Positions 1 through 64,000 of a stretch of DNA of 64,000 nucleotides are shown here, one piece after another (within the stretch, counting starts at the first letter, position 1; every line of letters starts with the position of its first letter). This DNA is from a plasmid. The notes below the pieces were generated by a model that saw only the letters and a list, made by a program, of their open reading frames with translations, did no database searches and was not told where the DNA came from. The DNA lies in the sequence record NZ_CP118109.1; one strand, 5' to 3'. The translations under genes and the position numbers were made by a program.

Positions 1-226
1 TCGTCTTCCAGTTCTCAATAACAGAAGCCGGAAGTTCCCCCTCATATAACACTAAAGCTGGCGTCTTACACAACACAGCATGAACGATGTTTTTCATCGT
101 CTCAGGCTTGGTCTCGTCATATGATAATGACCGTGTAGGATTAGCCAGCGTAAGATAAGTGTTAGTGAGGGGATCAAAGTAGCTAGTTTTGCGCGGTGCT
201 AAACCGAACGTCACTTGTACAGCCAT
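1..226 (-). CDS. hypothetical protein, 5' part only (continues past window start); probably head/structural module
   Basis: Minus-strand ATG at 226-224 preceded by GGAGGGA RBS (rc of 233-239). Open frame runs to position 1 without a stop. Lies downstream of the capsid-type gene on the same strand. Confidence 0.4.
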   Translation of the reverse strand, partial: MAVQVTFGLAPRKTSYFDPLTNTYLTLANPTRSLSYDETKPETMKNIVHAVLCKTPALVLYEGELPASVIENWKT

Positions 227-283
227 ATTTGATCCCTCCATTAAAGTTTAGTTTAGTTTCTTATACTATACCCAACCAGCAGA

Positions 284-1369
284 TTAAGAGATAACCCGAA
301 CTGTTTGAGGATTTGGATAACTGCGTTCGAATGCAAGGTTACGAGCTGTTGCTACTGCCTTACCTTCGTTCAATACGCCGATACCATAACGCTCTTTAAC
401 TTTGATCGTTTGGATATCACGCATCGGATCGTCGAACTGTTCTGTAGACAATGGGTCTTTTACGAGTACGATACCGATATTGGATTTGTCCACAACGTAC
501 ATATCGAATTTCTTCTCTTCGTAGTTGAATGGAGCAAACGGCGTAAAGTTGATGTTGATGCTGAATGGAATACGTCCTTGTACGCTGTCTGGGTTGATTT
601 GCAGGTTCGTGATTTGGGAACCGCCCAGTGCTGCATGAGACAGAGATTGCATCAGATCATTTTTGAAGAATACGCTCCAAGTCAGTGGATGCATGATGAT
701 ATCTGTAGGATTGAAGCCGTTAGCCATAACCGCTACGAACATGTCGATCATATCTTCTGTGCTCAGTGTATTATTCAGGTTGCCATCGATATCGCGGCCA
801 GTTGTACCTGCTTCCGTATATTTCGTACGAATATCGTTATCATATACGATGTGACCATGCTTAGAGAATTGGTTGAAGATTTTTTCTTCTTTAAGGCGAG
901 CCATTGCTTCGCCCGCTTTACGAACCAAGATCCCGATTACGTCCCACTGGGAGTCGTTGATCATTTCGTCTGTAACGCGGACCACCATACCAGATTTACC
1001 AACTTTGACTTCTTGCGTGCGGTGCATTTGGAAGTCAACAGTTTCTTCTAGGTACGATTGGCTTTCCCCGATATCATGCGCACGCATTGCGCCGATAGAC
1101 GGGAACTCGATAGAACGTCCTTCTGTTAGACGTACTGTTTGCATCAGGGTGGAGCCCAAATACATAGGCTCAGCTGCTTCACGCATCATACCAGTAATAA
1201 CGCGCGGGATAAGAATGGAAGCATCTTGTGTAGTGAGTGCTTCTTTTACGCCGACAAGGTCACCTTTCGGGATTTGCGTCCAGTCCTCTTCAAGGTTGAG
1301 TTGACGCTGCATTCTCTCGTAGACTTTCACAGCCTCCGGAGACAATTGCATTTCATTTAAGTTCATCAT
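284..1369 (-). CDS. candidate major capsid protein (HK97-fold-like), 361 aa
   Basis: Long ORF at the end of the terminase-portal-scaffold series on the minus strand. Size and position fit a major head protein. Overlapping plus-strand ORFs are antisense shadows. Confidence 0.45.
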   Translation of the reverse strand: MMNLNEMQLSPEAVKVYERMQRQLNLEEDWTQIPKGDLVGVKEALTTQDASILIPRVITGMMREAAEPMYLGSTLMQTVRLTEGRSIEFPSIGAMRAHDIGESQSYLEETVDFQMHRTQEVKVGKSGMVVRVTDEMINDSQWDVIGILVRKAGEAMARLKEEKIFNQFSKHGHIVYDNDIRTKYTEAGTTGRDIDGNLNNTLSTEDMIDMFVAVMANGFNPTDIIMHPLTWSVFFKNDLMQSLSHAALGGSQITNLQINPDSVQGRIPFSININFTPFAPFNYEEKKFDMYVVDKSNIGIVLVKDPLSTEQFDDPMRDIQTIKVKERYGIGVLNEGKAVATARNLAFERSYPNPQTVRVIS

Positions 1370-1400
1370 TAGTGGCTAGGCCCCTTTCTGTGATTACGAA

Positions 1401-2627
1401 TTATTTATGAAGCAGGATACGAACCGCACCGATCGAACCTTTGAAGTCCCAACCTGTTGGGATACCAGGGATTTGACCTGTTGCTTTGTACGTTGCCGTT
1501 ACATTTTTAGGAGTAGCGCCAGCAGTGTTATCAACCGTTACAACAACCAAGCCAAGCTCAGCATTTACGTAATCAGGTTCAATAACTTGTCCATCGAATT
1601 TAACTTCGACAGTTCCGGCTACAGCTGGAAGGTGTTCCAAGCGGAAATCATGACGACCTTTTTGTCCCGGCTGAATTGTACCGATAACTTCATCTTCGTA
1701 TGGCACTTCGATATTGGAACCGTTTGTTAGGCCAGGAATACCTTGTGGCTTGTACTGTCCTTTATCCCAGTTCGCATAAGTTTTTTCGTAAGGGTAGCCA
1801 GGGAAGCCATCTTGAGCACCAATATCTTCTGGACGGAATCCAGAGTTATTAATGTGCTTGTCATCAGAGCGTTGATCTTCTTGGCTCCATCCAACCCATT
1901 TCAACCAGCCTTGTGGAGGCATGTTCGTTTCAACGGACCAGATTTGACCGATAGTTTGATCGCGCATGATACTTTCTTGTTCCATCAAGGCTTTCAATTC
2001 ATCAAGAGTAGTCGCTGCCTTGATTTGCTCACGAATTTGATCAAAGTCGGCTACGATTAGACGTCCGTTTTCATCAGACATTACAAAGTCGCCGTTTTTC
2101 GCAGGACGAGATGGATTCGCATCGTAGAAAGAACCCCAATGGATTTCTTCTGCGTCTGCTTTCACTGGAATGTATGGAAGCTCAATGTAGATTGTATTTT
2201 CAATTGTCGGCTGCATGCCGTTGAAACCATCTACAAATTCTTCATACAAGTTACCGTAAGCTACGCCAATTGCTTTATTGGCTGCACGAGTGTAAGTGGA
2301 GCCGTCTGTTTTATGAACGTCCGTTACATCCTTACCGCCGTTAGCTAGTGTAAGAACTGGAAGCAATGTGCCGCTGTCGAAATCTTTAATTACGCCGTCT
2401 TGTCTTTCGTTAAAGTTATCGGTTGCCGCAGCAACTGCGCGACCTTTAGGAATTACAACCCAGCCATCGCCACCGAAATGATACCGGAATAGACGTTTTA
2501 GACGAGGGTCAATTGCAAATTTCTCGCCGGGACTGTCATGAGTACCTGCTTGAAGCTTGGTATTTGTACGATTGTACTGATCTGGTGTGTCTCTAAGAGG
2601 ACCTGTATTGCCAGAGAATAATGCCAT
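1401..2627 (-). CDS. head protein with C-terminal Ig-like/BIG-like segment (alternative major capsid or decoration protein), 408 aa
   Basis: Sits between the scaffold-like gene and the 361-aa capsid-type gene. C-terminal ...TVEVKFDGQVIEPDYV...VTATYKATGQ resembles Ig-like surface domains. Confidence 0.4.
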   Translation of the reverse strand: MALFSGNTGPLRDTPDQYNRTNTKLQAGTHDSPGEKFAIDPRLKRLFRYHFGGDGWVVIPKGRAVAAATDNFNERQDGVIKDFDSGTLLPVLTLANGGKDVTDVHKTDGSTYTRAANKAIGVAYGNLYEEFVDGFNGMQPTIENTIYIELPYIPVKADAEEIHWGSFYDANPSRPAKNGDFVMSDENGRLIVADFDQIREQIKAATTLDELKALMEQESIMRDQTIGQIWSVETNMPPQGWLKWVGWSQEDQRSDDKHINNSGFRPEDIGAQDGFPGYPYEKTYANWDKGQYKPQGIPGLTNGSNIEVPYEDEVIGTIQPGQKGRHDFRLEHLPAVAGTVEVKFDGQVIEPDYVNAELGLVVVTVDNTAGATPKNVTATYKATGQIPGIPTGWDFKGSIGAVRILLHK

Positions 2628-2661
2628 TGAATAGTCAACTCCTTAAATTGGTATACATATT

Positions 2662-4104
2662 TTAGTGTTTTTTGCTTTTAAACATGCCACTAAATAGATT
2701 TACAGCATCTTGTCCTGTCATCGTCTTCGGTGTCTCGGACTCATCTGTATGAACACCAGGGTTTGTTACACTACCTGGAACCGGCTTAAGAGTTTTAGAT
2801 TCTGCAAGAAGATCACTTCTCGTATTTTCCAATGACTCTTTACTACGTGTTGCATGAGCATCGACTGCTTCTTGGTGATCAACACCTACAACATCAGGTT
2901 TGTTAAGCTGACGCTTCATCTGAACAACACTTTCTGCAAGAGATCGATGAGCTGCCTCATTCAATGTCGCATTCTCTTGTGTCAGTCGAGAAACCTCGGC
3001 TTGTGCTTCAGATAGCTTTGCTCCCATGCGCTGATTTTCCATTACGAGATTTGTAATGGTTTGCTGCATCTCTGTCAGATTAACTGCCGGAGCTGGAGGA
3101 GTTGCAGGAGCAGGTGGATTGCTTTCCGTTGTTTGTGCAACTGGATCAGCATTCGTAGCTGCAGGAGGTGTTTGCTCTCCTTCTTTCGTACCAGCTACTG
3201 GATTTGTGTCTGGCTCAGCTGGAGGTGTCTGCTCTCCTTCTTTGGTTCCTGTAACAACTGTAGTTTCTGGATTTTCCTCATTTGGATTAGGCATTGTTGT
3301 ACTCCCTTCCTCAAATCTAAGCAAGTTTTCAAAGGCTTTCTTTTGTCCTTCGTTTAACTGCTCATATAGGTTAGTACCTGGGCTATCTACGTGCTGTAGC
3401 AACCCTTCGGCTAGTTGAAAGATGTTCATTTGAACGGATTCCTGAGAAGACCCGCTTGAGTTGCTTCCTTCATCCTCGTAAACTGCAGTAACACCTGTGT
3501 TGCCGGCATATTCGTCAGCAGGGACATTAACATATGAAACTTCACGTCCATATGTTGTTCCAATAATGAAATGAGCTGTCTGATCCTCGTATTCTTGTCC
3601 GGGATAGTGCTCACACCACTCTTGAGTGCGGTCTGATCCGCAAATGTTGCAAGTAACTTTATCTGTACTCGCCCCGATAGATACTGTTTGGTATCGACCA
3701 TCAAGCACCTTCTCGATTGCGACCGGATCGGTGATCTCTACGGTGAACATAAGCCCTGGCTTACCCGACATCGTCACATCATGGTACTCTGCCTTGATGA
3801 TCCGTCCGATTGGCTCACCGTCAACATCATTGTGGTGAGTCAGTACCGGCTTCGGCCGTGGTGACGTCCAGCTTTCAAGACCTGCAGACAATCCTTCTTT
3901 GGTGTAATACGTATAGTTACGAGTACGACCAACGTGGATTGCTTCAATGGTAACAATCAGCTTTTTGGGTTTTCCTTTGGCTGATTCATTCAACACCTGG
4001 ACTGATTCTCGTTTGATCTTTCCGATCGTTCCTAAATTCTCGTTAAAGGCTTTAGGCACCAGTGTTTTTTGTTCATGTTCTGTAAGCGTGTATACATTCC
4101 TCAC
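2662..4104 (-). CDS. scaffolding/prohead-maturation protein candidate, 480 aa
   Basis: Immediately downstream of the portal (4-nt overlap). C-terminal roughly 150 aa is heptad-like coiled coil (NLTEMQQTITNLVMENQRMGAKLSEAQAEVSRLTQENATLNEA). Central Pro/Thr/Glu-rich linker. Confidence 0.4.
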   Translation of the reverse strand: MRNVYTLTEHEQKTLVPKAFNENLGTIGKIKRESVQVLNESAKGKPKKLIVTIEAIHVGRTRNYTYYTKEGLSAGLESWTSPRPKPVLTHHNDVDGEPIGRIIKAEYHDVTMSGKPGLMFTVEITDPVAIEKVLDGRYQTVSIGASTDKVTCNICGSDRTQEWCEHYPGQEYEDQTAHFIIGTTYGREVSYVNVPADEYAGNTGVTAVYEDEGSNSSGSSQESVQMNIFQLAEGLLQHVDSPGTNLYEQLNEGQKKAFENLLRFEEGSTTMPNPNEENPETTVVTGTKEGEQTPPAEPDTNPVAGTKEGEQTPPAATNADPVAQTTESNPPAPATPPAPAVNLTEMQQTITNLVMENQRMGAKLSEAQAEVSRLTQENATLNEAAHRSLAESVVQMKRQLNKPDVVGVDHQEAVDAHATRSKESLENTRSDLLAESKTLKPVPGSVTNPGVHTDESETPKTMTGQDAVNLFSGMFKSKKH

Positions 4105-6335
4105 TTAGCTTCACCCCCTTCGTCATGGATTGTTAGATCACATTCGCAGTTCGTGTGAAACGGAGGAATGCGATAGAATATAGCCATCTCATCGTAGGAC
4201 GATAACTCTACCAGTGAGATAATCTCCTGCGATTTTTCATAGCAGGTTGAACAGCTTCCAGGCTCATGAAGAGCTTTTACGCTAGAGACTCCACTTCTGC
4301 CCAGCGCCAGAACATATCCGTAATGATATGTCTTAATCACTGTCGTCTTGGCAATAGCCTTAATGCGATGCCTTACAGATTCAAACACGCTGCGCGTGAT
4401 TAGAATTGCTTTGTTTTCATCATCTACACCTTTGAGCTTTTCATTTAATACGTGATGTATCGTTTCTTCCATCAAATCAAAAGAATCTTGTGTAAATTCA
4501 GATACCAGTCGAAGCGATTGCGATAAGTTAATACCAGGCGATTTAGATAGCTTTAATTGAGTAGCAGCTTTCTTTGCTCCTTCAAGGAGTACGCTTCTTG
4601 CTTCTTTCTGAATAACTTGATCCATTTTGTCTTTGCTGAAATGTATCGCAGAAAGGGCTTCAGATGGTGAAGTCATTGGAAACCTGTTACGGGTCTTCGT
4701 CCGCTGAATCTCACCAATCACATCCTCCTCCATCATAGAGAAGACTTTACTCATCTCTTTATGAAGGGATTGCACAGTCTCAATAGGAAGTTCAAATTCC
4801 GATTGAATCTGGTCGTATTGGTCTTTTTCTTTCAGCGAAATTCCAATCACTTTGTCGTACATTTCCTTCAAGGATTCTGTACTGCTTTTTGGTCCGGATC
4901 GTGTTCCATTTTGATTGGTTGGCTGTTGCTTATTGTTTGTTTCCGCACTGCCGGATGCCGCGACTGCTGCTTGATCAAGAGTCGCTTGATGCTCTGCTTG
5001 CTGCATCCCAATCATTTGGAAGTGTAATCGACCTTCATCGGTTACGGGGTCCATTCCGATATTCTTACGGGTTTCATCCCACGTCTGAACGTTATGCTCA
5101 AATTTAAAGATCTCATGTGTTTCGACCTTGATACGCATTTCTTGTTCAATTTCATTGAAGACGAAGTTAACTCTAAAATCAGGGTTGGCCATAGGATCAT
5201 AGCCGCCTTCAACCAGAAGTTCTTCGATAATGAATTGATCAATGTACATTTGGATCGTTTTCTGCCAACCTTTCACTCGGTCAGCTTTATTTCCACCCAT
5301 AGCGTCCGCTGTATTTCGATTGGCTGTATCTCCCCGACCGAAATCGACTTGAGACATACCAAGCCCCGAGAACACTCGGTTTTCGAAATAATCCAGATAA
5401 GGACGGCCATCAATGGCTGTTATATTTACAGCTTCTACTTTATGGCGTTCTGGAAGGACGATCGCACCATCCGTCGGTAAATCTTCGATAACAGATCGAA
5501 TAGCTTCAAGCTCTTCATCCGTTGCCTCATATCCCGGCTGTGCAACACCTACCGTATAAGCCAGAAGCGGAAAGATGTGTCGATACAGCAGGAGTGCCGC
5601 ATTCTCTTCAACCTTTCGCAAAAGCCTTACATCATCTATAACAGGAGCAAGAAACGGAATACCAAATGCTTCGCCTGCTGGACGATTCACAGGAATGTGA
5701 ATCATATCCTGCACCTGAAAATCTACTGTGTCTCCGCCTGATCCTGAATCCTGCGTATAGCTGGATACATTACCTTGATCATCCCGCGTAATTGAGATCG
5801 TCGCCGGTGGAAGTCTAAAATATCCGGCTACGGGATCTTTGGCTGGAAGGACTGCTGTTGCGGGAAGACCCGGAGGTAAACCCACTCCATTTTTTGCCCT
5901 GGCTTTGACAATGAAAGAGTTGTGAAATCTTACAACATCATCTGCGATTCCATGAAATAGCTCGTCTGTAGGTACTTGTGTAGCAATCGCCATCATATCC
6001 AGCCTTGTCTTGAGATACTGCAGAGCTTCATCACTACGACTCTTAAATGCATAGCCGCCTTTCATGATTAGCTCACTGTATTTCAGGACTGTCTGTGTTA
6101 GATAACTATCACGCTCTATGGCGGTTGCAATGGCTGCAAAGTCCGATTTCGGAGTTTCAGCATCACTACCACCTGAGCTGTTTTTGACTGCATATCCTAC
6201 TCGCTTGACTTGAGTCGCTTTTGGATCACGATTGACAGTGATGCCGCTACTGGAGCTGCCGCCCGTTGGAGTCGTTGCGTTCTTTAGGCCAATACGTGAT
6301 AAGACATTCATAAAAAGCTTAGCCAAGAAACACAT
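4101..6335 (-). CDS. portal protein candidate with C-terminal Cys/His-containing extension (MuF/head-morphogenesis-like)
   Basis: 744-aa ORF two genes downstream of the large terminase. Start taken as ATG 6335-6333 behind GGAAAGGAG RBS; the ORF-track start 6350 is a TTG inside the RBS. Function inferred from size and gene order. Confidence 0.5.
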   Translation of the reverse strand: MCFLAKLFMNVLSRIGLKNATTPTGGSSSSGITVNRDPKATQVKRVGYAVKNSSGGSDAETPKSDFAAIATAIERDSYLTQTVLKYSELIMKGGYAFKSRSDEALQYLKTRLDMMAIATQVPTDELFHGIADDVVRFHNSFIVKARAKNGVGLPPGLPATAVLPAKDPVAGYFRLPPATISITRDDQGNVSSYTQDSGSGGDTVDFQVQDMIHIPVNRPAGEAFGIPFLAPVIDDVRLLRKVEENAALLLYRHIFPLLAYTVGVAQPGYEATDEELEAIRSVIEDLPTDGAIVLPERHKVEAVNITAIDGRPYLDYFENRVFSGLGMSQVDFGRGDTANRNTADAMGGNKADRVKGWQKTIQMYIDQFIIEELLVEGGYDPMANPDFRVNFVFNEIEQEMRIKVETHEIFKFEHNVQTWDETRKNIGMDPVTDEGRLHFQMIGMQQAEHQATLDQAAVAASGSAETNNKQQPTNQNGTRSGPKSSTESLKEMYDKVIGISLKEKDQYDQIQSEFELPIETVQSLHKEMSKVFSMMEEDVIGEIQRTKTRNRFPMTSPSEALSAIHFSKDKMDQVIQKEARSVLLEGAKKAATQLKLSKSPGINLSQSLRLVSEFTQDSFDLMEETIHHVLNEKLKGVDDENKAILITRSVFESVRHRIKAIAKTTVIKTYHYGYVLALGRSGVSSVKALHEPGSCSTCYEKSQEIISLVELSSYDEMAIFYRIPPFHTNCECDLTIHDEGGEAK

Positions 6336-6383
6336 CTCCTTTCCGAGCAAGTCACTTTATCTTAAATAATTATATATTAAAAA

Positions 6384-6397
6384 TGTAAGGCGTTACA
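6384..6397. promoter_or_regulatory. palindrome-family copy 1: TGTAAGGCGTTACA, 34 nt upstream (minus strand) of the portal start, followed in gene direction by TATATAAT
   Basis: Minus-strand reading TGTAACGCCTTACA-tttttaa-TATATAAT. Confidence 0.5.
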
Positions 6398-6403
6398 CTT
6401 GTG

Positions 6404-7672
6404 CTAGACTGCGTATCCATTAGTCTCCAAATAACTAATTGCCCATTCTTCATCGATATTGCTTGCCTCTTGCAAATCCTCTAATATCCTCAAGAATCTT
6501 CTGATTTCCTCTTTTTTCTGAATAAGCTGGTATTGTTGACTATAGAAAATTGCCTCTTGCTGATAGAAACGAGTCATATCTGTAATGGATGAATCGTACT
6601 GATTTTTACTTTGCGATAGAGAACCGACAATGATTTCAGCCAGTGCATTCATGGATTCATTTGTATCCGATTGATTATAGAGCCAGTTCTTAACTCCGAC
6701 ACCGGATTTGGATTCCAGCTGCTGATAGAACCACTGCTGCTTTGAAACAAAGGATTCTTTCTGATCGTCAATCAGTGCATACTGCCCCTTCAATGAAGTC
6801 AGCTTGTCTTTTATGTTGCGGAAGGACAGTAGAACATAAGCAGCGACCGAAGACTTATCAGCAAGGGGTGCTACCTGTAGGATCATCCCTTTAAGATCAT
6901 CCTTCATGACAACAGCTGGATTCGTTATAAGAAACTGCATCTGATCAAGCAATTGAGAATACATTGCATATCGGTTTCGGTGTACATATGAAGTATCCGA
7001 TAGGGATACATGCAATGCTTCCATCTGTTGACGAGTCAGGTCTTGGTCATAAATCTGCCGCTCCAGTGAAGAGATTGTCGAGTTCGTTATGTCTTCCTCA
7101 TGGTTCTCCTCATCCGAATACGCAGACTGAATCTCATCTGTTAGCCGATTAAAGACTTGCTCTGCTTCAATCCATTGATTAATCATATTGGCTTCTGATT
7201 CTTCGACAGCACTAACCTCTGCGTTGCCTGTAATCTGAGTACGGTAGTGTCCGTCCACAAATTCAAACTGCATCGAGCAGGATGCCTTCATTCGGTATAG
7301 GATCGTGTAAATTTCAGCATCACCAGAAGCCCGCGGACCGCACAATATATCTTCTTGCTCAATAATTCTGCTCTGATCTCCTGATTCGAGGATTCCCTTA
7401 TACTCAAAGAAGCTAGGGGTTTGATTTCGATCTTCGATCATCTTCATTAAGACATTCATTCGCTCAACTAATTCTGAATAGCCCTTCAGAACACTTGTAA
7501 TTGTAAAATCCTCTGAACGAATAATCTTTTGCACAGTTGCCGGATTAATTCGAAAGAAGCGATCTTTCTTCGGCATCTTCAGATCCGGCCGATAGTTAAC
7601 CTGATTCCGTTCATAGGATGTATCTATACCACGCTGCCCAAAGATATCTTCCGACATGTTAATGACCTCCAT
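6404..7672 (-). CDS. hypothetical acidic protein, 422 aa, between terminase and portal
   Basis: Uninterrupted ORF in co-orientation. No recognisable motifs. Confidence 0.5.
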   Translation of the reverse strand: MEVINMSEDIFGQRGIDTSYERNQVNYRPDLKMPKKDRFFRINPATVQKIIRSEDFTITSVLKGYSELVERMNVLMKMIEDRNQTPSFFEYKGILESGDQSRIIEQEDILCGPRASGDAEIYTILYRMKASCSMQFEFVDGHYRTQITGNAEVSAVEESEANMINQWIEAEQVFNRLTDEIQSAYSDEENHEEDITNSTISSLERQIYDQDLTRQQMEALHVSLSDTSYVHRNRYAMYSQLLDQMQFLITNPAVVMKDDLKGMILQVAPLADKSSVAAYVLLSFRNIKDKLTSLKGQYALIDDQKESFVSKQQWFYQQLESKSGVGVKNWLYNQSDTNESMNALAEIIVGSLSQSKNQYDSSITDMTRFYQQEAIFYSQQYQLIQKKEEIRRFLRILEDLQEASNIDEEWAISYLETNGYAV

Positions 7673-7821
7673 AAAATATGTAAGGCGCAGAGATTAGTCT
7701 GCGCCCCAGGGAAAGAGAGTTTGATGAGCCTAGCCAGAAAGGATACAGGGGATTTTTGCCTTCCACCAGGCGGCCCAATGGCCACAAGGGACAACGCATT
7801 ACTTCAGGCATTCCAGAGGAT

Positions 7822-9582
7822 TCAAAACTTAGCTCTTGTCGGACGATTCTTCGCATTACCGCGACCCCATATATTCGATCCGCCTCTACTTCTTTTTCCA
7901 CCATATCCAAGTTGAACTTTCTCCCAGTGCCAGTTCGGGTTGTCCCTCGCTTCACGCTCTGGTTTTTTGTTTTGGATATTGAATATATCACGTTGACCGC
8001 CGAATACTTGCTCTGCGATCTTCTCTTCTGATGTGTTATGCGATACGAAAGCACGAGTGGCTACATTGAACTTCTCCAAGACCTTCGCGATCTCAGGAAA
8101 CTCTAATGTAAATCCAAGGATCGTCAGCATGAATGCATCCAGTGCATGCTCATTTTCTGACGTATAGATCGGCTTACCGTTTTGTGAGATACGGATAACT
8201 TGGTAATCCATCATTTGCTTCCACACCATATCATCGAATGGTGAAAGAACGATTCGATCTCGTTCCAATAGGATAGCTGTTTGGTTAACCATGAAGTTTT
8301 TCGCATCTTTCTTATCGACTTCACGAGTCGCTGGATCACGCACTTCAAAGGTTTGTGCGAACTGAATCCGCTTCACCTTTTTATCTAGCTGTGTATATGG
8401 ATTATCTCGGCCGTGAAGACGAAGAGCCTCAACTTGATACTCCCCGCTACCAGCATCTACATAGACAAAGGCAGGGTTATATATGTCATTTAGCTCAATA
8501 ATTCGTTTTACCGCATTATCGAACGTAAAATCGCTCCGAGGTATTTCTGATCTTAGGCAGACTCTGAATTTCTTCAGCTGTTCATCAAACTCCGTAACGA
8601 TAATCTGAGTCGCTGCACCGTATTTATCCCAGTCCACTCCGATGATCCGGAGAGCTTTCGGTGCTGGGTTATTTATAGTATAAGGCCCGTAATAAACAAT
8701 GTCATCTAGGTTGATGCCTTGCTTCTGATACTGCTCACGCTCATACGTATTCAGAGAGCGATAACTATAATGATATTGGCTTTTTGCTCGTTCTACCGCG
8801 TCTTTATTAAATACTCCGACGGTTTCTTCTCCGAACTCTGCCTCAACCTCGTGGATATAACCCTGTTGAGTCATTGTCGCACGCATTTCGCCTTCCATCC
8901 GTTCATCAAAGTCAGGGTTGACGTGAGAAGGGAAGTGATAGGCAATATAACCCGTATCTGGATTCGTACAGATATCATAAAAGAAGTCACGTTTACCTGT
9001 AGGTGTAGAGCTTACCCAAATACCGATACGTTTCGGATCTTCGAGTGCAATGGCGGTTACAGCATCAATACCGTCACGAGACATATAATCAACCTCATCA
9101 AGGAACAACCAGTCTGCCCGCTGACCCCGGACGGATGCACCGGCTTGGCTGCCGGCATTCGCACCAGCTGTAAAGCCCATGATCTTCGATCCATTACCGA
9201 AGGATGCAATAAACGGATTCTTGGTTATGGTGACTGAGGCACTTAGCTCTTCGCAATCTCGAACTAACTCCTGCAGACGCATGAAGATCAAGCGAACCTG
9301 ATGTTCGTAAGGCGTTGCAATAAGTAGACGACTATTCTTATGATGAAACGCGTACCAAAGACAGAATACAACCATGGTCTCTGTCTTGCCAACCCGTCGT
9401 CCCATTCGGGCGGCAACACGCCGGTCGCCATTCATGATCCCTCGGATCATCTTTCGCTGATACCAACGTGCCTTCCAAGCATTCCCCTTCGGGTCTTTCA
9501 GCTTCCAGTACGCCCACTTAATCGGATCAGAGCGAATCTCTCGCTCCATTTCAAATAACTGTCTTTCTTCGACACTTTGCAT
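7822..9582 (-). CDS. terL: terminase large subunit
   Basis: Walker A GRRVGKTE, Walker B/catalytic Glu DWLFLDEVDYM, and a C-terminal RNase-H-like nuclease-type region (IIGVDWDKYGAAT...). Size 586 aa. Confidence 0.8.
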   Translation of the reverse strand: MQSVEERQLFEMEREIRSDPIKWAYWKLKDPKGNAWKARWYQRKMIRGIMNGDRRVAARMGRRVGKTETMVVFCLWYAFHHKNSRLLIATPYEHQVRLIFMRLQELVRDCEELSASVTITKNPFIASFGNGSKIMGFTAGANAGSQAGASVRGQRADWLFLDEVDYMSRDGIDAVTAIALEDPKRIGIWVSSTPTGKRDFFYDICTNPDTGYIAYHFPSHVNPDFDERMEGEMRATMTQQGYIHEVEAEFGEETVGVFNKDAVERAKSQYHYSYRSLNTYEREQYQKQGINLDDIVYYGPYTINNPAPKALRIIGVDWDKYGAATQIIVTEFDEQLKKFRVCLRSEIPRSDFTFDNAVKRIIELNDIYNPAFVYVDAGSGEYQVEALRLHGRDNPYTQLDKKVKRIQFAQTFEVRDPATREVDKKDAKNFMVNQTAILLERDRIVLSPFDDMVWKQMMDYQVIRISQNGKPIYTSENEHALDAFMLTILGFTLEFPEIAKVLEKFNVATRAFVSHNTSEEKIAEQVFGGQRDIFNIQNKKPEREARDNPNWHWEKVQLGYGGKRSRGGSNIWGRGNAKNRPTRAKF

Positions 9583-9591
9583 AATATCACC

Positions 9592-9822
9592 CTAATTTGC
9601 TCGATAGAGGTTGTTTAGGGTGTGGTATCCCTTTTGAGAAAGATTGACTTCAAATCCTCTTTCTCTTTTCCTCATGTGAAGCAACCCTTCGTCAGCTGCT
9701 TGGGTCCAATTCATTTGATCGTGTAGCCCATGCGTCTGCAAATGCTTCAGTGGAACCCATTGATCGTTCCTACGACCATGAAGAAGGATCTTATTTAATG
9801 ATTGATTAGATTTTAAAAACAT
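9592..9822 (-). CDS. small hypothetical protein (76 aa) directly upstream of terL
   Basis: ORF ends 10 nt before the terL start. No motif. Could be a small-terminase remnant or spurious. Confidence 0.3.
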   Translation of the reverse strand: MFLKSNQSLNKILLHGRRNDQWVPLKHLQTHGLHDQMNWTQAADEGLLHMRKRERGFEVNLSQKGYHTLNNLYRAN

Positions 9823-9887
9823 CCTAATTCAGCACCCCTTCACTATTCATGAAGTTTGCATGAGTGCACCTCCTAGGCAGGATGTTC

Positions 9888-10283
9888 TTAATTATTCATT
9901 CCGTCTGCAATTCCGCCAATTAAAGAGCCACCTAAAGCAGCCGCTCCGTAAGTTAAAGCTTTTGATTTTCCACTTCCAAAAGCTTTTCCGTGATAACCTT
10001 TAACTGACTGGCTAAAAGACGATGCTTTTCTCATTGCCGCATCGCCAACAGTAGCTCTGGCTCTTTGTCCGTCTGTTACTGGAACCCCTGATGCATTGCT
10101 ATATCGAATATCATCATGGGCTCTTCTAGTAAACTCTCTCACCGGCTTTTTCATGCCACGCAAAGCAGCTTTTGTTCCGAATTGTGCTCCCGCAGCAAGC
10201 GTACCTCCTACGATAGCCCCACCGACAAGACCCGATCCAATACCATCATCCACGCGGTTATATGGATTGTTTGATTGCATCAT
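9888..10283 (-). CDS. Gly-zipper small protein, paralog 1 (131 aa)
   Basis: N-terminus MMQSNNPYNRV. C-terminus AAALGGSLIGGIADGM (GxxxG-type glycine zipper). Paralogous to 10295..10642. Confidence 0.55.
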   Translation of the reverse strand: MMQSNNPYNRVDDGIGSGLVGGAIVGGTLAAGAQFGTKAALRGMKKPVREFTRRAHDDIRYSNASGVPVTDGQRARATVGDAAMRKASSFSQSVKGYHGKAFGSGKSKALTYGAAALGGSLIGGIADGMNN

Positions 10284-10294
10284 TGTTATTCACC

Positions 10295-10642
10295 TCAATC
10301 ACTCATATAGTCAATTCCTGCCCCAATTCCTCCACCAAGCACAGCAGCACCAGCATAAAACCCTGCTTTCTTCCAGCCACCGCCAAACACCTTGCCATAA
10401 CCTCGCTCTACTTTTCCGCCGACTCCGACTGCTTTAGCAGTCTTCTTGGTGGATCCGTACTCCGGTAATAGAGGTGTGGAATCTTTTTTGGCTGATCTAG
10501 CTGCACTTATAAGTGAAGCTCCTTTTGCTCCTGCATGAACTACACCCATGCTCGCCGCCCCAGCCAAAGCCCCATAGGCTGCGCCATTGTAAACAGGGTC
10601 GTGGTTACTGACTCTCTGATAGGGTTCATTGCTTCTCATCAT
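10295..10642 (-). CDS. Gly-zipper small protein, paralog 2 (115 aa)
   Basis: N-terminus MMRSNEPYQRV and C-terminus GAAVLGGGIGAGIDYM are colinear with paralog 1. Confidence 0.55.
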   Translation of the reverse strand: MMRSNEPYQRVSNHDPVYNGAAYGALAGAASMGVVHAGAKGASLISAARSAKKDSTPLLPEYGSTKKTAKAVGVGGKVERGYGKVFGGGWKKAGFYAGAAVLGGGIGAGIDYMSD

Positions 10643-10659
10643 CTTTACTCACCTCCCTC

Positions 10660-11094
10660 TCAGTAGGCTTTAGATGCCCCGCGCGCATGCCTGTACATAA
10701 TGGCAGAAGCCGTGTTTCTCGCATTGGATGCATTCTGCATACCCGTCTGTTGCATATACATTTGCCCTTCATTCTGCGCGAAGCCGCCTCCAAACATAGA
10801 GGACTTCTGACGAATACCAGCCTTAGCCGCATCGGTCATCCGGATGATCTCAGGCGTCATAGATACGCCTGCCATAACCCCCATTGTAAGGAACCCACCG
10901 GGCATAAGGTTCCACGCGGCGTTAGTCAAAGCTGCTTTACCAATTGCGACAGCTGCATTCTCTCCATCTTTAATCCGAGAAACAGCATCAACTGCAACCA
11001 TCCCGGCACCGAATGCACGGGCTATCTTTCCTTCTTTTCTTATCTGATTGACGCCTTGACCAGGCGGCAACGCTTGTGTTGTCATATTGGACAT
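10660..11094 (-). CDS. Gly/Ala/Met-rich small protein, family member 3 (144 aa)
   Basis: Gly/Ala-rich hydrophobic core AFGAGMVAVDA...MPGGFLTMGVMAGVSM. Same tandem array. Confidence 0.5.
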   Translation of the reverse strand: MSNMTTQALPPGQGVNQIRKEGKIARAFGAGMVAVDAVSRIKDGENAAVAIGKAALTNAAWNLMPGGFLTMGVMAGVSMTPEIIRMTDAAKAGIRQKSSMFGGGFAQNEGQMYMQQTGMQNASNARNTASAIMYRHARGASKAY

Positions 11095-11098
11095 CTAC

Positions 11099-11458
11099 CT
11101 AGCCTCCATGCCTTAAATTGTGCAGGGCAAATACTAGGTCGCCTCTCGCAGCCAGATCTTGATTGCCGGCAGGATCGCCTAGATATCCCATGCCATCCGA
11201 TCTTGTCCCAGGAAGCGACATAATCCCCCGATCATCCATAGCATCCATTGCATTTCGATTACCTGCTTCGGACTGTCCATTTATAACCTGATATCCGCCG
11301 TAAGCTCCCATTCCTGTAAGGGCTACCGCCTTTCCTTTTCTGGATAGTCCAAATCCTGTATACAGGTTATTGATGCTTCGCTGAGTGTTCTTCTCAAACA
11401 TCGAAGGGACTTGTTTCCCTATATATTTGCCCACGTTTACAGCGCCTCTGACATACAT
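11099..11458 (-). CDS. Gly-rich small protein, family member 4 (119 aa)
   Basis: Gly-rich (ALTGMGAYGGYQV...). 4-nt spacing to member 3. Confidence 0.5.
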   Translation of the reverse strand: MYVRGAVNVGKYIGKQVPSMFEKNTQRSINNLYTGFGLSRKGKAVALTGMGAYGGYQVINGQSEAGNRNAMDAMDDRGIMSLPGTRSDGMGYLGDPAGNQDLAARGDLVFALHNLRHGG

Positions 11459-11469
11459 GTTCTCACCTC

Positions 11470-12210
11470 CTATTCGATAGGTTCGACTTCAATTGGCGTG
11501 ATATCGATCGGCTCGTTATTGCCTCTCATCTTCTCGTAATATCTTCGTTCCGCCTCATCCTCATTTTCCATGTGAGCGTCCATATCATCGTTTACCTTGA
11601 CCATCTGTGAAGCTCTCGAAGCCGGATCAAGTTCAACTGTAACCTTCGTCCCTTGCTTATCACGGCGCGTACTGTTCAAGAGCTGCAGTGTCTTGTTCTT
11701 GCTGTTTCTCAGCTTCTCTTTATACTCGACTACGGGATGCAATTCTTTCTTCACTAGCGCATCTCCGTCTTCTGTCATACCCACCACGTTCTCTATGATG
11801 AAGTCCGCATCGATTGCCATCTTGTTATCACATCTAAGCAGGGATACATCAATATCAACGAGTTCTTTAACCATGATGAGATCGACCGTATTTTTCGGAT
11901 CCTCTCGATCAATCTTGAGGTCTGTGCAGTATCGGTCAAAGAGATCTTCAATCGCAGCAATCTCAATAGGACACTTCTCGCCAAAGGGTGCCATTTGCAT
12001 TTGCATGAGAGGGCAAGACTCACGATAAGGGCAGGATTCTGCTTTACAGATGATTGGCACGGATGCATATAGCCCATGCTTTGTACTGCGAAGCCTGCGG
12101 GCGACATCTATCGCCTGTATAGCGGCAGGATTCTGTGTCCAAGCCGTAGGATTCAGGTTTTGAGAGACGACCATCTTCCCGGCTTCGGTACGAGGTCCAG
12201 TATTAGACAT
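11470..12210 (-). CDS. hypothetical protein with Cys cluster and acidic tail (possible small terminase / DNA-binding), 246 aa
   Basis: CKAESCPYRESCP...EKCP Cys cluster and acidic C-terminus. Located upstream of the packaging module. No confident motif. Confidence 0.45.
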   Translation of the reverse strand: MSNTGPRTEAGKMVVSQNLNPTAWTQNPAAIQAIDVARRLRSTKHGLYASVPIICKAESCPYRESCPLMQMQMAPFGEKCPIEIAAIEDLFDRYCTDLKIDREDPKNTVDLIMVKELVDIDVSLLRCDNKMAIDADFIIENVVGMTEDGDALVKKELHPVVEYKEKLRNSKNKTLQLLNSTRRDKQGTKVTVELDPASRASQMVKVNDDMDAHMENEDEAERRYYEKMRGNNEPIDITPIEVEPIE

Positions 12211-12213
12211 AGG

Positions 12214-12579
12214 TCACTCTCCCTCTGGAATGACGCCACAAATCTCCATGACATTCTTCCATTTCTCTTCTGTGCTATGTCCATCCCAGTTAGGCTTGAT
12301 CTCTGGCAGTGTGCCGACATCAAAGCTGTCTGGAATATGGAATGTAATCGATCCGTTGTTGATGGAAATGACACGAAGCCATCCTTCCCAATTATTATCT
12401 GTATCGTAGTACCATCCACATGGATAATAATCAGGTGTAACCTCCGACATTCCCCAAGCATTGCGAACAGTGTCATTCATATAGTTAGCCAGCAATAACG
12501 CCAGCATATTTCTTTCCCAGTAGGCTCCGTCCTTTGTTTCCTCCAGACTCATGCCCTCTTTCCAAACATATGGCTTCAT
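12214..12579 (-). CDS. hypothetical protein, 121 aa
   Basis: ORF with 4-nt gap to the downstream gene. Trp-rich, no motif. Confidence 0.45.
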   Translation of the reverse strand: MKPYVWKEGMSLEETKDGAYWERNMLALLLANYMNDTVRNAWGMSEVTPDYYPCGWYYDTDNNWEGWLRVISINNGSITFHIPDSFDVGTLPEIKPNWDGHSTEEKWKNVMEICGVIPEGE

Positions 12580-12602
12580 AACTTTTCCTCCTTGTAAGTA
12601 CG

Positions 12603-12634
12603 AAAAAAGGGGTAGATCTAATGACCCCTTGACC
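12603..12634 (-). terminator. rho-independent terminator after the par-like operon (minus strand)
   Basis: Minus-strand reading AGGGGTcattagatctACCCCT followed by TTTTTTCG. Confidence 0.55.
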
Positions 12635-12796
12635 CCGATCGGTACTGTTTGGGCAGTCTATCCCCTTAGCTTAATTGTACAGGCTCTGGTATTTTCAGGA
12701 CATTTGCGCCTATGAATGCACAAAAAAATAGAGCCCCATGAAGGGACCCTATCTTGTGTAATTCTATTTGATTTCATTTAATTCCGCTAGAAAGCG

Positions 12797-12973
12797 TTAT
12801 TTTCCTTCGTTTTGCTCCGATTCAATAGCTTTCGATAATAATCGTCTGGCTTCTGTTGCCCAATCACCTGGCTTGATCTTATCGAAATGATCTTTAATAT
12901 CTGTATCGACATCACGAATGATGACTTGGACTTTCGGCACCTTCCGTGCTTTCGTCTCTCTTTCTTCAGCCAT
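12797..12973 (-). CDS. small basic DNA-binding adaptor (ParR-like), 58 aa, not in the ORF track
   Basis: ATG overlaps the actin-like gene stop (TAATG). Translation MAEERETKARKVPKVQVIIRDVDTDIKDHFDKIKPGDWATEARRLLSKAIESEQNEGK. Order matches ParM then ParR. Confidence 0.45.
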   Translation of the reverse strand: MAEERETKARKVPKVQVIIRDVDTDIKDHFDKIKPGDWATEARRLLSKAIESEQNEGK

Positions 12974-14166
12974 TACGCTGCCTCGCTTTCGAATATATCT
13001 TTGATGAATCTTTCATAAACCTGCTCAAAGTTCAGACTGCCATCTTCCTGTTCCTTGACTTGGTTCATTGCCGCACGAATATAGAATCCATATACGTTCG
13101 CCATTTGCGGGTCGTCCACTACGGAGAAGGCTTGTACCTTACGCTTCGCAAACTCTTCTTTCAAGAAGTCTTGGAAGATATGTGCGCCCCCGCCTGAAAG
13201 CAAGATGATCTTCACACGGTTCGCATGCTGACCCCAAGACGTAATAACCTCATTTGCGATGACTGCAGAGATCTCCTTCGCGGCTTCTTCTACAAGATGA
13301 TACAGATTATGAGAAGCGCCATTGAACTCGATTTCTTCTCCACGAACGACTGAATCTAGTTCGTCATCCGTTGGGCTGTAAGCAACCCCAAACTCGTTAT
13401 CAAAGTGAATAGCCATACTCACTTTGAGTCGCTTGTACAGCTCAGCAGTCGCAAGTGTCGATCCATAAGTTCCCTCTTCCTCTACATATACGCCTTCGGA
13501 GAATAATGCATAATCTGTAGTGAGGTGCCCGATATCAACGATAGCAGTCAAAGCTCTGTAGAGCGTAGTCGTCAAAAGACCTTCTTTTGTGAAAGCGAAT
13601 TGTGTAGATGTTACACTTCCCTCTGGCTGTCTCAAGATTTCATATCCAATAACATTAATTTTCTTAGTGATTGTTTTTCCATAACCAAGGTAGATCACAA
13701 TTTCAAAACTTTGGTTTATGTACTCTTCCAACCGTGTGCGAATACCTTTATCGAAATCCTCATTCGGCAGACCAGTTGTTAAGTAGACATTATATTCTCC
13801 ATCTTCATGAGGAACACATAGTGCAAGATTGGTTTCAAACATAACTCTGAATGATGGATCGGATGCACGGTCATGATTGGTTGTCCGACTTGTAACCAGA
13901 AGCTTATTACTCTTCATTGCCTGTTCGCCTACATGATAGAAACCGTCAGTAGTCTTCACCATCAAGCGAGATTCATCGACTTCTGTGTGCTTAAAGGAAT
14001 TAGCGAACTTTTCATTTGTAGGCATGACAGTACTCGGTATGACACCGAACATGCCTAAGCTCGACATGCGCTTGCTTCCATTAAAACCAATATCAATTGC
14101 TGCAAGCTCAAAATCAAATAAGTCTTCTAGCTTTAACTTCAAATCTTTCACTTTTTTCACCGCCAT
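12973..14166 (-). CDS. actin-like ATPase (ParM/Alp-type segregation protein)
   Basis: Actin-fold motifs: phosphate-1 AIDIGFNGSK, phosphate-2 IVDIGHLTTDYALF, adenosine motif ILLSGGGA. 397 aa. GGAGG RBS. Confidence 0.8.
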   Translation of the reverse strand: MAVKKVKDLKLKLEDLFDFELAAIDIGFNGSKRMSSLGMFGVIPSTVMPTNEKFANSFKHTEVDESRLMVKTTDGFYHVGEQAMKSNKLLVTSRTTNHDRASDPSFRVMFETNLALCVPHEDGEYNVYLTTGLPNEDFDKGIRTRLEEYINQSFEIVIYLGYGKTITKKINVIGYEILRQPEGSVTSTQFAFTKEGLLTTTLYRALTAIVDIGHLTTDYALFSEGVYVEEEGTYGSTLATAELYKRLKVSMAIHFDNEFGVAYSPTDDELDSVVRGEEIEFNGASHNLYHLVEEAAKEISAVIANEVITSWGQHANRVKIILLSGGGAHIFQDFLKEEFAKRKVQAFSVVDDPQMANVYGFYIRAAMNQVKEQEDGSLNFEQVYERFIKDIFESEAA

Positions 14167-14187
14167 GATTGTTTTCCTCCTAATTCG

Positions 14188-14213
14188 ACATGTTATATCA
14201 TATTATAACATGT
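14188..14213. promoter_or_regulatory. perfect 10-bp inverted repeat ACATGTTATA-N6-TATAACATGT, 20-50 nt upstream of the actin-like gene start (candidate parC-like operator/centromere)
   Basis: Read directly. Arms are exact reverse complements. Confidence 0.5.
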
Positions 14214-14742
14214 TCTGATGTATTCTCTCGTAAACGATCATAACATATTTAATAGATACCAAGCAACCCTTAATTTGGACAACAAAAAAAGCAGCAGGTG
14301 TGCCGCCCGCCGCTTTTCGAACAAGTGAAGCTGTATGAGGTTGGAGATCTCACGTATCCTTCGCTGAGTTATATTTTAAGCCATTTGGCAAAAAATATCA
14401 AGAACGTATGTTCTCTTTTTGTGATTTCTTTTCACAGAAAAGGCTTCAAGACCGTTGCCAACGTTTCAACATATGATTTCAACACTGGAGGTGTAATTTT
14501 AACAGATAGAGGGTGGCAGTCCTATGACCTGTTGGCTATTTACTTGAAGCCCTTTTCTCTAAAAAGAGTATTGGCATACTCCGGATTATTTTTTTGTAGG
14601 AGGTGTCGTGAGCCCATGCTAAGCATCACGATTAATCCGGAGCAAACCATACTGTGTCCAGTCAGCTATTTTGAGGAGAGCTGCTGCAGTCATCTGCCAA
14701 GTCGGGTCTGTGTTCTCGACTTGAGTTTATTCTATACGATAA

Positions 14743-14756
14743 TGTAATGCATTACA
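14743..14756. promoter_or_regulatory. palindrome TGTAATGCATTACA (family copy 3) with TATA-rich boxes 6-7 nt away on both sides
   Basis: Exact 14-bp palindrome in the 690-bp intergenic region between 14166 and 14855. Confidence 0.5.
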
Positions 14757-14854
14757 ATATGATTATATATTATTTCACGCGTTTTCTCTCTTTTTTTCTT
14801 TGACGCTTTTGATTTTGCTCTATGATGTACGTTTCCTCTTGATGTGTCGCTTTC

Positions 14855-15712
14855 TTATCCGTTATTACCTGGGGTGCTGTTGCCGATGTCACTAGCAGCA
14901 ATAGTATCGCCAAGGAGCATTTGTCTCGCCTCTTCAGTCGTTTGAAAACTCGCATTTAATCTCCGTCCTCTTCCATGTCTTATTCCATTGAATTTCCGCG
15001 CCCTTGCAAGGTCACATTCGATCTGTAAAGCAATTTGCTCTGCATCCATAAATAGCTCTCCATAACTAGATGGAGCTCTTGGAGAAGGCATGATAAAGGT
15101 CTGGACTTCATGATTTCCGATTCGTGGTTTTATTCGATGACCAAAAAACTTCTTAAACGTGTTATCCAGCAATGCTGTATATGTGGACACCATAATAACA
15201 TCAGCATAGATCATAACTTGTTCCAGCCAGCTTGAATGGATCATCATAGAGTCTGCTTCATCGAATATAACCAAGCAATCGTTTAGTTCTTGTGGTGAAT
15301 ATTCCCCGATCTTCATCTCGAAAGATATCGTCCTACCATTTTCCAAGGAGAACCCATTGGATGTATAATCGTATTGGATTCCATCCTGAATAAGGCGTGA
15401 CCTTATCATATCTCTATGGGCTTGTGATGAAGCAACATACCGATCAAATACAACAACGTTCTTGTTTGACCTGATTACCTTTTCACTTAAGGCAGTAGTC
15501 TTCCCTGCTCTCCTGTGAGCAACGACCGCAATATGGCCGTTATCGCACTCATGGAACAGTCTCCAGCGTTCTTGATAGTCAGACTCTTGGACGACGATAG
15601 GTTCTCCTGTTGCCCTTGATACCCTTTGCAAATATTCCATCAATAGCTCCAAGTGTTGTCCCTCCCTTCTCAAGCTCTCTGAAACGAGGAACAACCTCAC
15701 CTTCGTACTCAA
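14855..15712 (-). CDS. P-loop NTPase resembling a terminase-type ATPase domain without nuclease domain, 285 aa
   Basis: Walker A VVAHRRAGKTTA, Walker B LVIFDEAD. No C-terminal nuclease region. Confidence 0.55.
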   Translation of the reverse strand: MSTKVRLFLVSESLRREGQHLELLMEYLQRVSRATGEPIVVQESDYQERWRLFHECDNGHIAVVAHRRAGKTTALSEKVIRSNKNVVVFDRYVASSQAHRDMIRSRLIQDGIQYDYTSNGFSLENGRTISFEMKIGEYSPQELNDCLVIFDEADSMMIHSSWLEQVMIYADVIMVSTYTALLDNTFKKFFGHRIKPRIGNHEVQTFIMPSPRAPSSYGELFMDAEQIALQIECDLARARKFNGIRHGRGRRLNASFQTTEEARQMLLGDTIAASDIGNSTPGNNG

Positions 15713-15887
15713 TAGGATTGTGCCATTCTAACAGTGGGCGATAAAATTTCTGATCAGGCTCGTCCTCACGATAGTACCAGACTGCTTTTCCATCCTCATG
15801 ACGACTTGCATCAATACCTATGTCAGATATGACATATAGTCCACCTTTGTAGTGCTGCCACCTTGATCCGATCTTCGGGGTTCTCAT
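15579..15887 (-). CDS. DUF1653-like small protein
   Basis: Motif WQHYKGGLYVIS...VWYYRED...FYRPLLEW matches the RHYKGGLYEV-type DUF1653 signature. Overlaps the start region of the downstream ATPase gene. Confidence 0.55.
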   Translation of the reverse strand: MRTPKIGSRWQHYKGGLYVISDIGIDASRHEDGKAVWYYREDEPDQKFYRPLLEWHNPIEYEGEVVPRFRELEKGGTTLGAIDGIFAKGIKGNRRTYRRPRV

Positions 15888-16084
15888 ATACTTTCACCTC
15901 CTAGGTCAGACACGTCCAGCTTAGTTTCAAAGGTTATATACTTCATGGGCTGTGCCCTTACAATGTCTAGCTGCCAAGCTCCTGATTCGCAATACATGAT
16001 AATCCTGTCGCCTTCTGCAACTATAGACTCTAAGCCAGGGAAGCTTTCGTCTAAAGCCTTCAGGACTTGATTTGCTATTTTCAT
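15884..16084 (-). CDS. hypothetical protein, 66 aa
   Basis: ATGA-type overlap with neighbours in a co-oriented operon. Confidence 0.4.
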   Translation of the reverse strand: MKIANQVLKALDESFPGLESIVAEGDRIIMYCESGAWQLDIVRAQPMKYITFETKLDVSDLGGESI

Positions 16085-16467
16085 AACTGCAGGTCCTCCC
16101 TAGCCAATTGCCAATCTCTCGCAAGCAAGTCTTCGTCTGTAAGGCTATAGCTTTTCCATCTCTGCAGCTCTTCTTTGAACATCAGGCGACCTTCGATATA
16201 CCTGTACCTTTTTCCAAGCTGTCCGCTTCTCTTTAACTTGTATCCGTTCGTAAGCATACGTATGGCAATACTAGTATCGAATGATTCCATATACTGAATA
16301 TCCACTTCTTCTGGAATAATCATGAGTGGTCTGCCTTGACCGAATCTCATTTTCCATTTGTCCGCCATTTCTTTTGCTTCTTTAAACGGCATCGAACTTG
16401 GTATCTGCATTATATAGATACCGTTAAGAGAATAAACATTATCGATGTACTTCTGCATCAGCTCCAC
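16081..16467 (-). CDS. hypothetical protein, 128 aa
   Basis: Operon member with 4-nt overlaps. Confidence 0.45.
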   Translation of the reverse strand: MELMQKYIDNVYSLNGIYIMQIPSSMPFKEAKEMADKWKMRFGQGRPLMIIPEEVDIQYMESFDTSIAIRMLTNGYKLKRSGQLGKRYRYIEGRLMFKEELQRWKSYSLTDEDLLARDWQLAREDLQL

Positions 16468-16777
16468 TTTCGCGAAACCTCCTTATCTTGTATGAGGCGC
16501 CATAGAAGTCTGGATTAGGAAGCATCATCAATTGGAATGTCCTCATAATGTTTTCCCTGTTGGCTTTCAACGTTTTACAATTTCTTATCTTCTTATCCGT
16601 GAAGTAATAGAATATGTCTCCGCCATCAGTTTCTCTACATCTCACACTGAATAGATGATCACCTGATTCAGCGATCTCTCCGGGTTGAATGTAGTAGACA
16701 ACGTCTGCAAGATTAAGCCACTTGCTTCTCGACAGTTCCTCTTTCCATTTCTCTGAATAGACCTTCATCAATTCCAA
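16439..16777 (-). CDS. hypothetical protein, 112 aa
   Basis: Operon member. Confidence 0.45.
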   Translation of the reverse strand: MELMKVYSEKWKEELSRSKWLNLADVVYYIQPGEIAESGDHLFSVRCRETDGGDIFYYFTDKKIRNCKTLKANRENIMRTFQLMMLPNPDFYGASYKIRRFRESGADAEVHR

Positions 16778-17122
16778 CTAGGCCCCCGCCTTCCTCTTAG
16801 CCTTCATCTTTTGTTTCAAGCGGCAGGAATCACATGCCCTCTTTGTGCTGTTGTTCTCTTTCCCGCATATTGTGCATAGTCCATTTGCTAAACGATATGA
16901 TCGCTTCGCTCTGGCATAGTGCACAACGCATAGTCCTTTTGAGATGGGCTTCTTATGGCACCCTTCTTCGATACACTCCGTATGCTCGTACATCGGTCTC
17001 CCTGTTCCTGCTAACACAATGGTGGGATCGTTATGCCGCTTAATTCTTCTGTAATGCTTCCAGCAGTGCCCTTTTGCGATAACTTCTTTTCCACAACGAG
17101 GAAATTCGCATATGGCTTTCAT
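16778..17122 (-). CDS. Cys-rich putative zinc-binding protein with repeated CxxGC...GLCxxHYxR modules
   Basis: CEFPRCGKEV..GHCWKHYRRIKRHNDPT, CIEEGCHKKPISKGLCVVHYARAKR, CTICGK...CDSC. Confidence 0.5.
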   Translation of the reverse strand: MKAICEFPRCGKEVIAKGHCWKHYRRIKRHNDPTIVLAGTGRPMYEHTECIEEGCHKKPISKGLCVVHYARAKRSYRLANGLCTICGKENNSTKRACDSCRLKQKMKAKRKAGA

Positions 17123-17322
17123 TTCATTACGTCTTCCTGCTGATAGACTATAGATTGTTGCGCTTCTCCCACCGTCTGCAAGCTATCTCCTTGAACATAG
17201 ACCGCATACGTATTTCGATCTATTGAATCCATCTCAATCCCAATGATTGAGATTCCCTCCTTAAGATGAAGCGCTTGCTCGAGCACTTCTTTCGTCACAA
17301 CAATCTTTCCTTGCTTTTTCAT
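17119..17322 (-). CDS. hypothetical protein, 67 aa
   Basis: Operon member with overlapping start/stop. Confidence 0.4.
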   Translation of the reverse strand: MKKQGKIVVTKEVLEQALHLKEGISIIGIEMDSIDRNTYAVYVQGDSLQTVGEAQQSIVYQQEDVMK

Positions 17323-17696
17323 TATTTGCTTGCCTCCAATTTATGTTCGTCTTCTTCTGCGCGCTTTTTAAGATAATGCCTCCTGCATAGCTTTCTTGCT
17401 AGAGCTGGTTTGCTGCACCCCTCTTCAATACATTCGCAATCGTTATTGGACTTGCCACCGATCATGTATTGATTACATCCCATTTCTTTTCTTCGATTCT
17501 TTGCATAGCAATTAGGGCAGAGGCCGAGCGCTTTCACTTTGTTAATACCACATGCTGAGCAAGACTTTGGTCTATCATAATCTTGCTTCTCGTATGTTGG
17601 GTCTCCGTATAGCCATTTCCTCCGATAGTGTTTTGCACAAAGCCCTGTTGATCTAACATGCTCGTTGCATCCTTCAATCGCGCATTCTTTTGACAT
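17322..17696 (-). CDS. Cys-rich putative zinc-binding protein, paralog of 16778..17122
   Basis: CAIEGCNEHVRSTGLCAKHYRRKWLYGDPT, CSACGINKVKALGLCPNCYAKNRR, CIEEGCSKPALARKLCRRHYLKKR. Confidence 0.5.
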   Translation of the reverse strand: MSKECAIEGCNEHVRSTGLCAKHYRRKWLYGDPTYEKQDYDRPKSCSACGINKVKALGLCPNCYAKNRRKEMGCNQYMIGGKSNNDCECIEEGCSKPALARKLCRRHYLKKRAEEDEHKLEASK

Positions 17697-17729
17697 TACA
17701 TAGCTCTCCTCAGTACATGCGTGTTTGTA

Positions 17730-18260
17730 TTATTTTTTGTTTACGAATCCCGTTGCTACGTTTAAACCTATTAGCATATCAGGGTTCACGCCTTCATCAA
17801 ATACAACAGGAGTATCTTGGTCAAACCCTTTCACACTTGCATCGAAAACCGACATAATGCGATCATATTTTGATTGTTCTTTTAATGCCTCTGCAATACT
17901 TCTGTGTCTTACAACAACGATACCTTCGATATCTTTAGCAAACTCAATCAAAGCAGTTGTTTTTCCGACTTGTCTGAGATATTCATCGACATAAATATAA
18001 TTATGATTTTCGGCAGCGTGAAGTAATTTATTCTTGATCGTCATGAGCATCATGGGCCTCAAAGCTTCTCGCAGATCGTCCGACTTCTTCTCTTCTTTTT
18101 TAATTAAATCAAATGACTTTTCAATCGTGCCGCTATCTCCTTCGTGTTTTTCAATAGCTAACATAATCTGCCCATTTGTAGGATACTGTTCGAATGGTCC
18201 TTCTGTTTTGATATAACCGCCGTCTTTTGATATGTGTATTAAGAATGTTTCTTTTAACAT
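17730..18260 (-). CDS. small P-loop ATPase, 176 aa
   Basis: Walker A LRQVGKTTALIEFAKD. First gene of the minus-strand operon, downstream of the palindrome at 18305. Confidence 0.5.
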   Translation of the reverse strand: MLKETFLIHISKDGGYIKTEGPFEQYPTNGQIMLAIEKHEGDSGTIEKSFDLIKKEEKKSDDLREALRPMMLMTIKNKLLHAAENHNYIYVDEYLRQVGKTTALIEFAKDIEGIVVVRHRSIAEALKEQSKYDRIMSVFDASVKGFDQDTPVVFDEGVNPDMLIGLNVATGFVNKK

Positions 18261-18304
18261 GGATAATCATTCCTTTTTTATTTTTTTATTTTCTATACTC
18301 AAAT

Positions 18305-18318
18305 TGTAATGCGTTACA
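18305..18318. promoter_or_regulatory. palindrome TGTAATGCGTTACA (family copy 4) in the divergent control region
   Basis: 46 nt upstream of the minus-strand gene start at 18260, 185 nt upstream of plus-strand 18504. TTGACA at 18326. Confidence 0.5.
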
Positions 18319-18503
18319 TTTTATTTGACAACAATTAAATTTTCTATAGGGGGCAATTTTCTATAAAAAAATTTTTGCGTGGGGTACCTAGTTGTTTATT
18401 GTTGGCTGATGGTAGCGTTCGACGCCCCACCCCCTCAACAATAAGCAACCACATTAGGGTTGGCAGTGATCCCAATCAAACTGCACATCGAAAGGAGTCT
18501 ATC

Positions 18504-18992
18504 ATGACTAACACATTATCAGCTATTGCTAACACTATGGGAGAGGACGCTGTTCTTAAGACTGCATCAGCTTTAGGTATTGCATGGAGAGTAACAAAGA
18601 ATGTAGCAGGCTTCGTATATAAGAACCTTATACATAAGCCTATTGTTAAGGCAGCTAATGTAATACGTAAGCATAAGTGGGAAACAGCTGCTACAGCAGC
18701 CTCTGCTGTAGTAGGTGGTGTAGCCACTACTAGCGTATGTGGTGCAGGGTTGATGGCTGCTGCTGTAGCTATGGTTGCTGTACTCACTATCCATTTCCTT
18801 ATTGCTAAGCGTAAGAAGCAGGCTATGGACTGGCGTAGAGCTATCTTATCAGCCATGGTATGCGGTCTTATAGCAGGGTTCCTGCCTGTAATATCTGTAT
18901 ACCTAACGATGTGGGCATGCATTGGTCTTGACTATGCATGGCTTGCATCTGCATATACGTATCTCTACACTGCTGCTTTGTTCGTGATCTAA
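18504..18992 (+). CDS. membrane protein (3-4 predicted TM helices), 162 aa
   Basis: AAAGGAG RBS then ATG 18504. Hydrophobic stretches VVGGVATTSVCGAGLMAAAVAMVAVLTIHFLI and AMVCGLIAGFLPVISVYLTMWACIGL. Confidence 0.5.
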   Translation: MTNTLSAIANTMGEDAVLKTASALGIAWRVTKNVAGFVYKNLIHKPIVKAANVIRKHKWETAATAASAVVGGVATTSVCGAGLMAAAVAMVAVLTIHFLIAKRKKQAMDWRRAILSAMVCGLIAGFLPVISVYLTMWACIGLDYAWLASAYTYLYTAALFVI

Positions 18993-19359
18993 TAGGTCAT
19001 GGACATGGCATGGTATAGATGCATAGGGAGTACACGATAACGGTGGATGATCCCCTATGTAGGCTATACCCTCTACCCTACCTTATATGGTGGCATGGGT
19101 GGCAGTACTATGGTTAGCCATATTGTGCCTATGTATATGGGCATATGGGTGTGTAGGTGCACTCTATCATATACAGCCCCTGTGTAGTACGCATGGTCCG
19201 GGTCAGCCGCCCCCATGTGTAGTATGCAGGGGTCTTTTTATTTATTTACACATAGCTCCCTGTATAGGTGCCCTATATAGACCCCCCTCTATATGGACCC
19301 CCCTATATAGGGAGCTGTATGTAAGTACAGCACATTTAACCCCAAGGAGGAATCACTCT
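18993..19359. repeat. repeat-dense non-coding block: TGTGTAG-type iterons, tandem (A)CCCCCCTMTATAKG repeats, and AGCTCCC/GGGAGCT inverted repeat
   Basis: cccctgtgtagtacgcatgg (19177-19196) and ccccatgtgtagtatgcagggg (19211-19232). CCCTATATAG at 19271 and 19301, CCTCTATATGG at 19287. AGCTCCC at 19254 and GGGAGCT at 19310. Confidence 0.6.
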
Positions 19360-22300
19360 ATGTCAACTGATTCAAAGAAAGCTATGTCGTCCGTCCCTAT
19401 GTCCAACAAACAAACTAAAACAAACAAAAAGGAGCAATCTACAATGACTAACAACAAACAAGCACAAATCAACAAGCAACTGGCTGAGGTAAACCGTCTT
19501 TTCAACAAAGCTATCAAAGGTAACAAACTAGAGGCGCAAATGTCTGATTACAAGTCTACTTCTGTAGTATTGGATGCTATTGCTGAGTTCCCAGGATTGG
19601 GCGTTAAAACAAAGAATTATGAGGCTATCACAGCTGCTATCGCTAGTGGTAAGGATATCCGTACTGTTATGGAGAACCCGGAGCTTACTGGTGTTCCTAA
19701 GAATCAATATCGCTTCTTCCGTGCATTCATGGAAGAGAAAGGTGCAGAGATTCCTGCTATGGTGATTGCACCTACTCGTAAGCGTGTACGTACTGTATCT
19801 GTCGATCTATTGAAACATTCCCGCAACGAAGCTGGTGAAGTGGTGCTCAACGCGGAAGTCAGCTATCAATCTCAGTCTCAGCTTGCTGATGCATTCGGTA
19901 AATTGGTTCCAGCTACAGATAGCAATGATCTACACTTGGATGCGACTCACATTGTCTATATCGATTTGAATATCGCTGATCAAGAGAATCAAGAAATGAA
20001 AGACTTGCAAATCGAGATCGTCCGTAATGGATTCTATTACACAGTGGAAGGCGTTACACGCAAAGCTAACTTCTTTATTCAGACAGCAAATCAAACTCGT
20101 CAATTGCAAGGTATCTATATTGCAGAGGACTTCATGACGATTCCTCAAGCATTCCGCAAGCTTGGTCATAGCTTCCTGTCTTATTGCAAACTGGATAAGG
20201 CTACTGGTGTCTATACACTGGATATCACGAAGTATCTGAAACGTCCAGGTCTGTCTGGTACAAGCTCTGTGCCATCTAAGGTAGTAACCTTCCCTAATGC
20301 TCATATCGACAAGCTGCCTAACATGAGAACAGGAGAATACTTGGTTAACTCTGATCGTCACTCTATGGCAGTGATTGATGATCGCTTTGCTAAGATCAAG
20401 AATGGTAAGTTCAAAGCATTCTATAACAACCGTGTAGTCACTGTATCTGCGGTTGATGGTACATTCACAGCTACATGGAAAGAAGGACGCATGACTAAAG
20501 AAGAAGTCCTGCCTATGAACTATCTGAAGCTTGGCGTAGGCGATGGCTTGGTTCTAGCTTCCGAGTCGATCTACTGGGCATTGAAGGCTGAGTTTGGCAA
20601 TGATTCCGATGCATGGCAAGTACGTATCACCCCATTCGTTAAAGGCTTGATGGTATTCGTGCCAGGCTTGCGTCAATACTATGATGCAGATATCGTTGCA
20701 TTCAAGTCTGCTGTGAAAGGTGACTTCCGTTTGCTTGCTGATAGCGAAGGTAAGATTGACTTTGGTATTGAGCTGCGTATTGCACGCTTTGCTAAGCGTC
20801 CTGCTATGAAGTCTGAGTATGTAGAGCTTCCATATCAGTTTGCACATGTATCCAGCATTACAGCAGAGCAAATGATTGATGTTGCTCAACCACGCCTGGA
20901 TGAAGCTAAGAGTGTACTTACTAATCCTGCACTGATTCAAAAGTATGCAGGGGTTGCTCACTTGGAGAAGCTGAACAAGCTGACTCTTGCACAAGCTGAG
21001 TTTCTACGTGATCGCTCCCTTGTTTCTGTATTTGCTAACTTCATGCACTATGCTCCATTCACATTCCAAGATGCTTACATGCAAACAAGAGCACTGAGAC
21101 TGATGGGGCAGCAAGTAGACAAATGGGTTGCTGGTACGATTCCTGTAGAAGGCGAGTATCGCTTCATGGTTCAAGATCCATATGCATTGCTTCAAGCTGT
21201 GGAAGATGAGAATGGAGATATGATTGTCCCTGATCACGTTGGTCTTAAGCCACACCAAACATTCATGACAGCACGCGATAACCAACACTTTGTAGAGGGC
21301 CCTGTTGCATCCTTCCGTAACCCTGCTATTGCTAAAGGTGAAGGACGTATCTTGAATGGTGTAGCTCCACAAAACTATGTGACTGCTTCTGCTAAAGGCG
21401 CATTCAACTCTGTATGTGTAATGAGCTGCCATGACTTGGATACATTCGCTGAAGGCGGAGCTGATAACGATGGTGATGAAACATTCATTACACAAGTACG
21501 TGCTATCGTTAATGGCATCATGGGTAAAGATGGTCAATCTAAGTTCTTGGCTATGCTTGACCTGCATGTAGATAAAGATGGTGAGTGGTCTTCTGGATGC
21601 CCGTTCCCTATGGAATCTGATGAGAAGCTTGCATTTGATGCTCCTTGCGTATCACACGATGGACAATTCAAAGTGAAGTTCACTGCCGATCAATATAATG
21701 ATGCATTCATTCAAGCTGTACATGAGCTAAGCAAAGAGTATGTCATTCGTACACTGACTCCTAACAAGATCGGTCAACTGACTAACATTGCTACTCGTCT
21801 TGCTGATGCTGTACGTAAAGTAGGATATATGTATGCAGAGAATACCAATGAGTTTGGTCAAAAGACTGAACGTTCAGATGCTGAGAAACAAGAGCTGATT
21901 AGAGAGATCGCTCGTATGGAAGATATGATCGACTTGATTCGTCTGGCTCAAGGATGGGAGATTGACCGTGCTAAGCATGGTGGTGCATATGAGGAAGCAT
22001 TGGCTGCTGAATTGGAGTTCATCAACAATCCTCCAAGATATGCAGGATTCCAAGAGTCACCTAAATCCAAGCGTCAATGGATCAAGCAAGCATGGCTCGC
22101 ACATCACAAAGGTGCTGAGGGTGGAGTAGACACAGGTTCTGTAATGTCCCGTGTGCATAACCACATGAAAGCATTCGTACAAGAGAATGTAATCGACAAG
22201 TCCGAAGAGATCATGAACGATGTAGAGAACAACAACCTGATTCATATCCTGAGAGCTGAGTATGTTATTGATCCAGTTATCTATGACAGAATCGCTAACT

Positions 22301-22992
22301 CTATTCGTTCCATTCGCTCTATCTATACAAACGACATCAAGAACGCTCGTCAGAAGCATGAAGAGTTCATCAAGCTTGCTGAGCTGAAATATGGTGAGGC
22401 TGATCCTGCACTGGCGATGGCTAAAGAGAAGATCGAGCGTATCTATAGAGATGATTGCGATGCGATCACCTATAAGAGTCAAATGACACTTGGCGCTTTG
22501 GAGTTCTCTTTCTCTGCGACTGATATCGGCTATGTTGCATACATGGTGACATACACTGAGAGAGGTCAAGATAACAATCGTTCGATCAGCTTCCCTTGGG
22601 TCGTGGCTAAGAAGCAATTCTTGGAGCTGTGTGCTGCTATCTCTAATCGTGAGATTGTGAAGAACCCTTATGTTGTCCCTGCATCTGATATCAAGGCAAA
22701 CTTCCGTATTGGGGCTGATTCAACTGGTCGTGTGTTTGATGGAGAGAGAATGGCACCTGTCATTGCGAATGCAGGTATGGTAACAGTGGAGTATATGTAT
22801 AACGAAGTTACTGAAAGCTACATGTATGTTGTTTATGTTCCAGTAGGCAGCAGAAATGTATATGTAGGCGACTTCTACCAAGATCAAGTTGGATTCTTGA
22901 CTGGTGCAACACGTTTCAATCTTACAGTGTCCAATGCTGAAGCTAAAGGCAGAACTATGAGTCTGACGATCTCCAGCATCGAACGCATGTAA
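19360..22992 (+). CDS. giant protein (1210 aa); candidate single-chain two-barrel RNA polymerase (YonO/QDE-1-like)
   Basis: AAGGAGG RBS plus ATG 19360. Internal FRNPAIAKGEG ...(about 45 aa)... GADNDGDETF resembles the beta-prime NRxPxLH...NADFDGD double-psi-barrel signature. Candidate beta-like K-G segment PFVKGLMVF...KSAVKGDF. Confidence 0.4.
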   Translation: MSTDSKKAMSSVPMSNKQTKTNKKEQSTMTNNKQAQINKQLAEVNRLFNKAIKGNKLEAQMSDYKSTSVVLDAIAEFPGLGVKTKNYEAITAAIASGKDIRTVMENPELTGVPKNQYRFFRAFMEEKGAEIPAMVIAPTRKRVRTVSVDLLKHSRNEAGEVVLNAEVSYQSQSQLADAFGKLVPATDSNDLHLDATHIVYIDLNIADQENQEMKDLQIEIVRNGFYYTVEGVTRKANFFIQTANQTRQLQGIYIAEDFMTIPQAFRKLGHSFLSYCKLDKATGVYTLDITKYLKRPGLSGTSSVPSKVVTFPNAHIDKLPNMRTGEYLVNSDRHSMAVIDDRFAKIKNGKFKAFYNNRVVTVSAVDGTFTATWKEGRMTKEEVLPMNYLKLGVGDGLVLASESIYWALKAEFGNDSDAWQVRITPFVKGLMVFVPGLRQYYDADIVAFKSAVKGDFRLLADSEGKIDFGIELRIARFAKRPAMKSEYVELPYQFAHVSSITAEQMIDVAQPRLDEAKSVLTNPALIQKYAGVAHLEKLNKLTLAQAEFLRDRSLVSVFANFMHYAPFTFQDAYMQTRALRLMGQQVDKWVAGTIPVEGEYRFMVQDPYALLQAVEDENGDMIVPDHVGLKPHQTFMTARDNQHFVEGPVASFRNPAIAKGEGRILNGVAPQNYVTASAKGAFNSVCVMSCHDLDTFAEGGADNDGDETFITQVRAIVNGIMGKDGQSKFLAMLDLHVDKDGEWSSGCPFPMESDEKLAFDAPCVSHDGQFKVKFTADQYNDAFIQAVHELSKEYVIRTLTPNKIGQLTNIATRLADAVRKVGYMYAENTNEFGQKTERSDAEKQELIREIARMEDMIDLIRLAQGWEIDRAKHGGAYEEALAAELEFINNPPRYAGFQESPKSKRQWIKQAWLAHHKGAEGGVDTGSVMSRVHNHMKAFVQENVIDKSEEIMNDVENNNLIHILRAEYVIDPVIYDRIANSIRSIRSIYTNDIKNARQKHEEFIKLAELKYGEADPALAMAKEKIERIYRDDCDAITYKSQMTLGALEFSFSATDIGYVAYMVTYTERGQDNNRSISFPWVVAKKQFLELCAAISNREIVKNPYVVPASDIKANFRIGADSTGRVFDGERMAPVIANAGMVTVEYMYNEVTESYMYVVYVPVGSRNVYVGDFYQDQVGFLTGATRFNLTVSNAEAKGRTMSLTISSIERM

Positions 22993-23571
22993 TAGGCGAG
23001 CCACCTATATCTGTAGTCGGCATGTTCCTAGGCATGTCGGCTACTCCTTTATTATAGCACACCCTTCGGGTAGGTGCTAACGCCATCGACAGCTCCACGC
23101 TTCCACCCTAAGACGCCCTGCCCTTTGCAGATGACGAATCATACTACTTGTAGGATGCTTTCGTTAGACGCGAAGGCAGGATGCTTATATGGGACATGCA
23201 TGGACGGCAACTTACGGCAATACAGCTAGACAGCTGAATCATATGAATATAACGTCCGGTGGGGGAGGAAGCTGCTTCGCAACGTGGACGCTGATCTATA
23301 TGAGCAAGCTCTTTCCCTATGTTGTCGATGGCTGTTATCACCTATCCGAATCGTGTGTAATCTCAAGTGTGACGCTACTTTATGTACGATGACTTATATC
23401 ACAGAGAGCTACATCCTGCTGTATATCATACTTCGGATGCTATATTCCCTATTTCGTATATCATATGCTACTGAAAGTGGTGAACCCTCATCCGAAAATT
23501 TTCTTCATCCTGCGTATGATTATCTTATGTGCTCTATAGTGTATGACGATGTAATAGATAGTGCAGACGAT

Positions 23572-23601
23572 GGTCGCTAACGCTCCTGTGGCATTGTGAA
23601 T
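23572..23601 (+). repeat. conserved junction element A: GGTCGCTAACGCTCC-TGTGGCATTGTGAAT
   Basis: Shares CTAACG-N8-GGC-TT-T-GAA spacing with the copies at 36216 and 46715 and with the hairpin copies. Confidence 0.5.
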
Positions 23602-23629
23602 GTTTAACTTGAACGAGGAGGTTATCTAT

Positions 23630-23968
23630 ATGAGTAACAAATTGCTAACTGAAGGACGTAGCTTATTCGACCATAGTTTATCTAAGGAGGAAGTACGTAA
23701 TCGCAACCTAGACGTATTTGCCTTTATGATGGATATGCTTAGACTATATACAGAAAGAAGTATCTCTGGTAGTCAGCTCTGCATGCTACATGCTAGTTAC
23801 CATAGTGTGAATATGAAGTATACTATGGGCAAGAAAGAGTTCCAGTATCGTCTTGTCGTGTTGATCAATGCTGGCTTTATAGATAGAGAGACTATAGAGA
23901 AAGATGATGTGCTCTCTCCTACTGAGCTTGGTATGAATAGATATGATGCTGTATGTACTGTAGCTTAA
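23630..23968 (+). CDS. hypothetical protein, 112 aa
   Basis: GAGGAGG RBS plus ATG. Confidence 0.5.
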   Translation: MSNKLLTEGRSLFDHSLSKEEVRNRNLDVFAFMMDMLRLYTERSISGSQLCMLHASYHSVNMKYTMGKKEFQYRLVVLINAGFIDRETIEKDDVLSPTELGMNRYDAVCTVA

Positions 23969-23988
23969 CTATATAGGAGGTTAATCAT

Positions 23989-24279
23989 ATGAATCGCTAT
24001 GATGAAGACTATAGTAGAATGGAGATACGCCTTCGCAATATGGAGGCGTTCTCTGCTGTAAAGAAGATGATTGAGCATGGAGATGTAGATGAAGCACCGT
24101 TGAATACTATAGTGTCTATGTATCCTTTGTTTGAGATGGATATAGATATGCCTCTTCATGAGCTTGAGTATCGTATTCGTCTTCTGCATAATGCTGATTA
24201 TGTTTATATACGTAATGGAGCTTATGGTTCTGAGATGGTATCCATAACTGAGTTAGGATTAAGGAGATATACTTCTTAG
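23989..24279 (+). CDS. hypothetical protein, 96 aa
   Basis: TAGGAGG RBS plus ATG. Confidence 0.5.
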   Translation: MNRYDEDYSRMEIRLRNMEAFSAVKKMIEHGDVDEAPLNTIVSMYPLFEMDIDMPLHELEYRIRLLHNADYVYIRNGAYGSEMVSITELGLRRYTS

Positions 24280-24364
24280 GTATCTATAGTCTTATCTTCT
24301 ATGTGTTCTTATACTGTATATTGTTTATATAGTGAGCTATAGTATTAATGGTATGCGTCTTGGA

Positions 24365-24397
24365 TTTTTTTCTTTTTGCCGATCCTTGCGGAACGGC
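24365..24397 (+). repeat. U-rich tract plus hairpin GCCGATCC-TTGC-GGAACGGC (copy 1 of 2)
   Basis: Near-identical copy at 26560..26588. Both lie 30-45 nt upstream of gene starts. Confidence 0.45.
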
Positions 24398-24439
24398 ACT
24401 AAAACCTTTTTAAAACCCTATACATTGGAGTGGTATTCT

Positions 24440-24649
24440 ATGAAGTTTGATGTCAAATTTAAAGAACGCATTACAGGTGTTCCATTACAGCTAATTGACG
24501 CTTTTATGATATCTTCCCGCTCTGAACCTTGTATGATCTGCAAAGAACCAACTGTTTTCATTGATTACTGTTCCGAAGGACGGCTTTGTTCTGATGAATG
24601 CGATTCTGTATTCTATTCTAAGGTTGAAGAATCTGGGGGTGTCTTATGA
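24440..24649 (+). CDS. small Cys-rich protein (CxxC ... CxxxC), 69 aa
   Basis: GGAGTGG RBS plus ATG. CMICKEP...CSDECDS. Confidence 0.45.
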   Translation: MKFDVKFKERITGVPLQLIDAFMISSRSEPCMICKEPTVFIDYCSEGRLCSDECDSVFYSKVEESGGVL

Positions 24650-24825
24650 GTCCTATACTCTGGACTTCGATAGTTATCTCTTTAGCATCTATTGTCATTA
24701 ATGTATTTAACATTCTTGCCATACGCCGATCACATAAGCGTATGGATGAAGCTTACAACAGAGAGGGTCAAGCTCTTGATAATCTAAGTAGAGAGCTTGA
24801 TAAGCTTATTAAGAAAGGAAGATAG
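24646..24825 (+). CDS. small membrane-anchored protein, 59 aa (below ORF-track cutoff)
   Basis: ATGA overlap with the previous stop. N-terminal TM ILWTSIVISLASIVINVFNILAI then a charged tail. Confidence 0.4.
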   Translation: MSPILWTSIVISLASIVINVFNILAIRRSHKRMDEAYNREGQALDNLSRELDKLIKKGR

Positions 24826-24826
24826 T

Positions 24827-25024
24827 ATGAGTCAAGAGATTACCCATGAGTATGTATCAGCTGAGATAACTAGGCTGATTGGTGAATATGATTTCCCGCT
24901 GGTTGCCCTGCAAGATGTAAAGAATAGGCTTAGCGATAGTGATGATCCACACTATGCAGCACAGCAGCTACGTTATCTTAATAATCTCATTAATGCTGGT
25001 CATGCTATAAGAAAGCATCAATAG
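24827..25024 (+). CDS. hypothetical protein, 65 aa
   Basis: AAAGGAAG RBS plus ATG. Confidence 0.4.
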   Translation: MSQEITHEYVSAEITRLIGEYDFPLVALQDVKNRLSDSDDPHYAAQQLRYLNNLINAGHAIRKHQ

Positions 25025-25035
25025 GAGGTATTGTT

Positions 25036-25296
25036 ATGGGTGCTAAGCCTATAAAGCGCCATACTCTTACTAAAGACAACGTTAAACACTTCTCGCGTAT
25101 TCAGAGGACTGGCAATGTTTTGCCTCAGCCGGCTCGTATTGTTGTCGATAAAGAATACTGGGAAGATGTTGGTGGCTGGCGAGGATGGGAAACCACTCCT
25201 ATATATGATAAAGTGTTTCATGACTGGGAATATGCATACGCTGTCTATGATGAGATCCTGCGCAGAGCGGATCCTGGTAGTGTAAAAGAGCGTTAA
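25036..25296 (+). CDS. hypothetical protein, 86 aa
   Basis: TAGGAGG RBS plus ATG. Confidence 0.5.
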   Translation: MGAKPIKRHTLTKDNVKHFSRIQRTGNVLPQPARIVVDKEYWEDVGGWRGWETTPIYDKVFHDWEYAYAVYDEILRRADPGSVKER

Positions 25297-25309
25297 TGAG
25301 GTGTATATA

Positions 25310-25549
25310 ATGGAGCTTATGTCTCCTTACTTTGAACGAACTATTATTACTGCAGATCGACTGATCCGTGGCCAATTTTATTCTTTCTATTACCAAGAAC
25401 AATATTACATTGCTGTTTTCCTTAGCTCTAGACATGAAAATCAAGTTTTAACCTTTAACGCATACACTATCGATAACAAGTATTGCAGAATATCGATGAT
25501 GTTTGCGCCAGAAGAGATAGATCGATTAAGTATTTACTATAGGGAGTGA
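25310..25549 (+). CDS. MELM-N-terminus family protein 1
   Basis: Starts MELMSPYFE behind GAGGTG. Confidence 0.45.
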   Translation: MELMSPYFERTIITADRLIRGQFYSFYYQEQYYIAVFLSSRHENQVLTFNAYTIDNKYCRISMMFAPEEIDRLSIYYRE

Positions 25550-25555
25550 TATATC

Positions 25556-25792
25556 ATGGAGCTTGTTACTCCTTACCTTAGAGCTATGTTTGAATATGCT
25601 ATAGGTGATGAATATGTATTTGTCACCTTAACTAATGATTATTATCTTGGTATGATCGCGGCTGCCACCGAAGAAGGTGTCACTCTTACATTTGCCCATG
25701 TCTCCTATGGTGGTCGTGATCACATGCTTCATGAAGTTAATTCTTGCTCTATTCCACTATCTAACATAAAGGAGTACTGGGAATGGAATTAA
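25556..25792 (+). CDS. MELM-N-terminus family protein 2
   Basis: Starts MELVTPYLRAMFEYA. Confidence 0.45.
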   Translation: MELVTPYLRAMFEYAIGDEYVFVTLTNDYYLGMIAAATEEGVTLTFAHVSYGGRDHMLHEVNSCSIPLSNIKEYWEWN

Positions 25793-26091
25793 TGAATGCT
25801 TATTTAGAGAATACCGGTCCTACCTTTTCTCCGCCAATAATGAATCGCATTACATTTCAGGATGCCGACTTCTATGTAGGTGATTTTGTACGTGTGATAC
25901 ATTATCATGACATAGATTTAGAAAACAAGACTTTATCCAGGTCCTATACAACTGGAGTTATTCAAGAGATCAACGAAGATTTACTTTCTAAATACGTTGT
26001 GATTCACGATGAAAGTACTTCTAATCAACACTATATTCGAGAGTTTGACATAGTAGGTATTATGTATCCCCCATTTTGGAGTGGACCATGA
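25783..26091 (+). CDS. MELM-N-terminus family protein 3
   Basis: Starts MELMNAYLEN. Confidence 0.45.
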   Translation: MELMNAYLENTGPTFSPPIMNRITFQDADFYVGDFVRVIHYHDIDLENKTLSRSYTTGVIQEINEDLLSKYVVIHDESTSNQHYIREFDIVGIMYPPFWSGP

Positions 26092-26318
26092 TGGAGCTAA
26101 TGTCTGCCTATAAAGAGAATACTGATAAGTATTTTAATGGTGTAGTCGATGCCTATAACTATTGCTATGGTTATGTCTCCCTCTACCCTAGTGTGTATAC
26201 TGATGATCCTCAGTATAAGCTTGGTTATGAGTATGGTGAGAAGCTATATCATAGCGATAAAGAGTTAGGTATTCTATATAGTGATGATCGCTTATTTGAA
26301 TTACATGGAGGCCTATAA
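26091..26318 (+). CDS. MELM-N-terminus family protein 4
   Basis: Starts MELMSAYKEN behind TGGAGTGG. Confidence 0.45.
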   Translation: MELMSAYKENTDKYFNGVVDAYNYCYGYVSLYPSVYTDDPQYKLGYEYGEKLYHSDKELGILYSDDRLFELHGGL

Positions 26319-26557
26319 TGATCAATCAAACTAAATTCACAGTTAATGATGTTCCGCTTAAGACTAAGAAGGAGGCTGTACGTGCTTTATGTGCCACAGC
26401 CAACTTCAATTGTTTGCATATAGAAGAATTATGGTGTTACAAAGAAGTTTGTGAATTATTTAGCATTACTCCTGATGATTATTGGAATGACGAAGCAGAG
26501 CTTGATGAAGAACATCTTATGCATGCTGGTAATGATAATTGGAAGCCTCGTATTTAA
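26318..26557 (+). CDS. hypothetical protein, 79 aa
   Basis: TAATG overlap with the previous gene. Confidence 0.45.
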   Translation: MINQTKFTVNDVPLKTKKEAVRALCATANFNCLHIEELWCYKEVCELFSITPDDYWNDEAELDEEHLMHAGNDNWKPRI

Positions 26558-26559
26558 TT

Positions 26560-26588
26560 TTTTTCTTTTGCCGATCCTTCGGAACGGC
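26560..26588 (+). repeat. U-rich tract plus hairpin GCCGATCC-TTC-GGAACGGC (copy 2 of 2)
   Basis: See 24365..24397. Confidence 0.45.
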
Positions 26589-26619
26589 GCTACATACTAC
26601 ATTTTAGGAGGATACATAC

Positions 26620-26853
26620 ATGCCTGAGAAAACATACATTCCATGTGTATTAAAAAACAATAGAGATGGTCGCATTATCAACCAGTCTTTTACACCACGC
26701 CAGCTGTTAACAGATTTTTATGACGAGAACGAGCTTGCTGAAGCTATGGTTGCATCTGCTTGCAATTGTCAGCCTATTGGTGAGACTTATGATACAGACT
26801 GCAACTGTTTTGAGGAATGGGAGAATTACAGTATTGTTATAGGAATTGAGTAA
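26620..26853 (+). CDS. hypothetical Cys-containing protein, 77 aa
   Basis: AGGAGG RBS plus ATG. Confidence 0.5.
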   Translation: MPEKTYIPCVLKNNRDGRIINQSFTPRQLLTDFYDENELAEAMVASACNCQPIGETYDTDCNCFEEWENYSIVIGIE

Positions 26854-26866
26854 CTTATCGCTCTCG

Positions 26867-26896
26867 GGAGCCTAACGGCTCCGGGGGCTTTTTGAA
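26867..26896 (+). terminator. TAAC-loop hairpin element T1: GGAGCC-TAAC-GGCTCC-GGGGGC-TTTTTGAA
   Basis: 6-bp stem and conserved downstream block. Also functions plausibly as a terminator. Confidence 0.5.
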
Positions 26897-26921
26897 TTTA
26901 TACATATGGAGGTTATTTATA

Positions 26922-27365
26922 ATGCGTATACATAACGAAAACTTTGAACATGTGATTTCTATGATGTTTTATGGCTACAAAGCATCTTCACACAATCCTG
27001 AGTGCTTCAGCTCTTCTGATCTTCGTATTGAGATGTGGGCAGAAGCATGCTGTAATGACATCATCAACAAGATGCGTGATCAAGGCTATGATCCTGCTCT
27101 TATCGTACCGGTTATCAGCAAGCCTGAAATTGATTTGAAATACTATCCAGATGCTAATCCTGCTTTAAAACAAGAGCTTGATGATGAGTTTGGCGGCTTT
27201 GTGGTTAATAACGATTTATACATGCTTGGTCTTCGCGCTTGGTATGCTGATGGTCATGAATATATCTCTCAGTTTGGCACACCATGCGATGATGAGAATG
27301 ACGGTCCATTTGGTGGCGCCTTTGCTTCTGAAGGCGATTACTACAACTATGTCGGTGCCTTGTAG
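26922..27365 (+). CDS. hypothetical protein, 147 aa
   Basis: GGAGG RBS plus ATG 26922. Confidence 0.5.
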   Translation: MRIHNENFEHVISMMFYGYKASSHNPECFSSSDLRIEMWAEACCNDIINKMRDQGYDPALIVPVISKPEIDLKYYPDANPALKQELDDEFGGFVVNNDLYMLGLRAWYADGHEYISQFGTPCDDENDGPFGGAFASEGDYYNYVGAL

Positions 27366-27394
27366 GAGCCTAACGGCTCCGAGGTCTTTATGAT
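27365..27394 (+). terminator. TAAC-loop hairpin element T2: GGAGCC-TAAC-GGCTCC-GAGGTC-TTTATGAT
   Basis: Same stem as T1. Downstream block degenerate. Confidence 0.45.
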
Positions 27395-27418
27395 ATTATT
27401 ATGTTATCCGATATATAA

Positions 27419-27432
27419 TTTAACGCATTACA
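27419..27432. promoter_or_regulatory. palindrome-family copy 5: TTTAACGCATTACA
   Basis: One mismatch to consensus. 27 nt upstream of ATG 27459, followed at +7 by TAGATT. Confidence 0.4.
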
Positions 27433-27458
27433 TTTTAACTAGATTGGAGACTATACAT

Positions 27459-27863
27459 ATGAATACTATGCAAGTTGTAGAACTTTTAGATTCTATTTTA
27501 CCTCTCTACCCTGCCGCTCAGAATATCTCCCGCAGTCTTTTGATGGACATACTTGAATCAGAAGGCATCTTTATTTATGAGCCTGACTATTCAGTTACTA
27601 AAGCTAAATCTTTACTGTTTGAATACTTAGATAATACATACCGTTACAACTTTGATGCTTATGGCAATCTCGTCTCCCCTGAAAAGATTATGCATTCAGC
27701 CGCAGGTTATTATATTGGCTATGACTCTTATGATTTTGAACTTGATGTCTGCCTTCACCACGATCGTATATCTGGATACTATAAGGATATAGATAAAGCT
27801 AAGATGGCTTTACGTGTAGGAGTCCATTATATGATGCCACCTAGGTTATCTTTTTCTATGTAA
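27459..27863 (+). CDS. hypothetical protein, 134 aa
   Basis: GGAGA RBS plus ATG. Confidence 0.5.
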   Translation: MNTMQVVELLDSILPLYPAAQNISRSLLMDILESEGIFIYEPDYSVTKAKSLLFEYLDNTYRYNFDAYGNLVSPEKIMHSAAGYYIGYDSYDFELDVCLHHDRISGYYKDIDKAKMALRVGVHYMMPPRLSFSM

Positions 27864-28026
27864 TGTCTTTCATTGCCGCTCGTTATTGGGCGGCTTTTAT
27901 TATGTTCATTATTTATTTCATTACATTAATAATTTAATTAGTGAAATAAATCATTAAGCGTATTTATTATGCTAATATGATCAATGAACCGCATTTTCCG
28001 CTTATGAAAGGAGTTCTTTTAGCAAA

Positions 28027-28497
28027 ATGATTCTACATAGAAATGGTGAAGAATATCCCGTATCCTTCCTTCCTTTAACCAAAGCAGATGTCAAATTTAT
28101 GAATAAAACTGGATGGGAGCCTTCTTTTGACTGGAATATTTATTTTAACGCTCCTAAAGTAGAAGTGTATAAAATGGTTGTTACAGGTGATCCTAGTGGT
28201 ACAATACAAGGCGCCATTGCACTGGAAAAGAAAGAAGATCATGTTTTTATGCTTTTAATCGAAAGCTCACCCCGTAATAGGGATCCGATTAATAAACAGT
28301 TTTCTCATATTGGAGCTCATTTATTTGCATTTTGCTGTAAACGAAGCATGGAACTAGGTCACGAAGGTTTTATTGGCCTGAAAGCTAAGACTAAACTGGT
28401 CAATTATTTCTCATCTTTAGGTGCGGTTCCTATAAGTGGCCAAGATATGATTGTATCTGAGACTACCGCTCAGCATTTGGTTAATGTATACTTATAA
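28027..28497 (+). CDS. possible GNAT-fold acetyltransferase, 156 aa
   Basis: Pattern GAIALEKKEDHVFMLLIESSP ... HIGAHLFAFCCKRSMELGHEGFIGLKA ... LVNYFSSLGA resembles a GNAT beta4-alphaC core. Confidence 0.35.
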   Translation: MILHRNGEEYPVSFLPLTKADVKFMNKTGWEPSFDWNIYFNAPKVEVYKMVVTGDPSGTIQGAIALEKKEDHVFMLLIESSPRNRDPINKQFSHIGAHLFAFCCKRSMELGHEGFIGLKAKTKLVNYFSSLGAVPISGQDMIVSETTAQHLVNVYL

Positions 28498-28511
28498 GAG
28501 AGGTGATTAAC

Positions 28512-28694
28512 ATGGACAAAGAAATACTTGATCGACGCTTCAAAGAATTAGAAAAAGCCGCTGATCGACACACTAACGGTCATTATGTTGAACAAACATT
28601 GCCTGGAGTTGACACTTCTAATGTCAGTGCCTTTATCAGAAATAGAAAAGAAATTAATAAACGAATACAAGCAACGATTAAAGCTCGCCAATAG
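28512..28694 (+). CDS. hypothetical small protein
   Basis: ATG 28512 after AGGTGA. GTG 28503 is an alternative start. Confidence 0.4.
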   Translation: MDKEILDRRFKELEKAADRHTNGHYVEQTLPGVDTSNVSAFIRNRKEINKRIQATIKARQ

Positions 28695-28729
28695 GTGAGC
28701 TTTTTTATTTCATACAAGGACGTGGTCGA

Positions 28730-28984
28730 ATGGATTTAATGTTTGGTTATGATCGCCGCTATGATAGTCTTCTCTCCCCTGGCAAGATCAACACGGTTAC
28801 TGTTATCAATGGAACTCAATATACTGGTGAATGTTTTATCGACCCTAACCTCCCTTATGTTGTCCGCATGAATAATGCTGAAAAGCGTACTGCTGAAGGT
28901 GAGATTACTTTCGATGTGAATTGCCAGTTTTCTTATGAATCAATCATTCGTGTGGACTCTGCGCTTATCAGCGCTGCCGTATAG
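28730..28984 (+). CDS. hypothetical protein, N-terminus MDLMFGY (MELM-like)
   Basis: ORF 84 aa. Confidence 0.4.
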   Translation: MDLMFGYDRRYDSLLSPGKINTVTVINGTQYTGECFIDPNLPYVVRMNNAEKRTAEGEITFDVNCQFSYESIIRVDSALISAAV

Positions 28985-28995
28985 TAAAGGAGCAT

Positions 28996-29427
28996 ATGAT
29001 ATTGGAAATACGAAATGGGAATCCAATTATAGGACAGCGTGTTGACGTTTATGTGAATCTGAATAAGAAAGGTGTATTCAGTATTCTTGATCGTCAGCCT
29101 AAGAGTCCTACATATAATAAAGTATTGGCTTATGCAGAGCGAGTCACCATTAGGTCGGCTCGTTCTCGTATTATTCAGAGCAAATATGATTCTATTCAAG
29201 AGAAGAAACAACGAGCTGTTTGTGCTGTCTTCTCCGGAACTCTTGTTGCTATTGATTCAGACAAGTCTGCAGATCTTAATGTTCAAGTAAGATATAATCC
29301 TTACCGTTCTCGAGAATTTCATACTCTTGATGGATCCGTAATTGATCAAGCTGAGCTTATTCATTTTGAGGATCAATGCGGTTGGATTAGCACTGCCAAT
29401 CAGAATGATTCTATGCTATTGTTTTAA
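28996..29427 (+). CDS. hypothetical protein, 143 aa
   Basis: GGAGCATATG context. Confidence 0.5.
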   Translation: MILEIRNGNPIIGQRVDVYVNLNKKGVFSILDRQPKSPTYNKVLAYAERVTIRSARSRIIQSKYDSIQEKKQRAVCAVFSGTLVAIDSDKSADLNVQVRYNPYRSREFHTLDGSVIDQAELIHFEDQCGWISTANQNDSMLLF

Positions 29428-29462
29428 AGGTAAATTATTCTATTTTGAGGGGACGGATTCTT

Positions 29463-29828
29463 TTGACAGTAAGCAATTTAGATTTAGATTATTTCCTGCA
29501 TGACTTGATTGATGAATACCTAAATCATGGTCTAACTTCCCACGATGGAGCTACTGTAATAACTGTTGATCCAATTCATAAGTATTTCGAAGAAGTTGTA
29601 AATAAGCTCATTCCATTCATAGAATATGACATCATAGATCGCCTGGATTATATTGTTTTGACCAGAAAAGATAATGGTGATGATGAGATTGTTATTTTCG
29701 AGAAGCGCAATATGTTCAGAGCATTTCCAGACTCGCCTGCCAAATTTAATTATAAATTATTAAGCGTTCCAATATATCGATATGAGATATCAACAGTAAC
29801 TGTCGATATTGGCGAGATGGATGAATAG
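29463..29828 (+). CDS. hypothetical protein (start uncertain: TTG 29445 or TTG 29463)
   Basis: No in-frame ATG. GAGGGGA precedes 29463. Confidence 0.35.
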   Translation: MTVSNLDLDYFLHDLIDEYLNHGLTSHDGATVITVDPIHKYFEEVVNKLIPFIEYDIIDRLDYIVLTRKDNGDDEIVIFEKRNMFRAFPDSPAKFNYKLLSVPIYRYEISTVTVDIGEMDE

Positions 29829-29838
29829 TTTTACCTTC

Positions 29839-29866
29839 GGCTGCCACTTAGGCAGTCTTTTTTTAT
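29839..29866 (+). terminator. rho-independent terminator
   Basis: GGCTGCC-actta-GGCAGTC followed by TTTTTTT. Confidence 0.55.
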
Positions 29867-29891
29867 TTCTAATTCAAAGGAGATTTTCTAC

Positions 29892-30125
29892 ATGCAACCA
29901 CCTATTCTACACCCAGTAAACAAAGTTCTCATGATTCCAGGACGACTATACAACATCAAGGACACCAAAGAAAGAAACATTCAGGCGTCTTTTTCTAAAC
30001 GAGAAGGTGAAAACTTTCACTTTGATTATGCTATCTCTTTCGATTTAGCTTCTGGGACTACTCTTCTCATTGATCTTCTTCTTCATGAGGATGAAATTAT
30101 CTCTTGTGAGCAATATCATTTCTAG
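29892..30125 (+). CDS. hypothetical protein, 77 aa
   Basis: AAAGGAG RBS plus ATG. Confidence 0.45.
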   Translation: MQPPILHPVNKVLMIPGRLYNIKDTKERNIQASFSKREGENFHFDYAISFDLASGTTLLIDLLLHEDEIISCEQYHF

Positions 30126-30155
30126 GCTATCTAACGATAGCAAGGGCTTTATGAG
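30126..30155 (+). terminator. TAAC-loop hairpin element T5: GCTATC-TAAC-GATAGC-AAGGGC-TTTATGAG, followed by a second plain terminator hairpin 30155..30181
   Basis: Perfect 6-bp stem, TAAC loop, GGGCTTTATGA block. Then GGACTG-tctatata-CAGTCC-TTTTT. Confidence 0.5.
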
Positions 30156-30211
30156 GACTGTCTATATAGCAGTCCTTTTTCTTATTCAATCATAAACTGG
30201 AGGTTTTACCT

Positions 30212-30466
30212 ATGAAAACTAAATCACTTGCTATCGCATTCTTTATCACTCTCTGTACTACTATTGGCATTATTGCATGGCAGCCTGATCCTGCATATGT
30301 TGACTATGTTGTTGATTCTGGCGATACACTTTGGAGTATTGCTGAGCAAAGTGACATTGATACAGATAAACGTGCCATCGTCGCCTATATGATTGATAAA
30401 AGCAACTTACATAATCCAGGTGATCTTAAGCCAGGTATGATCGTTCGTATACCAATGCAAAAATAA
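30212..30466 (+). CDS. LysM-domain protein with N-terminal signal/anchor
   Basis: YVVDSGDTLWSIAEQ...LKPGMIVRIP is a LysM signature. N-terminal hydrophobic segment LAIAFFITLCTTIGIIAW. Confidence 0.7.
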   Translation: MKTKSLAIAFFITLCTTIGIIAWQPDPAYVDYVVDSGDTLWSIAEQSDIDTDKRAIVAYMIDKSNLHNPGDLKPGMIVRIPMQK

Positions 30467-30543
30467 GGGGGGCCTCTCCCCTATTCTGTCTGCGGTAATC
30501 AAACCGTACTGATGAGCTGTACTAGCAGCGAAACAGAATATGA

Positions 30544-30762
30544 TTGGAGGTTATAATCATAGATATAAACCAGACGTATAATACAATTGCTGTTATCATA
30601 TTCGAGCTGTTTCTTTTCCTATGCTTTATCATCGCTATTCCCGCTCTCAGAAATCCTAAAATCCCGCTAAAGCGCAAGTTTGAGGTTATAGGAGCAATTA
30701 TACTTATGATGTTCTTTATTTATTCGGCTTATCTAATGGAGCTATCTGAATCCGCTCAATAG
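30544..30762 (+). CDS. small membrane protein (start uncertain)
   Basis: Two hydrophobic helices. Only a TTG start at 30544. Confidence 0.3.
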   Translation: MEVIIIDINQTYNTIAVIIFELFLFLCFIIAIPALRNPKIPLKRKFEVIGAIILMMFFIYSAYLMELSESAQ

Positions 30763-30870
30763 TATTTCATATGATTTATAAGATATTTCATATGATTTAA
30801 GTCTTATATCATATGCGATAACAGTTATATCGTATGATATATTATATAATTCCTATTTCATATGATATAT
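30760..30870. repeat. array of ATTTCATATGAT / TATCATATG direct repeats (5 or more copies)
   Basis: Copies at 30765, 30785, 30855. Variants at 30806 and 30826. Palindromic CATATG core. Confidence 0.5.
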
Positions 30871-31016
30871 TAAATACTTATACGATGCGATTAGGTAATT
30901 AAGCTTGGCTCTTTCATTTATCAGGACGTGTTTTCGTACTATTGATTAGTACTATTAATATGCTTAACACAATTGTATAATTCTAGCAAACTACTAGAAG
31001 GAGGAATTATATGTAG

Positions 31017-31253
31017 ATGCCAAAAGATCCTAAGATTCAGAAGGAAATTGAAAGAATAAATAACGCCTACGATTTAATACTTGGTATGATAGGTGGCGAG
31101 CTTTATCAGCGAGGACTCGATTTTGAAATTCGCGAGTATCTTCTCGGAGTTCCTATGCTAGTTGTTTTTAATGAAGAAGGCACAGTAATAGATCGAAAGT
31201 TTGAATACGAGTTTGATGAATACTATAACGAGTTAGAATCAACCACAAATTAA
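31017..31253 (+). CDS. hypothetical protein, 78 aa
   Basis: GGAGG RBS plus ATG. Confidence 0.5.
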   Translation: MPKDPKIQKEIERINNAYDLILGMIGGELYQRGLDFEIREYLLGVPMLVVFNEEGTVIDRKFEYEFDEYYNELESTTN

Positions 31254-31303
31254 ACCTAAGCCTGTTCCTTAATGGAGCGGGCTTTTTTATTAGGAGGAAG
31301 ACT

Positions 31304-31450
31304 TATGAAAAATGTATTTATTTTCGACGATCCGGAGTTCCAGCAGATGCACTGGGATTTCGATCCGACTGGCTATGAGCAAGACATTCATACATACAAA
31401 CCATGTGGATGCATAGATGACCATTTCTGTTTAGAATGCGTCCCTTTCTA
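31304..31450 (+). CDS. small Cys-rich peptide, 48 aa (not in ORF track)
   Basis: AGGAGG RBS 6 nt upstream. Translation MKNVFIFDDPEFQQMHWDFDPTGYEQDIHTYKPCGCIDDHFCLECVPF. Confidence 0.4.
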
Positions 31451-31462
31451 AGGAGACTAATT

Positions 31463-31735
31463 ATGTTTAATTACACTAGCTTAGATGATCACATCTATTG
31501 TTTACAGCGCACCCCTCTCCCCGCCCAGCTCAGTATTGATTTAATCAGAGCTGATACATTCTATCTTCAAGATAAGGATGACGAATGCCGTCAAATCCTA
31601 GGTGAGATCGAACAAAAGTGTGCTGAACTAAACATCAAGATTTATCGTCCGATGCCGATCAGCTTTAAAGCAGCCGACTGGTATCGACAACAAGCTTTAG
31701 AAGCATATCAAACTCAAATAGATTGGAGCGAATAA
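31463..31735 (+). CDS. hypothetical protein
   Basis: TAAGGAG RBS plus ATG (MFNYTSLDD). Confidence 0.45.
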   Translation: MFNYTSLDDHIYCLQRTPLPAQLSIDLIRADTFYLQDKDDECRQILGEIEQKCAELNIKIYRPMPISFKAADWYRQQALEAYQTQIDWSE

Positions 31736-31736
31736 A

Positions 31737-31988
31737 ATGTTAACTGCTGTCGCACAAGAGAAAATGACCGATGATCAAGCCAAACAATACCTTGATAATA
31801 TGTCCGCTTATATCGAGAATGCTTCATTTGATATCGAAACTGAAAGTAATTTGCTTACTCATTGGGTGTCCGAACAGATCAAAGATATTCCTGAAAGCGC
31901 ACTCAAATTAATGCTCGTTGACTTATTTGTCAAAAATCAGCATCTCAAACAAGAATGCATCAGACAATCAGCATCCCTCTTTTTCTAA
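31737..31988 (+). CDS. hypothetical protein, 83 aa
   Basis: Adjacent ORF with 1-nt gap. Confidence 0.45.
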   Translation: MLTAVAQEKMTDDQAKQYLDNMSAYIENASFDIETESNLLTHWVSEQIKDIPESALKLMLVDLFVKNQHLKQECIRQSASLFF

Positions 31989-32084
31989 GTCGGCTTGGCG
32001 ACTATAAATAGGCTTTTGGCCAAGCGCGGGCTCCCAACTCGGGAGTATAGCAGTACCATACTATATTTAAAGGAGTGTCATATC

Positions 32085-32294
32085 ATGGATAATAAACAGA
32101 TCATCAGATATTTTATGAAGCCTATTCAGAATAACTTTGCTTTGGTTGTCGCTACTCGGAGTAAAGGAGATATCATTATCGAGGAAGGCCCTAAGCCTTT
32201 CGTGAAAGGGAAGTATACTTTCTATTCCCGTGATCGCCAGGCTCTCGAAAATAAAGTAGAGGAGGTGCTGTCATTAGAGACTGCTCACTCCTAA
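32085..32294 (+). CDS. hypothetical protein
   Basis: AAAGGAG RBS plus ATG (MDNKQIIRYF). The upstream 90 nt carries two hairpins (GCTTGGC/GCCAAGC and CTCCC/GGGAG). Confidence 0.45.
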   Translation: MDNKQIIRYFMKPIQNNFALVVATRSKGDIIIEEGPKPFVKGKYTFYSRDRQALENKVEEVLSLETAHS

Positions 32295-32691
32295 AGATTC
32301 GTTTCCCTATATGGGATAACTAAACCATTGCATAGGGTTTTAAAGGTTTTATGCTCTGCCTCATTTGGACAGACCTCTCCCAAAGGCCGATTATTTATGT
32401 ATCTTACTAATGAATGTTACTCTCAATAGAATGAACTGACGATTCTATACGATAGCTCATTCTATTAAAGGTAGCTGCCGTTTTTGCTCCACCTTTTTAT
32501 TTTTCTATCTACATCAGAAGTAAGCTAACTCTTGAATTGAATGTAATCTATCTATTCTTAAGTAAGCTTGCTTCTATATATAAAGAATTACCGGAAAACA
32601 TAGGGTATATACACCCAATCCTAAAACGTTCACAAATTGTACACATACTGTTCGTGTAATGTTCTATTCCAGTGGAGGGAGGCTAACTAAA

Positions 32692-32811
32692 TTGACTGTT
32701 TTCGGTATCGTGCTTGGTATCTATGTAGCATGCCATTTAATCGGTGACTATCGCAAAATCCGTCGTTTTGTACTAAAATGTAAGGCAATACAACAAAAAT
32801 ATATGAATTGA
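32692..32811 (+). CDS. 39-aa hydrophobic/basic peptide (type I toxin-like) with TTG start
   Basis: GGAGGGAGG RBS 9 nt before TTG. Translation LTVFGIVLGIYVACHLIGDYRKIRRFVLKCKAIQQKYMN. Preceded by a 400-bp non-coding region. Confidence 0.35.
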   Translation: MTVFGIVLGIYVACHLIGDYRKIRRFVLKCKAIQQKYMN

Positions 32812-32825
32812 GGAGACATTTTTCG

Positions 32826-33353
32826 ATGTATCTTGTACAATACAGAGACGACACCAACTATAGCGAACTTAAAGTGCAGTACTGCAAGGATCCATTAGAC
32901 GTAGAGAAGATGTGGAATCTGGATGATTCGGCCATATCTATCGTGGATGTTATTGAAGTGGATGAATACTTCAGACTTGTTGTAGCCGGGTCACGCGACT
33001 TCGATGATTACGCACTGCTTAGCAGACATTTGGATCATCTCTTGCAACACAAGAAGAACATCGTGATTGTTTCAGGAAATGCTATAGGTGCAGACATGCT
33101 AGGAGAGCGATATGCCAATGAAAGAGGATACTTTATAGATACATACATCCCTAATTGGCGCCCTAGGGGTCCGAGAGGTCCTGTTGATCGTTCTGCTGGA
33201 CATAGGCGAAATGCTGATATGGCCGATAATGGCGATGCTCTTGTGGCCTTCTGGGATAGCATTAGCAAAGGAACAGCAGGCATGATTAATATCGCTAAGA
33301 ATAAAGGATTACAGGTTCGTGTAATACATTACAATAAAGAAGGTGTCGTATGA
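32826..33353 (+). CDS. DUF2493-like / SLOG-superfamily Rossmann protein
   Basis: LVVAGSRDFDDY and IVIVSGNAIGADMLGERYA motifs. GAGGAGA RBS plus ATG 32826. Confidence 0.5.
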   Translation: MYLVQYRDDTNYSELKVQYCKDPLDVEKMWNLDDSAISIVDVIEVDEYFRLVVAGSRDFDDYALLSRHLDHLLQHKKNIVIVSGNAIGADMLGERYANERGYFIDTYIPNWRPRGPRGPVDRSAGHRRNADMADNGDALVAFWDSISKGTAGMINIAKNKGLQVRVIHYNKEGVV

Positions 33354-33835
33354 ATAACAACCTTAAAGAATGGCTGAGATCACGCCCTTCGGGCTATCCT
33401 GAACTTTCTCATGATTTCCACGTTAAATTCCAAGCTGGTCTTGGAATATTCGCTACATATGTATCAGAAGATTTCTTTGATATTCAAGAGCAGCCAATGG
33501 ATCGAATGGATGTTTCTAATCAAGATGGATATTATTATTCTATCCCTTACTTTCATGGTGATTCGTTTTCTTCACACAGTGGCGAAATACCTCTACTTTA
33601 TGTACTTAGAGTCAAAGATCGTGGGTTTTTCTACCCGCTTCGATTCGACTTTAATGCGACAGTAGTCGAGCGTGATCGTGTCGATTTTTGGATCAAGGTC
33701 TATGATCAGACAGGTTCTCGTACTACGAGTCGAGAACTGGCGTATCATGAGAAGGGTGTAAATTATACGATGATACCCGACCATGACAAAATGAAGCTTT
33801 CTGACTTTATTAAGGAGGTGGAGCCTGGTGGATGA
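33350..33835 (+). CDS. hypothetical protein, 161 aa
   Basis: ATGA overlap with the previous gene. Confidence 0.5.
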   Translation: MNNNLKEWLRSRPSGYPELSHDFHVKFQAGLGIFATYVSEDFFDIQEQPMDRMDVSNQDGYYYSIPYFHGDSFSSHSGEIPLLYVLRVKDRGFFYPLRFDFNATVVERDRVDFWIKVYDQTGSRTTSRELAYHEKGVNYTMIPDHDKMKLSDFIKEVEPGG

Positions 33836-34052
33836 GAATCTTTATCTTATTGATTCCCTGGCTTATCAAATTAACGGTAAGAGTGGATTGCTTCTTGGAC
33901 ATATGATGGCCACACATCAGCATATTGCAAGATCTGAAGCTGTTCATCAAGCGAATAAGAGGGAAGCCAAGGATCCCAAGCTTAACCGTGCCAACTATAG
34001 AAATGCCGTTCGTAATGTACTTGAGGATCGTCGCACTAGACGTTTCAAATAA
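33828..34052 (+). CDS. hypothetical protein, 74 aa
   Basis: Overlapping start. Confidence 0.45.
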   Translation: MDENLYLIDSLAYQINGKSGLLLGHMMATHQHIARSEAVHQANKREAKDPKLNRANYRNAVRNVLEDRRTRRFK

Positions 34053-34082
34053 GCAGTCTAACGACTGCGGGGGCTTTTTGAA
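34053..34082 (+). terminator. TAAC-loop hairpin element T3: GCAGTC-TAAC-GACTGC-GGGGGC-TTTTTGAAG
   Basis: Stop codon sits in the loop region. Covarying stem. Confidence 0.5.
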
Positions 34083-34118
34083 GTTAAATAATAAAACATA
34101 CTTTGGAGGAATTTAATC

Positions 34119-34481
34119 ATGCAAGCTAACATCACAATCAAAGGTCTATCTATCCATGTCGTTAACCCAGTAGAGGGTTCAGATAAAGAGAGTCAATTTA
34201 ATCTTAAAACCGATGAAATCTCTGTATCTCTGAAAGAAGCAACGGTCGAAAACATTGGCGATACTTTCAAATCAGTTATCCAAGAGCAAATTAAAGAAGC
34301 TAAGAAAGCTAAGCTTCAAGAGCTTAAAGAAATGATGTTGCATTCTCACAAAGAGGAGAGCTTTGATCCATTCAAAATACCTGGTTTAAATGGGCATATC
34401 ATTGTTGGCGGAAACATTGATGATATACCCAAGGAAATCTTTGACCAGCTTCCAGATTTCATCAAAAATAGCTTTAAGTAA
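34119..34481 (+). CDS. hypothetical Lys/Glu-rich protein, 120 aa
   Basis: GGAGGAA RBS plus ATG. Confidence 0.5.
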   Translation: MQANITIKGLSIHVVNPVEGSDKESQFNLKTDEISVSLKEATVENIGDTFKSVIQEQIKEAKKAKLQELKEMMLHSHKEESFDPFKIPGLNGHIIVGGNIDDIPKEIFDQLPDFIKNSFK

Positions 34482-34587
34482 TTCGTCTTGCCGGGGAAGC
34501 AACCCCTGGCTCCATGCCGTGATGGACTCTAAATAAGACACGGGTAAGAGATTCTAGTTGCTACTAAATACTATATATGAAATACGA

Positions 34588-34620
34588 TTTAGACCCATAT
34601 CATATGATGTGGGTCTTTTT
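34588..34620 (+). terminator. rho-independent terminator
   Basis: AGACCCAtatcatatgatgTGGGTCT followed by TTTTT. Confidence 0.55.
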
Positions 34621-34774
34621 CTATTTCTTGAATGCTTAAATCATATGTAGTATGGAATATGTCGTATTAAGTATGTAAAATCAAAAAATTTGTTGATAGA
34701 TTTGGTGATCCAAATATTTTGAGTTATCAAATGTTTCAGCAAATATCATTATTTTATATAGGAGGTCGCTTAAG

Positions 34775-35290
34775 ATGAGTGGCACAAAAGGAAAGAAAGA
34801 ATTTGACAGTTTGCGCATTGAAATGTGGGTATCCGGCACTGCTAACACCAACAAGGATGGAGGCTATTGTGTCATGCTTCATTCTGCTATGGGTGGCCAG
34901 CATTATAAAAAAACTCTTGGTGGATATGGCAAGGATACAACTGTAACTCGAATGACGCTTAAAGCAGTTCTTGAGGGACTTAAAGAAATAAAGAAAAAAG
35001 CCTTTGTCCATATCTATACCGGCATTCCACAAGTCAGTGCGGGTCTAAATAAGCTGATTCATCAATGGGCTAAGAATGATTTCAAGAAAGCTAATGGCGA
35101 TCAGCTCAAACATGAGGATTTATGGCGTCAAATTCATGCTCTTTTGGAGTCAAAGACTATAAGCTATAAAGTCCATTATATGGCCGATAGCCCAGCTCCA
35201 GAGAATAATATCGAAGCTATTCATATCTCAAGTGAATATGCAATGAAAGCAAAACAAACGATATATGAAACAGCAATCGCTGTGTCATAA
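34775..35290 (+). CDS. ribonuclease H-like protein
   Basis: RNase HI-type pattern: GTANTNKDGGYCV...E...TLKAVLEGLKE...VHIYTG...LIHQW...N...D. TAGGAGG RBS. Confidence 0.55.
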   Translation: MSGTKGKKEFDSLRIEMWVSGTANTNKDGGYCVMLHSAMGGQHYKKTLGGYGKDTTVTRMTLKAVLEGLKEIKKKAFVHIYTGIPQVSAGLNKLIHQWAKNDFKKANGDQLKHEDLWRQIHALLESKTISYKVHYMADSPAPENNIEAIHISSEYAMKAKQTIYETAIAVS

Positions 35291-35303
35291 GAAGGAGGAT
35301 ATC

Positions 35304-35525
35304 ATGCTACCGCAAGATAAGAATCGCCCAGGTTGGGCAAGAATCGATGCTCGTGTTGAGTTTGTTTATTTAGGCAAAAAGTATTTAGGTGTAGTGGAAG
35401 ATACCAGTTATACATTCTGCACATTCAAGAACATTATTGATCTTAGAAAGAACAAACCTGCAACTATTCCAAATACGATTGCGTTTGCTTATATTCAGAA
35501 TCCAATTGTCAGGACGGTGATCTGA
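35304..35525 (+). CDS. hypothetical protein
   Basis: AGAAGGAGG RBS plus ATG (MLPQDKNRPGWAR). Confidence 0.45.
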   Translation: MLPQDKNRPGWARIDARVEFVYLGKKYLGVVEDTSYTFCTFKNIIDLRKNKPATIPNTIAFAYIQNPIVRTVI

Positions 35526-35782
35526 TGAAAAGATCATTCATGGATATTATCGGACCTGGCTTGGATTTTATTGCAGATCGTTTCATGCTTTGCTTATTAA
35601 CGGCTGCCATTCTGGCTTCACTAGCTATTTTATTAGAACCCTTCGGCATTTTTATTATTCTTGCTGCCGCTGCTTTGTTTACATTTTATATTAGATGGGA
35701 TCTCCGAAGACAAAGTATTGAAGAGATCATTATTGAGGAGGAAGAGATTCAATGGGAAGACAAATCAAAACGACATGCTTAA
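35525..35782 (+). CDS. small membrane protein, 85 aa
   Basis: Hydrophobic LCLLTAAILASLAILLEPFGIFIILAAAALFTF. Confidence 0.45.
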   Translation: MKRSFMDIIGPGLDFIADRFMLCLLTAAILASLAILLEPFGIFIILAAAALFTFYIRWDLRRQSIEEIIIEEEEIQWEDKSKRHA

Positions 35783-36213
35783 AATGTAACGAGACTGTAA
35801 CACTAGACTTTGGTGATGCAAACTATTCTCAAGCTTTAAAGATGGCAGAAAAGCTAGATAGGCGTGCTATGGAATGCCCTGGCTTTCATGTGGAAATCGG
35901 TGGCTGGAATAAATATTGGCAACTAAATCGCATTATTGAGGAAGCATATACTGAGGAAGAAAAGGATATATGTCGTGATATTGTAAGGCGTATCACAATT
36001 CAAATACTCGATGGCAAATATTTAGAGAAGGAACATGAGTTTGGAACTGAGAAAGAGACCGGATTATTCCTTCAAGGCCTTATAGATGGCGGACTAAAAG
36101 AAGATTCCCGCGTTCATGTAAGGCATTACAATTACTTTAAAGAAGAACTCGGAGATTATGAGGCTCCAGCGAAAACAGCACTCACTTATTTAAGCGGAAG
36201 CCATCTGTGTTGA
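35752..36213 (+). CDS. hypothetical protein with N-terminal CxxC, 153 aa
   Basis: GAGGAGGAAGAG RBS plus ATG. Overlaps the previous gene by about 30 nt. Confidence 0.45.
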   Translation: MGRQIKTTCLKCNETVTLDFGDANYSQALKMAEKLDRRAMECPGFHVEIGGWNKYWQLNRIIEEAYTEEEKDICRDIVRRITIQILDGKYLEKEHEFGTEKETGLFLQGLIDGGLKEDSRVHVRHYNYFKEELGDYEAPAKTALTYLSGSHLC

Positions 36214-36215
36214 TC

Positions 36216-36246
36216 GTCGCTAACGCTCCCATGGCCTTATAGAATT
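36216..36246 (+). repeat. conserved junction element B: GTCGCTAACGCTCC-CATGGCCTTATAGAAT
   Basis: Identical 14-mer to copies A and C. Confidence 0.5.
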
Positions 36247-36267
36247 AACATTACGGAGGGAATACTT

Positions 36268-36549
36268 ATGCTTATGAATATTGTAAATAAAATCGTTAAT
36301 GCAGGCACTATGAATACTATAACAGAGGCGATTAAGCCTCTTACATCCATGCAGAGGTATGAAGCACTGCGCGCAGCTTCTGAGGCACTTTCTGATGAAG
36401 TAGAATCTCAACTTACTTCTAAGAATACGCTTCTTGCTATGTGGACTATGTCAAAGCTTGCTATTATTGATGATCTGGCACTTCAGGAAGAACGTAAAGC
36501 ACATAACGTTTTGCAATATGAGCGTATCAAGGAAGAAGTAGCATTATGA
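36268..36549 (+). CDS. hypothetical protein, 93 aa
   Basis: ACGGAGGGA RBS plus ATG. Confidence 0.5.
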   Translation: MLMNIVNKIVNAGTMNTITEAIKPLTSMQRYEALRAASEALSDEVESQLTSKNTLLAMWTMSKLAIIDDLALQEERKAHNVLQYERIKEEVAL

Positions 36550-36691
36550 TTTGGTATTTTATATTCGGATTCTTTGTTCTGATAGGGCAGTTTTGGCTAC
36601 TGCCCGCTGTTGTTTTATTCGCATTGATCAATCACTTTTGGAATACTCAAGTAAAGCTACCTAAATCTAAAAATAATTGGAGGAAATTATA

Positions 36692-37699
36692 ATGTTAGAT
36701 AAAATTAAAAGCGATATTCAAAACGCAATCTCTGTTGAAGTAGGCATGATGACTGGTAATGGTACTTATCCTGTTATCGTTCAAGATATTTCTGAGGGAT
36801 CCATTACAAAAGGATGGTCGTTAACTTATTACCCTCGGTTGCTCAATACTAATGGCCCAGAGCGCTTATATGACGGAAGAGAAGCTTTCTCTACACTCCG
36901 AATTGCTAATTTCAGCTCCCTTTATCAAGCCATTATGGGCATTGACCAGCGATTTCTGAATGGCGATTCTGTTGAGATTGGCGCAAATAATCGTAAGCGT
37001 GCCACTTATGAACTCAATGGAGCTCGTTTCTCTGCTGTTGAGTATGAAAATAGTGTATCCATTTCACTCACAATTACTCATGATAAATCTCCTCTACATA
37101 TGCTTAACATCAATTTTCGAGTAGTGGATAGCAACAAAGCACCAGGTAGTCGCTATTTAATCGGCATGGAGGACCATTGGGATCGCAATACAGATGTATT
37201 TACTGAAGAAAATGCTTCACTCACACCGAAAAAACGACGCATGCTTCAGGTTCACCAAGATAGGGCTAATGGACAAGTAACGCCTTACATTAAGACGATA
37301 GCACAACAAGGAAATCTTCCGAATACTTCGTTTGTTCATCCGGATGTGTCCCCATTCGAATACGTGCAGGATGTTCGAAATAAGTACAAGGCACTTGCCT
37401 ACATTCAAGAGCAAACCATTATAGAAATTGCAATGGAAAAAGCTCTTCAAATTGTGAATCAGCAATCGAATCAGCGGTCTCAGCATCAATCTTTTGGCTT
37501 TGGATCCCAAACATTCGGCTCTCAGCCTCCTGCTTTTAGCGCTCAGCATCCTTTTGCAGCTCAACCACTCTTTGGTCAGCAGTCGTCTTCGCAAGCGCCA
37601 CAGGCTCAACCACAAGGCTCTGCATCCCCAAATAGCTTTCAGGCGCAGTCTATGCAGTGGGGTGCTCCGGTTGATTCTGCAGGAAAGCAAATTTTCTAA
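36692..37699 (+). CDS. hypothetical protein with Q/S/FG-rich low-complexity C-terminal tail
   Basis: TTGGAGGAAA RBS plus ATG 36692. C-terminus QHQSFGFGSQTFGSQPPAFSAQHPFAAQPLFGQQSSSQAPQAQPQG. Confidence 0.5.
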   Translation: MLDKIKSDIQNAISVEVGMMTGNGTYPVIVQDISEGSITKGWSLTYYPRLLNTNGPERLYDGREAFSTLRIANFSSLYQAIMGIDQRFLNGDSVEIGANNRKRATYELNGARFSAVEYENSVSISLTITHDKSPLHMLNINFRVVDSNKAPGSRYLIGMEDHWDRNTDVFTEENASLTPKKRRMLQVHQDRANGQVTPYIKTIAQQGNLPNTSFVHPDVSPFEYVQDVRNKYKALAYIQEQTIIEIAMEKALQIVNQQSNQRSQHQSFGFGSQTFGSQPPAFSAQHPFAAQPLFGQQSSSQAPQAQPQGSASPNSFQAQSMQWGAPVDSAGKQIF

Positions 37700-37828
37700 C
37701 TAGACATTGCAACTCAGGGTTCCGATGATTATTTAAAATCGGGCCTTGCATGCAGTGCCTAATTGTTTAAAATAGTATTGAACAATGGGTTAACGTGATA
37801 TAATGTAGGATAGAAGGGAGGTTTCCTC

Positions 37829-39703
37829 TTGATACAAGTGCGCAGCCAATACGATAACGTATATATTAAAATATTGGATAACATAGATACATTCGAATAT
37901 ACTTTGTCCAGAGTTCGATCTTTGCCTGGACGTGCGTTCAACATGGAAACTGGCGAGTGGATGATCTCCCGTGACAATGTTGGTGCTCTTTTGTTTAATT
38001 TTAACAATCAGATTATCTGGATGACCCCGCTTAACGAAATCGTTGCTGGATTAGACATCTATGACGAGATTGTACAGAAGCACTTACAATGGGAATCCGA
38101 AACAGAGTTCAAGAAATTTAAGCTGTTGCTATATCCATATCAAAAAGTGGGTGCAAACTTTCTTCTTGATCGAGGATCCGCTGCCGTTTTTGATGGTTGC
38201 GGTCTTGGCAAGACTCCGCAATTGATCGGCGCTTTTGAGAAAATTTTTGAACGTGGTGGCAAGCGCGGACTGATCGTCACACTTAATTCTCTTAAGAGGC
38301 AATGGGCTAAGGAAATTGAGAAGTTTACGGGTAAGCCAGCTATTCCAGTAACAGGCACATCCAAGCAGAGAGAGAAGCTCATACGTGGCTTCGCTTCACA
38401 TAAGAAGACACAATATTTGGTGATCAACTATGAAATCCTGCGGGATGAAAAACTTCGCAAACTTATTACTAGTATTCCTTTTGATGCCGTTGGATTAGAT
38501 GAGGCTCAAAAAATAAAGAATGGTGTAACAGATACCTTTTTGGATCTCAAGCCAAGCCAGATAGCTTCCGCCACTTATGAGCTAAAATATATTCCTCATC
38601 GGTTTATTGCTACTGCTACACCTATGCAGGGTAAAGCAGAAGAGGTGTGGAGTCTGTTCTACTTCGTTAATGAACATATACTCGGTGATTGGTATGCTTT
38701 TCGTGAAAGATACTGCGAGTATAGCAAGCGATATGGGATTACAGGCTACAAAGAGCTTGGAGAACTTTATTATCGCATTGCGCCTTACTTTATACGGAGA
38801 ACGAAAGAGAACCCAGAAGTACAACAGCAATTGCCTAAAGTTACAGATGATCCAATCTTCCTTGATATGACCGATAAGCAAGCACAACTTCATGATTATC
38901 TTCTGGATAAGTACATGGAAGTTAAAGAGACAGCTAAGAAGATTTCCTCTAGCCCGGATCAGTATCATTTTATCGCCGGCAAAAGCATGTCTAAAGAGGA
39001 GGCGAAGGAATATTACGATGCATTAGCTCAAGGCTATCAAATATTTATGCTGAGTGCTTGTGATTCTCCGCAGCTTCTTACAATGTCCGATTCATCCATG
39101 GCGCAAGGCATACTGAAGGATATCTCTTTGTCCGAGAAAGACCTTAAATCACCAAAGGTGGATCATATTGTTCAGTTCTATGAGCAAATGCTTTATGATG
39201 AGCCAAAGTCTAAGGTTGTTATATTCACTCAGTTTGCCCGTATGGCTGAGCTTATTCATAGCAAGCTCAAGCAATCGGTGGTATTCCATGGAAAGATGAA
39301 TGACAACGCGAAGGAATTTGCTAAAGAGCAATTCGTTAATAATCCGAACATTAAGGCCATTGTGTGTACCGATGCTGGAAGCACTGGACTGAATTTGCAG
39401 GTTGCCAACTATATGATTCATGCTGACTTGCCTTGGGATCCTACTTTAGTTGAGCAGCGGAATGGCCGCATTGATCGCACAGGCAATAAGTTTAGCAACA
39501 TCAACATCTATTATTTGATCATGAATAACGGATACGACGAGCATCTGCTGAATATTCTCGAGCGTAAATCATCGATGGCCAATACAGTTATTGATGGCGG
39601 CAAGTCAACCGCCTCATCAAAGAACATAAGCAAGCTTGCAATGGAAAACATGATCAAGGAAAGAAAAAAATCTTCTCAGGGTCTTGTAACTGTTGGAGGT
39701 TAG
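37829..39703 (+). CDS. SNF2-family helicase/translocase
   Basis: Motif I DGCGLGKTPQ, motif II LDEAQKIKN, motif V GSTGLNLQ, motif VI QRNGRIDRTGNK. AAGGGAGG RBS plus TTG start. Confidence 0.8.
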   Translation: MIQVRSQYDNVYIKILDNIDTFEYTLSRVRSLPGRAFNMETGEWMISRDNVGALLFNFNNQIIWMTPLNEIVAGLDIYDEIVQKHLQWESETEFKKFKLLLYPYQKVGANFLLDRGSAAVFDGCGLGKTPQLIGAFEKIFERGGKRGLIVTLNSLKRQWAKEIEKFTGKPAIPVTGTSKQREKLIRGFASHKKTQYLVINYEILRDEKLRKLITSIPFDAVGLDEAQKIKNGVTDTFLDLKPSQIASATYELKYIPHRFIATATPMQGKAEEVWSLFYFVNEHILGDWYAFRERYCEYSKRYGITGYKELGELYYRIAPYFIRRTKENPEVQQQLPKVTDDPIFLDMTDKQAQLHDYLLDKYMEVKETAKKISSSPDQYHFIAGKSMSKEEAKEYYDALAQGYQIFMLSACDSPQLLTMSDSSMAQGILKDISLSEKDLKSPKVDHIVQFYEQMLYDEPKSKVVIFTQFARMAELIHSKLKQSVVFHGKMNDNAKEFAKEQFVNNPNIKAIVCTDAGSTGLNLQVANYMIHADLPWDPTLVEQRNGRIDRTGNKFSNINIYYLIMNNGYDEHLLNILERKSSMANTVIDGGKSTASSKNISKLAMENMIKERKKSSQGLVTVGG

Positions 39704-39714
39704 GAGGAATCTTT

Positions 39715-40530
39715 ATGAAAGGAATGCCGGTTGTTGTAAAGAAGGTCCCATATTTATATGGGCCTGAAAAAGAGAAGGTTTACTTCGCTCACCAATTGAT
39801 TCACTTAGAAGCAATGGGCAGGTCAGATTATTGGGGTGAAGAATTTATTCCTGATGGAAACTATAGCTTTAAGGTCGAGCCCGATACTTTTTATAACTTG
39901 TATAATTACACCGGTCGTCTTGATCATAAGCGGGTTCACTACTATGATAAGCGCCAGAAGCGTAGAGTCTGGCGCTCTCTTTATGACCTGCATCTACAGT
40001 TTAATCAGCATGGCCAAGTGCATGTGCTTTGCAAAACAAGTGGTGTTACTAAGCAGCAGGCTAGAAAGATAATTGTCCGTGAAGTTATTAAATTTGAGAA
40101 GACTAGCTATGTTCGCAAACATATATGGCCAAAGGTTATCCATAAGCACCGATTAACTCATATATTTAAGAATTTTGGGGATCGAGGTCATTTATGGGTC
40201 TCATCTACCTGGGGAGAACCTATTGATACCATATGTGAAAAAAGGTTCGGGCGGATTACAAAATCGCCTCTTGGCATCGGCAAATTCTATACATATAAGC
40301 CGAAGTTCAAAGTAAATTTTAGTTCTTGGATAAATTCCAGCTCAAGTGATTTGAAAGGTGAGTATCAGAACCCAGACATTTCTTATATTAATTACAGTGG
40401 AGGATCATATTCGAGATCAAGTTGTCATGACAATGATTTGCTTTTAGAAATTGAAGCCCAGCTTGATCTTAATAACTTGATGAAGAAGTACCACGATCAG
40501 CAACGATACGAATCTATATTCAACACATAA
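39715..40530 (+). CDS. hypothetical basic protein, 271 aa
   Basis: GGAGGAA RBS plus ATG. Confidence 0.5.
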   Translation: MKGMPVVVKKVPYLYGPEKEKVYFAHQLIHLEAMGRSDYWGEEFIPDGNYSFKVEPDTFYNLYNYTGRLDHKRVHYYDKRQKRRVWRSLYDLHLQFNQHGQVHVLCKTSGVTKQQARKIIVREVIKFEKTSYVRKHIWPKVIHKHRLTHIFKNFGDRGHLWVSSTWGEPIDTICEKRFGRITKSPLGIGKFYTYKPKFKVNFSSWINSSSSDLKGEYQNPDISYINYSGGSYSRSSCHDNDLLLEIEAQLDLNNLMKKYHDQQRYESIFNT

Positions 40531-40573
40531 AAATTATCTCTTTTGAAATTAATGTTTATTGGGGTGAACATTC

Positions 40574-40921
40574 ATGGAATTAATGACAGCCTATCATTAT
40601 CGAGACCCCGGTGAGTTTCAGGCTTCAATCAATTTGCAGAAGGCTAAAAATGGGGATTTCATTGGCTTCTGGACTACAGAAAAGGGGTTAGTTATTCGGC
40701 CTGCCAATATGACAGATAGTCATCTTTTAAATTGTATTCGCCTAACTGAAAGAAGAGTGCAGGATATTGATCTTCGCGAGCTTGCTTCTCAAATTATGAG
40801 TAAAAAATACAGGCGCAATAAAGCTAAAAATATAAGGATGGATGTTATTGCTGAATATCTTCGCAAATCCAAAACTTATTTATTGATGATTGAAGAAGCA
40901 AAAAACAGGGGGTTGATCTAA
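40574..40921 (+). CDS. MELM-N-terminus family protein (MELMTAYHY), 115 aa
   Basis: N-terminus matches the 25310-26318 family. Confidence 0.45.
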   Translation: MELMTAYHYRDPGEFQASINLQKAKNGDFIGFWTTEKGLVIRPANMTDSHLLNCIRLTERRVQDIDLRELASQIMSKKYRRNKAKNIRMDVIAEYLRKSKTYLLMIEEAKNRGLI

Positions 40922-41262
40922 TGCCTAAAGAACAATTTTTTAATTATAGTAGTGTACTAGAAATCGCATTATCTACTCAGTCAATTAATAGCAATAATAT
41001 CCAGTATCAAGAAGAAGAATTGAAAGTTGCAAATGTCATTTTTAATAACAACTCAGTATCTGATGAGCAGCTTGATAACATTAGCTTTGAAGGCATTAAA
41101 CGACTATTCGAAGAGATTAATTATACTGCCACCCTTGAAGATGGGGAGGAGTATACTCCCAATATGCTGAGAGACAGTATTTATCAACATGTATATATGC
41201 GCGAATTTATATTTGAGCTAAAAAAGATGCAGCGAGTTCGACAACCAGTAAAATTTTTTTAA
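40921..41262 (+). CDS. hypothetical protein, 113 aa
   Basis: TAATG overlap. Confidence 0.45.
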   Translation: MPKEQFFNYSSVLEIALSTQSINSNNIQYQEEELKVANVIFNNNSVSDEQLDNISFEGIKRLFEEINYTATLEDGEEYTPNMLRDSIYQHVYMREFIFELKKMQRVRQPVKFF

Positions 41263-41276
41263 TAGAGGTGTGATCC

Positions 41277-41804
41277 ATGCACGAAGTTACCCCTTTGTTC
41301 GGAGCTGAAGAACGTGATTATTGGCTTAATCAATTAGATATTCTTGCACTCTTGAAAATTCGAAGGATTAATAATTTTGAAACTTCATCGGAATTTAATA
41401 ACTTAACAACTCAGCCTGGTGATGGATTAGTTCAAACATTATTTCGCCTAACTCTTCACGATCTTATATTTCCCTACGGAGCAGTATTTGGCTATTCCGA
41501 TGATGATCATGAAGATACAATTGCGAGAATCGAGTTTTATTTTCGTGAAGATTTAACAGAAACAGAATTAAAAATACTAGCTCCCATCAAAAAGAAGTTT
41601 GAAGATATTCTTGATGATATTTCAGGTTTTGATTTTGATGCCTCGTGGGAAATCGAACAAGAAGATATATTGCATATTAAATATTATTATTTTGTTGGTG
41701 TGGGGTTGGGTGCTATAAATTTTATGAACTTACTTAAAGAAATAAAGCCATATTTAACAGAAGGAGGCAATGGAAATGTCAGTCAAGATCGAGCTTCATC
41801 CTGA
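41277..41804 (+). CDS. hypothetical acidic protein, 175 aa, directly upstream of the E2-like gene
   Basis: GAGGTG RBS plus ATG. No JAB/MPN HxH motif seen. Confidence 0.45.
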   Translation: MHEVTPLFGAEERDYWLNQLDILALLKIRRINNFETSSEFNNLTTQPGDGLVQTLFRLTLHDLIFPYGAVFGYSDDDHEDTIARIEFYFREDLTETELKILAPIKKKFEDILDDISGFDFDASWEIEQEDILHIKYYYFVGVGLGAINFMNLLKEIKPYLTEGGNGNVSQDRASS

Positions 41805-42447
41805 AAAGATGCCGCTTTTAATTATTGAAGATAATGGAGTTAAAACGACGAAATATGTTTATGCGGATCAAATTATTGATATGCTTCAATCATCAACAGG
41901 AGGGAAAGAATTTACATCTGATAGAGTGGTTCTTACTTCTCCTGCGCTTCCACAAAACACAGCCAAATATGCTCAATCTGAAAAAGGAACAAACTATTTA
42001 TTTATTACAGTAGAAGAAACTACCCATGATGTTAAATATCATGATTTTAGTTTCGAATCGATACCATATCCAAAAATGGTTTTTGCTTTTGCTGTTGCTG
42101 GTAAAACACTCATATCGGCATATGTTGCAGCTTATAAAGACTTAAGCCTTAGAGACACGTCTGAGCTATACCGATTCCCTTATTCTAATGTTTACGATAG
42201 TGGAAAGCTCTGCTACTGGACTAATGAGTTGGTTCATGATCTTGTGCAGTTGCAGACATTCCCTTATCAATGGCGTGAAGTGCCTAATAATGATCATATT
42301 TATTTTTCCGGAGAAACCAACAAAATTAAAGACACCTTGTATAATGTCTTTGACATGTTTAAAAACAAGCCATTTGATTACGATATCCTAACACCAATGA
42401 ATACGACATTTGGTGATTGGTCTAGATTATTTATTAATAACAACTAG
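41770..42447 (+). CDS. E2-like ubiquitin-conjugating (UBC-fold) protein candidate
   Basis: FPYSNVYDSGKLCYWTNEL aligns to the E2 active-site block HPNIYxDGKICLDIL (Pro-Asn ... Gly-Lys-Leu-Cys). Confidence 0.55.
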   Translation: MEMSVKIELHPEKMPLLIIEDNGVKTTKYVYADQIIDMLQSSTGGKEFTSDRVVLTSPALPQNTAKYAQSEKGTNYLFITVEETTHDVKYHDFSFESIPYPKMVFAFAVAGKTLISAYVAAYKDLSLRDTSELYRFPYSNVYDSGKLCYWTNELVHDLVQLQTFPYQWREVPNNDHIYFSGETNKIKDTLYNVFDMFKNKPFDYDILTPMNTTFGDWSRLFINNN

Positions 42448-42458
42448 GAGGAATTATC

Positions 42459-42884
42459 ATGGATTTTATTCAAGAGCAAGAAAACAATGAGGAATTAGAA
42501 AAACAAAAGCAGCTCGATTATATGATGAAATCAGTGGAGCCAGAAGAACCAGAAGACGAGGCAGAAAGCAAAGACGCTAATGTTGAGTATGATCTCTTTG
42601 GTGAGCCTATTGCTGCAGCAACTCCAAAATCAAAATCTTCAAAGCCTAAAGTCAATGCTACAAAGCCATCACCGACTGATCCTGTCAAATATGATACGAA
42701 TTGGGTATGTCTCGTTTACGATAAGCGCATTCCCGTTCCAGAAGACGGATTAACATTGGAAAAAGTGCGACAGTACTTGGAAATGGAGTATCCTCAATTT
42801 TCTAAAGACCGCACTGAAATGATGATTGATAAGGAGCAGAAATATATCATTCCAAATGTAACCAAAGCACCGAAAAAGGGGTGA
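42459..42884 (+). CDS. ubiquitin-like protein candidate with terminal Gly (ends ...KAPKKG-stop)
   Basis: C-terminal roughly 75 aa has a beta-grasp-like pattern (WVCLVYDKRIPV...LTLEKVRQYL...KYIIPNV) ending in Gly. N-terminal Lys/acidic disordered half. Lies immediately 5' of the E1. Confidence 0.5.
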   Translation: MDFIQEQENNEELEKQKQLDYMMKSVEPEEPEDEAESKDANVEYDLFGEPIAAATPKSKSSKPKVNATKPSPTDPVKYDTNWVCLVYDKRIPVPEDGLTLEKVRQYLEMEYPQFSKDRTEMMIDKEQKYIIPNVTKAPKKG

Positions 42885-42891
42885 TTATATT

Positions 42892-43707
42892 ATGATCAAG
42901 GAAATCAATGTAGCTGATTCTTTATCAGGATTTTCTATTGTTCAGATTGGCGTCGGAGGTAATGGAGGATATTTAACCCAGCGTCTTTCAAAAATGCTTA
43001 AATCTTTCCTGCAGACGAATCCAGTTTTTCGCTTTACTTATACGCTTATTGATGGGGATCGATTTGAAGAGAAGAATCTCCTGCGGCAACCATGCATCGA
43101 AGAAGATATTGGTTTTGTAAAGTCTCAAGTGTTAGCTGATCGTTATGGGAATGTTTATGACTTTCCGATTCATTATAAGGATGAGTACATTGAATCTATT
43201 CAAAGTATTGAAGAAGCATTTAGCATTGGGGGTCATCGGGTAAAGATTCTTATCGGCTGTGTTGATAATCATGCAACACGCAAGATCATGCATGAATACT
43301 TTCATAGCTGCACAGGCGATATTATCTACATTGATAGTGGAATTGATCCTTACGATGAAGATGATCCAGCTTCAGGATATTCTGGACAGATTGTTTGCGG
43401 TCTTAAATTAAGCGGAAAAGTAGTGCTACAGCCGGTTGGAGATCTATATGAAGATATCTTAACAGATACGGAATCAAAGCTCCCTACAGAGTCATGCGGG
43501 GATATTGTGGCTAATCAACCGCAGCGCATGATGACAAATGAAATGGCAGCTCTCGTTATGGCTGGCTATCTAAATAACATATTAGGCTCACGCACTCTTA
43601 TCAGTCATGTAACAAATTTCAACGCAAGACTATTATCAACACGCTCTGAATATATTACTGCAGGACAATTCGCTTTAGCAGAAAATGTCCGTTTAGTTAC
43701 AGCATAA
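42892..43707 (+). CDS. E1-like ThiF/MoeB-family adenylyltransferase
   Basis: VQIGVGGNGG P-loop, LIDGDRFEEKNLLRQP (E1 D.D...NL.RQ block), DIGFVKSQV, IGCVDNHATRKIM, candidate catalytic Cys in ESCGD. Confidence 0.75.
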   Translation: MIKEINVADSLSGFSIVQIGVGGNGGYLTQRLSKMLKSFLQTNPVFRFTYTLIDGDRFEEKNLLRQPCIEEDIGFVKSQVLADRYGNVYDFPIHYKDEYIESIQSIEEAFSIGGHRVKILIGCVDNHATRKIMHEYFHSCTGDIIYIDSGIDPYDEDDPASGYSGQIVCGLKLSGKVVLQPVGDLYEDILTDTESKLPTESCGDIVANQPQRMMTNEMAALVMAGYLNNILGSRTLISHVTNFNARLLSTRSEYITAGQFALAENVRLVTA

Positions 43708-43718
43708 TACACAATAAA

Positions 43719-43760
43719 AGCCGGTGGCTCTCATTTTGAGGGCTGCCGGCTTTTTTATTT
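43719..43760. terminator. bidirectional rho-independent terminator
   Basis: AAAAGCCGGTGGCTCTC-attttga-GGGCTGCCGGC-TTTTTTATTT, imperfect 13-bp stem. Confidence 0.55.
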
Positions 43761-43791
43761 CTCAATTCTTATAACAACGGAGGTTAGTTCA

Positions 43792-45009
43792 TTGAAGACT
43801 TTTTTCGAAGTGATGCAGATTGTCATTTTCCTTTGGTTAAGCTATTGGTTTGTCATTGGTCTATTCGGCTTCGGCAAAGCAAAGAAGTTAGCGAATCATG
43901 CGCCTGAAAACCGATTTTTGCTTCTAATTCCTGCGAATAACGAGGCGGCTGTCATATCTGACATCTTGGAAAATCTTAAGCAAATAGACTATCCTGATCA
44001 TCTATATGATATCTGCTTAATTGCTGACAACTGTCAAGACAACACAGCAGAGATAGGTAGATCCAAGGATGTAATGGTCCTTGAGCATTTTTATCTCCCA
44101 GGGGAGAAAAAAGGAAAGCCCTATGCTATTCGTTATGCGATTGAAACAGTCGATCTGAATCAGTATGATGCAATCTGTGTATTTGATGCAGACAATCTTG
44201 TTTCGAGAAATTATCTTGAACAAATGAACAATCACCTTTGTGCTGGAGAGAAAATCGTTCAATGCTACATAGACACGAAAAATCCTACAGACAACTTTGT
44301 AACGATCGCATTCGATACAAGCTTTCGTGTAATGAACAGATCATGGCAATTGGCCAAATCACGTCTTGGACTCAGTAACGTGATCGGCGGCACTGGATTC
44401 TGTGTAGAGATGAACGTATTTCGTGAAGTAGGCTGGACAGCTAAGAGCTTGACTGAAGACCTAGAATTTACAATGCAGGCTCTCCTTAGAGGCGTGAAAA
44501 CAACGTGGTGCCACCATGCTAAAGTATACGACGAGAAGCCTACTGGCTTTAAAGACAGCTGTATTCAGCGTCTTCGCTGGTCGAGAGGGCATTGGGATGT
44601 ATGCTTTAAATATACTGCCCCCCTGCTTAAAAGAGCATTCATAAAGGGAGACCTATCTGCATTTGACAGCGTTCTTTATCTGCTTAATCCAGGAAGAATT
44701 GCTGCCGCTTTTATCATGTCTTCATTTTTCTATATAGCTTTGGTTTTTGGCCACACTTTATACGATACGATTATTCCTATGTGGGTTTACACATTTATGC
44801 TTCTTTCTAATTTTATGTATATCCATATCTCATTAAAGGATGCAAAACATAAGGTGAATACCTTTAAGGCTTACTTCTATTTAAACCTAATTAGCCTATC
44901 TAATATTCCGCTTTATTTTTGGTCATTCTTGACTTTTTCTAAGAAAGTTTGGGTGACAACAAAACACACAAAGTCCTCAAGCCTTCAGCAAGTGGAGGAT
45001 CTTGTTTAA
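43792..45009 (+). CDS. membrane GT2 processive beta-glycosyltransferase (IcaA/PgaC/NodC-like, QxxRW)
   Basis: N-terminal TM, DxD (CVFDADN), QRLRWSRGHW (QxxRW), C-terminal multi-TM region. 405 aa. Confidence 0.7.
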   Translation: MKTFFEVMQIVIFLWLSYWFVIGLFGFGKAKKLANHAPENRFLLLIPANNEAAVISDILENLKQIDYPDHLYDICLIADNCQDNTAEIGRSKDVMVLEHFYLPGEKKGKPYAIRYAIETVDLNQYDAICVFDADNLVSRNYLEQMNNHLCAGEKIVQCYIDTKNPTDNFVTIAFDTSFRVMNRSWQLAKSRLGLSNVIGGTGFCVEMNVFREVGWTAKSLTEDLEFTMQALLRGVKTTWCHHAKVYDEKPTGFKDSCIQRLRWSRGHWDVCFKYTAPLLKRAFIKGDLSAFDSVLYLLNPGRIAAAFIMSSFFYIALVFGHTLYDTIIPMWVYTFMLLSNFMYIHISLKDAKHKVNTFKAYFYLNLISLSNIPLYFWSFLTFSKKVWVTTKHTKSSSLQQVEDLV

Positions 45010-45093
45010 ATCTGTAATATTAATTCGTATAACAGAGCATTTTTGACCTATTCTAATATCACAACCTAATATCTCCAAGATTATCGCCTATAT

Positions 45094-45107
45094 TGTAACG
45101 CATTACA
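45094..45107. promoter_or_regulatory. palindrome TGTAACGCATTACA (family copy 6a)
   Basis: Exact consensus. 97 nt upstream of ATG 45204. Confidence 0.5.
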
Positions 45108-45128
45108 TTATATGTAGTACTTTTATTT

Positions 45129-45158
45129 TGTAATGCATTGCAAAACATGGGGTATAAT
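45129..45158 (+). promoter_or_regulatory. palindrome-family copy 6b (TGTAATGCATTGCA) overlapping a TTGTAA -35, then TATAAT at 45153
   Basis: TTGTAA...GGTATAAT. Palindrome occupies the -35/spacer of a sigma-A-like promoter. Confidence 0.5.
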
Positions 45159-45203
45159 GCTATGATATCTTACGACAACCGAACAAAGCGAGGTGGAAAC
45201 AGA

Positions 45204-45926
45204 ATGAAACATCGTAATTTTTATACGATGGGCGTCATTAATGTCCTACTTGCTGCCGCACTTGTTACTAGCGTTCAAAGAGCGGATAGTAGCTTGCAAG
45301 AAAAGAGAAACACGATACATGACTTAAACCAGACTGTAGCTAACCAGAAGCTTCTGATCGACACTCAGCAGGAGGTGCTGAACGATCAGGAAATTTTGAA
45401 AAAGCAGAACAATGAATTGGCCTATCAGCTCAATACCGTTAAGGAAAAAAGAGCAGAAGAAAATGAGCAGTTCAAGGAGCAGCTGGAAGTGCAAAATCGT
45501 TTGTTCACTCAGAAAATTGAGAAGCTTTCGAGCGAAAAAGAACAAGCAAAGCAAAGTGCTAATTCCCAGACCAGGCAACTGAATTGGGATGAAGGCACCG
45601 GTTCGTCTTACATTGCCACGTACTATGATGCAAACGAGGCATCTACAGGTAAGGGACCCGGCCATCCGGCTTATGGAGTGACATTCTCCGGTCGGAAAGT
45701 AGAGGCTGGTGTTACGATTGCAGTAGACCCGAGATTGATCCCAATTGGATCGTGGGTCGAAGTCATGTATCCAGACGGCAGAGTAGAGAAGCGGCGCGCT
45801 GACGATACTGGTGGGGCTATTAAAGGCCACAAAATTGATATCTATGTGCCCGATGCTTCTGACCGTACTAGATACGGAAAGCACGAAGTCAAGGTGAGGA
45901 TTATCTCTACACCAGAGAAATTATAA
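45204..45926 (+). CDS. 3D-domain (YuiC/MltA-like) cell-wall protein with signal-anchor and coiled coil
   Basis: GAGGTGG RBS plus ATG. TM FYTMGVINVLLAAALV. C-terminal 3D-type Asp pattern (YGVTFSGRKVEAGVTIAVDPRLIPIGSWVEV...DDTGGAIKGHKIDIYV). Confidence 0.6.
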   Translation: MKHRNFYTMGVINVLLAAALVTSVQRADSSLQEKRNTIHDLNQTVANQKLLIDTQQEVLNDQEILKKQNNELAYQLNTVKEKRAEENEQFKEQLEVQNRLFTQKIEKLSSEKEQAKQSANSQTRQLNWDEGTGSSYIATYYDANEASTGKGPGHPAYGVTFSGRKVEAGVTIAVDPRLIPIGSWVEVMYPDGRVEKRRADDTGGAIKGHKIDIYVPDASDRTRYGKHEVKVRIISTPEKL

Positions 45927-45974
45927 TCACTGCAAATTATGAGGAGAGGGCGATCTGCCCGAGGAGGAACTAAC

Positions 45975-46211
45975 ATGCCTATAGATGGACAGGGTGATTT
46001 GTTTGACAATCTTATACCTGCATCAAGAGAAGAGAAACCTTTCGTATCTCTTAGAAGAGAAGATCTGCTTCAATCTTCTTATGTAATCAGCAATGTATTA
46101 CTCAACGTTCTCATTAAACGAGGAATCATTCGCGAAGATGAATTGAATGATCTGCTTGACGAAGCATGGAAAACATACAACGAGCAGGTGAGATTGCATG
46201 GCAACAATTAA
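45975..46211 (+). CDS. hypothetical protein
   Basis: GAGGAGG RBS plus ATG (MPIDGQGDLF). Confidence 0.45.
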   Translation: MPIDGQGDLFDNLIPASREEKPFVSLRREDLLQSSYVISNVLLNVLIKRGIIREDELNDLLDEAWKTYNEQVRLHGNN

Positions 46212-46539
46212 TAAGATACAGTCTGTGGTTACGCATTTTTCTGAACAATTAAAAGACGGTGAGTACCTCAGTGAAGTTAAGATTGCTGGCAAAATTACTT
46301 CTGTCAGTTTGACGCCTTTATTACCTATTTTCGATAATGAATCTTCGATTCGATCATTTGTTATTGACGACTACATAGGTGAGATCCGAGTGATTATCGC
46401 TGATGATGTATATCAGAATTTCAAAGATATCATCGAAGTTGGCAGCTACCTGTGTATTGACGGAATTTTAAACGTAATCGATAAGCTGCCTAAAAAAGAG
46501 TTTTCAGTTGTTGCCTATGATATGGAGCTACTGGTATGA
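46198..46539 (+). CDS. hypothetical protein, 113 aa
   Basis: Overlapping start. Confidence 0.45.
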   Translation: MATINKIQSVVTHFSEQLKDGEYLSEVKIAGKITSVSLTPLLPIFDNESSIRSFVIDDYIGEIRVIIADDVYQNFKDIIEVGSYLCIDGILNVIDKLPKKEFSVVAYDMELLV

Positions 46540-46715
46540 GAAATGTGTTTGTTTTGCCAGACGGCACCGAACAGCACTTCATGTATCCTGTTGAACGAGA
46601 TATAGAAATTGGTGATCGCTTCGCTGCACATTTTAGCGATAATTCAGATCACATACTTACTTTAACTTCTATTGTTCATGAGGAAAAACGTATTCTCTAC
46701 AAGCTTTCGTATTAG
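46536..46715 (+). CDS. hypothetical protein, 59 aa (not in ORF track)
   Basis: ATGA overlap. Translation MRNVFVLPDGTEQHFMYPVERDIEIGDRFAAHFSDNSDHILTLTSIVHEEKRILYKLSY. Confidence 0.35.
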   Translation: MRNVFVLPDGTEQHFMYPVERDIEIGDRFAAHFSDNSDHILTLTSIVHEEKRILYKLSY

Positions 46716-46743
46716 GTCGCTAACGCTCCATAGGCTTTTTGAA
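46715..46743 (+). repeat. conserved junction element C: GGTCGCTAACGCTCC-ATAGGCTTTTTGAA
   Basis: Closest of the stem-less copies to the hairpin-type downstream block. Confidence 0.5.
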
Positions 46744-46779
46744 ATTATAAATTAAATTACTCTTGAGGAGGACTTTCAC

Positions 46780-47544
46780 ATGTCTAACTATCAAAATAAT
46801 GGTCAAGGTCAACAAGGAAATAACAATCAGGGGAACAGCATGCCTTCCCACGCAGAAATCGAGCTCATCGTTAATTTGGCTACTGTAAAGGATCCAAACA
46901 ATCAAAACGGCGATCGCGTACATGCTTATGCAAGAGCTGTTGGAGATTCTAAAGTTGCTAATGCAAGTGTAGCTGTTAATCACCAAGGTCAATCTGAACC
47001 GGATTATTGGAATCTTGAAGTTTGGGCGAACGGCGACCGTGACGGTAACTTTAAATTTCTGATGGAACACTGCTATAAGGGTCGCCAACTCTTCATCAAA
47101 GGTATTCCAATGCTGAAGAAAAACACAGATGGCCGTATGTTTCCGACCATCAAAGTTAGCAAAATCCAAGGTCTGGGTTCTAGCAATAACAATCAATCTG
47201 GTAATGGATCTAATCAACAACAAGGCGGCTTTGGTCAACAACAGCAACAAGGCGGAGGATTCCAGCAACAGGGTTATCAGCAACAGCCGCAACAAGGGTT
47301 TGGCCAGCAACAAGCTGGAGGCTTCCAACAGCAACAGCCTCAGCAAGGTGGGTTCCAACAGCAACCGCAACAGCCTCAACAAGGCGCTCCTGCTTGGGGT
47401 AATCAACAAGGATTTAACCAGCAACAAAATGGATTTGGTCAGCAACAACCTGCAGGATTTGGCGCCCCACAACAAGGAGGCATGCCTCAAAACCAGCCGC
47501 CACAAGGTAATTTCCAACCACCATTCGGCGCACCGCAACGCTAA
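46780..47544 (+). CDS. SSB-like OB-fold protein with long Gln/Gly-rich tail
   Basis: GAGGAGG RBS. N-terminal roughly 120 aa OB-like. Roughly 110-aa QQGGFGQQQ repeat tail. Tail ends FGAPQR rather than an acidic DDDIPF tip. Confidence 0.45.
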   Translation: MSNYQNNGQGQQGNNNQGNSMPSHAEIELIVNLATVKDPNNQNGDRVHAYARAVGDSKVANASVAVNHQGQSEPDYWNLEVWANGDRDGNFKFLMEHCYKGRQLFIKGIPMLKKNTDGRMFPTIKVSKIQGLGSSNNNQSGNGSNQQQGGFGQQQQQGGGFQQQGYQQQPQQGFGQQQAGGFQQQQPQQGGFQQQPQQPQQGAPAWGNQQGFNQQQNGFGQQQPAGFGAPQQGGMPQNQPPQGNFQPPFGAPQR

Positions 47545-47567
47545 TCCTTTTAAGCAGGTGATGCATT

Positions 47568-47954
47568 ATGTCTCAGCATAAACCTGCAGAAGCCATTTCA
47601 CGCTTCCTGCACGGCATCTTCTCATTCTATCGGGATAAGGGGATGAACGTGCAGGGAGCGAAAGGGCGCATGTATGAAGAATCTTTAACCAAGATTCACA
47701 ACATGATCAAAGATGATAAGGATATTCCGGATCATGCCCAGGTGATTTCTGCACAGTTCTTTTCCAGAACGCTTCAGGCCCGAGGCCGAGCGTTAACAAC
47801 AGAATTAGAGTCAGCCGTAGCGGCTGGAGACGAACATTTGATTGCAACACTCCGCGCCGCTATTGGCGACCTGCACAAGATAAAAGTAGGGGTTGATGAT
47901 TTTATCGTCAACTATAAAGGAGTGTACAATCATGGCAGCAACAACGAAGGCTAA
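47568..47954 (+). CDS. hypothetical protein, 128 aa
   Basis: ORF between the SSB-like gene and the RecA-like gene. Confidence 0.45.
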   Translation: MSQHKPAEAISRFLHGIFSFYRDKGMNVQGAKGRMYEESLTKIHNMIKDDKDIPDHAQVISAQFFSRTLQARGRALTTELESAVAAGDEHLIATLRAAIGDLHKIKVGVDDFIVNYKGVYNHGSNNEG

Positions 47955-49122
47955 AAAAAACGATGAGAAAGAATCGGCTAAGCCTAAAAATCCGGTTATG
48001 ATGGATAATAAAGCAATCCAAGCCGATTTTAATAAGCGCTTTGGCGAAGGCACTTTCTTTACACTTGAAGGAAATGAGCGCACTCAAGTTACTCCTATTC
48101 CTTCTGGTATACCGGCATTCGATTTTGCAACAGGCATTGGAGGGGTTCCTTCTGGTCGTATAATCGAGATTTACGGTCCAGAGTCATCCGGTAAAACAAG
48201 TTTGTGCTTAATGCTTGCAGGAAAATTTCAGGAGTTAGCAAAGCTTCCAGGACCCTTCTTCGGAAAGAAGGTAGGGTTTATAGATGCTGAACATGCTTTA
48301 GACCCTTATCATGTCTCTAACTTGGGCGTAGACACTTCGGCAAATGGGATGTTGATCAACCAACCAGAGACAGGGGAAGGAGCCTTTGATCTAATGGAGG
48401 CTATGTGCTTATCTGAGCAGTTCGGTCTTGTAATAGTCGATTCAGCAGCAGCGTTGGTGCCTCTTGCAGAAGTTGAAAATGATATGGAGTATAATCCGAT
48501 CGGACTTCAAGCTCGAATGTTAGGAAAAGGGCTGCGTAAATTGAAAGGTCCTGCTCAAAAAACGGGAACTACTTTTATTTTTATTAATCAACTTCGTCAA
48601 AAGCCAGGCTTAAAAGGAGCAGTAGTAAATACAACTCCTGGCGGTCTTGCTCTTAGATTTTATGCATCAATGCGTATCGAAGTAAAAGCTACAAAGATCG
48701 AAAAAGGCGGATCTGAGGTTGGCCTGGCAACTACTCTTCATTTCAAGAAGAATAAGGTCGCCGTTCCGTTTACAACCGCTGAGTATGATTACTATTGGGT
48801 CGGTGGCGTTGATCGTGTGAAGAATATTATGGATGTCGCTTGTGATTTAGATATCATTCATCGTAAAGGAGCTTATTATTTTTATGGTGCCGACCCTGAT
48901 GATTCAAAGAATCCTTTCACAGATGGATCTGGTAATGAACTCAAGTGGCAAGGGAAAGAGCAATTGCTTCAAGCTTTAAGAGTTAGCCCAGCACTGTATG
49001 AATATACAAATAATCTTGTTCTTGGAAATATTCCAAGCGATACTGTTTTTGTAGATGAATCTGATTCAGATGAGGAGCCCGATGATTTGGAAGGCGCAAC
49101 TGAAGAAGAAGTATTACTCTAA
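47932..49122 (+). CDS. RecA-like recombinase
   Basis: GRIIEIYGPESSGKTSL matches the RecA Walker A block. LVIVDSAAAL Walker B. AAGGAG RBS. Confidence 0.8.
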   Translation: MAATTKAKKNDEKESAKPKNPVMMDNKAIQADFNKRFGEGTFFTLEGNERTQVTPIPSGIPAFDFATGIGGVPSGRIIEIYGPESSGKTSLCLMLAGKFQELAKLPGPFFGKKVGFIDAEHALDPYHVSNLGVDTSANGMLINQPETGEGAFDLMEAMCLSEQFGLVIVDSAAALVPLAEVENDMEYNPIGLQARMLGKGLRKLKGPAQKTGTTFIFINQLRQKPGLKGAVVNTTPGGLALRFYASMRIEVKATKIEKGGSEVGLATTLHFKKNKVAVPFTTAEYDYYWVGGVDRVKNIMDVACDLDIIHRKGAYYFYGADPDDSKNPFTDGSGNELKWQGKEQLLQALRVSPALYEYTNNLVLGNIPSDTVFVDESDSDEEPDDLEGATEEEVLL

Positions 49123-49138
49123 ATAAGGAGTGGTTGAT

Positions 49139-49708
49139 ATGGCAGCGGCCGAAAAACCAGTTTACTATAATGAATTGCTTAATGATATGCCGCAGGAGTG
49201 TATGCTGCAACAATCTCATGACATGTTGCGTCAAGATATACAAAACTGCAGATTATGTCCGTTTGCTAAACTTACCAAGCCGCTGCCTCTCAACAATTTT
49301 GATGCTTCAATTATGATCGTCGGGGAGACTCCCGACGATGTTTTGTATGATGGCAAGCGAGGCGGAAAACTTGGTAAATTATTGGTTGAAATGGGTATTG
49401 ATCTTAAAGACGTCTATTTAACTTCCCTTACAAAATGCTCAGAGTCCCAAGACTCCGCCAAATGTGCCCATCATCTTACCGGTGAGATTTTAACAGTTCG
49501 CCCCTCTATTATAGTTTGTTTAGGATACAAGACTTCTAGTACAATTATGCAACAACCTCAGTTTGGTCAGTATGTTCAGATAGCGCCATATACACATGCA
49601 TTAGCAACATATTCATTTGCTGATGCAGAAGAGGCGATTGTTTTAGACACGCTTCGGGGGCAGTTTAACTATATTTTAAATGTTTTACAGGGGATGAGGA
49701 CAGCATGA
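49139..49708 (+). CDS. uracil-DNA glycosylase, family 4-like (Fe-S)
   Basis: CRLCPF..., IMIVGETPD, later C/H residues (KCSES...CAHH). AAGGAG RBS. Confidence 0.55.
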   Translation: MAAAEKPVYYNELLNDMPQECMLQQSHDMLRQDIQNCRLCPFAKLTKPLPLNNFDASIMIVGETPDDVLYDGKRGGKLGKLLVEMGIDLKDVYLTSLTKCSESQDSAKCAHHLTGEILTVRPSIIVCLGYKTSSTIMQQPQFGQYVQIAPYTHALATYSFADAEEAIVLDTLRGQFNYILNVLQGMRTA

Positions 49709-49947
49709 GCAAGGACTACACTATCAACGAAGCAGCCAAGATCCTTGGCGTTCATAAGGATACGATCAAGTACTGGGAGGAAAGAAATCTAATTCCCAGA
49801 GCTAGACGTTCTATTAAAAACAGTCCACGCCATAGTTATCGCATCTACAATGTGGATGAGATCAGGGCTATCGCTAAAATACGAGGCATTTACGATGTTG
49901 AATTGGACGCCGCGATACACAACTTTCATATTTGGGAAAGAAAGTAA
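49705..49947 (+). CDS. MerR/excisionase-type HTH DNA-binding protein, 80 aa
   Basis: YTINEAAKILGVHKDTIKYWEERNLIP is a classic MerR-family HTH-plus-wing N-terminus. Confidence 0.6.
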   Translation: MSKDYTINEAAKILGVHKDTIKYWEERNLIPRARRSIKNSPRHSYRIYNVDEIRAIAKIRGIYDVELDAAIHNFHIWERK

Positions 49948-49986
49948 GCCTCGTTATAAATTTTTCATGGAATTTCCAATATTTCG

Positions 49987-50015
49987 TTGACACTATACGA
50001 CAAAGTATTTATAAT
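49987..50015 (+). promoter_or_regulatory. consensus sigma-A/sigma-70 promoter TTGACA-17-TATAAT
   Basis: ttgacactatacgacaaagtatttataat, perfect hexamers with 17-nt spacer. Confidence 0.65.
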
Positions 50016-50074
50016 CAAAAAAGTAATCGATAATCGCAGGAAACAAGAGGATTCTTGCGGGATCGAGCAGGAGC

Positions 50075-50500
50075 GTGGTTTTAGCAATGGAAATAAGACA
50101 GCTAGAGAAGAATCTTGCTATGGAATCCGCCAGAATCGGAAAGAAAGTCATTGGGCGGGGTCCTACAGAATGCAGAGTTCGCATTATAGATTCCATGATT
50201 GTAATTCGTTGCAGGCTAGAAATGACGCAGTTAGAAAAGCTAATGTACAAGCATCTTGAAATATCAAATGTAACGCATGCCATGATTGAAGACTATAAAA
50301 AAATTCTTCTCCCTATGATTAGCGTCACACTTGCTTCGATTCACTCAGATCTTGAAGTTACAGACTCTTATCTGAAACTTAATACAGAAGGCGGATTCTC
50401 TGTTTTTATTTTGAATATGAATATGGACATTGAAAAATTAATAGCACAAGAAAGAGTGACCGGCTCTAAGTCGGTCACTCGAAAGATAGCAATTAACTGA
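50075..50500 (+). CDS. hypothetical protein (GTG 50075 or ATG 50087 start)
   Basis: First ORF downstream of the consensus promoter. GRGPTECRVRII motif of unknown significance. Confidence 0.4.
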   Translation: MVLAMEIRQLEKNLAMESARIGKKVIGRGPTECRVRIIDSMIVIRCRLEMTQLEKLMYKHLEISNVTHAMIEDYKKILLPMISVTLASIHSDLEVTDSYLKLNTEGGFSVFILNMNMDIEKLIAQERVTGSKSVTRKIAIN

Positions 50501-50651
50501 AAATAAATGTTCAGTTGAGGCTGGTCAGTTTACTCCTTTCTTTCGGGATACTGTCCAGCCTTTTTTTAACCTTGCTTTTTCCTTTGTATCGCGCAAAATC
50601 CCTAGGTATACAGAGTAAAATGCCTCTTTCGCGAGATAGCCGTTGCAAAAA

Positions 50652-50690
50652 TGTAACGCATTATATCTTTTCACTTTGTAACGTGTTATA
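50652..50690. promoter_or_regulatory. two degenerate palindrome-family copies (7a TGTAACGCATTATA, 7b TGTAACGTGTTATA) plus a third weak copy at about 50711
   Basis: Tandem operator-like arrangement about 80-115 nt upstream of GTG 50768. Confidence 0.45.
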
Positions 50691-50767
50691 CTTTATCGTA
50701 ACAAGTGAAATTGTATTGCGTTGCTTTGTGCCAAAAGGCGATGCAAAATTGCGAGGAGGATGAAGTC

Positions 50768-51406
50768 GTGTCTGAAAATTATCTGGAAAGTCGCCTGACG
50801 AAGAATGAAATGTTAGTTTATGAGTATATAAAGCTTAAAACAGAAGAACAGGGATCCGTACAAGAATCTATGATTCAAATGGCTGAAAGCATTAGCGAAA
50901 TGTTTAAGGATCGCATCTCTGTCCGAAAAGTTCATTCCGTGGGCGGCGCAAGTTCCAAAAGCAAAAAAGGTTCTGCCATTAGCACCGCAACGATTTCACG
51001 CGCGGTTAATCGTTTGAAAGCTGAAGGCATAATTGATATTAGACAGTCGCCTGATAGCACGACACCACACGAGTATGTCTTCTTAGGCTTGCCTAATGAA
51101 GAAGAACAAGTGTCTGAAATACTCAATCTGGCTGACAAATTGAACAGTCATTTACAGCGGTTTGAAAAGCTTCTAGTGAATCGTGATAAGGAGATTCATC
51201 AGTTGAAAACGGAGAAGAAGCAGCTGTATGTTCAGCTCGATGCAAAGAATGAGGAGATCCGCGCTTTGAACGAATCATTAGCTTCGCTGCAGAATGAGTT
51301 GAAACAAATCAACACAGATGGAGTGAATCCGTTTAATGACGGTCAATTCGTAGGAATCACGGACATTGGTGATGGCGTTCGAGCCTATCTCGTAAAGACA
51401 CACTAA
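50768..51406 (+). CDS. putative DNA-binding regulator (winged-helix N-terminus plus coiled coil)
   Basis: GAGGAGGA RBS plus GTG 50768 (alternative ATG 50741). EMLVYEYIKLKTEE...ISRAVNRLKAEGIIDI is wHTH-like. C-terminal heptad coiled coil. Confidence 0.45.
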   Translation: MSENYLESRLTKNEMLVYEYIKLKTEEQGSVQESMIQMAESISEMFKDRISVRKVHSVGGASSKSKKGSAISTATISRAVNRLKAEGIIDIRQSPDSTTPHEYVFLGLPNEEEQVSEILNLADKLNSHLQRFEKLLVNRDKEIHQLKTEKKQLYVQLDAKNEEIRALNESLASLQNELKQINTDGVNPFNDGQFVGITDIGDGVRAYLVKTH

Positions 51407-51428
51407 GTTCGAGGGGGAACACGTCCAC

Positions 51429-52034
51429 ATGCTTAATCTTTTGACCAAATCAAATCGCACATCCGATACTTTTGCAAGATGGGTTGCAAGTGCCGTTATG
51501 AGCGGAAAAAGCAGCACGATTGAGAATTTTAAGGAGCAATTAATGGTTCAATTTTCAAGCAATCCATCCTTTAGCGGTTTAGTGAAGGAGCGGATTGAGG
51601 ATGAATTTTGCGATAACCTTTCTATGATGCTGGATAATTATGAGAGACCTTGTTTGGATGAATCATATTACCGCATCGCTATGGTCAAAGGTAAGTTATT
51701 ACATGTTGAAGTGGACTGCGAATTTTGTTGCAGAGTTGGAGTGACTTCGCATCAATTCCTTGGCAGGGAGCTTTCAAAAGAGTTTATGCCTTTAGATAAC
51801 CTGGAACATGTGCGGGATTGCTATTTCCGCGCATGGAACGGGGAAACAGTAGACTTTATCAGTCGCGGCAACACGGGAGAGTCTTATACAGTTAAGCTGA
51901 GCCCGGTCTATGATGATAATGGTGCTCTTTGCTTTGTCGAAGCTATTTGCCGTTTCACGAACCCGATCCCTATTGATCAGAGTGTTCGTGATGAAATGGG
52001 AGAGTTTCAGCCTACTCAATATGTATTATGGTAA
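51429..52034 (+). CDS. PAS-like sensor-fold protein candidate, 201 aa
   Basis: C-terminal half HVEVDCEFCCRVGVTSHQFLGRELSKEF...RDCYFRAWNGETVDFIS...GESYTVKLSPVYDDNGAL.FVEAICRFT resembles a PAS core. Confidence 0.35.
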   Translation: MLNLLTKSNRTSDTFARWVASAVMSGKSSTIENFKEQLMVQFSSNPSFSGLVKERIEDEFCDNLSMMLDNYERPCLDESYYRIAMVKGKLLHVEVDCEFCCRVGVTSHQFLGRELSKEFMPLDNLEHVRDCYFRAWNGETVDFISRGNTGESYTVKLSPVYDDNGALCFVEAICRFTNPIPIDQSVRDEMGEFQPTQYVLW

Positions 52035-52055
52035 TGTAGTTAGGAGTGATTACAT

Positions 52056-52520
52056 TTGGCTATTATCGACATCATATTGCGTGAAAATTTCATGGCATGG
52101 AATCGTTTAACCTTTGAGTATGAACAGGAAACAAAAAACTTAAGGGTACCGTCTGAAAATACAGCAGAGACACTGCTTGATTTTAACGTCAGACTGGATG
52201 AACTTAACACAAGAGCGGTCTATGACTTCGGCAGAATCCGTAAATTAAAAGATATTATGGATAGTCTGCTCGAAAGTGTTTTGAAAGATTTGTATGCCGG
52301 TCCGAATGACGCTGCAAGGAAAGCTGGCGGAATCCAACATGCCAGGGCGTTTCCAGTAACTGGATATCCTTTTGAAGCCGTAAATCTTTATGAGCTTCAA
52401 GACAATATCTTAAGCAATTATTACTCAATGCAATCTACAGTTAGAGCTCTTGAAGGCAAGATGGGCGCAAAGATTACAAACAATGCGCTGCTTAAAAATG
52501 AACTGGCCTCAGCAATGTAG
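52056..52520 (+). CDS. hypothetical protein, 154 aa
   Basis: AGGAG RBS plus ATG. Confidence 0.5.
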   Translation: MAIIDIILRENFMAWNRLTFEYEQETKNLRVPSENTAETLLDFNVRLDELNTRAVYDFGRIRKLKDIMDSLLESVLKDLYAGPNDAARKAGGIQHARAFPVTGYPFEAVNLYELQDNILSNYYSMQSTVRALEGKMGAKITNNALLKNELASAM

Positions 52521-52583
52521 ACTCGAAAAGAAAGCGGTCTGGTCCTCCAGTCCGCTATTTTGATATATGCAAGGAGGAGCAAT

Positions 52584-53135
52584 ATGTCTGAATGTGAGCA
52601 CGCCTCTGAGTGTGAAAACGTGGACAAGTCCTGCCGCCGATGTTTCAACTACAACATGTTTCGTCCTAAGAAAGAAGTACGGCGGCTTGGGCAGCGCTCC
52701 GGTGCCAAAAAGAGCGATAAAGAAGGAATGGCATTTGAAGAGCGCGGTACGAAGAAATACAACCAGGCGATAAGACAAGCAAAAGACGTAGCGCGTCGTC
52801 AGTTCGCATCAGGCGCTCTGTATCACTCTCTAGGAGACATGATTACCGAAGAGGATCTTACAGCTGCTCTGGCCGAATTTAAAGAGCGTGGAACGCTAAG
52901 CAAGTCCGGAGAGAAGCAAATTACGATCAAGAAAGAGTGGCTTGATAAGCTGGAAGAAGAAGCGCGACTAATGAATCGTGACTTCTACTTCCTTCCGTTC
53001 ACATTCAAAGGTCAAAATACCGATTATGTCGTTATGACATATGATCGTATGCTTGCATATATTCAGACGATTCAAATACTGAATCAGAATTTGCGTCATC
53101 TTCAGGATCAACTTAATGCAGCGCAGGCCGACTAA
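52584..53135 (+). CDS. hypothetical protein with N-terminal C-x5-C-x6-C-x2-C zinc finger
   Basis: AAGGAGGAG RBS plus ATG 52584. MSECEHASECENVDKSCRRC. Confidence 0.5.
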   Translation: MSECEHASECENVDKSCRRCFNYNMFRPKKEVRRLGQRSGAKKSDKEGMAFEERGTKKYNQAIRQAKDVARRQFASGALYHSLGDMITEEDLTAALAEFKERGTLSKSGEKQITIKKEWLDKLEEEARLMNRDFYFLPFTFKGQNTDYVVMTYDRMLAYIQTIQILNQNLRHLQDQLNAAQAD

Positions 53136-53156
53136 CGCCGGCGGGGGCTTTTTGAT
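53127..53156 (+). terminator. TAAC-loop hairpin element T4: GCCGAC-TAAC-GCCGGC-GGGGGC-TTTTTGAT
   Basis: Stop codon TAA lies in the loop. One mismatch in the stem. Confidence 0.5.
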
Positions 53157-53206
53157 AGTCTTTTTTAATTACATCATAAAATCAAAACACAGGAAGGATG
53201 TTAATA

Positions 53207-53932
53207 ATGAATACACTATTAGATTCAGCTTATATGTTTGAGCATGATGATATCATGAATGCAGTCGATGAAATGCTGGAAGCCGCTAAAGAGAACGGCG
53301 GGGTTACTCGTGAACTGAACGACATGGATATTCGTCGCATGATCATTCGTCGAAAATACTTGCTCCAGGAAAAAGAAAAGACTAAGCAAATGGCAGATAT
53401 AGTAGCATCTGAATGGAAACAAAGAATCAATCGTAAAGATGAACAGATCGAACAGATCAATCAAACGATTGAGAGTTATGTCAAAAATCGAGGCGAGAGT
53501 CTTGCTCTTGATGTGGCCACCGTTGGGACGCGCACCGTTAAGCACAAGATCGAGATTGCTGATATTGATGAGCTTACTCAAATGCTTGAAAAGCAAAACA
53601 TGAAGGAGCAGTTCTTAAAAGCTCCTGTTCTGGATGAAACAGCTATTAAAAATTACTTCATAAAGACGCTCGATGAGGCAATTGAAAAGCTAGAAGAAGA
53701 TCGTAAGAAAAAGTTAGACGATCTGGATCAGCAATATTCAGACGAAACAAAGGATATTAAGAAGGCTGCTGACAAGAAGCCGATCCAATCTAAGTATGCC
53801 GATCTGAAGAAAGAAGTAAGAAATCAGCATGATGCGAAAGTTGCCGAAACGATTAAGCAATTTCAAGAATGGATTCCAGGCTGCGTAAACTATGTGCCTG
53901 CAGATAAATCCTTATATGTAAAAATGAATTAG
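53207..53932 (+). CDS. hypothetical coiled-coil protein, 241 aa
   Basis: GGAAGGA RBS plus ATG 53207. Confidence 0.5.
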   Translation: MNTLLDSAYMFEHDDIMNAVDEMLEAAKENGGVTRELNDMDIRRMIIRRKYLLQEKEKTKQMADIVASEWKQRINRKDEQIEQINQTIESYVKNRGESLALDVATVGTRTVKHKIEIADIDELTQMLEKQNMKEQFLKAPVLDETAIKNYFIKTLDEAIEKLEEDRKKKLDDLDQQYSDETKDIKKAADKKPIQSKYADLKKEVRNQHDAKVAETIKQFQEWIPGCVNYVPADKSLYVKMN

Positions 53933-54090
53933 TGTTGTGGCGCTGCCTTACGGTGGCGCCTTTTTTAATGCATTAGCGTATCAGAAGACGCATGATCATA
54001 AATTCGTGCTTCTTCTAATGCAATAATTCATTTTTCTTTGAAATACTGCAGATTTTTCTTGTTTTTCCCTATGTTATAGTTTATATTGAA

Positions 54091-54104
54091 TGTAACGCAT
54101 TACA
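54091..54104. promoter_or_regulatory. palindrome TGTAACGCATTACA (family copy 8), 17 nt upstream of ATG 54122
   Basis: Exact consensus. Candidate TTGTTT (54059) -18- TATATT (54083) upstream would put the transcript start inside the palindrome. Confidence 0.5.
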
Positions 54105-54121
54105 ATTGTAGGAGTGAGGTA

Positions 54122-54970
54122 ATGATTAACTCAAGTTACATACGCCATTTGGCAGGCGTTCATGAGGTAGATATGAAACGTCAAGAAATGCGTTTTATTG
54201 GTGTGACCAAAGATGCAACTACAGCAGGTCCAGGAAAGCGCTTGGAACTGTTTTTAAAAGGATGTATACGAGGAATAGTTAACCCTTGCGAAGGCTGCTT
54301 CAATCCAGCTACATGGGAATTTGGAGGGCTAAGGAGAGATATGAAAGTCGATGAAGTGGTATACATGCTTGAGCGAGATGCATGGAATCTACAGATTACT
54401 TTCTGCGGGGGAGAGCCACTTCTACAAACACGGAATCTTATTAAAGTCTGCACCGAATTAAAACGCAGGAATCCTAGATTTCATATTGTGGTTTACACTG
54501 CTTATGTTCTCGAAAATTTGCTCAAAAACGGCATCACTTATCGTATCCGAAATGTAGATGAAGAACCTGTTAAAGAAACGCTTCTTGCCTATAGTGAAGA
54601 TTGGAACGATGAGCAAGACCGTTTTACTATAGCTACGCCTGATCAAATCAAAGAATTAATGTCTGTAATTGATCTGCTTGTTGATGGAGATTACCAAGCT
54701 AAGCATCGTATTCCTACTGAGAAGTATATGAACGAGGGTATGTTTGTTGGCTCTAGTAATCAGCGCGTATTTGATACGCAAGCGACTCTGAAAGAAAACT
54801 CTTTTATCTTTCTGCATGCAGACGAATGGATGGAAGAGCACCTTCGCCTGAAACATTGCAAATGCTGCGGTCATGGGCTCGAAGATCAACGAAGAACATT
54901 CTGTGATTCAACATGCTCAAAATTATATCGCAAGCGTGATAAGGCAATGGCCAAAATGGGCGGTGCTTAA
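54122..54970 (+). CDS. radical-SAM-like protein of NrdG (anaerobic RNR activase) type with non-canonical Cx7Cx2C
   Basis: GPGKRLELFLKGCIRGIVNPCEGCFNPATWEF vs NrdG GPG.R..LF..GC...C.GC.N..TW. ITFCGGEPLL SAM-binding Gly motif. C-terminal CKCCGH...CDSTC zinc-ribbon. Confidence 0.5.
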   Translation: MINSSYIRHLAGVHEVDMKRQEMRFIGVTKDATTAGPGKRLELFLKGCIRGIVNPCEGCFNPATWEFGGLRRDMKVDEVVYMLERDAWNLQITFCGGEPLLQTRNLIKVCTELKRRNPRFHIVVYTAYVLENLLKNGITYRIRNVDEEPVKETLLAYSEDWNDEQDRFTIATPDQIKELMSVIDLLVDGDYQAKHRIPTEKYMNEGMFVGSSNQRVFDTQATLKENSFIFLHADEWMEEHLRLKHCKCCGHGLEDQRRTFCDSTCSKLYRKRDKAMAKMGGA

Positions 54971-56151
54971 TGGGTGATGATCTCGACTTATCCGAATTAC
55001 TTGTGACACTAAGTGATGGCAATCGTTCTGTTGATATTACTCCGGGTCTTGAAGCGCATGCTGAGGCAGTGTCGCGATCTGATCCGAATAGCGCGTTTAA
55101 GGCGCTTCAATCGATCGCATTAAATAATACCGAGCTTGCAGAGAATCTGCCTGCAGCATTTCGTATTCCAAGCGATCAGCTGTTAATGAGTTATGCTGTA
55201 GAGCTATCTGGACTTTTATCAATTCAACAACATTACAAAGAAATATTGGAGGTACTTCACATGCCAATTCCGAATCCTCATAATCCGAATGAAATGGATT
55301 ACATTGACTATTCGATTGTTAACAAGACTGTTATGAACCCTGACTATTTATTCTCTTGCGAAACAATGAGGCTCCAGAAGATGGATCTTTCTCTGGAAAT
55401 TGAGCCTAATGATGAAGAGAATATTTATTTTGTGGCTAAGCTTTCTGATACTAAAATCAAAGCGAAAACTTCTAGAGAGCAGTTTGAGCAACTAATGTCT
55501 GATCTGGCGCATAAAACTGAGAACAAGAACAAACGTATCGAGCAAACAGACTTATTCCGAAACACCCTCGGTGAGGCGATTGATCTTCATATTGAGGGCC
55601 AAAAGCAAGTTGGCAATCTGTATTTCAAGATTGGCAATAAAGCATTCGTTGGAGGACTAGGCATTATTTGGGACAGAGAAAAGAACGAAGATATCGGTAT
55701 TTTTGAGTCCTTGGAAATTGAAGTTAAGGACAGCGGATCAAATCGATATATTGTCCATGATTTAACGCTCCCTATCGGAAATGATAAAACTATCCTATCT
55801 AATTTGGAACGATATGAATTTATTTTTTATAACCTTGATGAAAAGTTGCTATACACTCTCAGCGCCAGCGCACAAGGTTCCACTTCTTTCCCTTCAGAGC
55901 TTGCATCACATTCATTGCAATTGAATGCAGCTTCTCTTTATCTTGATAAGATTGTTGACTTGTCAGAGGTGGATCTTATAGCAAAGGCTGTAGAATCTCG
56001 TAACAACCTTAAGTCTGTGGAATCCAATGATCCTTTCTATGCGGACTACAAGGATACTTTTGCTTCCGATCGACATGCCATTTTGAGATTAAGCAAGCAA
56101 AAAGCAGAGCAAGAGAAAGTTCAAAGCATCTTTTCTGATATCGAATTTTAA
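54970..56151 (+). CDS. hypothetical protein, 393 aa
   Basis: TAATG overlap with the previous gene. Confidence 0.5.
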   Translation: MGDDLDLSELLVTLSDGNRSVDITPGLEAHAEAVSRSDPNSAFKALQSIALNNTELAENLPAAFRIPSDQLLMSYAVELSGLLSIQQHYKEILEVLHMPIPNPHNPNEMDYIDYSIVNKTVMNPDYLFSCETMRLQKMDLSLEIEPNDEENIYFVAKLSDTKIKAKTSREQFEQLMSDLAHKTENKNKRIEQTDLFRNTLGEAIDLHIEGQKQVGNLYFKIGNKAFVGGLGIIWDREKNEDIGIFESLEIEVKDSGSNRYIVHDLTLPIGNDKTILSNLERYEFIFYNLDEKLLYTLSASAQGSTSFPSELASHSLQLNAASLYLDKIVDLSEVDLIAKAVESRNNLKSVESNDPFYADYKDTFASDRHAILRLSKQKAEQEKVQSIFSDIEF

Positions 56152-56179
56152 TTTATCTAGTCTTGAGGAGGACTAATTC

Positions 56180-57829
56180 ATGTCAACTGCTATTCAACAA
56201 TCATCTGTGGATCAACTTACTGTGCTTCTCAACTCCAGGCACAGAGCTATTCTTGTTAAAACTTTTGAAGAGCAACGCTTCATAGAAAATTTGCAACATA
56301 TTGCTCAGCAAAAAGGTTATGCGAACATGTATTATTGGTCAATTACTTCTGGTCTTGTAGATGGTATTACCGGGAAACCAGCCGAGGGACCAAAGGCTGA
56401 TAATCCTATGAAGCTTTTTGATATTATTGCTGAAGCCAGGGAGCAAAACATTTATGTAATTCGTGATTTTCATGATATTTGGACCAATGCTCAAGCAAAG
56501 CGTAAATTACGGGATTATCTCGAATCGAAAACTGAATTTTATAAACCAATTATCTTAACTTCTCCCGAAGCATCTATCCCACTGGAACTTGAAAAGCTTA
56601 TAACGCTAATTAACTTTGATTTACCTGATCGGGATCGTGTTAAGTTTCTGCTGGATGGCAACATCAAGTTTTTGGAGAGCAAAGACCTTCCCACACCTAA
56701 AGGTCGAGAGTATGAAGCAATTATCCATGCCTTAGTTGGCATGACCGAGCATGAGATTTCAAATATTCTGCGCAAGACAACCTCTAAACATAAGGCGATC
56801 GTCCTTGCAGAGATTGTAGCTGAAAAAGAGCAAGTTATCAGAAAGACAGGCTTGCTCGAATACATCACGAAGCTTGGCGATATGGATAATGTAGGCGCGA
56901 TGGATCGTTTTAAAGAGTGGACGGAAGATGCCTACTACGCATTCCATCCTGATGCGCAGCAGTATAATGTTGATCCGGTACGTGGTGTAGTCCTTGCTGG
57001 CGTGCCGGGTACTGGTAAATCCTTGGCGGCTAAATCTATTGCTCATCAATGGAATCTTCCGCTGCTTAAGATGAACATGTCGGACATCATGGATTCCAAA
57101 GTTGGCCAGTCCGAGAAAAATATATCTCGTGCTCTAAAACTGTCTGAACAAGTATCGCCTTGCGTTCTCTGGATGGATGAGTTTGAGAAAGGTTTGTCGG
57201 GCATGTCGAGTTCAGACAAATCAGACTCTGGTACGCTATCCCGCGTTGTTCAAGAGATTTTGACTTGGCTCTCTGAAAAAGAGAAACCGGTATTTGTTAT
57301 TGCTACTGCGAATGATATTACAAAGCTGCCACCAGAGCTTACTCGTGCGGGTCGGTTTGACGAAATTATGTTTGTTAGTCTCCCACACACGGAAGAGCGT
57401 GCCGAGATTTTGGCTATCCATCTAAAGAAACGCGGGTATTCAATCACGAACGATGACTTTGAACATCCCAGCACACTTAATAAGCTAGATATTCTTAACC
57501 TTGCCGAGAAGATGAAAGATTTCACTGGTGCCGAGATCGAACAGGCAGTCTCTGAGGCTGGTCGCCGTGCGTACGCTGCTTTTAGAAAAGGACAACGTGA
57601 GAAGCACTACATCACTGTTCCTGATCTTGAAGAACAGGCAAACAAAATTGTTCCAATAGCGAAGCGAAATCCTCAGTTGATTAATGATCTGAGAGAATGG
57701 GCTAAACATTCAGCAGTCTGTGTGTCCAGCACCGAACATGATTTTCTTCATAGCGGTGGAAAAACAGAAGAAAACAAATCTGGTTCAACATTCCGCGTCT
57801 TTGGAACAGATCTTGAATTTTCTCAATAA
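56180..57829 (+). CDS. classic-clade AAA ATPase with roughly 250-aa N-terminal domain
   Basis: Walker A GVPGTGKSLAAKSIA, Walker B VLWMDEFEKG, SRH-like ATANDITKLPPELTRAGRFDEIMFV. Confidence 0.75.
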   Translation: MSTAIQQSSVDQLTVLLNSRHRAILVKTFEEQRFIENLQHIAQQKGYANMYYWSITSGLVDGITGKPAEGPKADNPMKLFDIIAEAREQNIYVIRDFHDIWTNAQAKRKLRDYLESKTEFYKPIILTSPEASIPLELEKLITLINFDLPDRDRVKFLLDGNIKFLESKDLPTPKGREYEAIIHALVGMTEHEISNILRKTTSKHKAIVLAEIVAEKEQVIRKTGLLEYITKLGDMDNVGAMDRFKEWTEDAYYAFHPDAQQYNVDPVRGVVLAGVPGTGKSLAAKSIAHQWNLPLLKMNMSDIMDSKVGQSEKNISRALKLSEQVSPCVLWMDEFEKGLSGMSSSDKSDSGTLSRVVQEILTWLSEKEKPVFVIATANDITKLPPELTRAGRFDEIMFVSLPHTEERAEILAIHLKKRGYSITNDDFEHPSTLNKLDILNLAEKMKDFTGAEIEQAVSEAGRRAYAAFRKGQREKHYITVPDLEEQANKIVPIAKRNPQLINDLREWAKHSAVCVSSTEHDFLHSGGKTEENKSGSTFRVFGTDLEFSQ

Positions 57830-57841
57830 GGATGTGAATCT

Positions 57842-58204
57842 ATGCCCTATGATCGCGAAGAGCAACGCAAAAAGGCAATGGAGCTTGCAAAACCGCTTCA
57901 TGTGGATCCTAGAACAAAGATCGATAAGACTATCGAATATGCGTTAAACGAGCTAAAAGAATACGAGCAGCATGTGAGAAAAGCCCACAGTGAAATGAAT
58001 GGCAATGTAATTCAAGCTCATGCAGGTGAAAGTTTTATAAAAACACTGGATAACTTCGTGTCTTCTGCTACGTTTTTAATTCAGAAAGATTATTCTGAAG
58101 AGGAGTTAAATCAAATGCCAGCATCTGTTCATAAAGATGTGATCGCCTCTCAGGAAGTCAGAGCCAAATTACTGCGAAATATCGCAAATAAATACAATCT
58201 TTAA
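57842..58204 (+). CDS. hypothetical protein, 120 aa
   Basis: ORF following the AAA gene. Confidence 0.45.
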   Translation: MPYDREEQRKKAMELAKPLHVDPRTKIDKTIEYALNELKEYEQHVRKAHSEMNGNVIQAHAGESFIKTLDNFVSSATFLIQKDYSEEELNQMPASVHKDVIASQEVRAKLLRNIANKYNL

Positions 58205-58304
58205 TTTCTTGGGGAACCATACGGCGCGAATTGGGTGCCGCAACGGCAAGCGCATGACGGAGGGGTTAGGGCGCACTTAATATATCCTAGGAGGAATTAT
58301 CAAT

Positions 58305-58703
58305 ATGTCTCACTTTCAAGCTTACAAATGTGAAGTAAATAATGTCGAGTTCGTAAAGAAGGCTCTTACTGAAATGGGTCTTGGATACAAAGAAAACACG
58401 ACAATCATCGACTACTACAAGCAGTCCCGCAATGTTGTTCTGGCTGTTATCGATAGTAACGGAAAGCTGCAACCAATCGGGTTCCAAGAGAACGTTGTTG
58501 ATGGCAAAACTAAACTCGAATGCGTAGCTGACTGGTTTATGACTGGCTTCTCTGAAAAGTCCTTTACAAATCAAGTGGCACAGCTGCACGACAAGTACAT
58601 GGTTATTGACATGTGCGAATCTAATGGCTTCTCTATCGATTTTGACAGCATTGCTCATAATGATGCCGGCGAATTGGAGCTAGTCGCTTCTACTTGGTCC
58701 TAA
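58305..58703 (+). CDS. hypothetical protein, 132 aa
   Basis: TAGGAGGAA RBS plus ATG. Confidence 0.5.
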   Translation: MSHFQAYKCEVNNVEFVKKALTEMGLGYKENTTIIDYYKQSRNVVLAVIDSNGKLQPIGFQENVVDGKTKLECVADWFMTGFSEKSFTNQVAQLHDKYMVIDMCESNGFSIDFDSIAHNDAGELELVASTWS

Positions 58704-58739
58704 TAAATTTAACTACTCATTAAATCGGAGGTATTTGAC

Positions 58740-58946
58740 ATGCAAGAGAGAAAAGTAAAGTTCACTATTGGTAAAGAAGGCGGCGTGGCATTTGAAGTTT
58801 TGAATGGTGAAGGTGCAGATTGCACGAAGATCACCAAGGATATCGAAGTTCATTTGTCCCAAAACGGCACAATGGTTGATGAGGGCAAGAAACCTGAGTA
58901 CTACGATGGCGGCGGCCTCACTGATGTGTTTAACAGCCTAGACTAA
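58740..58946 (+). CDS. hypothetical protein, 68 aa
   Basis: GGAGG RBS plus ATG. Confidence 0.45.
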   Translation: MQERKVKFTIGKEGGVAFEVLNGEGADCTKITKDIEVHLSQNGTMVDEGKKPEYYDGGGLTDVFNSLD

Positions 58947-59269
58947 TGGGCGACAGCATATTTTGGACTTATGTCTCTTTATCTTTTACCGTAAGCATAC
59001 TGATTGGGCTTTCGAAGGTTCTGCCTCGGAAGCCTGGATCAGAGCGAACGCGAGATAGAGGAGCCTTTCTAACTGTATCTATGTTCATAGTCAATATTAT
59101 GTACACTGCCGCCTTTGGCTGGAACATGAGAGCAGCATCAACAGCAGAAATGGTATTAGACATAATTAACGGTATATTAATGGGTCTTGGATTCATGATG
59201 ATGTACAAGGACGTAACTTTTATTAAAAAAGCAAAGGAGACCGACCGTGACCGAACAGAAAAGAACTAG
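58946..59269 (+). CDS. small membrane protein, 107 aa
   Basis: Three hydrophobic helices. TAATG overlap. Confidence 0.45.
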   Translation: MGDSIFWTYVSLSFTVSILIGLSKVLPRKPGSERTRDRGAFLTVSMFIVNIMYTAAFGWNMRAASTAEMVLDIINGILMGLGFMMMYKDVTFIKKAKETDRDRTEKN

Positions 59270-60833
59270 ACGCACTACAAAGAGTCAGCCGGTTGCTAAA
59301 GAACAAAATCTTGATCTGACAGCACTACCGGATATTACTCCATTTGTGACGAATCCGGATGGAAATGTATATGCGGTAACGAATCTCACAGAGGAGTTTA
59401 TAGCTGTCTTGTTTGCCTGGGTGAGCCGATCACCGAAGTCATTCAAGGAACATCTACTGAAAGCTATTCAAGATGGGCTCATCAATGCAAGCGATTATCA
59501 AGGAAAGGATTCCTTTGAGAAGCTTTCGAAGAAGGCCCAAGACTTCCATGAGAAATGGACGGTTTCTTATGGACACAGCAGCGTTGCGGAGCATGCGAAT
59601 GCTCACGTAGGCATCGAGAAAGTCTCCAGATTAGCTTCTGCTGAGCTGGAGCTGTCCAACACTTTCTATTCCATTACTGAGTATTCTCAGCGCTATCAGA
59701 AGCCTCAGAGAGGGGACTGGCATAATCCAGTGCCTAAATCGATGCCTAATCCAAACGGAATCACCAGAGACATGGTGCCTAATCCGCTTTGGCAAGAGTT
59801 CGAAGATTTTATGAACGAATGTTACGATGTATTCGAACAATTAATTGATGGCGTATATAAGCATCTAAAAGAAGCTGATGATAAATTGTTCCATCCATCA
59901 TCTGGAACCGCAAATATAAAACGCGATAATGAGATTATGAAACTGGCGTTCGAAGATGCACGGTACGCGTTGCCACTTGCTATGCATACTCAACTGGGCA
60001 TGACAGCAAACGGACGTACTTGGCGGGACGGCATTGCTACTCTCTACTCAAGCTCCTATCCGGAGGTCATTAAGCTTGCTGGTGATCTGAAAACAGAGAT
60101 CACTAAAGTACTCCCAACATTGCTGAAGCATGCTGTGCCTTCTCAATATAAGGTGAATAGCAAGCAGCGTATTAAGCATCGTTTTGCTGATCAGCCTAGC
60201 GCAACAAAGGTGAGTAATCTTGCAACCCTAATCAAAGGCCCTTCACCTAAGAAGGCAATCGAAACAATTATTGCTGAAGCCATTGTGCAAGAGAATGGTA
60301 TTCCTTATGAGGAAGCTATGCGCCGGGCAGAGAACATCTCTAATCCGACCGAAATCATCAAAGAGATGCTTTTCGAAATTGGGAAGCATGACACCCCGCC
60401 AGAATCTTTCCGCGGGATTGATTTTTCTTTCGAACTACTTGTTTCTGAAGCCAACTGGCACCAGCTGCTTCGCCATAACCGTAAGACTGACTTTATTTAT
60501 AACCAGCCTTCTCCTTATAATGGCGTTACAATTCCGCCTCGTATTGCTGAAGCAGGTTTGCAGGGTCTGCTCTTTGATCTAGCAGAGAAAGCAGAAACTC
60601 TTTATGAGAAGCTGCTTGGCACAGTAGGACATGAATATACAGCACCATATATTGTCTTGAATACTCACCGCCGCCGCATTGTAGCTCACTTTGATCTGTG
60701 GGAGGCTTACCACTTGATCAATCTGAGAACATCGGAAGAAGCACAGTGGGATATTCGCGAGACATTTGAAGAAGTCTATCGCCAGCTTCATTTGCTTTAT
60801 CCTGATCTGATTGATCAAGCAAAAAGAAGATAG
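59247..60833 (+). CDS. tandem-duplicated ThyX-like (flavin-dependent thymidylate synthase fold) protein with non-canonical RHR motifs
   Basis: Half 1 YGHSSVAEH...VSRLASAELELS...EYSQRY. Half 2 NWHQLLRHNRKTDF...LRTSEEAQWDIRE. Compare ThyX HGHETPFEH, RHRxxxxxxxS, AQWEI. AAAGGAG RBS plus GTG start. Confidence 0.5.
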   Translation: MTEQKRTRRTTKSQPVAKEQNLDLTALPDITPFVTNPDGNVYAVTNLTEEFIAVLFAWVSRSPKSFKEHLLKAIQDGLINASDYQGKDSFEKLSKKAQDFHEKWTVSYGHSSVAEHANAHVGIEKVSRLASAELELSNTFYSITEYSQRYQKPQRGDWHNPVPKSMPNPNGITRDMVPNPLWQEFEDFMNECYDVFEQLIDGVYKHLKEADDKLFHPSSGTANIKRDNEIMKLAFEDARYALPLAMHTQLGMTANGRTWRDGIATLYSSSYPEVIKLAGDLKTEITKVLPTLLKHAVPSQYKVNSKQRIKHRFADQPSATKVSNLATLIKGPSPKKAIETIIAEAIVQENGIPYEEAMRRAENISNPTEIIKEMLFEIGKHDTPPESFRGIDFSFELLVSEANWHQLLRHNRKTDFIYNQPSPYNGVTIPPRIAEAGLQGLLFDLAEKAETLYEKLLGTVGHEYTAPYIVLNTHRRRIVAHFDLWEAYHLINLRTSEEAQWDIRETFEEVYRQLHLLYPDLIDQAKRR

Positions 60834-60841
60834 CACCACAG

Positions 60842-60890
60842 CATCCTTTATGCTAAAATAGTAATGCATTACATTTAGACATAAAGGATG
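60842..60890. promoter_or_regulatory. 11-bp inverted repeat CATCCTTTATG/CATAAAGGATG enclosing palindrome-family copy 9 (AGTAATGCATTACA, 60860-60873)
   Basis: Read directly. Lies between the ThyX-like stop and the next start (60899). Confidence 0.5.
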
Positions 60891-60898
60891 TGAAACGA

Positions 60899-61114
60899 AT
60901 GGCAAACATCGAAAAAATGGAAGCAGTTTTCGAGGATGTTCTTAAACGCTATGTTGGCGCAGAGAAGAGTTACGTAGGTACTCTTGCTGGCGGCGGCACC
61001 GATTATAAACGTAACCTTGAAATTACTGATCAGCATGCAAATGCATTCCGTAAACGGTTCAAAGAAGCAATGCAAGAAGAGGCTGCCGAGCCTACAGAGC
61101 CGGTTGCTCCTTAA
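60899..61114 (+). CDS. hypothetical protein, 71 aa
   Basis: AAGGATG context plus ATG 60899 (GTG 60890 alternative). Confidence 0.45.
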   Translation: MANIEKMEAVFEDVLKRYVGAEKSYVGTLAGGGTDYKRNLEITDQHANAFRKRFKEAMQEEAAEPTEPVAP

Positions 61115-61202
61115 CAGATGATGAATATGAACATAAAAGCCGCCTAACCGCGGCTTTTCTACATAAAGGAAGCTTTATGATTTATTTTAGGAGGGAACAT
61201 GA

Positions 61203-63191
61203 ATGGCTACTGAGGAGAGAGAGCTCAACAATGTTGTATCGATGGAGAAGGTCAAAGAATTACTGGATGAATTAAATCCAGAGCAACGCATAGCAGCTGA
61301 GGCAATTTATGGACCCGTATTGGTTCTTGCGGGAGCCGGGAGCGGTAAAACCAAAACACTAACCTATCGGATTGCTAACATGCTTGCACATGGCGAGAAA
61401 GCATCCAGTATATTTGTAGCCACATTTACTAATAAGGCAGCCAAGGAAATGAAAGAACGTATCGCTAAAGCTGTTGGTGAAGAGACGGTGCGTGATTTAT
61501 GGATGGGAACCTTTCATTCCCTTTGTGTGCGCATCTTGCGCAAGCATGGACACTTGCTTGGGTATGAGAGCAACTTTACGATCATGGATACAGGTGACTC
61601 TCTTGATCTGATCAAACGTATTTATAAGAAGTTAAATGTTGATGAGAATACAAAACCAGGTTTGGCTTTGCACTATATTGACCAAGCTAAGAATAACCTG
61701 TTTACTCCTGAGTATTGCCTTCATGAGCAGGCCGAAAGCGCAAATGATCAAATGTGCGCCCTTGTTTATCAAGACTTTCAACTCCTGGCTAAAGAAATGA
61801 ACGCTATGGACTTTGGCGACTTGATCATGAACGTAGTAAAGCTTCTTGAGGAATTTCCAGATGCCTGCAATTACTGGCAGAACCGTTTTAAATTTGTTCT
61901 TTCTGATGAGTATCAGGACGCAAATCATGCGCAGTACCATTTGCTTCGGCTACTTGCATTCCCACATAACAACATCTTTGTCGTCGGGGATCCACAGCAG
62001 TCGATCTATAAATTCAGAGGAGCCGCTGTTAACCTGATTCTCTCTTTCGAGTCTCAGTATTTCCCTTGCACAACAGTAAGACTGTCAACAAACTATCGCT
62101 CGAACCATGTTATTGTCCGTGCTGGCAATGAATTAATGAAACAGAATAGTCACATGAGGCTTGAACTAGTAGCTAACAATCCAGAATTAAATGTTCATCC
62201 TATTCTTATTATGAAAACTCAGAATGAACATGCTGAAGCAGCTTTTGTTTCTTTTCAGATTCAGAAGATGGTTAAAGCTGGAACTCATGCGTATGGTGAT
62301 TTTGCAATCCTATACAGAACAAATGATCAGTCCGCACCATTCGAGCAAATGTTTATGCACAATATGATTCCTTATAAAGTCGTGGGCGGCACCGGCTTCT
62401 TTCAACGCGAAGAAATCAAAGACATTGTTGCTTACTTGAAGTCGATCGTTAACCGCAAGGATGATGGTGCCTTAATACGGATCATGAATAAACCTTCTCG
62501 TGGCATTGGAGATACGACTATCAATCATATTGTTGACTATGCTAATGAACATAAAGTAAGTGTTTCTCGAGCGATGAAGAATATTGATGATATTTCTGTG
62601 ATCAAAAAAGGGCCTAGAGGAAAAGTAAGAGACTTCCTCGGTATGCTTGATCATTTCGATTCAATGAAGCACATGGACATTAGAAGATATGTGCACTATG
62701 TGCTTGAACAAAGCGGATACATGGCAATGTGGACTTCAAAAAACAACAAAGAGGCAGAAGAAAAGGTCGATAATATTAATGAGTTTCTTCGACTGGTCGA
62801 ACGTTATAAAGATGAAAATTTAGACAAATCCCTTACTGATTTTATGCAAGAGATATCCCTACTCATGGATTTTGATAATAAAGAGAAGGATAATGCTGTT
62901 CGTATGATGTCTATTCACGGGAGCAAAGGCTTGGAGTTTCCTGTTGTCTTTGGTGTAGGAATGAACGAGGGCATCTTCCCATCATTCCGCAGTTACTCTC
63001 CAGAAGACTTGGAGGAAGAAAGACGATTGGCATATGTTCTCGTTACAAGAGCTGAAAATCAGATTATGCTAACATCTACACGAGAACGCACAAACTATCG
63101 AGGGGGCAAAACTTCTCAGGATTCTTCCCGATTTTTAGATGAACTCCCCGAGGATCTTGTGGTTCGGCATGAGCTTAAACCAAATAATTAG
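61203..63191 (+). CDS. UvrD/PcrA/Rep-family superfamily 1 DNA helicase
   Basis: Walker A LVLAGAGSGKTKTLTYRIA, motif II VLSDEYQDAN, later GSKGLEFPVVF and VLVTRA blocks. 662 aa. Confidence 0.8.
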   Translation: MATEERELNNVVSMEKVKELLDELNPEQRIAAEAIYGPVLVLAGAGSGKTKTLTYRIANMLAHGEKASSIFVATFTNKAAKEMKERIAKAVGEETVRDLWMGTFHSLCVRILRKHGHLLGYESNFTIMDTGDSLDLIKRIYKKLNVDENTKPGLALHYIDQAKNNLFTPEYCLHEQAESANDQMCALVYQDFQLLAKEMNAMDFGDLIMNVVKLLEEFPDACNYWQNRFKFVLSDEYQDANHAQYHLLRLLAFPHNNIFVVGDPQQSIYKFRGAAVNLILSFESQYFPCTTVRLSTNYRSNHVIVRAGNELMKQNSHMRLELVANNPELNVHPILIMKTQNEHAEAAFVSFQIQKMVKAGTHAYGDFAILYRTNDQSAPFEQMFMHNMIPYKVVGGTGFFQREEIKDIVAYLKSIVNRKDDGALIRIMNKPSRGIGDTTINHIVDYANEHKVSVSRAMKNIDDISVIKKGPRGKVRDFLGMLDHFDSMKHMDIRRYVHYVLEQSGYMAMWTSKNNKEAEEKVDNINEFLRLVERYKDENLDKSLTDFMQEISLLMDFDNKEKDNAVRMMSIHGSKGLEFPVVFGVGMNEGIFPSFRSYSPEDLEEERRLAYVLVTRAENQIMLTSTRERTNYRGGKTSQDSSRFLDELPEDLVVRHELKPNN

Positions 63192-63266
63192 CATAATTTA
63201 ATCTTAATGGTTATAATCGAGTGGGGAATTAAAAATAATTAAAGATATGGGAAGGAAGGCCTTAGA

Positions 63267-64000
63267 ATGAGTGCTGCGCCACAAAAAAAAGTGGATAGGG
63301 ATACCCTACTCGAACATTTAAAAACCATGGCTGATGATGTTGGAGATATTCATGTATCTCCAACAGTTCTTGGTCAAGAATTTGAGGTTTCAACTGCTTC
63401 AATTACACATCATTTACGTGTACTTTCGGATGAGGGAAAGATAGTAGATACAGGACGAACAGGTCCACATAAGAAAAAAATATATCGCTTATCATCTAGC
63501 TTAATGAGGGAATCAAAAGTGCCTCAATCTAAATTAATCTATCCTACGATTAATGATGAAAGCTTTATGCAAAAAATTAAAGATAGTGTTAAACATCTTA
63601 ATATACCAAAATCCATAATCTCTTCGGAGAGTCAAATAAAAACAAATGAACATATAGATGAAAACACAATTAATCAGGAAAATTATAAAAATATTGAACA
63701 GGATGCCCCAGGCGAGGAGGAAATAATTTCCAAAAACGATTTTTCTATTAGCGAAATATCTTCAAATAATAAAGCTGAGGACTCTTCTGATAATCATGAT
63801 GAAGATGACTCTTTTAATCGATCAATTATTGAGAGAGAGAAGTCTTTAGATGATCAAATTAGAGAATTTCAGGCTAAATCTAGATCTTCATCTGCACAAA
63901 TAATGTTAGAAAAAGATGATCGAGAAATCTTATCTGTTGCTGTTGAAAGTTTAAATCAAATTCAAATGTTCTTTAAAGATTTAACAGATCAATTATCTAC
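63267..64000 (+). CDS. putative winged-helix DNA-binding protein, partial (continues past window end)
   Basis: GGAAGGAAGG RBS plus ATG 63267. VSPTVLGQEFEVSTASITHHLRVLSDEGKIV is HTH/wHTH-like. Acidic Ser-rich tail. No stop before 64000. Confidence 0.5.
   Translation, partial: MSAAPQKKVDRDTLLEHLKTMADDVGDIHVSPTVLGQEFEVSTASITHHLRVLSDEGKIVDTGRTGPHKKKIYRLSSSLMRESKVPQSKLIYPTINDESFMQKIKDSVKHLNIPKSIISSESQIKTNEHIDENTINQENYKNIEQDAPGEEEIISKNDFSISEISSNNKAEDSSDNHDEDDSFNRSIIEREKSLDDQIREFQAKSRSSSAQIMLEKDDREILSVAVESLNQIQMFFKDLTDQLS

Follow-up and report, generated by a model that had tools for sequence, protein, structure and literature searches.

The window analysed here is a 64-kb part of a Paenibacillus jumbo phage-plasmid of about 200 kb, a distant relative of Bacillus phage 0305phi8-36. 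Proteins identical to those of the window are found in Paenibacillus sp. TCA20. The phage-plasmid carries its own actin-like segregation genes and is maintained as a low-copy plasmid. Its window contains a gene for an RdRP-family (YonO-like) RNA polymerase (19360-22992), several genes for putative DNA-binding proteins, and repeated copies of the 14-bp palindrome TGTAAYGCRTTACA. The main copies and the candidate binding proteins are given below. Copies located downstream of a -10-like sequence are termed start-site-type, those located upstream of it -35-type, and every promoter named is a sequence prediction from -10-like and ribosome-binding sequences.

6384-6397: copy TGTAAGGCGTTACA, one mismatch, -35-type; promoter of the portal operon, minus strand; predicted -10 TATAAT at 6369-6374
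14743-14756: perfect palindrome TGTAATGCATTACA, -35-type, minus strand; predicted -10 TAGAAT at 14729-14734; at the head of a candidate non-coding RNA (about 440 nt), which precedes the actin-like partition gene
18305-18318: exact copy in the control region separating two divergent operons, one leftward (17730-18260 onward) and one rightward with the phage RNA polymerase
27419-27432: copy TTTAACGCATTACA, one mismatch, start-site-type; its first base is shared with the predicted -10 TATAAT (27414-27419); ATG 27459 lies 26 nt downstream
32779-32792: intergenic copy with two mismatches, abutted by TAAAAT (32774-32779) and followed by a ribosome-binding site and ATG 32826
33320-33333: copy TGTAATACATTACA, one mismatch, within the 3' end of the open reading frame (ORF) 32826-33353 and 16 nt upstream of ATG 33350
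36117-36130: copy with one mismatch within the 3' part of the ORF 35752-36213, function uncertain
45094-45107: exact copy, the upstream one of a pair arranged in tandem at a distance of 35 bp, in front of an operon running from a 3D-domain peptidase through SSB, RecA and UDG to the MerR-type gene
45129-45142: copy TGTAATGCATTGCA, one mismatch, -35-type, downstream half of the pair; predicted -10 TATAAT at 45153-45158
50652-50725: cluster of three imperfect copies (50652, one mismatch; 50677, two; 50712, three) upstream of the winged-helix gene; the right half of the middle copy includes an extended -10, TGTTATACT (50684-50692)
54091-54104: exact copy, start-site-type, preceded by the extended -10 TGTTATAGT (54072-54080) and a 10-nt gap and followed by a ribosome-binding site and ATG 54122 of a radical-SAM/NrdG-like operon
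60860-60873: copy AGTAATGCATTACA, one mismatch, start-site-type, abutted by the extended -10 TGCTAAAAT (60851-60859); ATG 60899 and a UvrD-like helicase gene follow
49705-49947, plus strand: MerR-type protein of 80 aa, a winged helix with only a short C-terminal helix (Pfam MerR_1, 8e-11); first candidate binding protein
50768-51406, plus strand: protein of 212 aa with winged helix, coiled coil and small C-terminal domain; second candidate binding protein
63267-64000, plus strand: winged helix, acidic linker and coiled coil, the ORF leaving the window at its end; weaker candidate

In the window, four exact copies of the palindrome compare with 0.00 expected from shuffled sequences, and 19 copies with up to two mismatches compare with 0.65 expected and a shuffle maximum of 4. 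The most repeated 10-12-mers of the window are words from this palindrome. All ten copies reported in the initial annotation were recovered at their positions. The number of perfect copies, given there as three, has to be corrected: four copies (14743, 18305, 45094 and 54091) agree with the degenerate consensus at every position, and 14743 is the sole perfect palindrome among them. The others of the ten show one mismatch (6384, 27419, 45129, 50652, 60860) or two (50677). Nine further copies were detected at 33320, 36117, 32779, 20045, 25841, 37276, 50200, 50269 and 55290, the last six being intragenic with two mismatches. The proposed check for intergenic enrichment gave a clear result, as 9 of the 11 copies with at most one mismatch are intergenic (27419 on the condition that its gene begins at ATG 27459) in a window with 13% intergenic DNA (binomial P = 5.6e-7). 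The view that no copy lies inside a gene applies to the ten copies, under the same condition for 27419, but not to 33320, 36117 and the six intragenic copies with two mismatches. The inverted repeat of 11 bp described around the copy at 60860 was found as CATCCTTTATG (60842-60852) and CATAAAGGATG (60880-60890).

The palindrome is shared by related elements of 200-260 kb in Paenibacillus, Bacillus and Oceanobacillus, where it is located at orthologous promoters although the proteins of these relatives show no more than 30-60% identity; it is also kept where the portal protein is 48-60% and the RNA polymerase 30-32% identical. The closest relative (proteins 37-90% identical) retains the sites corresponding to 14743, 18305, 45094/45129, 50677, 54091 and 60860. 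Individual counterparts, with L numbers denoting relatives, were located for 14743 (L001 at 1662, L018 at 6042, B. licheniformis pSCDB14 at 5524), 18305 (L018 at 8693, L034 at 4786, pSCDB14 at 7838), 54091 (L019 at 13288, L080 at 1322, pSCDB14 at 47517) and 60860 (L019 at 20381). The tandem pair is kept in L019 (4276 and 4310), and the A-to-G variant of 45129 is retained in L019 as well as in pSCDB14 at 36746. Upstream of the portal gene, the arrangement of palindrome, 7 nt and T(G/A)TATAAT is also found in L001-L004, L010-L013 and pSCDB14, so that this layout is retained in at least nine elements. A census of the whole pSCDB14 replicon (205 kb) revealed 43 copies with up to two mismatches, which precede replication, nrd and structural operons, and none of the 43 is located in its 32-kb accessory region (65.6-97.8 kb). 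B. cereus pG9842_140 harbors three exact copies in 25.6 kb and gave no portal match. In the clade of 0305phi8-36 and pBTHD789-2, no copy was found in 42 kb, and the 219 kb of 0305phi8-36 itself contain just two matches with two mismatches.

For 40 of 82 unique family sites, a ribosome-binding site and a start codon lie within 45 nt. In these, the palindrome ends 9-45 nt upstream of the start codon, usually 2-10 nt upstream of the ribosome-binding site. A -10-like hexamer occurs within 18 nt upstream of the palindrome in 29 of the 40 sites versus 3 of 40 control windows, exact TATAAT in 17 versus none, and TGnTAnnnT in 13 versus one. A generic scan for two-hexamer promoters showed no enrichment in the region tested (33 found, 39 expected), and therefore the argument for promoters is drawn from the -10 and extended -10 matches alone, from which we infer that the hexamers are active promoters. 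In the commoner layout, the palindrome follows an extended -10 (TGnTATAAT) after a gap of -1 to 10 nt and precedes the ribosome-binding site, so that its centre lies at about +1 to +11. In the minority layout, represented by the portal operon, a non-coding RNA and the peptidase operon, the palindrome extends from -36 to -22. Here the spacing between palindrome and -10 is nearly fixed at 8-10 nt, and a TGn is present in about 1 of 17 sites versus roughly half of the start-site-type sites. The earlier description, in which the palindrome occupies the -35/spacer region and is followed by a TATA-type hexamer, fits 6384, 14743 and perhaps 18305 (all for genes on the minus strand) as well as 45129. 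It does not fit 27419, 32779, 45094, 54091 and 60860, at which the palindrome is preceded or overlapped by the -10-like hexamer and is immediately followed by the ribosome-binding site.

The proximity of the 40 palindromes to ribosome-binding sites would also suit an element acting in the RNA, such as a hairpin in the 5'-UTR that controls translation or the stability of the mRNA or is bound by an RNA-binding protein. However, the hairpin energy amounts to only -0.5 kcal/mol, compensatory double changes were not seen among the family sites, and several single changes break the pairing. Gaps of -1 to 3 nt put the predicted transcription start inside the palindrome, and the -35-type copies, being upstream of the -10, would lie outside the transcript of that promoter. 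An action at the RNA level is thus extremely improbable. Because both half-sites are kept regardless of gene direction, compensatory changes are missing and the hairpin is this weak, the sequence data point to recognition at the DNA level.

The initial annotation had also considered that the palindrome might confer specificity on a transcription system of the phage. In this reading it would be a promoter or initiator element for a machine of the element's own, for which the RdRP-family polymerase or the sigma-70-family protein present in pSCDB14 would come into question. The polymerase gene and the phage-specific occurrence of the palindrome upstream of operons are in line with this, the promoter of YonO is still undefined (PMC5467207), and for the related jumbo lineage of 0305phi8-36, which likewise has an RdRP-family polymerase, Hardies et al. 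(2007) proposed a phage-specific intergenic motif, a 21-bp promoter candidate, as polymerase target (PMC2147016). We recovered that motif as nnnCGT-TCGC-ACGn'n'n' plus TTnTGTA in 18 copies, excluding the terminal-repeat duplicate, on one strand only. In contrast to the palindrome, it forms a GC-rich hairpin whose stem shows compensatory changes, and its structural counterpart in the window is another element, a separate strand-specific hairpin motif. Moreover, a site with two-fold symmetry has no inherent direction, and the boxes next to it correspond to classical extended -10 sequences of sigma-A promoters. A rigid promoter would also require constant spacing, whereas the -10-like box is found -1 to 10 nt upstream or 8-10 nt downstream of the palindrome, and the spacing to it and to the ribosome-binding site changes by about 11 nt. 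The proposal was consequently abandoned as highly improbable.

The variable position over core promoters, the strict two-fold symmetry and the negligible hairpin energy argue for an operator of a dimeric repressor. We assign a probability of roughly 0.55 to the reading that a dimeric DNA-binding regulator of the phage-plasmid's own uses TGTAAYGCRTTACA as its operator and that the copies overlie the core of host sigma-A-type promoters in front of most operons. A single element-encoded regulator switching off most phage operons together is the most likely form of this control. The global operator for a phage regulator suggested by the initial annotation is accordingly the best supported proposal, based on the conservation at orthologous promoters, the overlap with core promoters and the co-occurrence with a regulator gene pair, although the -35/spacer geometry postulated for it applies to a minority of the sites. 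From the predicted starts, most copies would occupy the position of a repressor and not that of an activator or -35 substitute. We infer binding of the site, repression as the sign of regulation and the identity of the binder. On start-site-type palindromes, the bound protein would span about -6 to +18 and prevent RNA polymerase from binding or escaping. At the -35-type sites of the portal operon, the non-coding RNA and the peptidase-to-MerR operon, it would likewise occlude the polymerase or might replace the missing -35. For an element that is maintained at low copy number and segregated by actin-like genes of its own, the simplest role would be the coordinated silencing of a lytic programme of about 200 kb, lifted upon induction. 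Counting against the operator reading are good copies within ORFs that have no promoter-like context (36117; 164927 in pSCDB14).

At the -35-type sites, the nearly fixed spacing without TGn fits activation equally well as repression. A single dimer might therefore act as a dual-function switch, repressing extended -10 promoters by covering the start site and activating the portal, non-coding RNA and peptidase promoters, which show neither a -35 match nor TGn and in which the dimer would replace the -35 in the manner of PhoB-type or MerR-type activators or T4 MotA. The near-fixed spacing, the wide retention of the portal layout and the general knowledge that late structural genes of phages are more often activated than directly repressed favor such a switch. 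Yet the -35-type sites comprise three orthologous groups only, so that the spacing rests on three independent points, a palindrome with its centre near -28.5 would, barring some special mechanism, collide with sigma region 4, and other structural operons of pSCDB14 bear start-site-type copies (149003, 178854). We consider the switch unlikely.

The binder of the proposed operator is most likely the MerR-type protein or the neighboring winged-helix/coiled-coil protein. The AF2 model of the former (pLDDT 83) matched only folds of the MerR family, among them RacA and BldC (about 2 A rmsd). This protein is 54-59% identical across the family and shares the distribution of the palindrome. The winged-helix gene is its constant neighbor; the UniRef label of the identical Paenibacillus sp. 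TCA20 protein is MarR family. In tblastn searches, both genes were found in the same nine plasmids, including pG9842_140, and the 0305phi8-36/pBTHD789-2 clade was not among the matches for either gene. The DNA-contacting helices are conserved in both proteins and, as the distributions of the genes are identical, they cannot be told apart as binder. Imperfect palindromes precede the orthologous winged-helix gene in six of six elements compared; these consistently weakened copies at its promoter suggest that the gene may be autoregulated. Of the three helix-turn-helix genes named initially, these two co-occur with the palindrome, while the one at 63267 is a weaker candidate, its product showing only 25% identity to the pSCDB14 counterpart. 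The regulator could also be encoded outside the window.

Since the 14 bp are identical in elements of Paenibacillus, Bacillus and Oceanobacillus, hosts from two bacterial families, while the proteins of the elements fell to 30-55% identity, the palindrome could also be the conserved site of a host transcription factor which the elements exploit, as B. thuringiensis phage GIL01 does with host LexA. The catabolite-responsive element (cre) of CcpA, TGWAANCGNTNWCA, has the same half-sites (TGTAA/TTACA) and a length of 14 bp, but the central CG, near-invariant in LacI-family operators and defining for them, is replaced by GC. The sites of GlnR and of the MerR-family protein TnrA, TGTNA-N7-TNACA, share the outer triplets TGT...ACA; the TnrA half-site is similar to TGTAA, with a spacing 3 bp wider, and we know of no Bacillus regulon motif that matches the palindrome. 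Its outer triplets also resemble PadR operators (ATGT-N8-10-ACAT, PMC3506622), TGT-N8-ACA being exactly the PadR frame. No PadR gene was found within the window, and the PadR-like match in pSCDB14 is the replication terminator protein (RTP, 2e-48). The palindrome strings were not found in the searchable literature. A host factor is rather improbable, as the palindrome tracks the element's MerR/winged-helix gene pair and is missing from related B. thuringiensis plasmids of the same host group.

As an operator of an element-encoded repressor, the palindrome would be a new example of a familiar type of control. The operators of the P1 C1 repressor are asymmetric 17-mers bound by a monomer. They resemble the present sites in being scattered in large number over a plasmid prophage with its own partition system and in overlapping the promoters of many lytic operons, but differ from the symmetric 14-mer, without homology in sequence or protein, and the Gram-positive element is about twice the size of P1 and encodes its own RNA polymerase. 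The stoperators of mycobacteriophage L5, bound by gp71, likewise occur genome-wide in dozens of copies in short intergenic spaces and down-regulate transcription globally; they are asymmetric 13-mers acting in an orientation-dependent manner on elongating polymerase within transcription units, whereas the palindrome is symmetric and located at the core promoter or start site. According to its model, the MerR-type candidate would resemble RacA (PMC4914108), BldC (PMC5859096) and D29 Gp36 (PMC12266134) in having a MerR winged helix without long coiled coil or sensor domain. Small phage MerR-like proteins such as D29 Gp36 are known repressors (PMC12266134). BldC and Gp36 assemble as multimers on direct repeats, not on a two-fold palindrome such as the one considered here. 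The MerR-fold domain of RacA binds a 14-mer palindrome, the GC-rich ram sequence TGACGCCGGCGTCA, which is also present in many copies and serves chromosome anchoring instead of promoter control (PMC4914108).

The palindrome TGTAAYGCRTTACA occurs in the window in four exact copies, compared with 0.00 expected from shuffled sequences. With up to two mismatches, 19 copies were found in 64 kb (0.65 expected, maximum of 4 in the shuffles), and this enrichment rules out a chance origin. The most repeated 10- to 12-mers of the window are words from the same palindrome. All ten copies listed in the initial annotation were found in place, and the 11-bp inverted repeat described around the copy at 60860 was confirmed in the sequence. 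Three copies had been called perfect; several are indeed near-perfect, while the degenerate consensus is matched by four and only the copy at 14743 is a perfect palindrome. The statement that none lies inside a gene did not hold, as nine copies had been overlooked, most of them intragenic. Six of these carry two mismatches each and are all intragenic. The others are:

Overlooked copies of the palindrome
33320: one mismatch, within the 3′ end of an ORF
36117: one mismatch, within the 3′ end of an ORF
32779: intergenic

As the initial annotation had suggested, copies were counted with mismatches allowed and tested for intergenic location. The palindrome lies far above chance, and nine of the 11 copies with at most one mismatch are intergenic (P = 5.6e-7), the intergenic fraction being 13% of the window according to a simple gene map. 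Variation is found at positions 6 and 9, the central GC is retained, and both half-sites are kept regardless of gene direction. The palindrome is a real, strongly conserved motif. Its exact strings have no occurrence in the searchable literature.

Genes of the window between 1 and 18260 are directed leftward, and those from 18375 on rightward. The left arm encodes the major capsid protein, the portal protein and an actin-like (ParM/Alp7A-type) partition protein, and the right arm SNF2 and UvrD helicases, RecA, SSB, UDG, ThyX, a radical-SAM activase and the following enzyme:

19360-22992 (+): RdRP-family (YonO-like, two-barrel) RNA polymerase of 1210 aa, with the metal-binding motif ADNDGDE near 21463 and homologues carrying Pfam PF05183

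The annotated ORF could begin as early as 19087. Searches with the ORF of 1301 codons gave no match in Pfam or among PDB sequences and none of informative value among phages, and the polymerase was identified only by its DNDGD motif and these homologues.

The portal protein is 34-40% identical to those of the Bacillus phage 0305phi8-36 and related jumbo phages and 55-83% identical to those of four IMG/VR contigs. Among annotated relatives, the closest were deposited as plasmids (200-260 kb) belonging to complete genomes; they carry ParM/actin-like partition genes and come from Paenibacillus rhizovicinus, B. thuringiensis, B. halotolerans, B. paralicheniformis and B. licheniformis. A further relative is a separate contig of 194,705 bp from Oceanobacillus profundus, and Paenibacillus sp. 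TCA20 encodes proteins identical to those of the window on a contig of 214,846 bp. Since the relatives were deposited as plasmids and the TCA20 proteins are identical, the window is part of a jumbo phage-plasmid, that is, of a jumbo myophage genome living as a plasmid. Near-identity DNA searches with two window segments gave no match among deposited phages. Single-protein scans of IMG/VR reached the closest relative alone, one genome scan reached Oceanobacillus profundus alone, and extension beyond the window yielded fragmentary contigs of another sample.

Some further genes of this element deserve mention. Adjoining genes for a Prok-E2_D (prokaryotic E2-like) and a ThiF (E1-like) protein are located at 41776-43707 (+), and DUF1257 and DUF2997 genes at 58305-58946; each of the four is also present in pSCDB14, a plasmid relative from B. 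licheniformis. Two Cys-rich paralogues in which the unit CxxC...CxxHYxR, likely a zinc finger, is repeated are encoded at 16778-17122 and 17322-17696 (-). They resemble gp9/gp10 of 0305phi8-36 and belong to the first leftward operon, under the palindrome at 18305; in the relative L034 the Cys-rich homologue is the first gene past the palindrome.

The closest relative (IMG/VR 3300018875_000003), whose proteins are 37-90% identical to those of the window, retains the palindrome at the counterparts of 14743, 18305, 45094/45129, 50677, 54091 and 60860 and also carries it upstream of the portal gene. At the latter position, at least nine elements show the palindrome followed by 7 nt and T(G/A)TATAAT every time. 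The palindrome is also retained in more distant elements. The whole of pSCDB14 (NZ_CP014843.1, 205,480 bp), assembled from five pieces, is syntenic with the window and contains 43 copies, of which 10 are exact, 12 have one mismatch and 21 have two. They precede replication, ribonucleotide-reductase and virion operons. This whole-plasmid census with up to two mismatches gave zero copies between 65.6 and 97.8 kb, a region of accessory genes for flagellin, CsrA, an LXG toxin, a transporter and a replication terminator protein. The accessory region also encodes a DnaA-N-domain protein, and pSCDB14 further has genes for a sigma-70-family protein and a RemA-family regulator; the stretches concerned are 101858-103387 and 75223-79052. 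In an exact-word scan of IMG/VR, multiple copies per contig were found only in the family of the window among the matches listed, the other matches listed having one copy each.

When each site was oriented by the nearest gene with a ribosome-binding site, two promoter layouts emerged. In the majority, here termed start-site type, a -10 hexamer (often with TGn) precedes the palindrome with a gap of -1 to 10 nt, and a ribosome-binding site follows 2-10 nt after the palindrome, ahead of the start codon. In the -35 type, the -10 element comes 8-10 nt after the palindrome and lacks TGn.

Palindrome sites and their -10 elements
54091, start-site type: -10 element TGTTATAGT at 54072-54080, gap of 10
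60860, start-site type: -10 element TGCTAAAAT at 60851-60859, gap of 0
27419, start-site type: TATAAT at 27414-27419, overlapping the first base of the palindrome
32779, start-site type: TAAAAT at 32774-32779
50677, start-site type: TGTTATACT within the right half of the palindrome
6384, -35 type: portal operon
14743, -35 type: candidate non-coding RNA
45129, -35 type: peptidase-to-MerR operon

The geometry proposed in the initial annotation, with the palindrome in the -35/spacer position, thus applies to the minority represented by 6384, 14743 and 45129, whereas in the majority the palindrome lies downstream of the -10 element. The idea that a TATA box is always located on the same genomic side was dropped, as orienting the sites by gene gave the two layouts. 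The family set comprises 82 unique sites, 40 of which have a ribosome-binding site and a start codon within 45 nt. In the 18 nt directly upstream of these 40, a -10-like hexamer was detected at 29 sites (3/40 in control windows), an exact TATAAT at 17 (0/40) and TGnTAnnnT at 13 (1/40). The start codon lies between 9 and 45 nt from the palindrome. Assuming a transcription start about 7 nt past the -10 element, the palindrome centre is predicted at about +1 to +11 in the start-site type and at about -28.5 in the -35 type; with short gaps the predicted start falls within the palindrome. A generic scan for two-hexamer sigma-70 promoters showed no enrichment in the window region, and the promoter assignment is based on the -10 statistics because promoters with the palindrome have no -35 element. 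On these sequence features, the sites are predicted to overlap the core promoter or the start site of lytic operons.

The explanation that fits best is that the palindrome serves as operator for a global regulator encoded by the element and placed on host-type promoters, probably acting as a repressor site in the main. A regulator bound to the core promoter would occlude it in the manner of a classical operator. Because its position shifts over 11 nt relative to the -10 element and the ribosome-binding site, the palindrome can be neither a promoter element of rigid geometry nor a site for a phased activator, and its constant overlap with the core promoter is what classically marks an operator that acts by occlusion. 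The initial annotation had considered the operator of a global phage repressor or activator; the general idea was right, and of the two roles that of a repressor appears favoured. As to the nature of the bound molecule, a 5′-UTR hairpin in a structured RNA was rejected, the RNA hairpin reaching only -0.5 kcal/mol. No compensatory double changes were seen among the 82 unique family sites (59 inspected), and several single changes would break pairs. The retention of half-sites in either direction, the lack of compensatory change and the negligible RNA hairpin point to recognition of double-stranded DNA, on which a two-fold symmetric protein would therefore act.

A variant of this reading, which we regard as unlikely, is a genome-wide dual switch, with a single sensor-less MerR-type protein as repressor of about 40 extended -10 promoters and activator of the few that lack a -35. 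Activation is conceivable at the -35-type promoters, which show neither a -35 match nor TGn.

The principle of a repressor with dispersed operators is well known. By mode of action, the P1 C1 repressor with its dispersed operators and L5 gp71 with its stoperators come closest. Those sites are asymmetric whereas the palindrome is symmetric, and the P1 and L5 proteins are unrelated to the candidate binders of the window. Operators of the LacI family have a central CpG step at the dyad. The half-sites of the palindrome are identical to those of cre, but a cre/LacI-family operator was rejected, as the dyad centre is GpC and not CpG in every copy with at most one mismatch. The operator consensus of PadR is an ATGT-N8-10-ACAT inverted repeat (PMC3506622), and TGT-N8-ACA, always present in the palindrome, corresponds to the PadR frame. 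The outer A and T of the consensus are only preferred: in the exact pSCDB14 copies, the flank on one side is A in six and T in four of 10, and on the other side T in seven of 10. A Pfam scan revealed no PadR-family protein among the window proteins scanned, the PadR-like "HTH" gene of pSCDB14 proved to encode the replication terminator protein (RTP), and ORF 14298-14747 (+), at the position of the PadR-like ORF208 of 0305phi8-36, lacks credibility as a protein. Local tblastn gave just a weak match (E = 1.2) in ORF 63267, and the PadR reading was abandoned.

In 0305phi8-36, a distant phage relative, a 21-bp phage-specific intergenic motif was proposed by Hardies et al. as the target of the phage polymerase (PMC2147016). 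No intergenic copy of the palindrome was found in that genome. Its over-represented element has the form nnnCGT-TCGC-ACGn'n'n' followed by TTnTGTA and occurs in 18 copies (terminal repeat counted once), on one strand only and with compensatory changes in the outer stem. The window contains a comparable hairpin in eight copies, consisting of a 5-bp variable stem with compensatory changes around C-TAAC-G, 3 nt and then GGCTTTTTGA:

23577, 26872, 27370, 30131, 34058, 36220, 46720 and 53132 (+): hairpin copies in the window

All of them are on the gene strand, directly past stop codons and 30-50 nt ahead of the next gene. With the sequence it has in the window, the motif was not found in pSCDB14. 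The hairpins could be a promoter or phage-polymerase signal, a terminator or a processing site. Given the shared hairpin architecture, this motif, and not the palindrome, is the counterpart of the 0305phi8-36 element.

This bears on the suggestion of the initial annotation that the palindrome belongs to a phage-specific transcription system. In such a reading it would be the recognition or initiation element of the single-chain RdRP-family (YonO-like) polymerase, perhaps read as an extruded mini-hairpin with the adjacent AT-rich TATAAT box as melting region, in likeness to phage N4 virion polymerase and its promoters. If true, it would give the first promoter defined for this polymerase class, the YonO promoter being still undefined (PMC5467207). 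A polymerase promoter needs a fixed distance and orientation, but the palindrome is symmetric, the -10 element lies -1 to 10 nt upstream or 8-10 nt downstream of it, and the spacing to the start codon varies as well; together with the 0305phi8-36 counterpart, this makes the polymerase reading very improbable. For the preferred reading as an operator, the question is which protein binds.

Pfam scans covered nearly all window proteins and found few DNA-binding domains. The candidates are:

Candidate binding proteins
49705-49947: MerR-type protein of 80 aa (Pfam MerR_1 8e-11, MerR 1e-10)
50768-51406: winged-helix/coiled-coil protein of 212 aa
63267 onward: second winged-helix/coiled-coil protein, running off the window

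Sequence matches of the MerR-type protein in the PDB are a MerR-family regulatory protein (4ua1) and CarA. Its AF2 model (pLDDT 83) shows a winged helix and a single C-terminal helix (residues 64-79, past the wing), and the protein is predicted to lack both a long antiparallel coiled coil and an effector domain. The 50 Foldseek matches listed all belong to the MerR family, with RacA and BldC at about 2 Å. The model thus suggests a MerR-type winged-helix fold. A domain of this fold in RacA binds a 14-mer palindrome (PMC4914108), and Gp36 of D29 is a small phage MerR-like repressor (PMC12266134).

The gene order UDG, MerR, about 300 nt and winged-helix gene is kept in pSCDB14 and other plasmids, and tblastn detected the MerR-type and winged-helix genes in exactly the same nine plasmids. 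Both genes are present in B. cereus pG9842_140, which gave no portal match and carries three exact palindromes in 25.6 kb. For neither gene did the matches include B. thuringiensis pBTHD789-2, a member of the 0305phi8-36 clade, in which 42 kb contained no palindrome. In 0305phi8-36 there was no match for the MerR-type protein and only a weak one for the N-terminal part of the winged-helix protein. Across the family, identity is 54-59% for the MerR-type protein, 26-31% for the winged-helix protein and 30% for the polymerase. The promoter of the winged-helix gene carries only imperfect palindrome copies in all six elements compared, as expected of an autoregulated gene or one that escapes repression first. 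Neither the phyletic patterns nor the putative recognition helices, conserved in both candidates, separate the two genes. Their co-occurrence with the palindrome is only a phyletic link, and binding is putative; the MerR-type and winged-helix neighbours are about equally likely binders, and a protein encoded in another part of the element, or one of the host, is less probable but realistic.

Next to these genes, a perfect consensus sigma-A promoter (TTGACA, 17 nt, TATAAT; 12/12) is located at 49987-50015 (+), after the MerR-type gene and ahead of an MpsC/DUF2294-like gene (50087-50500). The latter gene, which has no counterpart at this position in pSCDB14, holds two palindromes with two mismatches (50200 and 50269). 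The gene at 63267-64000 is split by a 1-nt difference in an A-run in L136 (2433-3348), from another sample (SRR23401452), giving a 78-aa winged-helix protein and a separate C-terminal ORF by assembly error or natural frameshift variation.

The elements, of about 200 kb each, span Paenibacillus, the B. cereus group, B. licheniformis, B. halotolerans and Oceanobacillus. In each genome, some 40-50 promoters are marked by a single 14-bp word, which thereby provides a map of operons and of the part that is switched as a block. The word also delimits the site-free accessory region, whose genes are probably active in the carrier state, and sets the promoters of the host polymerase apart from the hairpin signals, possibly of a YonO-type polymerase. 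The search for the master regulator is narrowed to two adjacent genes. In practical terms, this defines a regulon for a jumbo phage-plasmid family of which cultivable carriers exist, such as B. licheniformis SCDB 14.

Several non-coding stretches were also noted. A candidate non-coding RNA of about 440 nt without a credible ORF (14285-14728, -) starts directly past the palindrome at 14743 and its -10 element, and a GC-rich hairpin followed up by a T-run marks its end. Compared with its counterpart in the relative L018, it shows 83% identity, with alternating conserved and variable blocks and indels. Rfam has no family for the conserved non-coding stretches, this candidate included. A Pistol self-cleaving ribozyme (RF02679, 47.3 bits vs gathering score 34.5) is located at 31988-32052 (+), flanked by two small genes. 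The leader 18319-18503, which precedes gene 18504 and the polymerase operon, shares about 90% identity with that of the closest relative, a higher conservation than that of most proteins encoded nearby. TTGACA occurs in it 6 nt past the palindrome, along with a G/C-rich stem and two direct repeats of AATTTTCTATA, and its predicted fold is no better than that of shuffles (z = -0.74). Finally, the partition module 12797-14213 (minus-strand genes) comprises an ALP/ParM actin-like gene (12973-14166) and a gene for a 58-aa protein (12797-12973) that looks like a ribbon-helix-helix adaptor. It has a palindrome of its own, ACATGTTATA-N6-TATAACATGT at 14188-14213, over a TGTTATAAT -10 element, which is a candidate for a separate operator or centromere.

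Follow-up and report, generated by a model that had tools for sequence, protein, structure and literature searches.

The 370-bp spacer in front of a phage gene for a YonO-like RNA polymerase holds two modules, and we are highly confident that the first of them is a functional structured RNA. This RNA, module 1, is a candidate for a new structured-RNA family without an Rfam match: among few sequences, one alignment of which (A6) is model-fitted, it shows compensatory changes above those of controls and specificity for one strand. The second module is a cluster of palindromes. Throughout, "the window" is the whole stretch of DNA that was analyzed, 64,000 nt, which is part of a phage of ~190 kb, and L numbers denote loci with which it was compared.

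The spacer separates a gene for a small hydrophobic, membrane-type protein from the polymerase gene (Table 1). A gene of 146 to 209 aa occupies the position equivalent to the former in L001, L005, L006, L007, L009, and L010, and searches of Pfam and PHROG with the 162-aa protein of the window gave no match. On sequence evidence, the gene downstream is assigned to the YonO/QDE-1-type two-barrel RNA polymerases. Its catalytic motif, GGADNDGDE, is invariant across the polymerase family; PF05183 is matched by 8 of the 13 family members (best E 2e−17), with the window polymerase alone below the Pfam threshold; and hhalign of the polymerase profile against the YonO homologue of Spbetavirus BUCT082 extends over 425 columns with the DxDGD motif aligned (86% probability, E 5e−6). 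A blastn search of positions 18300 to 20300 against isolated phages returned no match, and tblastn of the polymerase returned only distant RdRP-like genes of an Enterocloster phage. A ParM/Alp7A-type partition protein is also encoded by the phage.

The window site scores 247.8 bits with covariance model R1 and 235.2 bits with R2, and full-length matches to these models lie at the syntenic site of L001, L009, L006, L005, and L013. Partial matches that cover P2 (L015 and L018) and a core motif found by inspection (L007, L010, and L019) point to more diverged forms. The family is small, with ~10 distinct sequences, and the polymerases of the loci that share the site are 43 to 80% identical. In the comparison with the nearest relative, L001, the non-coding modules are conserved equally to or more than the flanking genes: identity is 83% for module 1 and 93.5% for module 2, the best-conserved segment of the locus, versus 64.5% for the membrane-protein gene and 78.5% for the polymerase gene. 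Within the 64-kb window, module 1 is present in a single copy. Motif scans for further members returned a mini-version (L027), a lone apical hairpin that follows a tRNA (L028), and a coding false positive (L031). Searches of the whole window with Rfam 15 at the gathering threshold found only a Pistol ribozyme (at 31988) and nothing at module 1; positions 18850 to 19450, searched with E up to 10, yielded only sub-threshold microRNA and sRNA hairpin noise; and 12 homologous loci gave no match at the module 1 site. In the literature, we found no paper that connects a structured RNA with YonO-like genes.

The pattern of substitutions is that of RNA base pairing. In a plain three-sequence MAFFT alignment, the helices pair in 91% of cells, compared with 32 to 55% in slid controls, and double changes occur at 12 pairs. 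In the five-sequence alignment A6, pairing extends to 93.9% of cells, and compensatory changes are seen at 37 of the 61 pairs (0 of 500 shuffles as good), pair counts that are inflated because A6 was fitted to the covariance model. RNAalifold recovered the same helices from this model-fitted alignment, a check that is not independent of the alignment. The spacer as a whole (18993 to 19359) forms a more stable fold than its shuffled versions do (z = −4.85), and in all six loci tested the + strand is more stable than the − strand, by 7 to 28 kcal/mol. Within the helices there are 32 G-U pairs versus 2 A-C pairs. By this asymmetry and the stabler + strand, the RNA of module 1 and the polymerase gene have the same orientation.

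Table 1. Positions in the window of the two modules, their elements, and the flanking genes
Feature	Position	Strand	Evidence
Gene for small hydrophobic membrane-type protein, 162 aa	18504..18992	+	ORF list, translation, public gene calls
Module 1, conserved pseudoknotted structured RNA, ~235 nt	19005..19240	+	Covariance models, covariation, strand-specific folding
P2, long hairpin	19012..19070	+	95-100% paired, 10/16 pairs compensatory (helices 1 and 2)
P2a, GGTATAG / CTATACC	19012-19018 / 19064-19070	+	
P2b, TGCAT / ATGTA	19020-19024 / 19057-19061	+	
P2c, AGGG / CCCT	19025-19028 / 19053-19056	+	
P2 apex, kink-turn-like: C-stem CAC / GTG, loop GATAACG, bulge GAT, then GA	C-stem 19033-19035 / 19043-19045; bulge 19046-19048; GA 19049-19050		
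P3 hairpin, CTACCC (19073-19078) / GGGTGG (19097-19102)	19073..19102	+	96.7% paired, 5/6 pairs compensatory
Pseudoknot 5′ strand in P3 loop, ATATGGT	19085-19091	+	
Conserved CAGTA, directly after P3	19103-19107	+	
Pseudoknot 3′ strand GCCATAT, pairs with 19085-19091	19117..19123	+	
P4 hairpin, TGTGCCT / GGGCATA	19124..19145	+	90-95% paired, one U-A to C-G compensatory change
P5 hairpin, GGGTGT / GCACTC, conserved loop GTAGGT	19147..19164	+	100% paired, 3/6 pairs compensatory
P6, 20-bp imperfect hairpin, arms 19177-19196 / 19213-19232	19176..19247	+	Covariation, folding energy
Module 2, 26-nt-arm inverted repeat, four CCCTATATAGGG-like palindromic sites, tandem 16-nt units	19243..19327	.	
CCCTATATAGGG-like 12-bp sites	19258-19269, 19271-19282, 19285-19296, 19301-19312		
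Ribosome-binding site AAGGAGG (19344-19350) and start codon ATG (19360)	19344..19362	+	Sequence, public gene call
YonO/QDE-1-type (Pfam RdRP family) single-subunit two-barrel RNA polymerase gene (predicted), 1210 aa	19360..22992	+	

In every locus, the RNA starts within ~15 nt of the stop codon of the membrane-protein gene. The apex of its first hairpin, P2, is kink-turn-like, an assignment made by inspection of the sequence. The kink-turn consensus (GA, C-stem, loop GAUGACG, C-stem, GAU, GA) fits L006, L015, and L018, which shares the apical sequence, also by inspection. In the window, L001, and L009, UA replaces the non-bulged GA, which places an A-U at the 2b-2n position of the kink-turn. 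The C-stem itself covaries (CAC/GUG in the window, CAU/AUG in L006, CGU/ACG in L015); it is missing, and the apex looks loop-like, in L005 and in the forms of L007, L010, and L019. The pseudoknot is 94.3% paired in alignment A6, compared with 16 to 58% in slid controls. Across 7 loci, among them L019 with its register corrected by eye, the pseudoknot pairing is 7 to 8 bp long at a constant distance of 19 to 25 nt, and its strand takes three unrelated sequences (AUAUGGU, GGUCAACC, and AGGUGAC). The loop of P5 reads G(U/C)AGG(U/A)G in the window, L001, L009, L006, L005, and, by eye, L013, and module 1 also contains invariant unpaired nucleotides.

The last hairpin, P6, has an inner stem, GGGT/GCCC; the sequence at its apex, GGGTCAGCCGCCCC, is conserved, and TCTTTTTATTTATTT comes after the hairpin. 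The P6 fold (19176 to 19233) has an energy of −38.7 kcal/mol (z = −7.0), and 16 of the 19 pairs of this helix (helix 6) are compensatory. With a stable hairpin and, directly after it, a U-tract on the transcribed strand (UCUUUUUAUUUAUUU), P6 looks like a strong intrinsic terminator; a simple terminator scanner missed it because the loop is longer than the scanner's 8-nt limit. Since the U-tract follows P6, the hairpin should act as a strong terminator in the phage of the window. The U-tract is also present in L001, L006, and L013 and is absent from L009, L005, and the L007/L010/L019 group. Its loss in some members, together with the conserved sequence of the apical loop, suggests that P6 is primarily a functional part of the RNA core and that termination is not universal. 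A search for a conserved antiterminator pairing to P6 found none; the sole alternative pairing, 7 bp between P5 and the 5′ arm of P6, is weak and, by inspection, absent in L009. In L006, ~45 nt without a recognizable promoter lie between the terminator and the next ribosome-binding site, and this short spacer favors regulated read-through.

Module 2 is of a different kind. The sequence-only reading had noted tandem CCCCCCT/TATAT units flanked by an AGCTCCC/GGGAGCT inverted repeat. The units are indeed there, as 16-nt repeats that are 94% identical (19273 to 19288 and 19289 to 19304), and the inverted repeat is much larger than described, with 26-nt arms that are 85% complementary (19243 to 19268 and 19302 to 19327). 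Five of the six CCCTATATAGGG-like matches in the 64-kb window fall within 19053 to 19312 (1.3 expected for the whole window), a significant clustering that includes one match inside module 1 (19053 to 19064). Folded as a hairpin, module 2 reaches −49.1 kcal/mol on either strand, with z = −7.1 for + and z = −4.5 for −. Only ~6 positions differ between the window and L001, and L009 retains the palindromic units but has lost the long hairpin. Because module 2 is equally stable on both strands, it probably serves as an operator/promoter array or as a hairpin at the 5′ end of the polymerase mRNA. The earlier suggestion of a strong multi-site regulatory region is right in part, for 19243 to 19327 with its four palindromic sites before the gene. 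Sigma-70-type promoters were not detected in 18993 to 19359, module 2 included.

Several other motifs were considered as promoters. L005, L015, and L018 share a 3′ motif, CTTGGCGGGRCTCATGC; L006 and L013 carry it in shortened or variant form, and the window (TAGGGAGCTGTATG) and L007, L010, and L019 have weaker variants. L015 has one second, inverted copy of the motif, and the 64-kb window has no second copy. A role as a phage-specific promoter was suspected and gained no support: apart from L015, viral contigs gave only chance matches at gene starts of high-G+C phages. A resemblance to T7-like promoters (CTATATAGGGAG) was dropped: TATAGGGAG-like 9-mers are no more than marginally enriched (20 found versus 10.9 expected), the others of them resemble ribosome-binding sites or coding sequence, and there is no evidence for a T7-type polymerase.

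The comparisons establish, at the level of sequence, the structure, conservation, strand, and position of the RNA, the terminator-like make-up of its 3′ end, and the fact that the palindromes cluster, and they point towards a transcribed leader that is complex rather than a simple 5′ untranslated region. We propose, with confidence that is evenly balanced, that the spacer is transcribed and serves as a control leader of two modules between the membrane-protein and YonO-type polymerase genes; that module 1 acts in cis on expression of the polymerase gene we hold with confidence just short of even. In such a leader, host RNA polymerase would start in the AT-rich divergent region at ~18260 to 18500 and transcribe the membrane-protein gene, the leader RNA would fold during its synthesis, and P6 would stop most transcripts. 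The polymerase gene might then be reached in one of two ways: a factor or ligand could act on the folded RNA by attenuation or antitermination, or transcription could start at a regulated site in module 2. Either would time the appearance of the phage polymerase and, with it, late transcription. YonO transcribes the late genes of SPbeta (PMC5467207), and gating the synthesis of the polymerase would therefore gate late transcription. A more specific version, in which module 1 founds a new class of phage regulatory RNA, a ligand- or protein-sensing attenuator or antiterminator that serves as a riboswitch-like checkpoint for a YonO-type polymerase, is tentative, and we consider it rather unlikely.

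Part of the same evidence suits another reading, in which module 1 acts in trans as a free-standing non-coding RNA that derives from the 3′ end of the upstream operon and whose own end is set by P6 or by processing. Such an RNA would leave the neighboring gene uncontrolled and work elsewhere; it might, for example, serve the RNA polymerase of phage or host as partner, decoy, or specificity factor, or be an anti-defence RNA. The start of module 1 is fixed relative to the upstream stop codon, and the distance from the RNA to the polymerase gene varies from ~120 to ~600 nt among loci, with ORFs inserted between them (57 aa in L001, 143 aa in L006, and two small ORFs in L013); this tighter tie to the upstream gene and the intervening ORFs suit a free-standing RNA equally with a leader. 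The 3′ hairpin with its U-tract resembles the end of an sRNA gene, P6 and its loop are conserved as a core, unlike a variable expression platform, and the antiterminator pairing expected of a switch was not found. Against these points, no promoter of its own is recognizable just upstream, and the terminator is not kept in all members. The strict synteny with the polymerase gene across ~10 loci suggests a functional link, not necessarily one in cis. We regard a free-standing RNA as a serious rival, though rather unlikely.

It is improbable that module 1 is instead a new self-processing element, or one that directs processing by an RNase, and that it separates the polymerase mRNA from the upstream transcript. 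The presence of the Pistol ribozyme (31988 to 32052 in the window) and of a type III hammerhead in L006 (2612 to 2666), just upstream of the homologous membrane-protein gene, implies that these phages use RNA self-cleavage in their operons, and module 1 is itself large and pseudoknotted, with invariant unpaired nucleotides. However, this is an argument from association: module 1 matched no Rfam ribozyme family with E up to 10, and no cleavage site is identifiable in its sequence. By analogy with L006, a ribozyme was also sought upstream of the membrane-protein gene of the window, with no Rfam match at E up to 1.

Could the whole region be an array of repressor or activator sites in DNA, made of CCCTATATAGGG-type palindromes, with RNA structure as a by-product? 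The concentration of palindrome matches in 19053 to 19312, which includes module 1, and the equal folding of module 2 on both strands speak for such an array. Over module 1, however, the helices of L006, L005, and L009 change sequence completely and keep their pairing, G-U pairs are abundant, the strand asymmetry is strong, and a pseudoknot and a kink-turn-like apex would be meaningless at the level of DNA. As an account of the whole region, the array is very improbable; it is viable for module 2 only, where our preferred explanation, the two-module leader, already includes it.

The sequence-only reading had proposed a replication origin, and the features on which it drew, a dense field of repeats and palindromes, are present. 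The repeats themselves are of another nature. Of the three or more iterons claimed, TGTGTAGKA has only two exact copies (19181 and 19216), a number that is not significant (at least 2 copies in 13 of 100 shuffles), and the third, at 19150, is approximate (TGTGTAGGT); the site listed as 19151 is the loop of P5, and those listed as 19181 and 19217 are the arms of P6. Likewise, the 22-mer near-duplicate is real as a direct repeat of 20-mers (19177 to 19196 and 19212 to 19231, 85% identity), and these are at the same time an inverted repeat, the arms of P6 (19177 to 19196 and 19213 to 19232, 80% complementary and higher with G-U pairs). Instead of at least three conserved direct repeats, there are thus two good 20-nt copies that are each other's reverse complement. 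In L009, both arms of P6 are entirely different in sequence and still pair; since the pairing is conserved and the sequence is not, the supposed iterons are strands of RNA helices. What looks like a dense set of iteron-like direct repeats may turn out to be the two arms of RNA hairpins that tolerate G-U pairs, and comparison of relatives separates the two cases.

Several other properties expected of an origin are also absent. The region resembles the iteron origins of lambda (ori), P1 (oriR), and the F/R6K type in its dense repeats and palindromes, its non-coding character, and its position near a switch in gene orientation. In contrast to them, its direct repeats are too few and not conserved, and an AT-rich unwinding element, a DnaA box, and a neighboring gene for an initiator are all missing. 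G+C content is 47 to 49% across 19000 to 19350, above the phage average, and the only AT-rich stretch there is the 15-nt T-tract after P6; an AT-rich trough (20 to 25% G+C) lies at 18200 to 18350, ~700 bp to the left. No DnaA box (TTATCCACA-like, up to 1 mismatch) occurs between 17096 and 21566, and the flanking genes, for a membrane protein and an RNA polymerase, include no Rep gene. The minimum of the cumulative GC skew near 18 kb, ~1 kb to the left, could be taken as favoring an origin, but it coincides with the gene-orientation switch. The partition protein suggests that plasmid-like functions exist somewhere in the genome. Selection has acted on the RNA, as the excess of G-U over A-C pairs and the strand dependence of the folding energy show, and the conservation pattern is that of RNA base pairing. 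The proposal of an origin is thus abandoned as highly improbable.

Least of all does the region encode an N-terminal extension of the polymerase from ATG 19087: the frame is open from there into the polymerase gene, and the public record of L009 calls a similarly extended gene, but, as the sequence-only reading had recognized, 19087 lacks a ribosome-binding site and the start is ATG 19360, 9 nt after AAGGAGG and used in the public 1210-aa gene call, the frame is broken by indels (1, 2, and 5 nt) in the comparison with the 80%-identical L001, where stop codons and a distinct ORF of 57 aa intervene, and the substitutions follow RNA-pair covariation and are not codon-like.

The combination of a kink-turn-like motif, a pseudoknot, and a terminator is an architecture typical of riboswitches and protein-sensing leaders. 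The leader of Bacillus subtilis rplJL contains a kink-turn, is bound by L10(L12)4, and exerts protein-responsive transcription attenuation (PMC4538822). Module 1 is like it in being, as proposed here, a structured leader RNA in a setting of the Bacillota type, with a kink-turn-like motif and a predicted intrinsic terminator before the gene. It differs in that it is larger and pseudoknotted, has no similarity in sequence or model, shows no alternation of antiterminator and terminator, and lacks the terminator in some members. With the SAM-I, T-box, lysine, and c-di-GMP-II riboswitches, module 1 shares a length of ~200 to 250 nt, several helices, a position upstream of a gene, a hairpin loop that pairs with a downstream single strand, and a 3′ terminator hairpin. 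Unlike them, it has no closing P1 helix and no Rfam riboswitch match (E up to 10), its gene context suggests no ligand, and its terminal hairpin is conserved in sequence, not a variable expression platform; the conserved complex fold is there, and a conserved pairing mutually exclusive with P6 was not found.

Cis-acting RNAs for processive antitermination offer a further parallel. The put element of phage HK022 (~70 nt, two stem-loops) and the EAR element of B. subtilis (~120 nt, between cistrons) are structured operon RNAs that lie upstream of terminators and timed genes in phage or Bacillota contexts. Module 1 is larger than these and unrelated in sequence, the EAR family of Rfam did not match it, and the first terminator belongs to the conserved RNA itself.

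Very little is known about the control of YonO-type single-subunit two-barrel RNA polymerases, and the study that characterized YonO did not resolve its promoter or possible cofactors (PMC5467207). A conserved, covarying RNA that is fixed beside the polymerase gene in a clade of phages of ~190 to 230 kb is a testable handle on that control. In SPbeta, a non-coding RNA adjoins a YonO-dependent late promoter (PMC5467207); it is probably the DUF3800-VIII RNA of Rfam (RF03075), which is found in Spbetavirus BUCT082 upstream of yonK (8632 to 8697). This RNA and module 1 are alike in being non-coding RNAs linked to the transcription program of a phage polymerase of the YonO family. They differ in size and place, the SPbeta RNA being ~65 nt long, downstream of yonO-yonN and at the head of the late operon, whereas module 1 lies upstream of the polymerase gene. 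Homology between the two was considered and rejected: R2 had no significant match in the yonO-yonK region of BUCT082 with filters off, and RF03075 had none in the region of the window. The non-coding RNAs of retrons and DRT systems adjoin the genes of their reverse transcriptases, as module 1 adjoins the gene of an RdRP-family polymerase, and by analogy, in a bolder version of the new-class proposal, module 1 could be a dedicated RNA partner of the polymerase, serving as template, primer, or specificity factor.

The window is part of a large phage, and an assembly contig of 190 kb contains the same sequence. Genes change orientation at 18260/18375, which is also where cumulative GC skew reaches its minimum and G+C falls to a trough of 20-25%. 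In the left arm, a ParM/Alp7A-type gene with a counterpart in the closest relative (L001; polymerase 80% identical at the protein level) is suggestive of a phage cytoskeleton or of segregation as in plasmids. The protein of the giant gene downstream of the spacer has, alone, no match in Pfam or PHROG. Because 8 of its 13 homologues match Pfam RdRP (PF05183), the GGADNDGDE motif is invariant in the family, and the family profile aligns across the catalytic loop with the YonO homologue of Spbetavirus BUCT082 (86% probability), the gene is identified as encoding a YonO-type single-subunit two-barrel RNA polymerase, the kind of enzyme that transcribes the late genes of SPbeta (PMC5467207). In three relatives (L006, L016, and L017), a conserved protein of ~140 aa with the common pattern GTDF..GVPIDVT..R.GN.HH.F..PV.V..FD is encoded immediately 5′ of the polymerase gene, and is possibly a polymerase accessory factor.

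We compared the spacer with loci from public assemblies that encode polymerase homologues (32-80% identity). Nearly all share one layout, in which a small membrane-type protein gene is followed by a long spacer and the polymerase gene. DNA identity between the window and L001 is 64.5% in the membrane-protein gene, 83% in module 1 of the spacer, 93.5% in module 2, and 78.5% in the polymerase gene. Indels of 1, 2, and 5 nt relative to L001 rule out a coding reading; L001 has an additional 57-aa ORF between spacer and polymerase gene. Even in a relative with 47% identity (L009), the first ~235 nt of the spacer can still be aligned with the window.

Folding of the complete spacer is much more stable than that of shuffled sequence (z = −4.85). 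The sequence-only reading had listed iteron-like and tandem repeats here, all of which are present. The 9-mer TGTGTAGKA, however, occurs only twice, a count not above chance, and UGUGUAGUAYGCA is nearly self-complementary when G-U pairs are allowed. What had been described as a 22-mer near-duplicate is indeed a direct repeat (19177-19196/19212-19231, 85% identical) but also an inverted one (19177-19196/19213-19232), and both copies form the arms of a single hairpin, P6 (−38.7 kcal/mol, z = −7.0), followed by UCUUUUUAUUUAUUU. In L009, both arms of this long hairpin have an entirely different sequence, and the pairing is retained.

This hairpin belongs to a hand-drawn structure in which P2a/b/c carries an apical stem and P6 an inner one, with P3, P4, and P5 between them. 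With the window, L001, and L009 simply aligned by MAFFT, 91% of cells are paired (slid controls, 32-55%) and 12 pairs are changed on both sides. A covariance model built from this structure found full-length syntenic matches in L006 (73.9 bits) and L005 (37.9 bits), and a second-round model matched L006 (195 bits), L005 (110 bits), and L013 (43 bits), with the P2 hairpin alone matched in L015 and L018. Five aligned sequences give 93.9% paired cells and compensatory changes at 37 of 61 pairs (0 of 500 shuffles as high); because this alignment was fitted to the model, its counts are inflated, and the three sequences aligned without fitting provide the conservative estimate. RNAalifold returned the same helices from the fitted alignment. 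The P3 loop forms a pseudoknot that is 94% paired in that alignment and recurs across seven loci at a constant distance of 19-25 nt, its strands being three unrelated sequences (AUAUGGU/GCCAUAU, GGUCAACC/GGUUGGCC, and AGGUGAC/GUCACCU). Helices contain 32 G-U versus 2 A-C pairs, and in each of the six loci the plus strand exceeds the minus strand in folding stability by 7-28 kcal/mol; the RNA derives from the plus strand. That module 1, single-copy in the window by covariance models, exists as a structured RNA is well supported, and we hold it with high confidence. By our reading of its sequence, the P2 apex matches the consensus of a kink-turn in L006, L015, and L018; it would be a variant in the window, L001, and L009, where the second tandem position is A-U, and it resembles a short, loop-like form in the L007/L010/L019 group and in L005. 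The 5′ domain may also be an independent module: an otherwise unrelated small viral contig (L027) carries a miniature P2-like hairpin and a P3-like hairpin, then a near-consensus sigma-70 promoter. In another viral contig (L028), the apical motif lies directly 3′ of a tRNA gene, an occurrence that could be due to chance or to a portable hairpin.

Module 2 folds into a hairpin of −49.1 kcal/mol on either strand and therefore lacks RNA-type asymmetry. The AGCTCCC/GGGAGCT inverted repeat noted earlier is part of a larger one, with 26-nt arms (19243-19268/19302-19327) enclosing tandem 16-nt units. Four CCCTATATAGGG-like 12-mers are spaced 13-16 bp apart, the last a perfect palindrome, and five of the six matches to this palindrome in the 64-kb window (≤2 mismatches; 1.3 expected) fall in 19053-19312. 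L009 lacks the long hairpin (z about −1) and keeps palindromic units. Such features would suit either an mRNA hairpin specific to the lineage or an array of DNA sites for a dimeric protein; we regard module 2 as a probable operator array. No sigma-70-type promoter was detectable in it. Several relatives have a conserved motif of ~17-30 nt, (GRGGTTTCATSCT)CTTGGCGGGRCTCATGC, 3′ of the structured RNA, which could be a promoter or binding site; L015 has a second, inverted copy in another intergenic region, and weaker variants occur in the window (TAGGGAGCTGTATG at 19308) and in L007/L010/L019 (ATGGCGAGCTNTAAYGAG).

The data show a plus-strand RNA with a conserved fold, the last hairpin of which is terminator-like in this phage; a palindrome cluster, also conserved, and the polymerase gene lie downstream. 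We infer a leader function for the RNA. Transcripts would start in the divergent promoter region and read through the membrane-protein gene, the leader would fold within them, and most would terminate at P6. To make the polymerase, either regulated read-through or a regulated initiation in module 2 would then be needed, and such gating would time late transcription. Favoring the leader, the ribosome-binding site that follows the terminator in L006 is only ~45 nt away, with no recognizable promoter in between, and L013 has two terminators in tandem. Against it, no U-tract follows P6 in L009, L005, or the L007/L010/L019 group, the P6 loop belongs to the conserved core, a search yielded no antiterminator pairing, and three loci have ORFs inserted between the RNA and the polymerase gene. 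Because of these four points, a free-standing, trans-acting RNA stays a serious rival, even if we consider it rather unlikely. A replication origin, the earlier interpretation, is not supported, as the repeats are too few and not conserved in sequence, the spacer (47-49% G+C) has no AT-rich unwinding element, the region has no DnaA-box-like sites or adjacent initiator gene, and the skew minimum falls at the gene-orientation switch. The divergent region at 18200-18400 is a better candidate for early promoters or an origin, its AT-rich part at 18200-18350 being preferred if the phage has an origin nearby. The earlier observation is partly confirmed, and its alternative of a regulatory region holds in part; a probable operator array follows the structured RNA.

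Positions of features, in window coordinates unless a relative's locus or another contig (L) is named
Feature	Position	Strand	Remarks
Left arm	1-18260	minus	terminase, portal protein, ParM/Alp7A-type actin
ParM/Alp7A-type actin-like partition protein	12973-14166	minus	Pfam ALP_N 1e-24; PHROG 691 'partition protein'
Divergent intergenic region	18200-18400		AT-rich (20-25% G+C); leftward sigma-70-like promoters
Direct repeat TTTTCTATA	18340-18348, 18360-18368
162-aa hydrophobic protein gene	18504-18992	plus
Spacer	18993-19359	plus (gene order)	367 nt, between 162-aa gene and giant gene
Module 1	~19005-19240	plus
Pseudoknot	19085-19091/19117-19123	plus	P3 loop with downstream strand
Proposed iteron	19151		P5 loop; sequence conserved
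Proposed iteron	19181		P6 5′ arm; pairing conserved, sequence not
Proposed iteron	19217		P6 3′ arm; pairing conserved, sequence not
Module 2	19243-19327
Giant (polymerase) gene	19360-22992	plus	directly after spacer
Hairpin GTAGTCGGCATG...CATGTCGGCTAC	23013-23044	plus	14 bp; 20 nt past polymerase stop codon
Stretch without convincing ORF	22993-23600		~550 nt after the hairpin
Pistol self-cleaving ribozyme	31988-32052	plus	RF02679; 47.3 bits, gathering score 34.5
Palindrome-like site CCCTATATGGGA	32305-32316		~250 nt 3′ of Pistol ribozyme
Type III hammerhead ribozyme	L006:2612-2666	plus	RF00008; 49.4 bits; just 5′ of homologous membrane-protein gene
~140-aa protein	L006:3481-3912
(GRGGTTTCATSCT)CTTGGCGGGRCTCATGC motif	L015:2867-2883	plus
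(GRGGTTTCATSCT)CTTGGCGGGRCTCATGC motif	L015:7197-7213	minus
(GRGGTTTCATSCT)CTTGGCGGGRCTCATGC motif	L005:3862, L018:2839
Same motif, shorter forms	L006:3446, L013:2523
Miniature P2-like hairpin (GGCAGGGTGAAATGATATATCCCTGCC), P3-like hairpin, GCAGTA	L027:700-790		IMGVR_UViG_3300029448_000295, 28.9 kb
Apical motif AGGGTGAAATGATATATCCC	L028:10926-10945		tRNA gene at 10853-10923
DUF3800-VIII RNA	L033:8632-8697		Bacillus phage BUCT082, MZ969646.1; 47.5 bits; in 1.7-kb non-coding stretch from HU-like gene to yonK

At the gathering threshold, Rfam 15 finds only the Pistol ribozyme in the window, away from module 1. At E values up to 10, the module 1 region yields only sub-threshold hairpin noise; twelve homologous loci gave no Rfam match at the module 1 site. 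No account of an RNA associated with YonO-like genes turned up in the literature searched. We propose module 1 as a candidate new structured-RNA family tied to a phage RNA polymerase gene, the polymerase belonging to a poorly understood class. The operons of these phages seem to employ ribozymes; an equivalent of the L006 hammerhead was sought at 18240-18560 of the window, and none was found. In SPbeta, an unannotated non-coding RNA lies at a YonO-dependent late promoter (PMC5467207). Homology of module 1 to an RNA of this type was rejected, as the second-round model has no match in BUCT082. That phage instead carries the Rfam DUF3800-VIII RNA upstream of yonK, which is probably the unannotated RNA mentioned for the late promoter.

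What the first reader, a model, noticed from the sequence alone, without database searches (positions are those of the whole stretch)
19360..22992. 1210-aa protein with RNP...DNDGD signature: candidate single-chain two-barrel RNA polymerase
Residues about 650-720 read ASFRNPAIAKGEG ...(about 45 aa)... CHDLDTFAEGGADNDGDETFITQ. The invariant catalytic motif of beta-prime-type double-psi beta-barrels is (N)ADFDGD, with NR(A/Q)P(T/S)LH roughly 35-50 aa upstream. Cellular RdRPs and YonO-like phage RNAPs keep only DxDGD. This protein has DNDGD preceded by FRNPAI at the right distance. An upstream segment (ITPFVKGLMVFVPG...AFKSAVKGDF) could correspond to the beta-type barrel with its Lys-Gly elements. 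The gene is the first large gene of the plus-strand replicon half, preceded by a 370-bp repeat-dense control region and a membrane protein. The genome also carries two families of highly conserved intergenic motifs that could be its promoters. No other RNAP-like gene is in the window.
Basis: partly seen in the sequence, partly recalled or inferred. Interest (0 to 1): 0.78.

Follow-up and report, generated by a model that had tools for sequence, protein, structure and literature searches.

The report
Single-chain two-barrel phage RNA polymerase
The 1210-residue gene is a genuine but already-known kind of enzyme: a YonO/QDE-1-type RNA polymerase that carries both catalytic barrels in one chain, and it is the counterpart of gp99 of Bacillus phage 0305phi8-36.

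Summary

The eight residues universal to two-barrel polymerases are present: D395, R422, K428, R653, P655, D702, D704, D706. Seven are invariant across the superfamily alignment and R653 is at least 90% conserved.

The host element is a ~190-kb Bacillota phage of the 0305phi8-36/Moorella MTATph1 group. 0305phi8-36 gp99 (1218 aa, same genome position) has been annotated since 2007 as a putative RNA polymerase, and it is a clear homologue (hhalign 99%).

DNA-dependent transcription of phage genes is inferred from YonO, not shown. Two conserved intergenic motif families are real; neither can yet be tied to the enzyme.

The parts
19360..22992 (+). Gene for the 1210-aa single-chain two-barrel RNA polymerase (YonO/QDE-1/RdRP superfamily; counterpart of 0305phi8-36 gp99)
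20542..20724 (+). Catalytic part of the beta-like barrel (DPBB-B), residues 395-455: D395-G396, R422, K428-G429, K453-G454
   Evidence: These columns are invariant across 58 sequences. They align to RDR2 'SDGIG...QIRYGGYKG' and to YonO 'WCIRQNFIKG'. By motif order and spacing they correspond to QDE-1 D709/R738/K743 (PMC2919709). Model pLDDT is about 90 here.
21316..21477 (+). Catalytic part of the beta-prime-like barrel (DPBB-A), residues 653-706: R653-x-P655 and the Mg-binding triad D702-x-D704-x-D706
   Evidence: P655 and the three Asp are invariant and R653 is at least 90% conserved. They align to RDR2 'KNP...GGDLDGD', YonO 'RAP...SDFDYD' and gp99 'FRSP...GGADTDGD'. The triad lies in a loop between helix 693-699 and strand 707-711 of the model (model numbering +30).
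21955..21984 (+). Conserved post-barrel motif WEIDRAKHGG (residues 866-875; K872 invariant)
   Evidence: K872 is invariant and I868 and G874 are at least 90% conserved across 58 sequences. The motif aligns to RDR2 'AVDFAKTGA' and gp99 'WSIDFAKTG'. Its role is inferred only; it is possibly the bridge-helix/trigger-loop region that is conserved in all two-barrel RNAPs (PMC10770324).
18993..19359 (+). Non-coding, repeat-dense region upstream of the polymerase gene, a possible leader or control region
   Evidence: Six of eight CCCTRTRTAGG boxes in the window lie here. There is a 26-nt inverted repeat at 19243-19268/19302-19327. The RNA fold z-score is -4.85. A 370-480 bp non-coding gap is kept at this position in L003, L004 and L005. 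Function is unknown.
18505..18992 (+). Small hydrophobic (membrane-type) protein gene preceding the polymerase gene
   Evidence: Translation. It is called as a 162-aa gene on an independent contig. A 180-186-aa gene sits at the same place in L003, L004 and L005. No family hit.
18261..18374 (.). Divergent intergenic region between the two genome arms. It contains the palindrome TGTAATGCGTTACA (18305-18318), three ATTTTCTATA boxes and a sigma-70-like TTGTCA-17-TACAAT on the minus strand
   Evidence: The palindrome sits at the equivalent divergent region in L003 (8762) and L007 (8060).
23013..23044 (+). Terminator-like hairpin 21 nt after the polymerase stop codon: 14-bp stem, then TCCTTTATTA
   Evidence: It suggests that the polymerase gene ends a transcription unit (inference).
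23045..23572 (+). About 530 bp of non-coding, GC-richer, structure-prone DNA downstream of the polymerase gene
   Evidence: RNA fold z-score is -4.86. A gap is kept in L003, L004 and L007. Sequence is conserved only with L003. No Rfam family matches.
23570..23607 (+). First copy of motif 2 (GGTCGC-TAAC-GCTCC-TGT-GGCATTGTGAA), directly upstream of the first gene after the polymerase. It is a candidate phage promoter or RNA element
   Evidence: The same sequence sits at the equivalent position in L003 (14272-14309) and L004 (14232-14269).

Best explanation
The gene encodes a single-polypeptide two-barrel RNA polymerase. One chain carries a beta-like double-psi beta-barrel, which supplies D395, R422 and K428. 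About 230 residues later it carries a beta-prime-like barrel, which supplies R653-x-P655 and the Mg2+-binding triad D702/D704/D706. The two barrels face each other to form one active site, as in QDE-1, RDR2 and YonO. Up to here the claim rests on sequence and predicted structure. By analogy with YonO of SPbeta, the only characterised phage member, it most likely acts as the phage's own DNA-dependent transcriptase. It would be made after infection from its own transcription unit at the head of the plus-strand arm. It would then transcribe a class of phage genes from phage-specific signals, independently of host sigma factors. The best candidate signal is the strand-specific hairpin + GGCTTTTTGA motif that precedes genes on the plus arm. 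These last steps are inferred, not shown.
Against: The window protein on its own matches no Pfam, PHROG, NCBIfam or PDB sequence, so everything rests on family profiles and a predicted structure. No member of this ~1200-aa clade has been assayed. The nearest solved relatives, QDE-1 and RDR2, are RNA-dependent or ssDNA-dependent enzymes. Similarity to YonO is weak (86%). The YonO-type context is absent: no HU-like gene follows, and the late genes lie on the opposite strand. Only 64 kb of a ~190-kb genome was seen, so a second polymerase or a sigma factor may lie outside the window. I could not inspect model coordinates, so the facing geometry of the barrels is inferred from the global superposition scores. 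No promoter has been linked to the enzyme.
Confidence: 0.75

Rival explanations
1. It is a virion-packaged polymerase that is injected with the DNA to transcribe the earliest genes, like crAss-like phi14:2 gp66, P23-45 gp96 or N4 vRNAP, rather than an enzyme made after infection.
Against: It is a stand-alone 1210-aa protein. It is not fused to a tail or tape-measure protein and does not lie inside the structural module. The homologue gp99 is not flagged as a virion protein in a record that flags virion proteins found by mass spectrometry. Structural similarity is higher to the non-packaged QDE-1 and RDR2.
Confidence: 0.15
2. It works on RNA or single-stranded templates, as its Pfam name suggests. 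It would copy or extend phage or host RNAs (regulatory or antisense RNA, or the structured RNAs encoded next to it) or make primers, rather than transcribing double-stranded phage DNA.
For: The closest solved structures are RNA-dependent or ssDNA-dependent enzymes. Ruprich-Robert and Thuriaux noted that YonO-like proteins lack the funnel and switch-2 elements they linked to dsDNA transcription (PMC2919709). Both flanks of the gene are unusually structure-prone non-coding sequence, z about -4.9.
Against: YonO lacks the same elements yet is a processive DNA-dependent RNAP that transcribes a late operon in vivo (PMC5467207). The crAss and P23-45 single-chain enzymes are also DNA-dependent (PMC10770324). 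The enzyme is a conserved core gene of large dsDNA phages with no other RNAP detected nearby.
Confidence: 0.08
3. It is an inactivated or structural relic of a polymerase, or the motif match is fortuitous.
For: There is no direct family hit for the single sequence.
Against: All eight universal catalytic residues are kept across 58 sequences at 15-45% identity. There is a full-length fold match and conserved synteny.
Confidence: 0.02

Closest known systems
gp99 (ORF099, ABS83659.1) of Bacillus thuringiensis jumbo phage 0305phi8-36
   Same: Nearly the same length (1218 vs 1210 aa). Same genomic position: the first large gene of the small-gene/replication arm, next to the arm carrying terminase and virion genes. 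Same phage lineage (TerL 34% identical). Clear homology: hhalign 99.2%, E 3e-19; BLASTP E 5e-10. It is already annotated 'hypothetical DNA-directed RNA polymerase, similar to Pfam05183' and is listed as YonO-like in PMC2919709 and PMC7824862.
   Different: Only about 23% identity. gp99 passes the Pfam model and the window protein does not. The repeats upstream of the two genes differ: AGTATCGCACACGTTATG in 0305phi8-36 against CCCTRTRTAGG boxes here. gp99 has not been characterised biochemically.
YonO of Bacillus subtilis prophage SPbeta (orthologue in Spbetavirus BUCT082 used here)
   Same: A single chain carries both barrels in the order beta-like then beta-prime-like, with the same catalytic motifs (WxIR..F.KG; R-x-P; DxDxD). 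It is phage-encoded. It is the only characterised phage member: a DNA-dependent, processive enzyme that transcribes late genes (PMC5467207).
   Different: YonO is about 300 residues shorter (924 aa in BUCT082). Its triad reads DFDYD rather than DNDGD. Similarity is weak (86%, E 5e-6). The YonO context (yonO, HU-like yonN, ncRNA, late operon on the same strand) is not reproduced.
Eukaryotic cellular RdRPs: Neurospora QDE-1 (2J7N, 7Y7P) and plant RDR2 (7ROZ, 7W82)
   Different: 10-15% identity. They are eukaryotic silencing enzymes that act on RNA or ssDNA. The phage protein has its own N-terminal region (about 1-220) and a C-terminal beta-rich domain (about 1110-1210) outside the aligned core.
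Single-chain two-barrel RNAPs of other phages: crAss-like phi14:2 gp66 (6VR4), Thermus phage P23-45 gp96/gp64 and P74-26 gp62 (8H2M, 8F5M)
   Different: No sequence-level similarity was detected. gp66 and gp96 are domains of giant virion proteins, whereas this is a free-standing 1210-aa protein.

Membership tests
Two-barrel (double-psi beta-barrel) nucleotide polymerase superfamily | Eight universally invariant residues: Asp, Arg/Lys and Lys in the beta-like barrel; Arg-x-Pro and DxDxD in the beta-prime-like barrel (QDE-1 D709, R738, K743, R962, P964, D1007, D1009, D1011; PMC2919709) | tested here: met
   D395, R422, K428, R653, P655, D702, D704 and D706. Seven are invariant and R653 is at least 90% conserved in 58 sequences. 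They are in register with RDR2 motifs. Spacings are 27, 6 and 49 residues, against 29, 5 and 45 in QDE-1.
Two-barrel (double-psi beta-barrel) nucleotide polymerase superfamily | Two DPBB folds forming one active site | tested here: met
Two-barrel (double-psi beta-barrel) nucleotide polymerase superfamily | Templated, Mg2+-dependent NTP polymerisation | not testable with these tools
   Needs purified protein.
Single-chain RdRP/YonO-like branch (Pfam PF05183 and phage relatives) | Both barrels in one polypeptide, beta-like barrel first | tested here: met
   D395...K428 precede R653...D706 in one 1210-aa ORF.
Single-chain RdRP/YonO-like branch (Pfam PF05183 and phage relatives) | Statistically significant sequence homology to cellular RdRPs | tested here: met
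   The family profile hits RDR2 at E 1.2e-24 and QDE-1 at 3.8e-21. 262 superfamily representatives were found, of which sampled distant ones pass PF05183.
Single-chain RdRP/YonO-like branch (Pfam PF05183 and phage relatives) | The protein itself scores above the Pfam PF05183 gathering threshold | tested here: inconclusive
   The window protein has no hit at E up to 1. However, 8 of 13 family members, the 45%-identical P0016 and gp99 pass, and the founding phage member YonO also fails the model. The miss reflects model sensitivity, not exclusion.
YonO proper (SPbeta late-gene transcriptase) | Detectable homology to YonO across both barrels | tested here: met
   hhalign 85.9%, E 5.3e-6, 425 columns. 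Weak but in register.
YonO proper (SPbeta late-gene transcriptase) | YonO-type size and locus (about 840-925 aa; yonO, HU-like yonN, ncRNA, late operon on the same strand) | tested here: not met
   The protein is 1210 aa. No HU family appears among the window ORFs, and the late genes lie on the opposite strand. It is therefore not filed as a YonO orthologue, only as YonO-like.
YonO proper (SPbeta late-gene transcriptase) | DNA-dependent transcription of a defined phage gene class | not testable with these tools
   Needs RNA-seq or TSS mapping, with and without the gene, in an infectable host.
0305phi8-36 gp99-like polymerases of large Bacillota phages | Homology, length and syntenic position shared with gp99 | tested here: met
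   hhalign 99.2%, E 3.4e-19. 1210 vs 1218 aa. Same arm-head position. TerL places the phage in the same lineage.
Virion-packaged phage RNAPs (crAss gp66, P23-45 gp96, N4 vRNAP) | Polymerase is part of, or encoded among, virion or tail proteins and is present in particles | tested here: not met
   The gene-context part was tested and not met: it is a free-standing gene on the non-structural arm. Presence in particles is not testable here; the only hint is that gp99 lacks a virion mass-spectrometry note.

The most novel reading that the evidence does not exclude
The strand-specific motif 2 could be the promoter class read by this polymerase. It is a 5-6-bp covarying hairpin with a TNAY tetraloop, then 3 nt, then GGCTTTTTGA. 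It lies 25-60 nt upstream of plus-arm genes and is conserved in three phages. The enzyme would recognise an extruded DNA hairpin plus a short downstream box. That would be the first promoter logic defined for a YonO-like two-barrel RNAP, and it would converge on the hairpin promoters of the unrelated N4 virion RNAP.
Probability: 0.18. Interest if true: 0.6.

Novelty: new member of a known kind. Interest (0 to 1): 0.33.

Why it matters
YonO-like single-chain two-barrel RNAPs are thought to resemble the ancestor of all cellular RNA polymerases. Only YonO itself has been studied, and how such enzymes find promoters is unknown (PMC5467207). This locus adds a well-defined ~1200-aa clade of about 40 clusters at 50% identity. 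The clade is a syntenic core gene of 0305phi8-36-like large Bacillota phages. One copy sits in a cultured Virgibacillus salexigens genome, which offers an experimental handle. Two conserved motif families give concrete, testable promoter or operator candidates. It does not change what is known about the enzyme class.

Tried and rejected
- Direct searches with the single protein found nothing usable: Pfam, PHROGs, NCBIfam and PDB phmmer, and megablast against phages.
- tblastn against phages reached only Enterocloster phages at 21% identity. It did not reach SPbeta or 0305phi8-36. Those links needed profiles.
- Two deep-search submissions failed because the profile exceeded 1200 positions. A trimmed 7-sequence alignment solved this.
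- A tail, structural or other enzyme identity is rejected. No such family or fold appears above the polymerase hits.
- Orthology with YonO is rejected, although homology stands, because size and locus differ.
- I looked for an HU-like gene after the polymerase, as in SPbeta and PMBT24, and found none.
- I looked for a known RNA family in the flanking gaps and found none at Rfam gathering thresholds.
- Alignment of the downstream gap across relatives is informative only for the 80%-identical L003. Fold z-scores of the flanks in 11 loci are mixed. A conserved structured RNA is therefore not established.
- I tried reading the palindrome as a host-type -35/-10 promoter. Only the copy in the divergent region gives a good sigma-70-like match. 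A fixed -35 is absent at the other copies.
- The palindrome and the CGCTAACGCTCC core of motif 2 are absent from the fetched parts of 0305phi8-36, PMBT24 and the SPbeta-like phage. Neither is therefore a universal signal of YonO-like polymerases.
- The first local z-score script timed out.
Full report
OBSERVATION

The ORF runs 19087..22992 on the plus strand. ATG 19360 is preceded by AAGGAGG. From that start the product is 1210 aa, identical to a protein called independently on two metagenomic contigs, the longer of 190,219 bp. FRNPAI holds R653-N654-P655, and GGADNDGDE holds D702/D704/D706, 49 residues after R653. The upstream segment WQVRITPFVKG...AFKSAVKGDF spans residues 419-456.

The context description is also correct:
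- GC skew and gene orientation switch at about 18.3 kb.
- A small hydrophobic protein (18505-18992) and a 367-bp non-coding gap precede the gene.
- That gap holds 6 of the window's 8 CCCTRTRTAGG boxes and a 26-nt inverted repeat.

WHAT THE ELEMENT IS

The window is part of a large tailed phage. The minus arm encodes major capsid protein, a protease-like protein, portal, large terminase and an actin-like Alp7A/ParM segregation protein. The plus arm encodes many small genes, then helicases, a UvsX/RecA-like recombinase, an NrdG-like radical-SAM activase, an AAA ATPase and ThyX.

The terminase is closest to Moorella phage MTATph1 (44%), Bacillus phages Edson and WH1 (about 39%), KLEB27-3 (36%) and 0305phi8-36 (34%). 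That makes it a member of the group of large Bacillota phages typified by 0305phi8-36. A relative lies on a 198-kb contig of a cultured Virgibacillus salexigens genome.

WHAT THE PROTEIN IS: SEQUENCE

On its own the protein matches nothing in Pfam, PHROGs, NCBIfam or PDB sequences. Its homologues decide the matter.
- Fifteen relatives were found. Most lie on 190-213-kb contigs, and six carry precomputed PF05183 (RdRP) hits.
- Scanned individually, 8 of 13 family members match PF05183, best E 2e-17.
- The 45%-identical P0016 scores 56 bits against a cut-off of 23.8.
- An exhaustive profile search of 1.84 billion representatives found 262 proteins at E up to 1e-3 and 42 at E up to 1e-30.
- An alignment of 58 of these, at 15-45% identity to the query, has only eleven invariant columns: D395, G396, R422, K428, K453, P655, D702, D704, D706, G805 and K872. 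R653 is at least 90% conserved.

Ruprich-Robert and Thuriaux (PMC2919709) define the two-barrel polymerase superfamily by eight invariant residues. In QDE-1 these are D709, R738 and K743 in one barrel, and R962, P964, D1007, D1009 and D1011 in the other. The window protein has exactly this set with similar spacing: D395, R422, K428; R653, P655; D702, D704, D706.

The 58-sequence profile hits maize RDR2 (E 1.2e-24), Arabidopsis RDR2 (3e-23) and QDE-1 (3.8e-21). The printed alignments place DG395, Q-x-R422 and K428-G on RDR2 'SDGIG...QIRYGGYKG'. They place R-x-P/GAD-x-DGD on 'KNP...GGDLDGD'.

WHAT THE PROTEIN IS: STRUCTURE

An AlphaFold2 model of residues 31-1210 is confident: pLDDT 83.4 and pTM 0.73, with about 90 in both barrel regions.
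- Foldseek against the PDB returns only QDE-1 and RDR2 in the top 21 hits (E 3.5e-21 to 4e-13). Alignments span about 1100 columns, with TM up to 0.56 on the target. After that come non-significant hits to the largest subunits of multisubunit RNAPs.
- The viral structure library gives phage proteins named 'RNA dependent RNA polymerase' (E 3e-22, 1e-15) and a crAss protein.

No structural, tail or other enzyme fold competes. I could not inspect coordinates. The statement that the two barrels face each other therefore rests on the global superpositions.

RELATION TO KNOWN PHAGE ENZYMES

The YonO orthologue of a Spbetavirus (L001 3005-5779, followed by HU-like yonN and by yonK) aligns to the family profile over 425 columns that cover both barrels. 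The hhalign probability is 86% and E 5e-6. WCIRQNFIKG, RAP and DFDYD are in register. The Enterocloster phage PMBT24 'RNA-dependent RNA polymerase' aligns at 96%.

The most telling comparison is with 0305phi8-36. Its ORF099/gp99 (ABS83659.1) is 1218 aa and is annotated 'hypothetical DNA-directed RNA polymerase; similar to Pfam05183'. It sits at the head of the small-gene/replication arm, just as here. It aligns at 99.2%, E 3.4e-19, over 680 columns, with pairwise BLASTP E 5e-10. That ORF was already cited as YonO-like in 2010 (PMC2919709) and in 2021 (PMC7824862).

The window gene is therefore the counterpart of a described, though uncharacterised, polymerase. It is not an orthologue of YonO proper. 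It is about 300 residues longer, no HU-like gene follows it, and the late genes are on the other strand.

HOW IT MOST LIKELY WORKS

Shown here by sequence and predicted structure: one chain carries a beta-like and a beta-prime-like DPBB with a complete catalytic constellation. Three Asp residues (D702, D704, D706) plus D395 bind the two Mg2+ ions. R422, K428 and R653 contact the NTP and the RNA 3' end.

Inferred from established work: YonO is a processive DNA-dependent RNAP that transcribes the SPbeta late operon (PMC5467207). The crAss and P23-45 single-chain enzymes are DNA-dependent transcriptases with their own promoter motifs (PMC10770324). The enzyme here is therefore most probably the phage's own transcriptase.

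Inferred from the locus:
- The gene appears to form its own unit. It has a structured 367-bp leader upstream and a 14-bp-stem terminator-like hairpin 21 nt after the stop.
- It is free-standing on the non-structural arm.
- gp99 lacks the virion mass-spectrometry note that neighbouring 0305phi8-36 proteins carry.

I therefore favour an enzyme made after infection over an injected one. No other RNAP or sigma factor was detected among the 95 other ORFs. However, one Pfam list was truncated, and about 126 kb of the genome lies outside the window.

THE TWO MOTIF FAMILIES

Both are real.

(1) TGTAAYGCRTTACA is a perfect 14-bp palindrome.
- It has 11 sites with at most one mismatch, against 0.02 expected.
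- Nine of the 11 lie in intergenic positions on both arms. These include the divergent region and the regions upstream of the portal and Alp7A genes.
- It is conserved in all close relatives, down to polymerases only 32% identical.
- It is absent from the fetched parts of 0305phi8-36, PMBT24 and the SPbeta-like phage.

Its dyad symmetry and the MerR-family regulator encoded in the window and in relatives make an operator for a dimeric regulator the more economical reading.

(2) Motif 2 is a strand-specific element: a 5-6-bp stem, a TNAY tetraloop, the second stem arm, 3 nt, then GGCTTTTTGA.
- There are 8 copies in the window (23.5-53 kb), all on the plus strand.
- Each starts within 0-13 nt of the upstream stop codon, or overlaps it, and lies 25-60 nt before the next start codon.
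- Stems covary: GGAGCC/GGCTCC, GCTATC/GATAGC, GCAGTC/GACTGC, and GGCGC/GCGCC in L004.
- An imperfect version, GGTCGC-TAAC-GCTCC, is conserved to the letter in three phages. In each of them one copy lies just upstream of the first gene after the polymerase.

This is the better promoter candidate for the phage enzyme. An RNA-level role (processing site or atypical terminator) fits its position equally well. Nothing here links either motif to the polymerase.

NOVELTY AND VERDICT

However, the enzyme belongs to a known kind that is already annotated in the type phage of this lineage.

What is new is modest:
- a well-populated ~1200-aa clade that escapes Pfam for some members;
- conserved synteny;
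- a homologue in a cultured Virgibacillus salexigens genome;
- concrete motif candidates for the unsolved question of how YonO-like polymerases find promoters.

Interest 0.33.

Noticed in passing
window 31988-32052 (+); also L003 23573-23640 (+): A Pistol self-cleaving ribozyme (Rfam RF02679) scores 47.3 bits against a gathering score of 34.5. It lies between small plus-arm genes. A second copy scores 49.1 bits in the 80%-related phage.
   Followed up: no
window 6384, 14743, 18305, 27419, 33320, 36117, 45094, 45129, 50652, 54091, 60860 (14 bp each): The 14-bp palindrome TGTAAYGCRTTACA has 11 sites against 0.02 expected, and 9 of the 11 are intergenic on both arms. In several copies a TATAGAAT/TATATAAT-like box follows 6-7 nt downstream. 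It is conserved in all close relatives (L003-L007) but not in the fetched parts of 0305phi8-36, PMBT24 or the SPbeta-like phage. A MerR-family regulator gene is present in the window and in relatives and could be its binder.
   Followed up: partly
window 23570-23607, 26865-26902, 27363-27400, 30124-30161, 34051-34088, 36213-36250, 46713-46750, 53125-53162 (+): A strand-specific motif: a covarying 5-6-bp hairpin with a TNAY loop, followed by GGCTTTTTGA. Each copy sits immediately after a stop codon and 25-60 nt before the next gene. The variant GGTCGCTAACGCTCC is conserved to the letter in L003 and L004. It could be a promoter, a processing site or an atypical terminator.
   Followed up: partly
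window 18993-19359 and 23045-23572: Both non-coding flanks of the polymerase gene fold far better than shuffles as RNA (z -4.85 and -4.86). Gaps are retained at both positions in relatives, but the sequence aligns only with the 80%-related phage, and z-scores in 11 loci are mixed. SPbeta also has an unannotated ncRNA between yonO/yonN and the late operon.
   Followed up: partly
window 12973-14166 (-); L007 (Virgibacillus salexigens contig BNER01000008.1, 198 kb): An actin-like Alp7A/ParM segregation protein is conserved on the minus arm of all relatives. One relative is a 198-kb contig in a cultured bacterial genome. Together these suggest a plasmid-like resident state (phage-plasmid) or actin-driven DNA positioning.
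   Followed up: no
window 30759-30869: Four or five tandem copies, with a period of about 21 bp, of ATTTCATATGAT-type repeats lie in an intergenic gap. Similar TATTTCATA repeats occur in L003 at 14111-14172 and 21649-21734. They look like iterons and may mark an origin.
   Followed up: no
window 16778-17122 (-) and 17322-17696 (-): Two small Cys-rich proteins carry a repeated C-x2-4-C...G-x-C-x-K-H-Y-R-R motif and look like zinc-binding DNA-binding proteins. A Zf_WRKY19 Pfam hit (E 2e-5) among the scanned ORFs may belong to one of them. They are encoded just upstream of the divergent region.
   Followed up: no
one ORF of set A7 (window ORFs between 287 and 30759; the ORF was not identified); L005 5526-5945 (-): A Tad2-like (Thoeris anti-defence) domain hit at E 6e-4 appears among the window's ORFs. 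A clear Tad2-like gene sits at the equivalent minus-arm position in a relative.
   Followed up: no
L009 23813-24244 (0305phi8-36, upstream of gp99): Five copies of AGTATCGCACACGTTATG-like repeats lie upstream of the homologous polymerase gene gp99. Repeat-dense upstream regions thus seem to be a shared trait although the repeat sequences differ.
   Followed up: no
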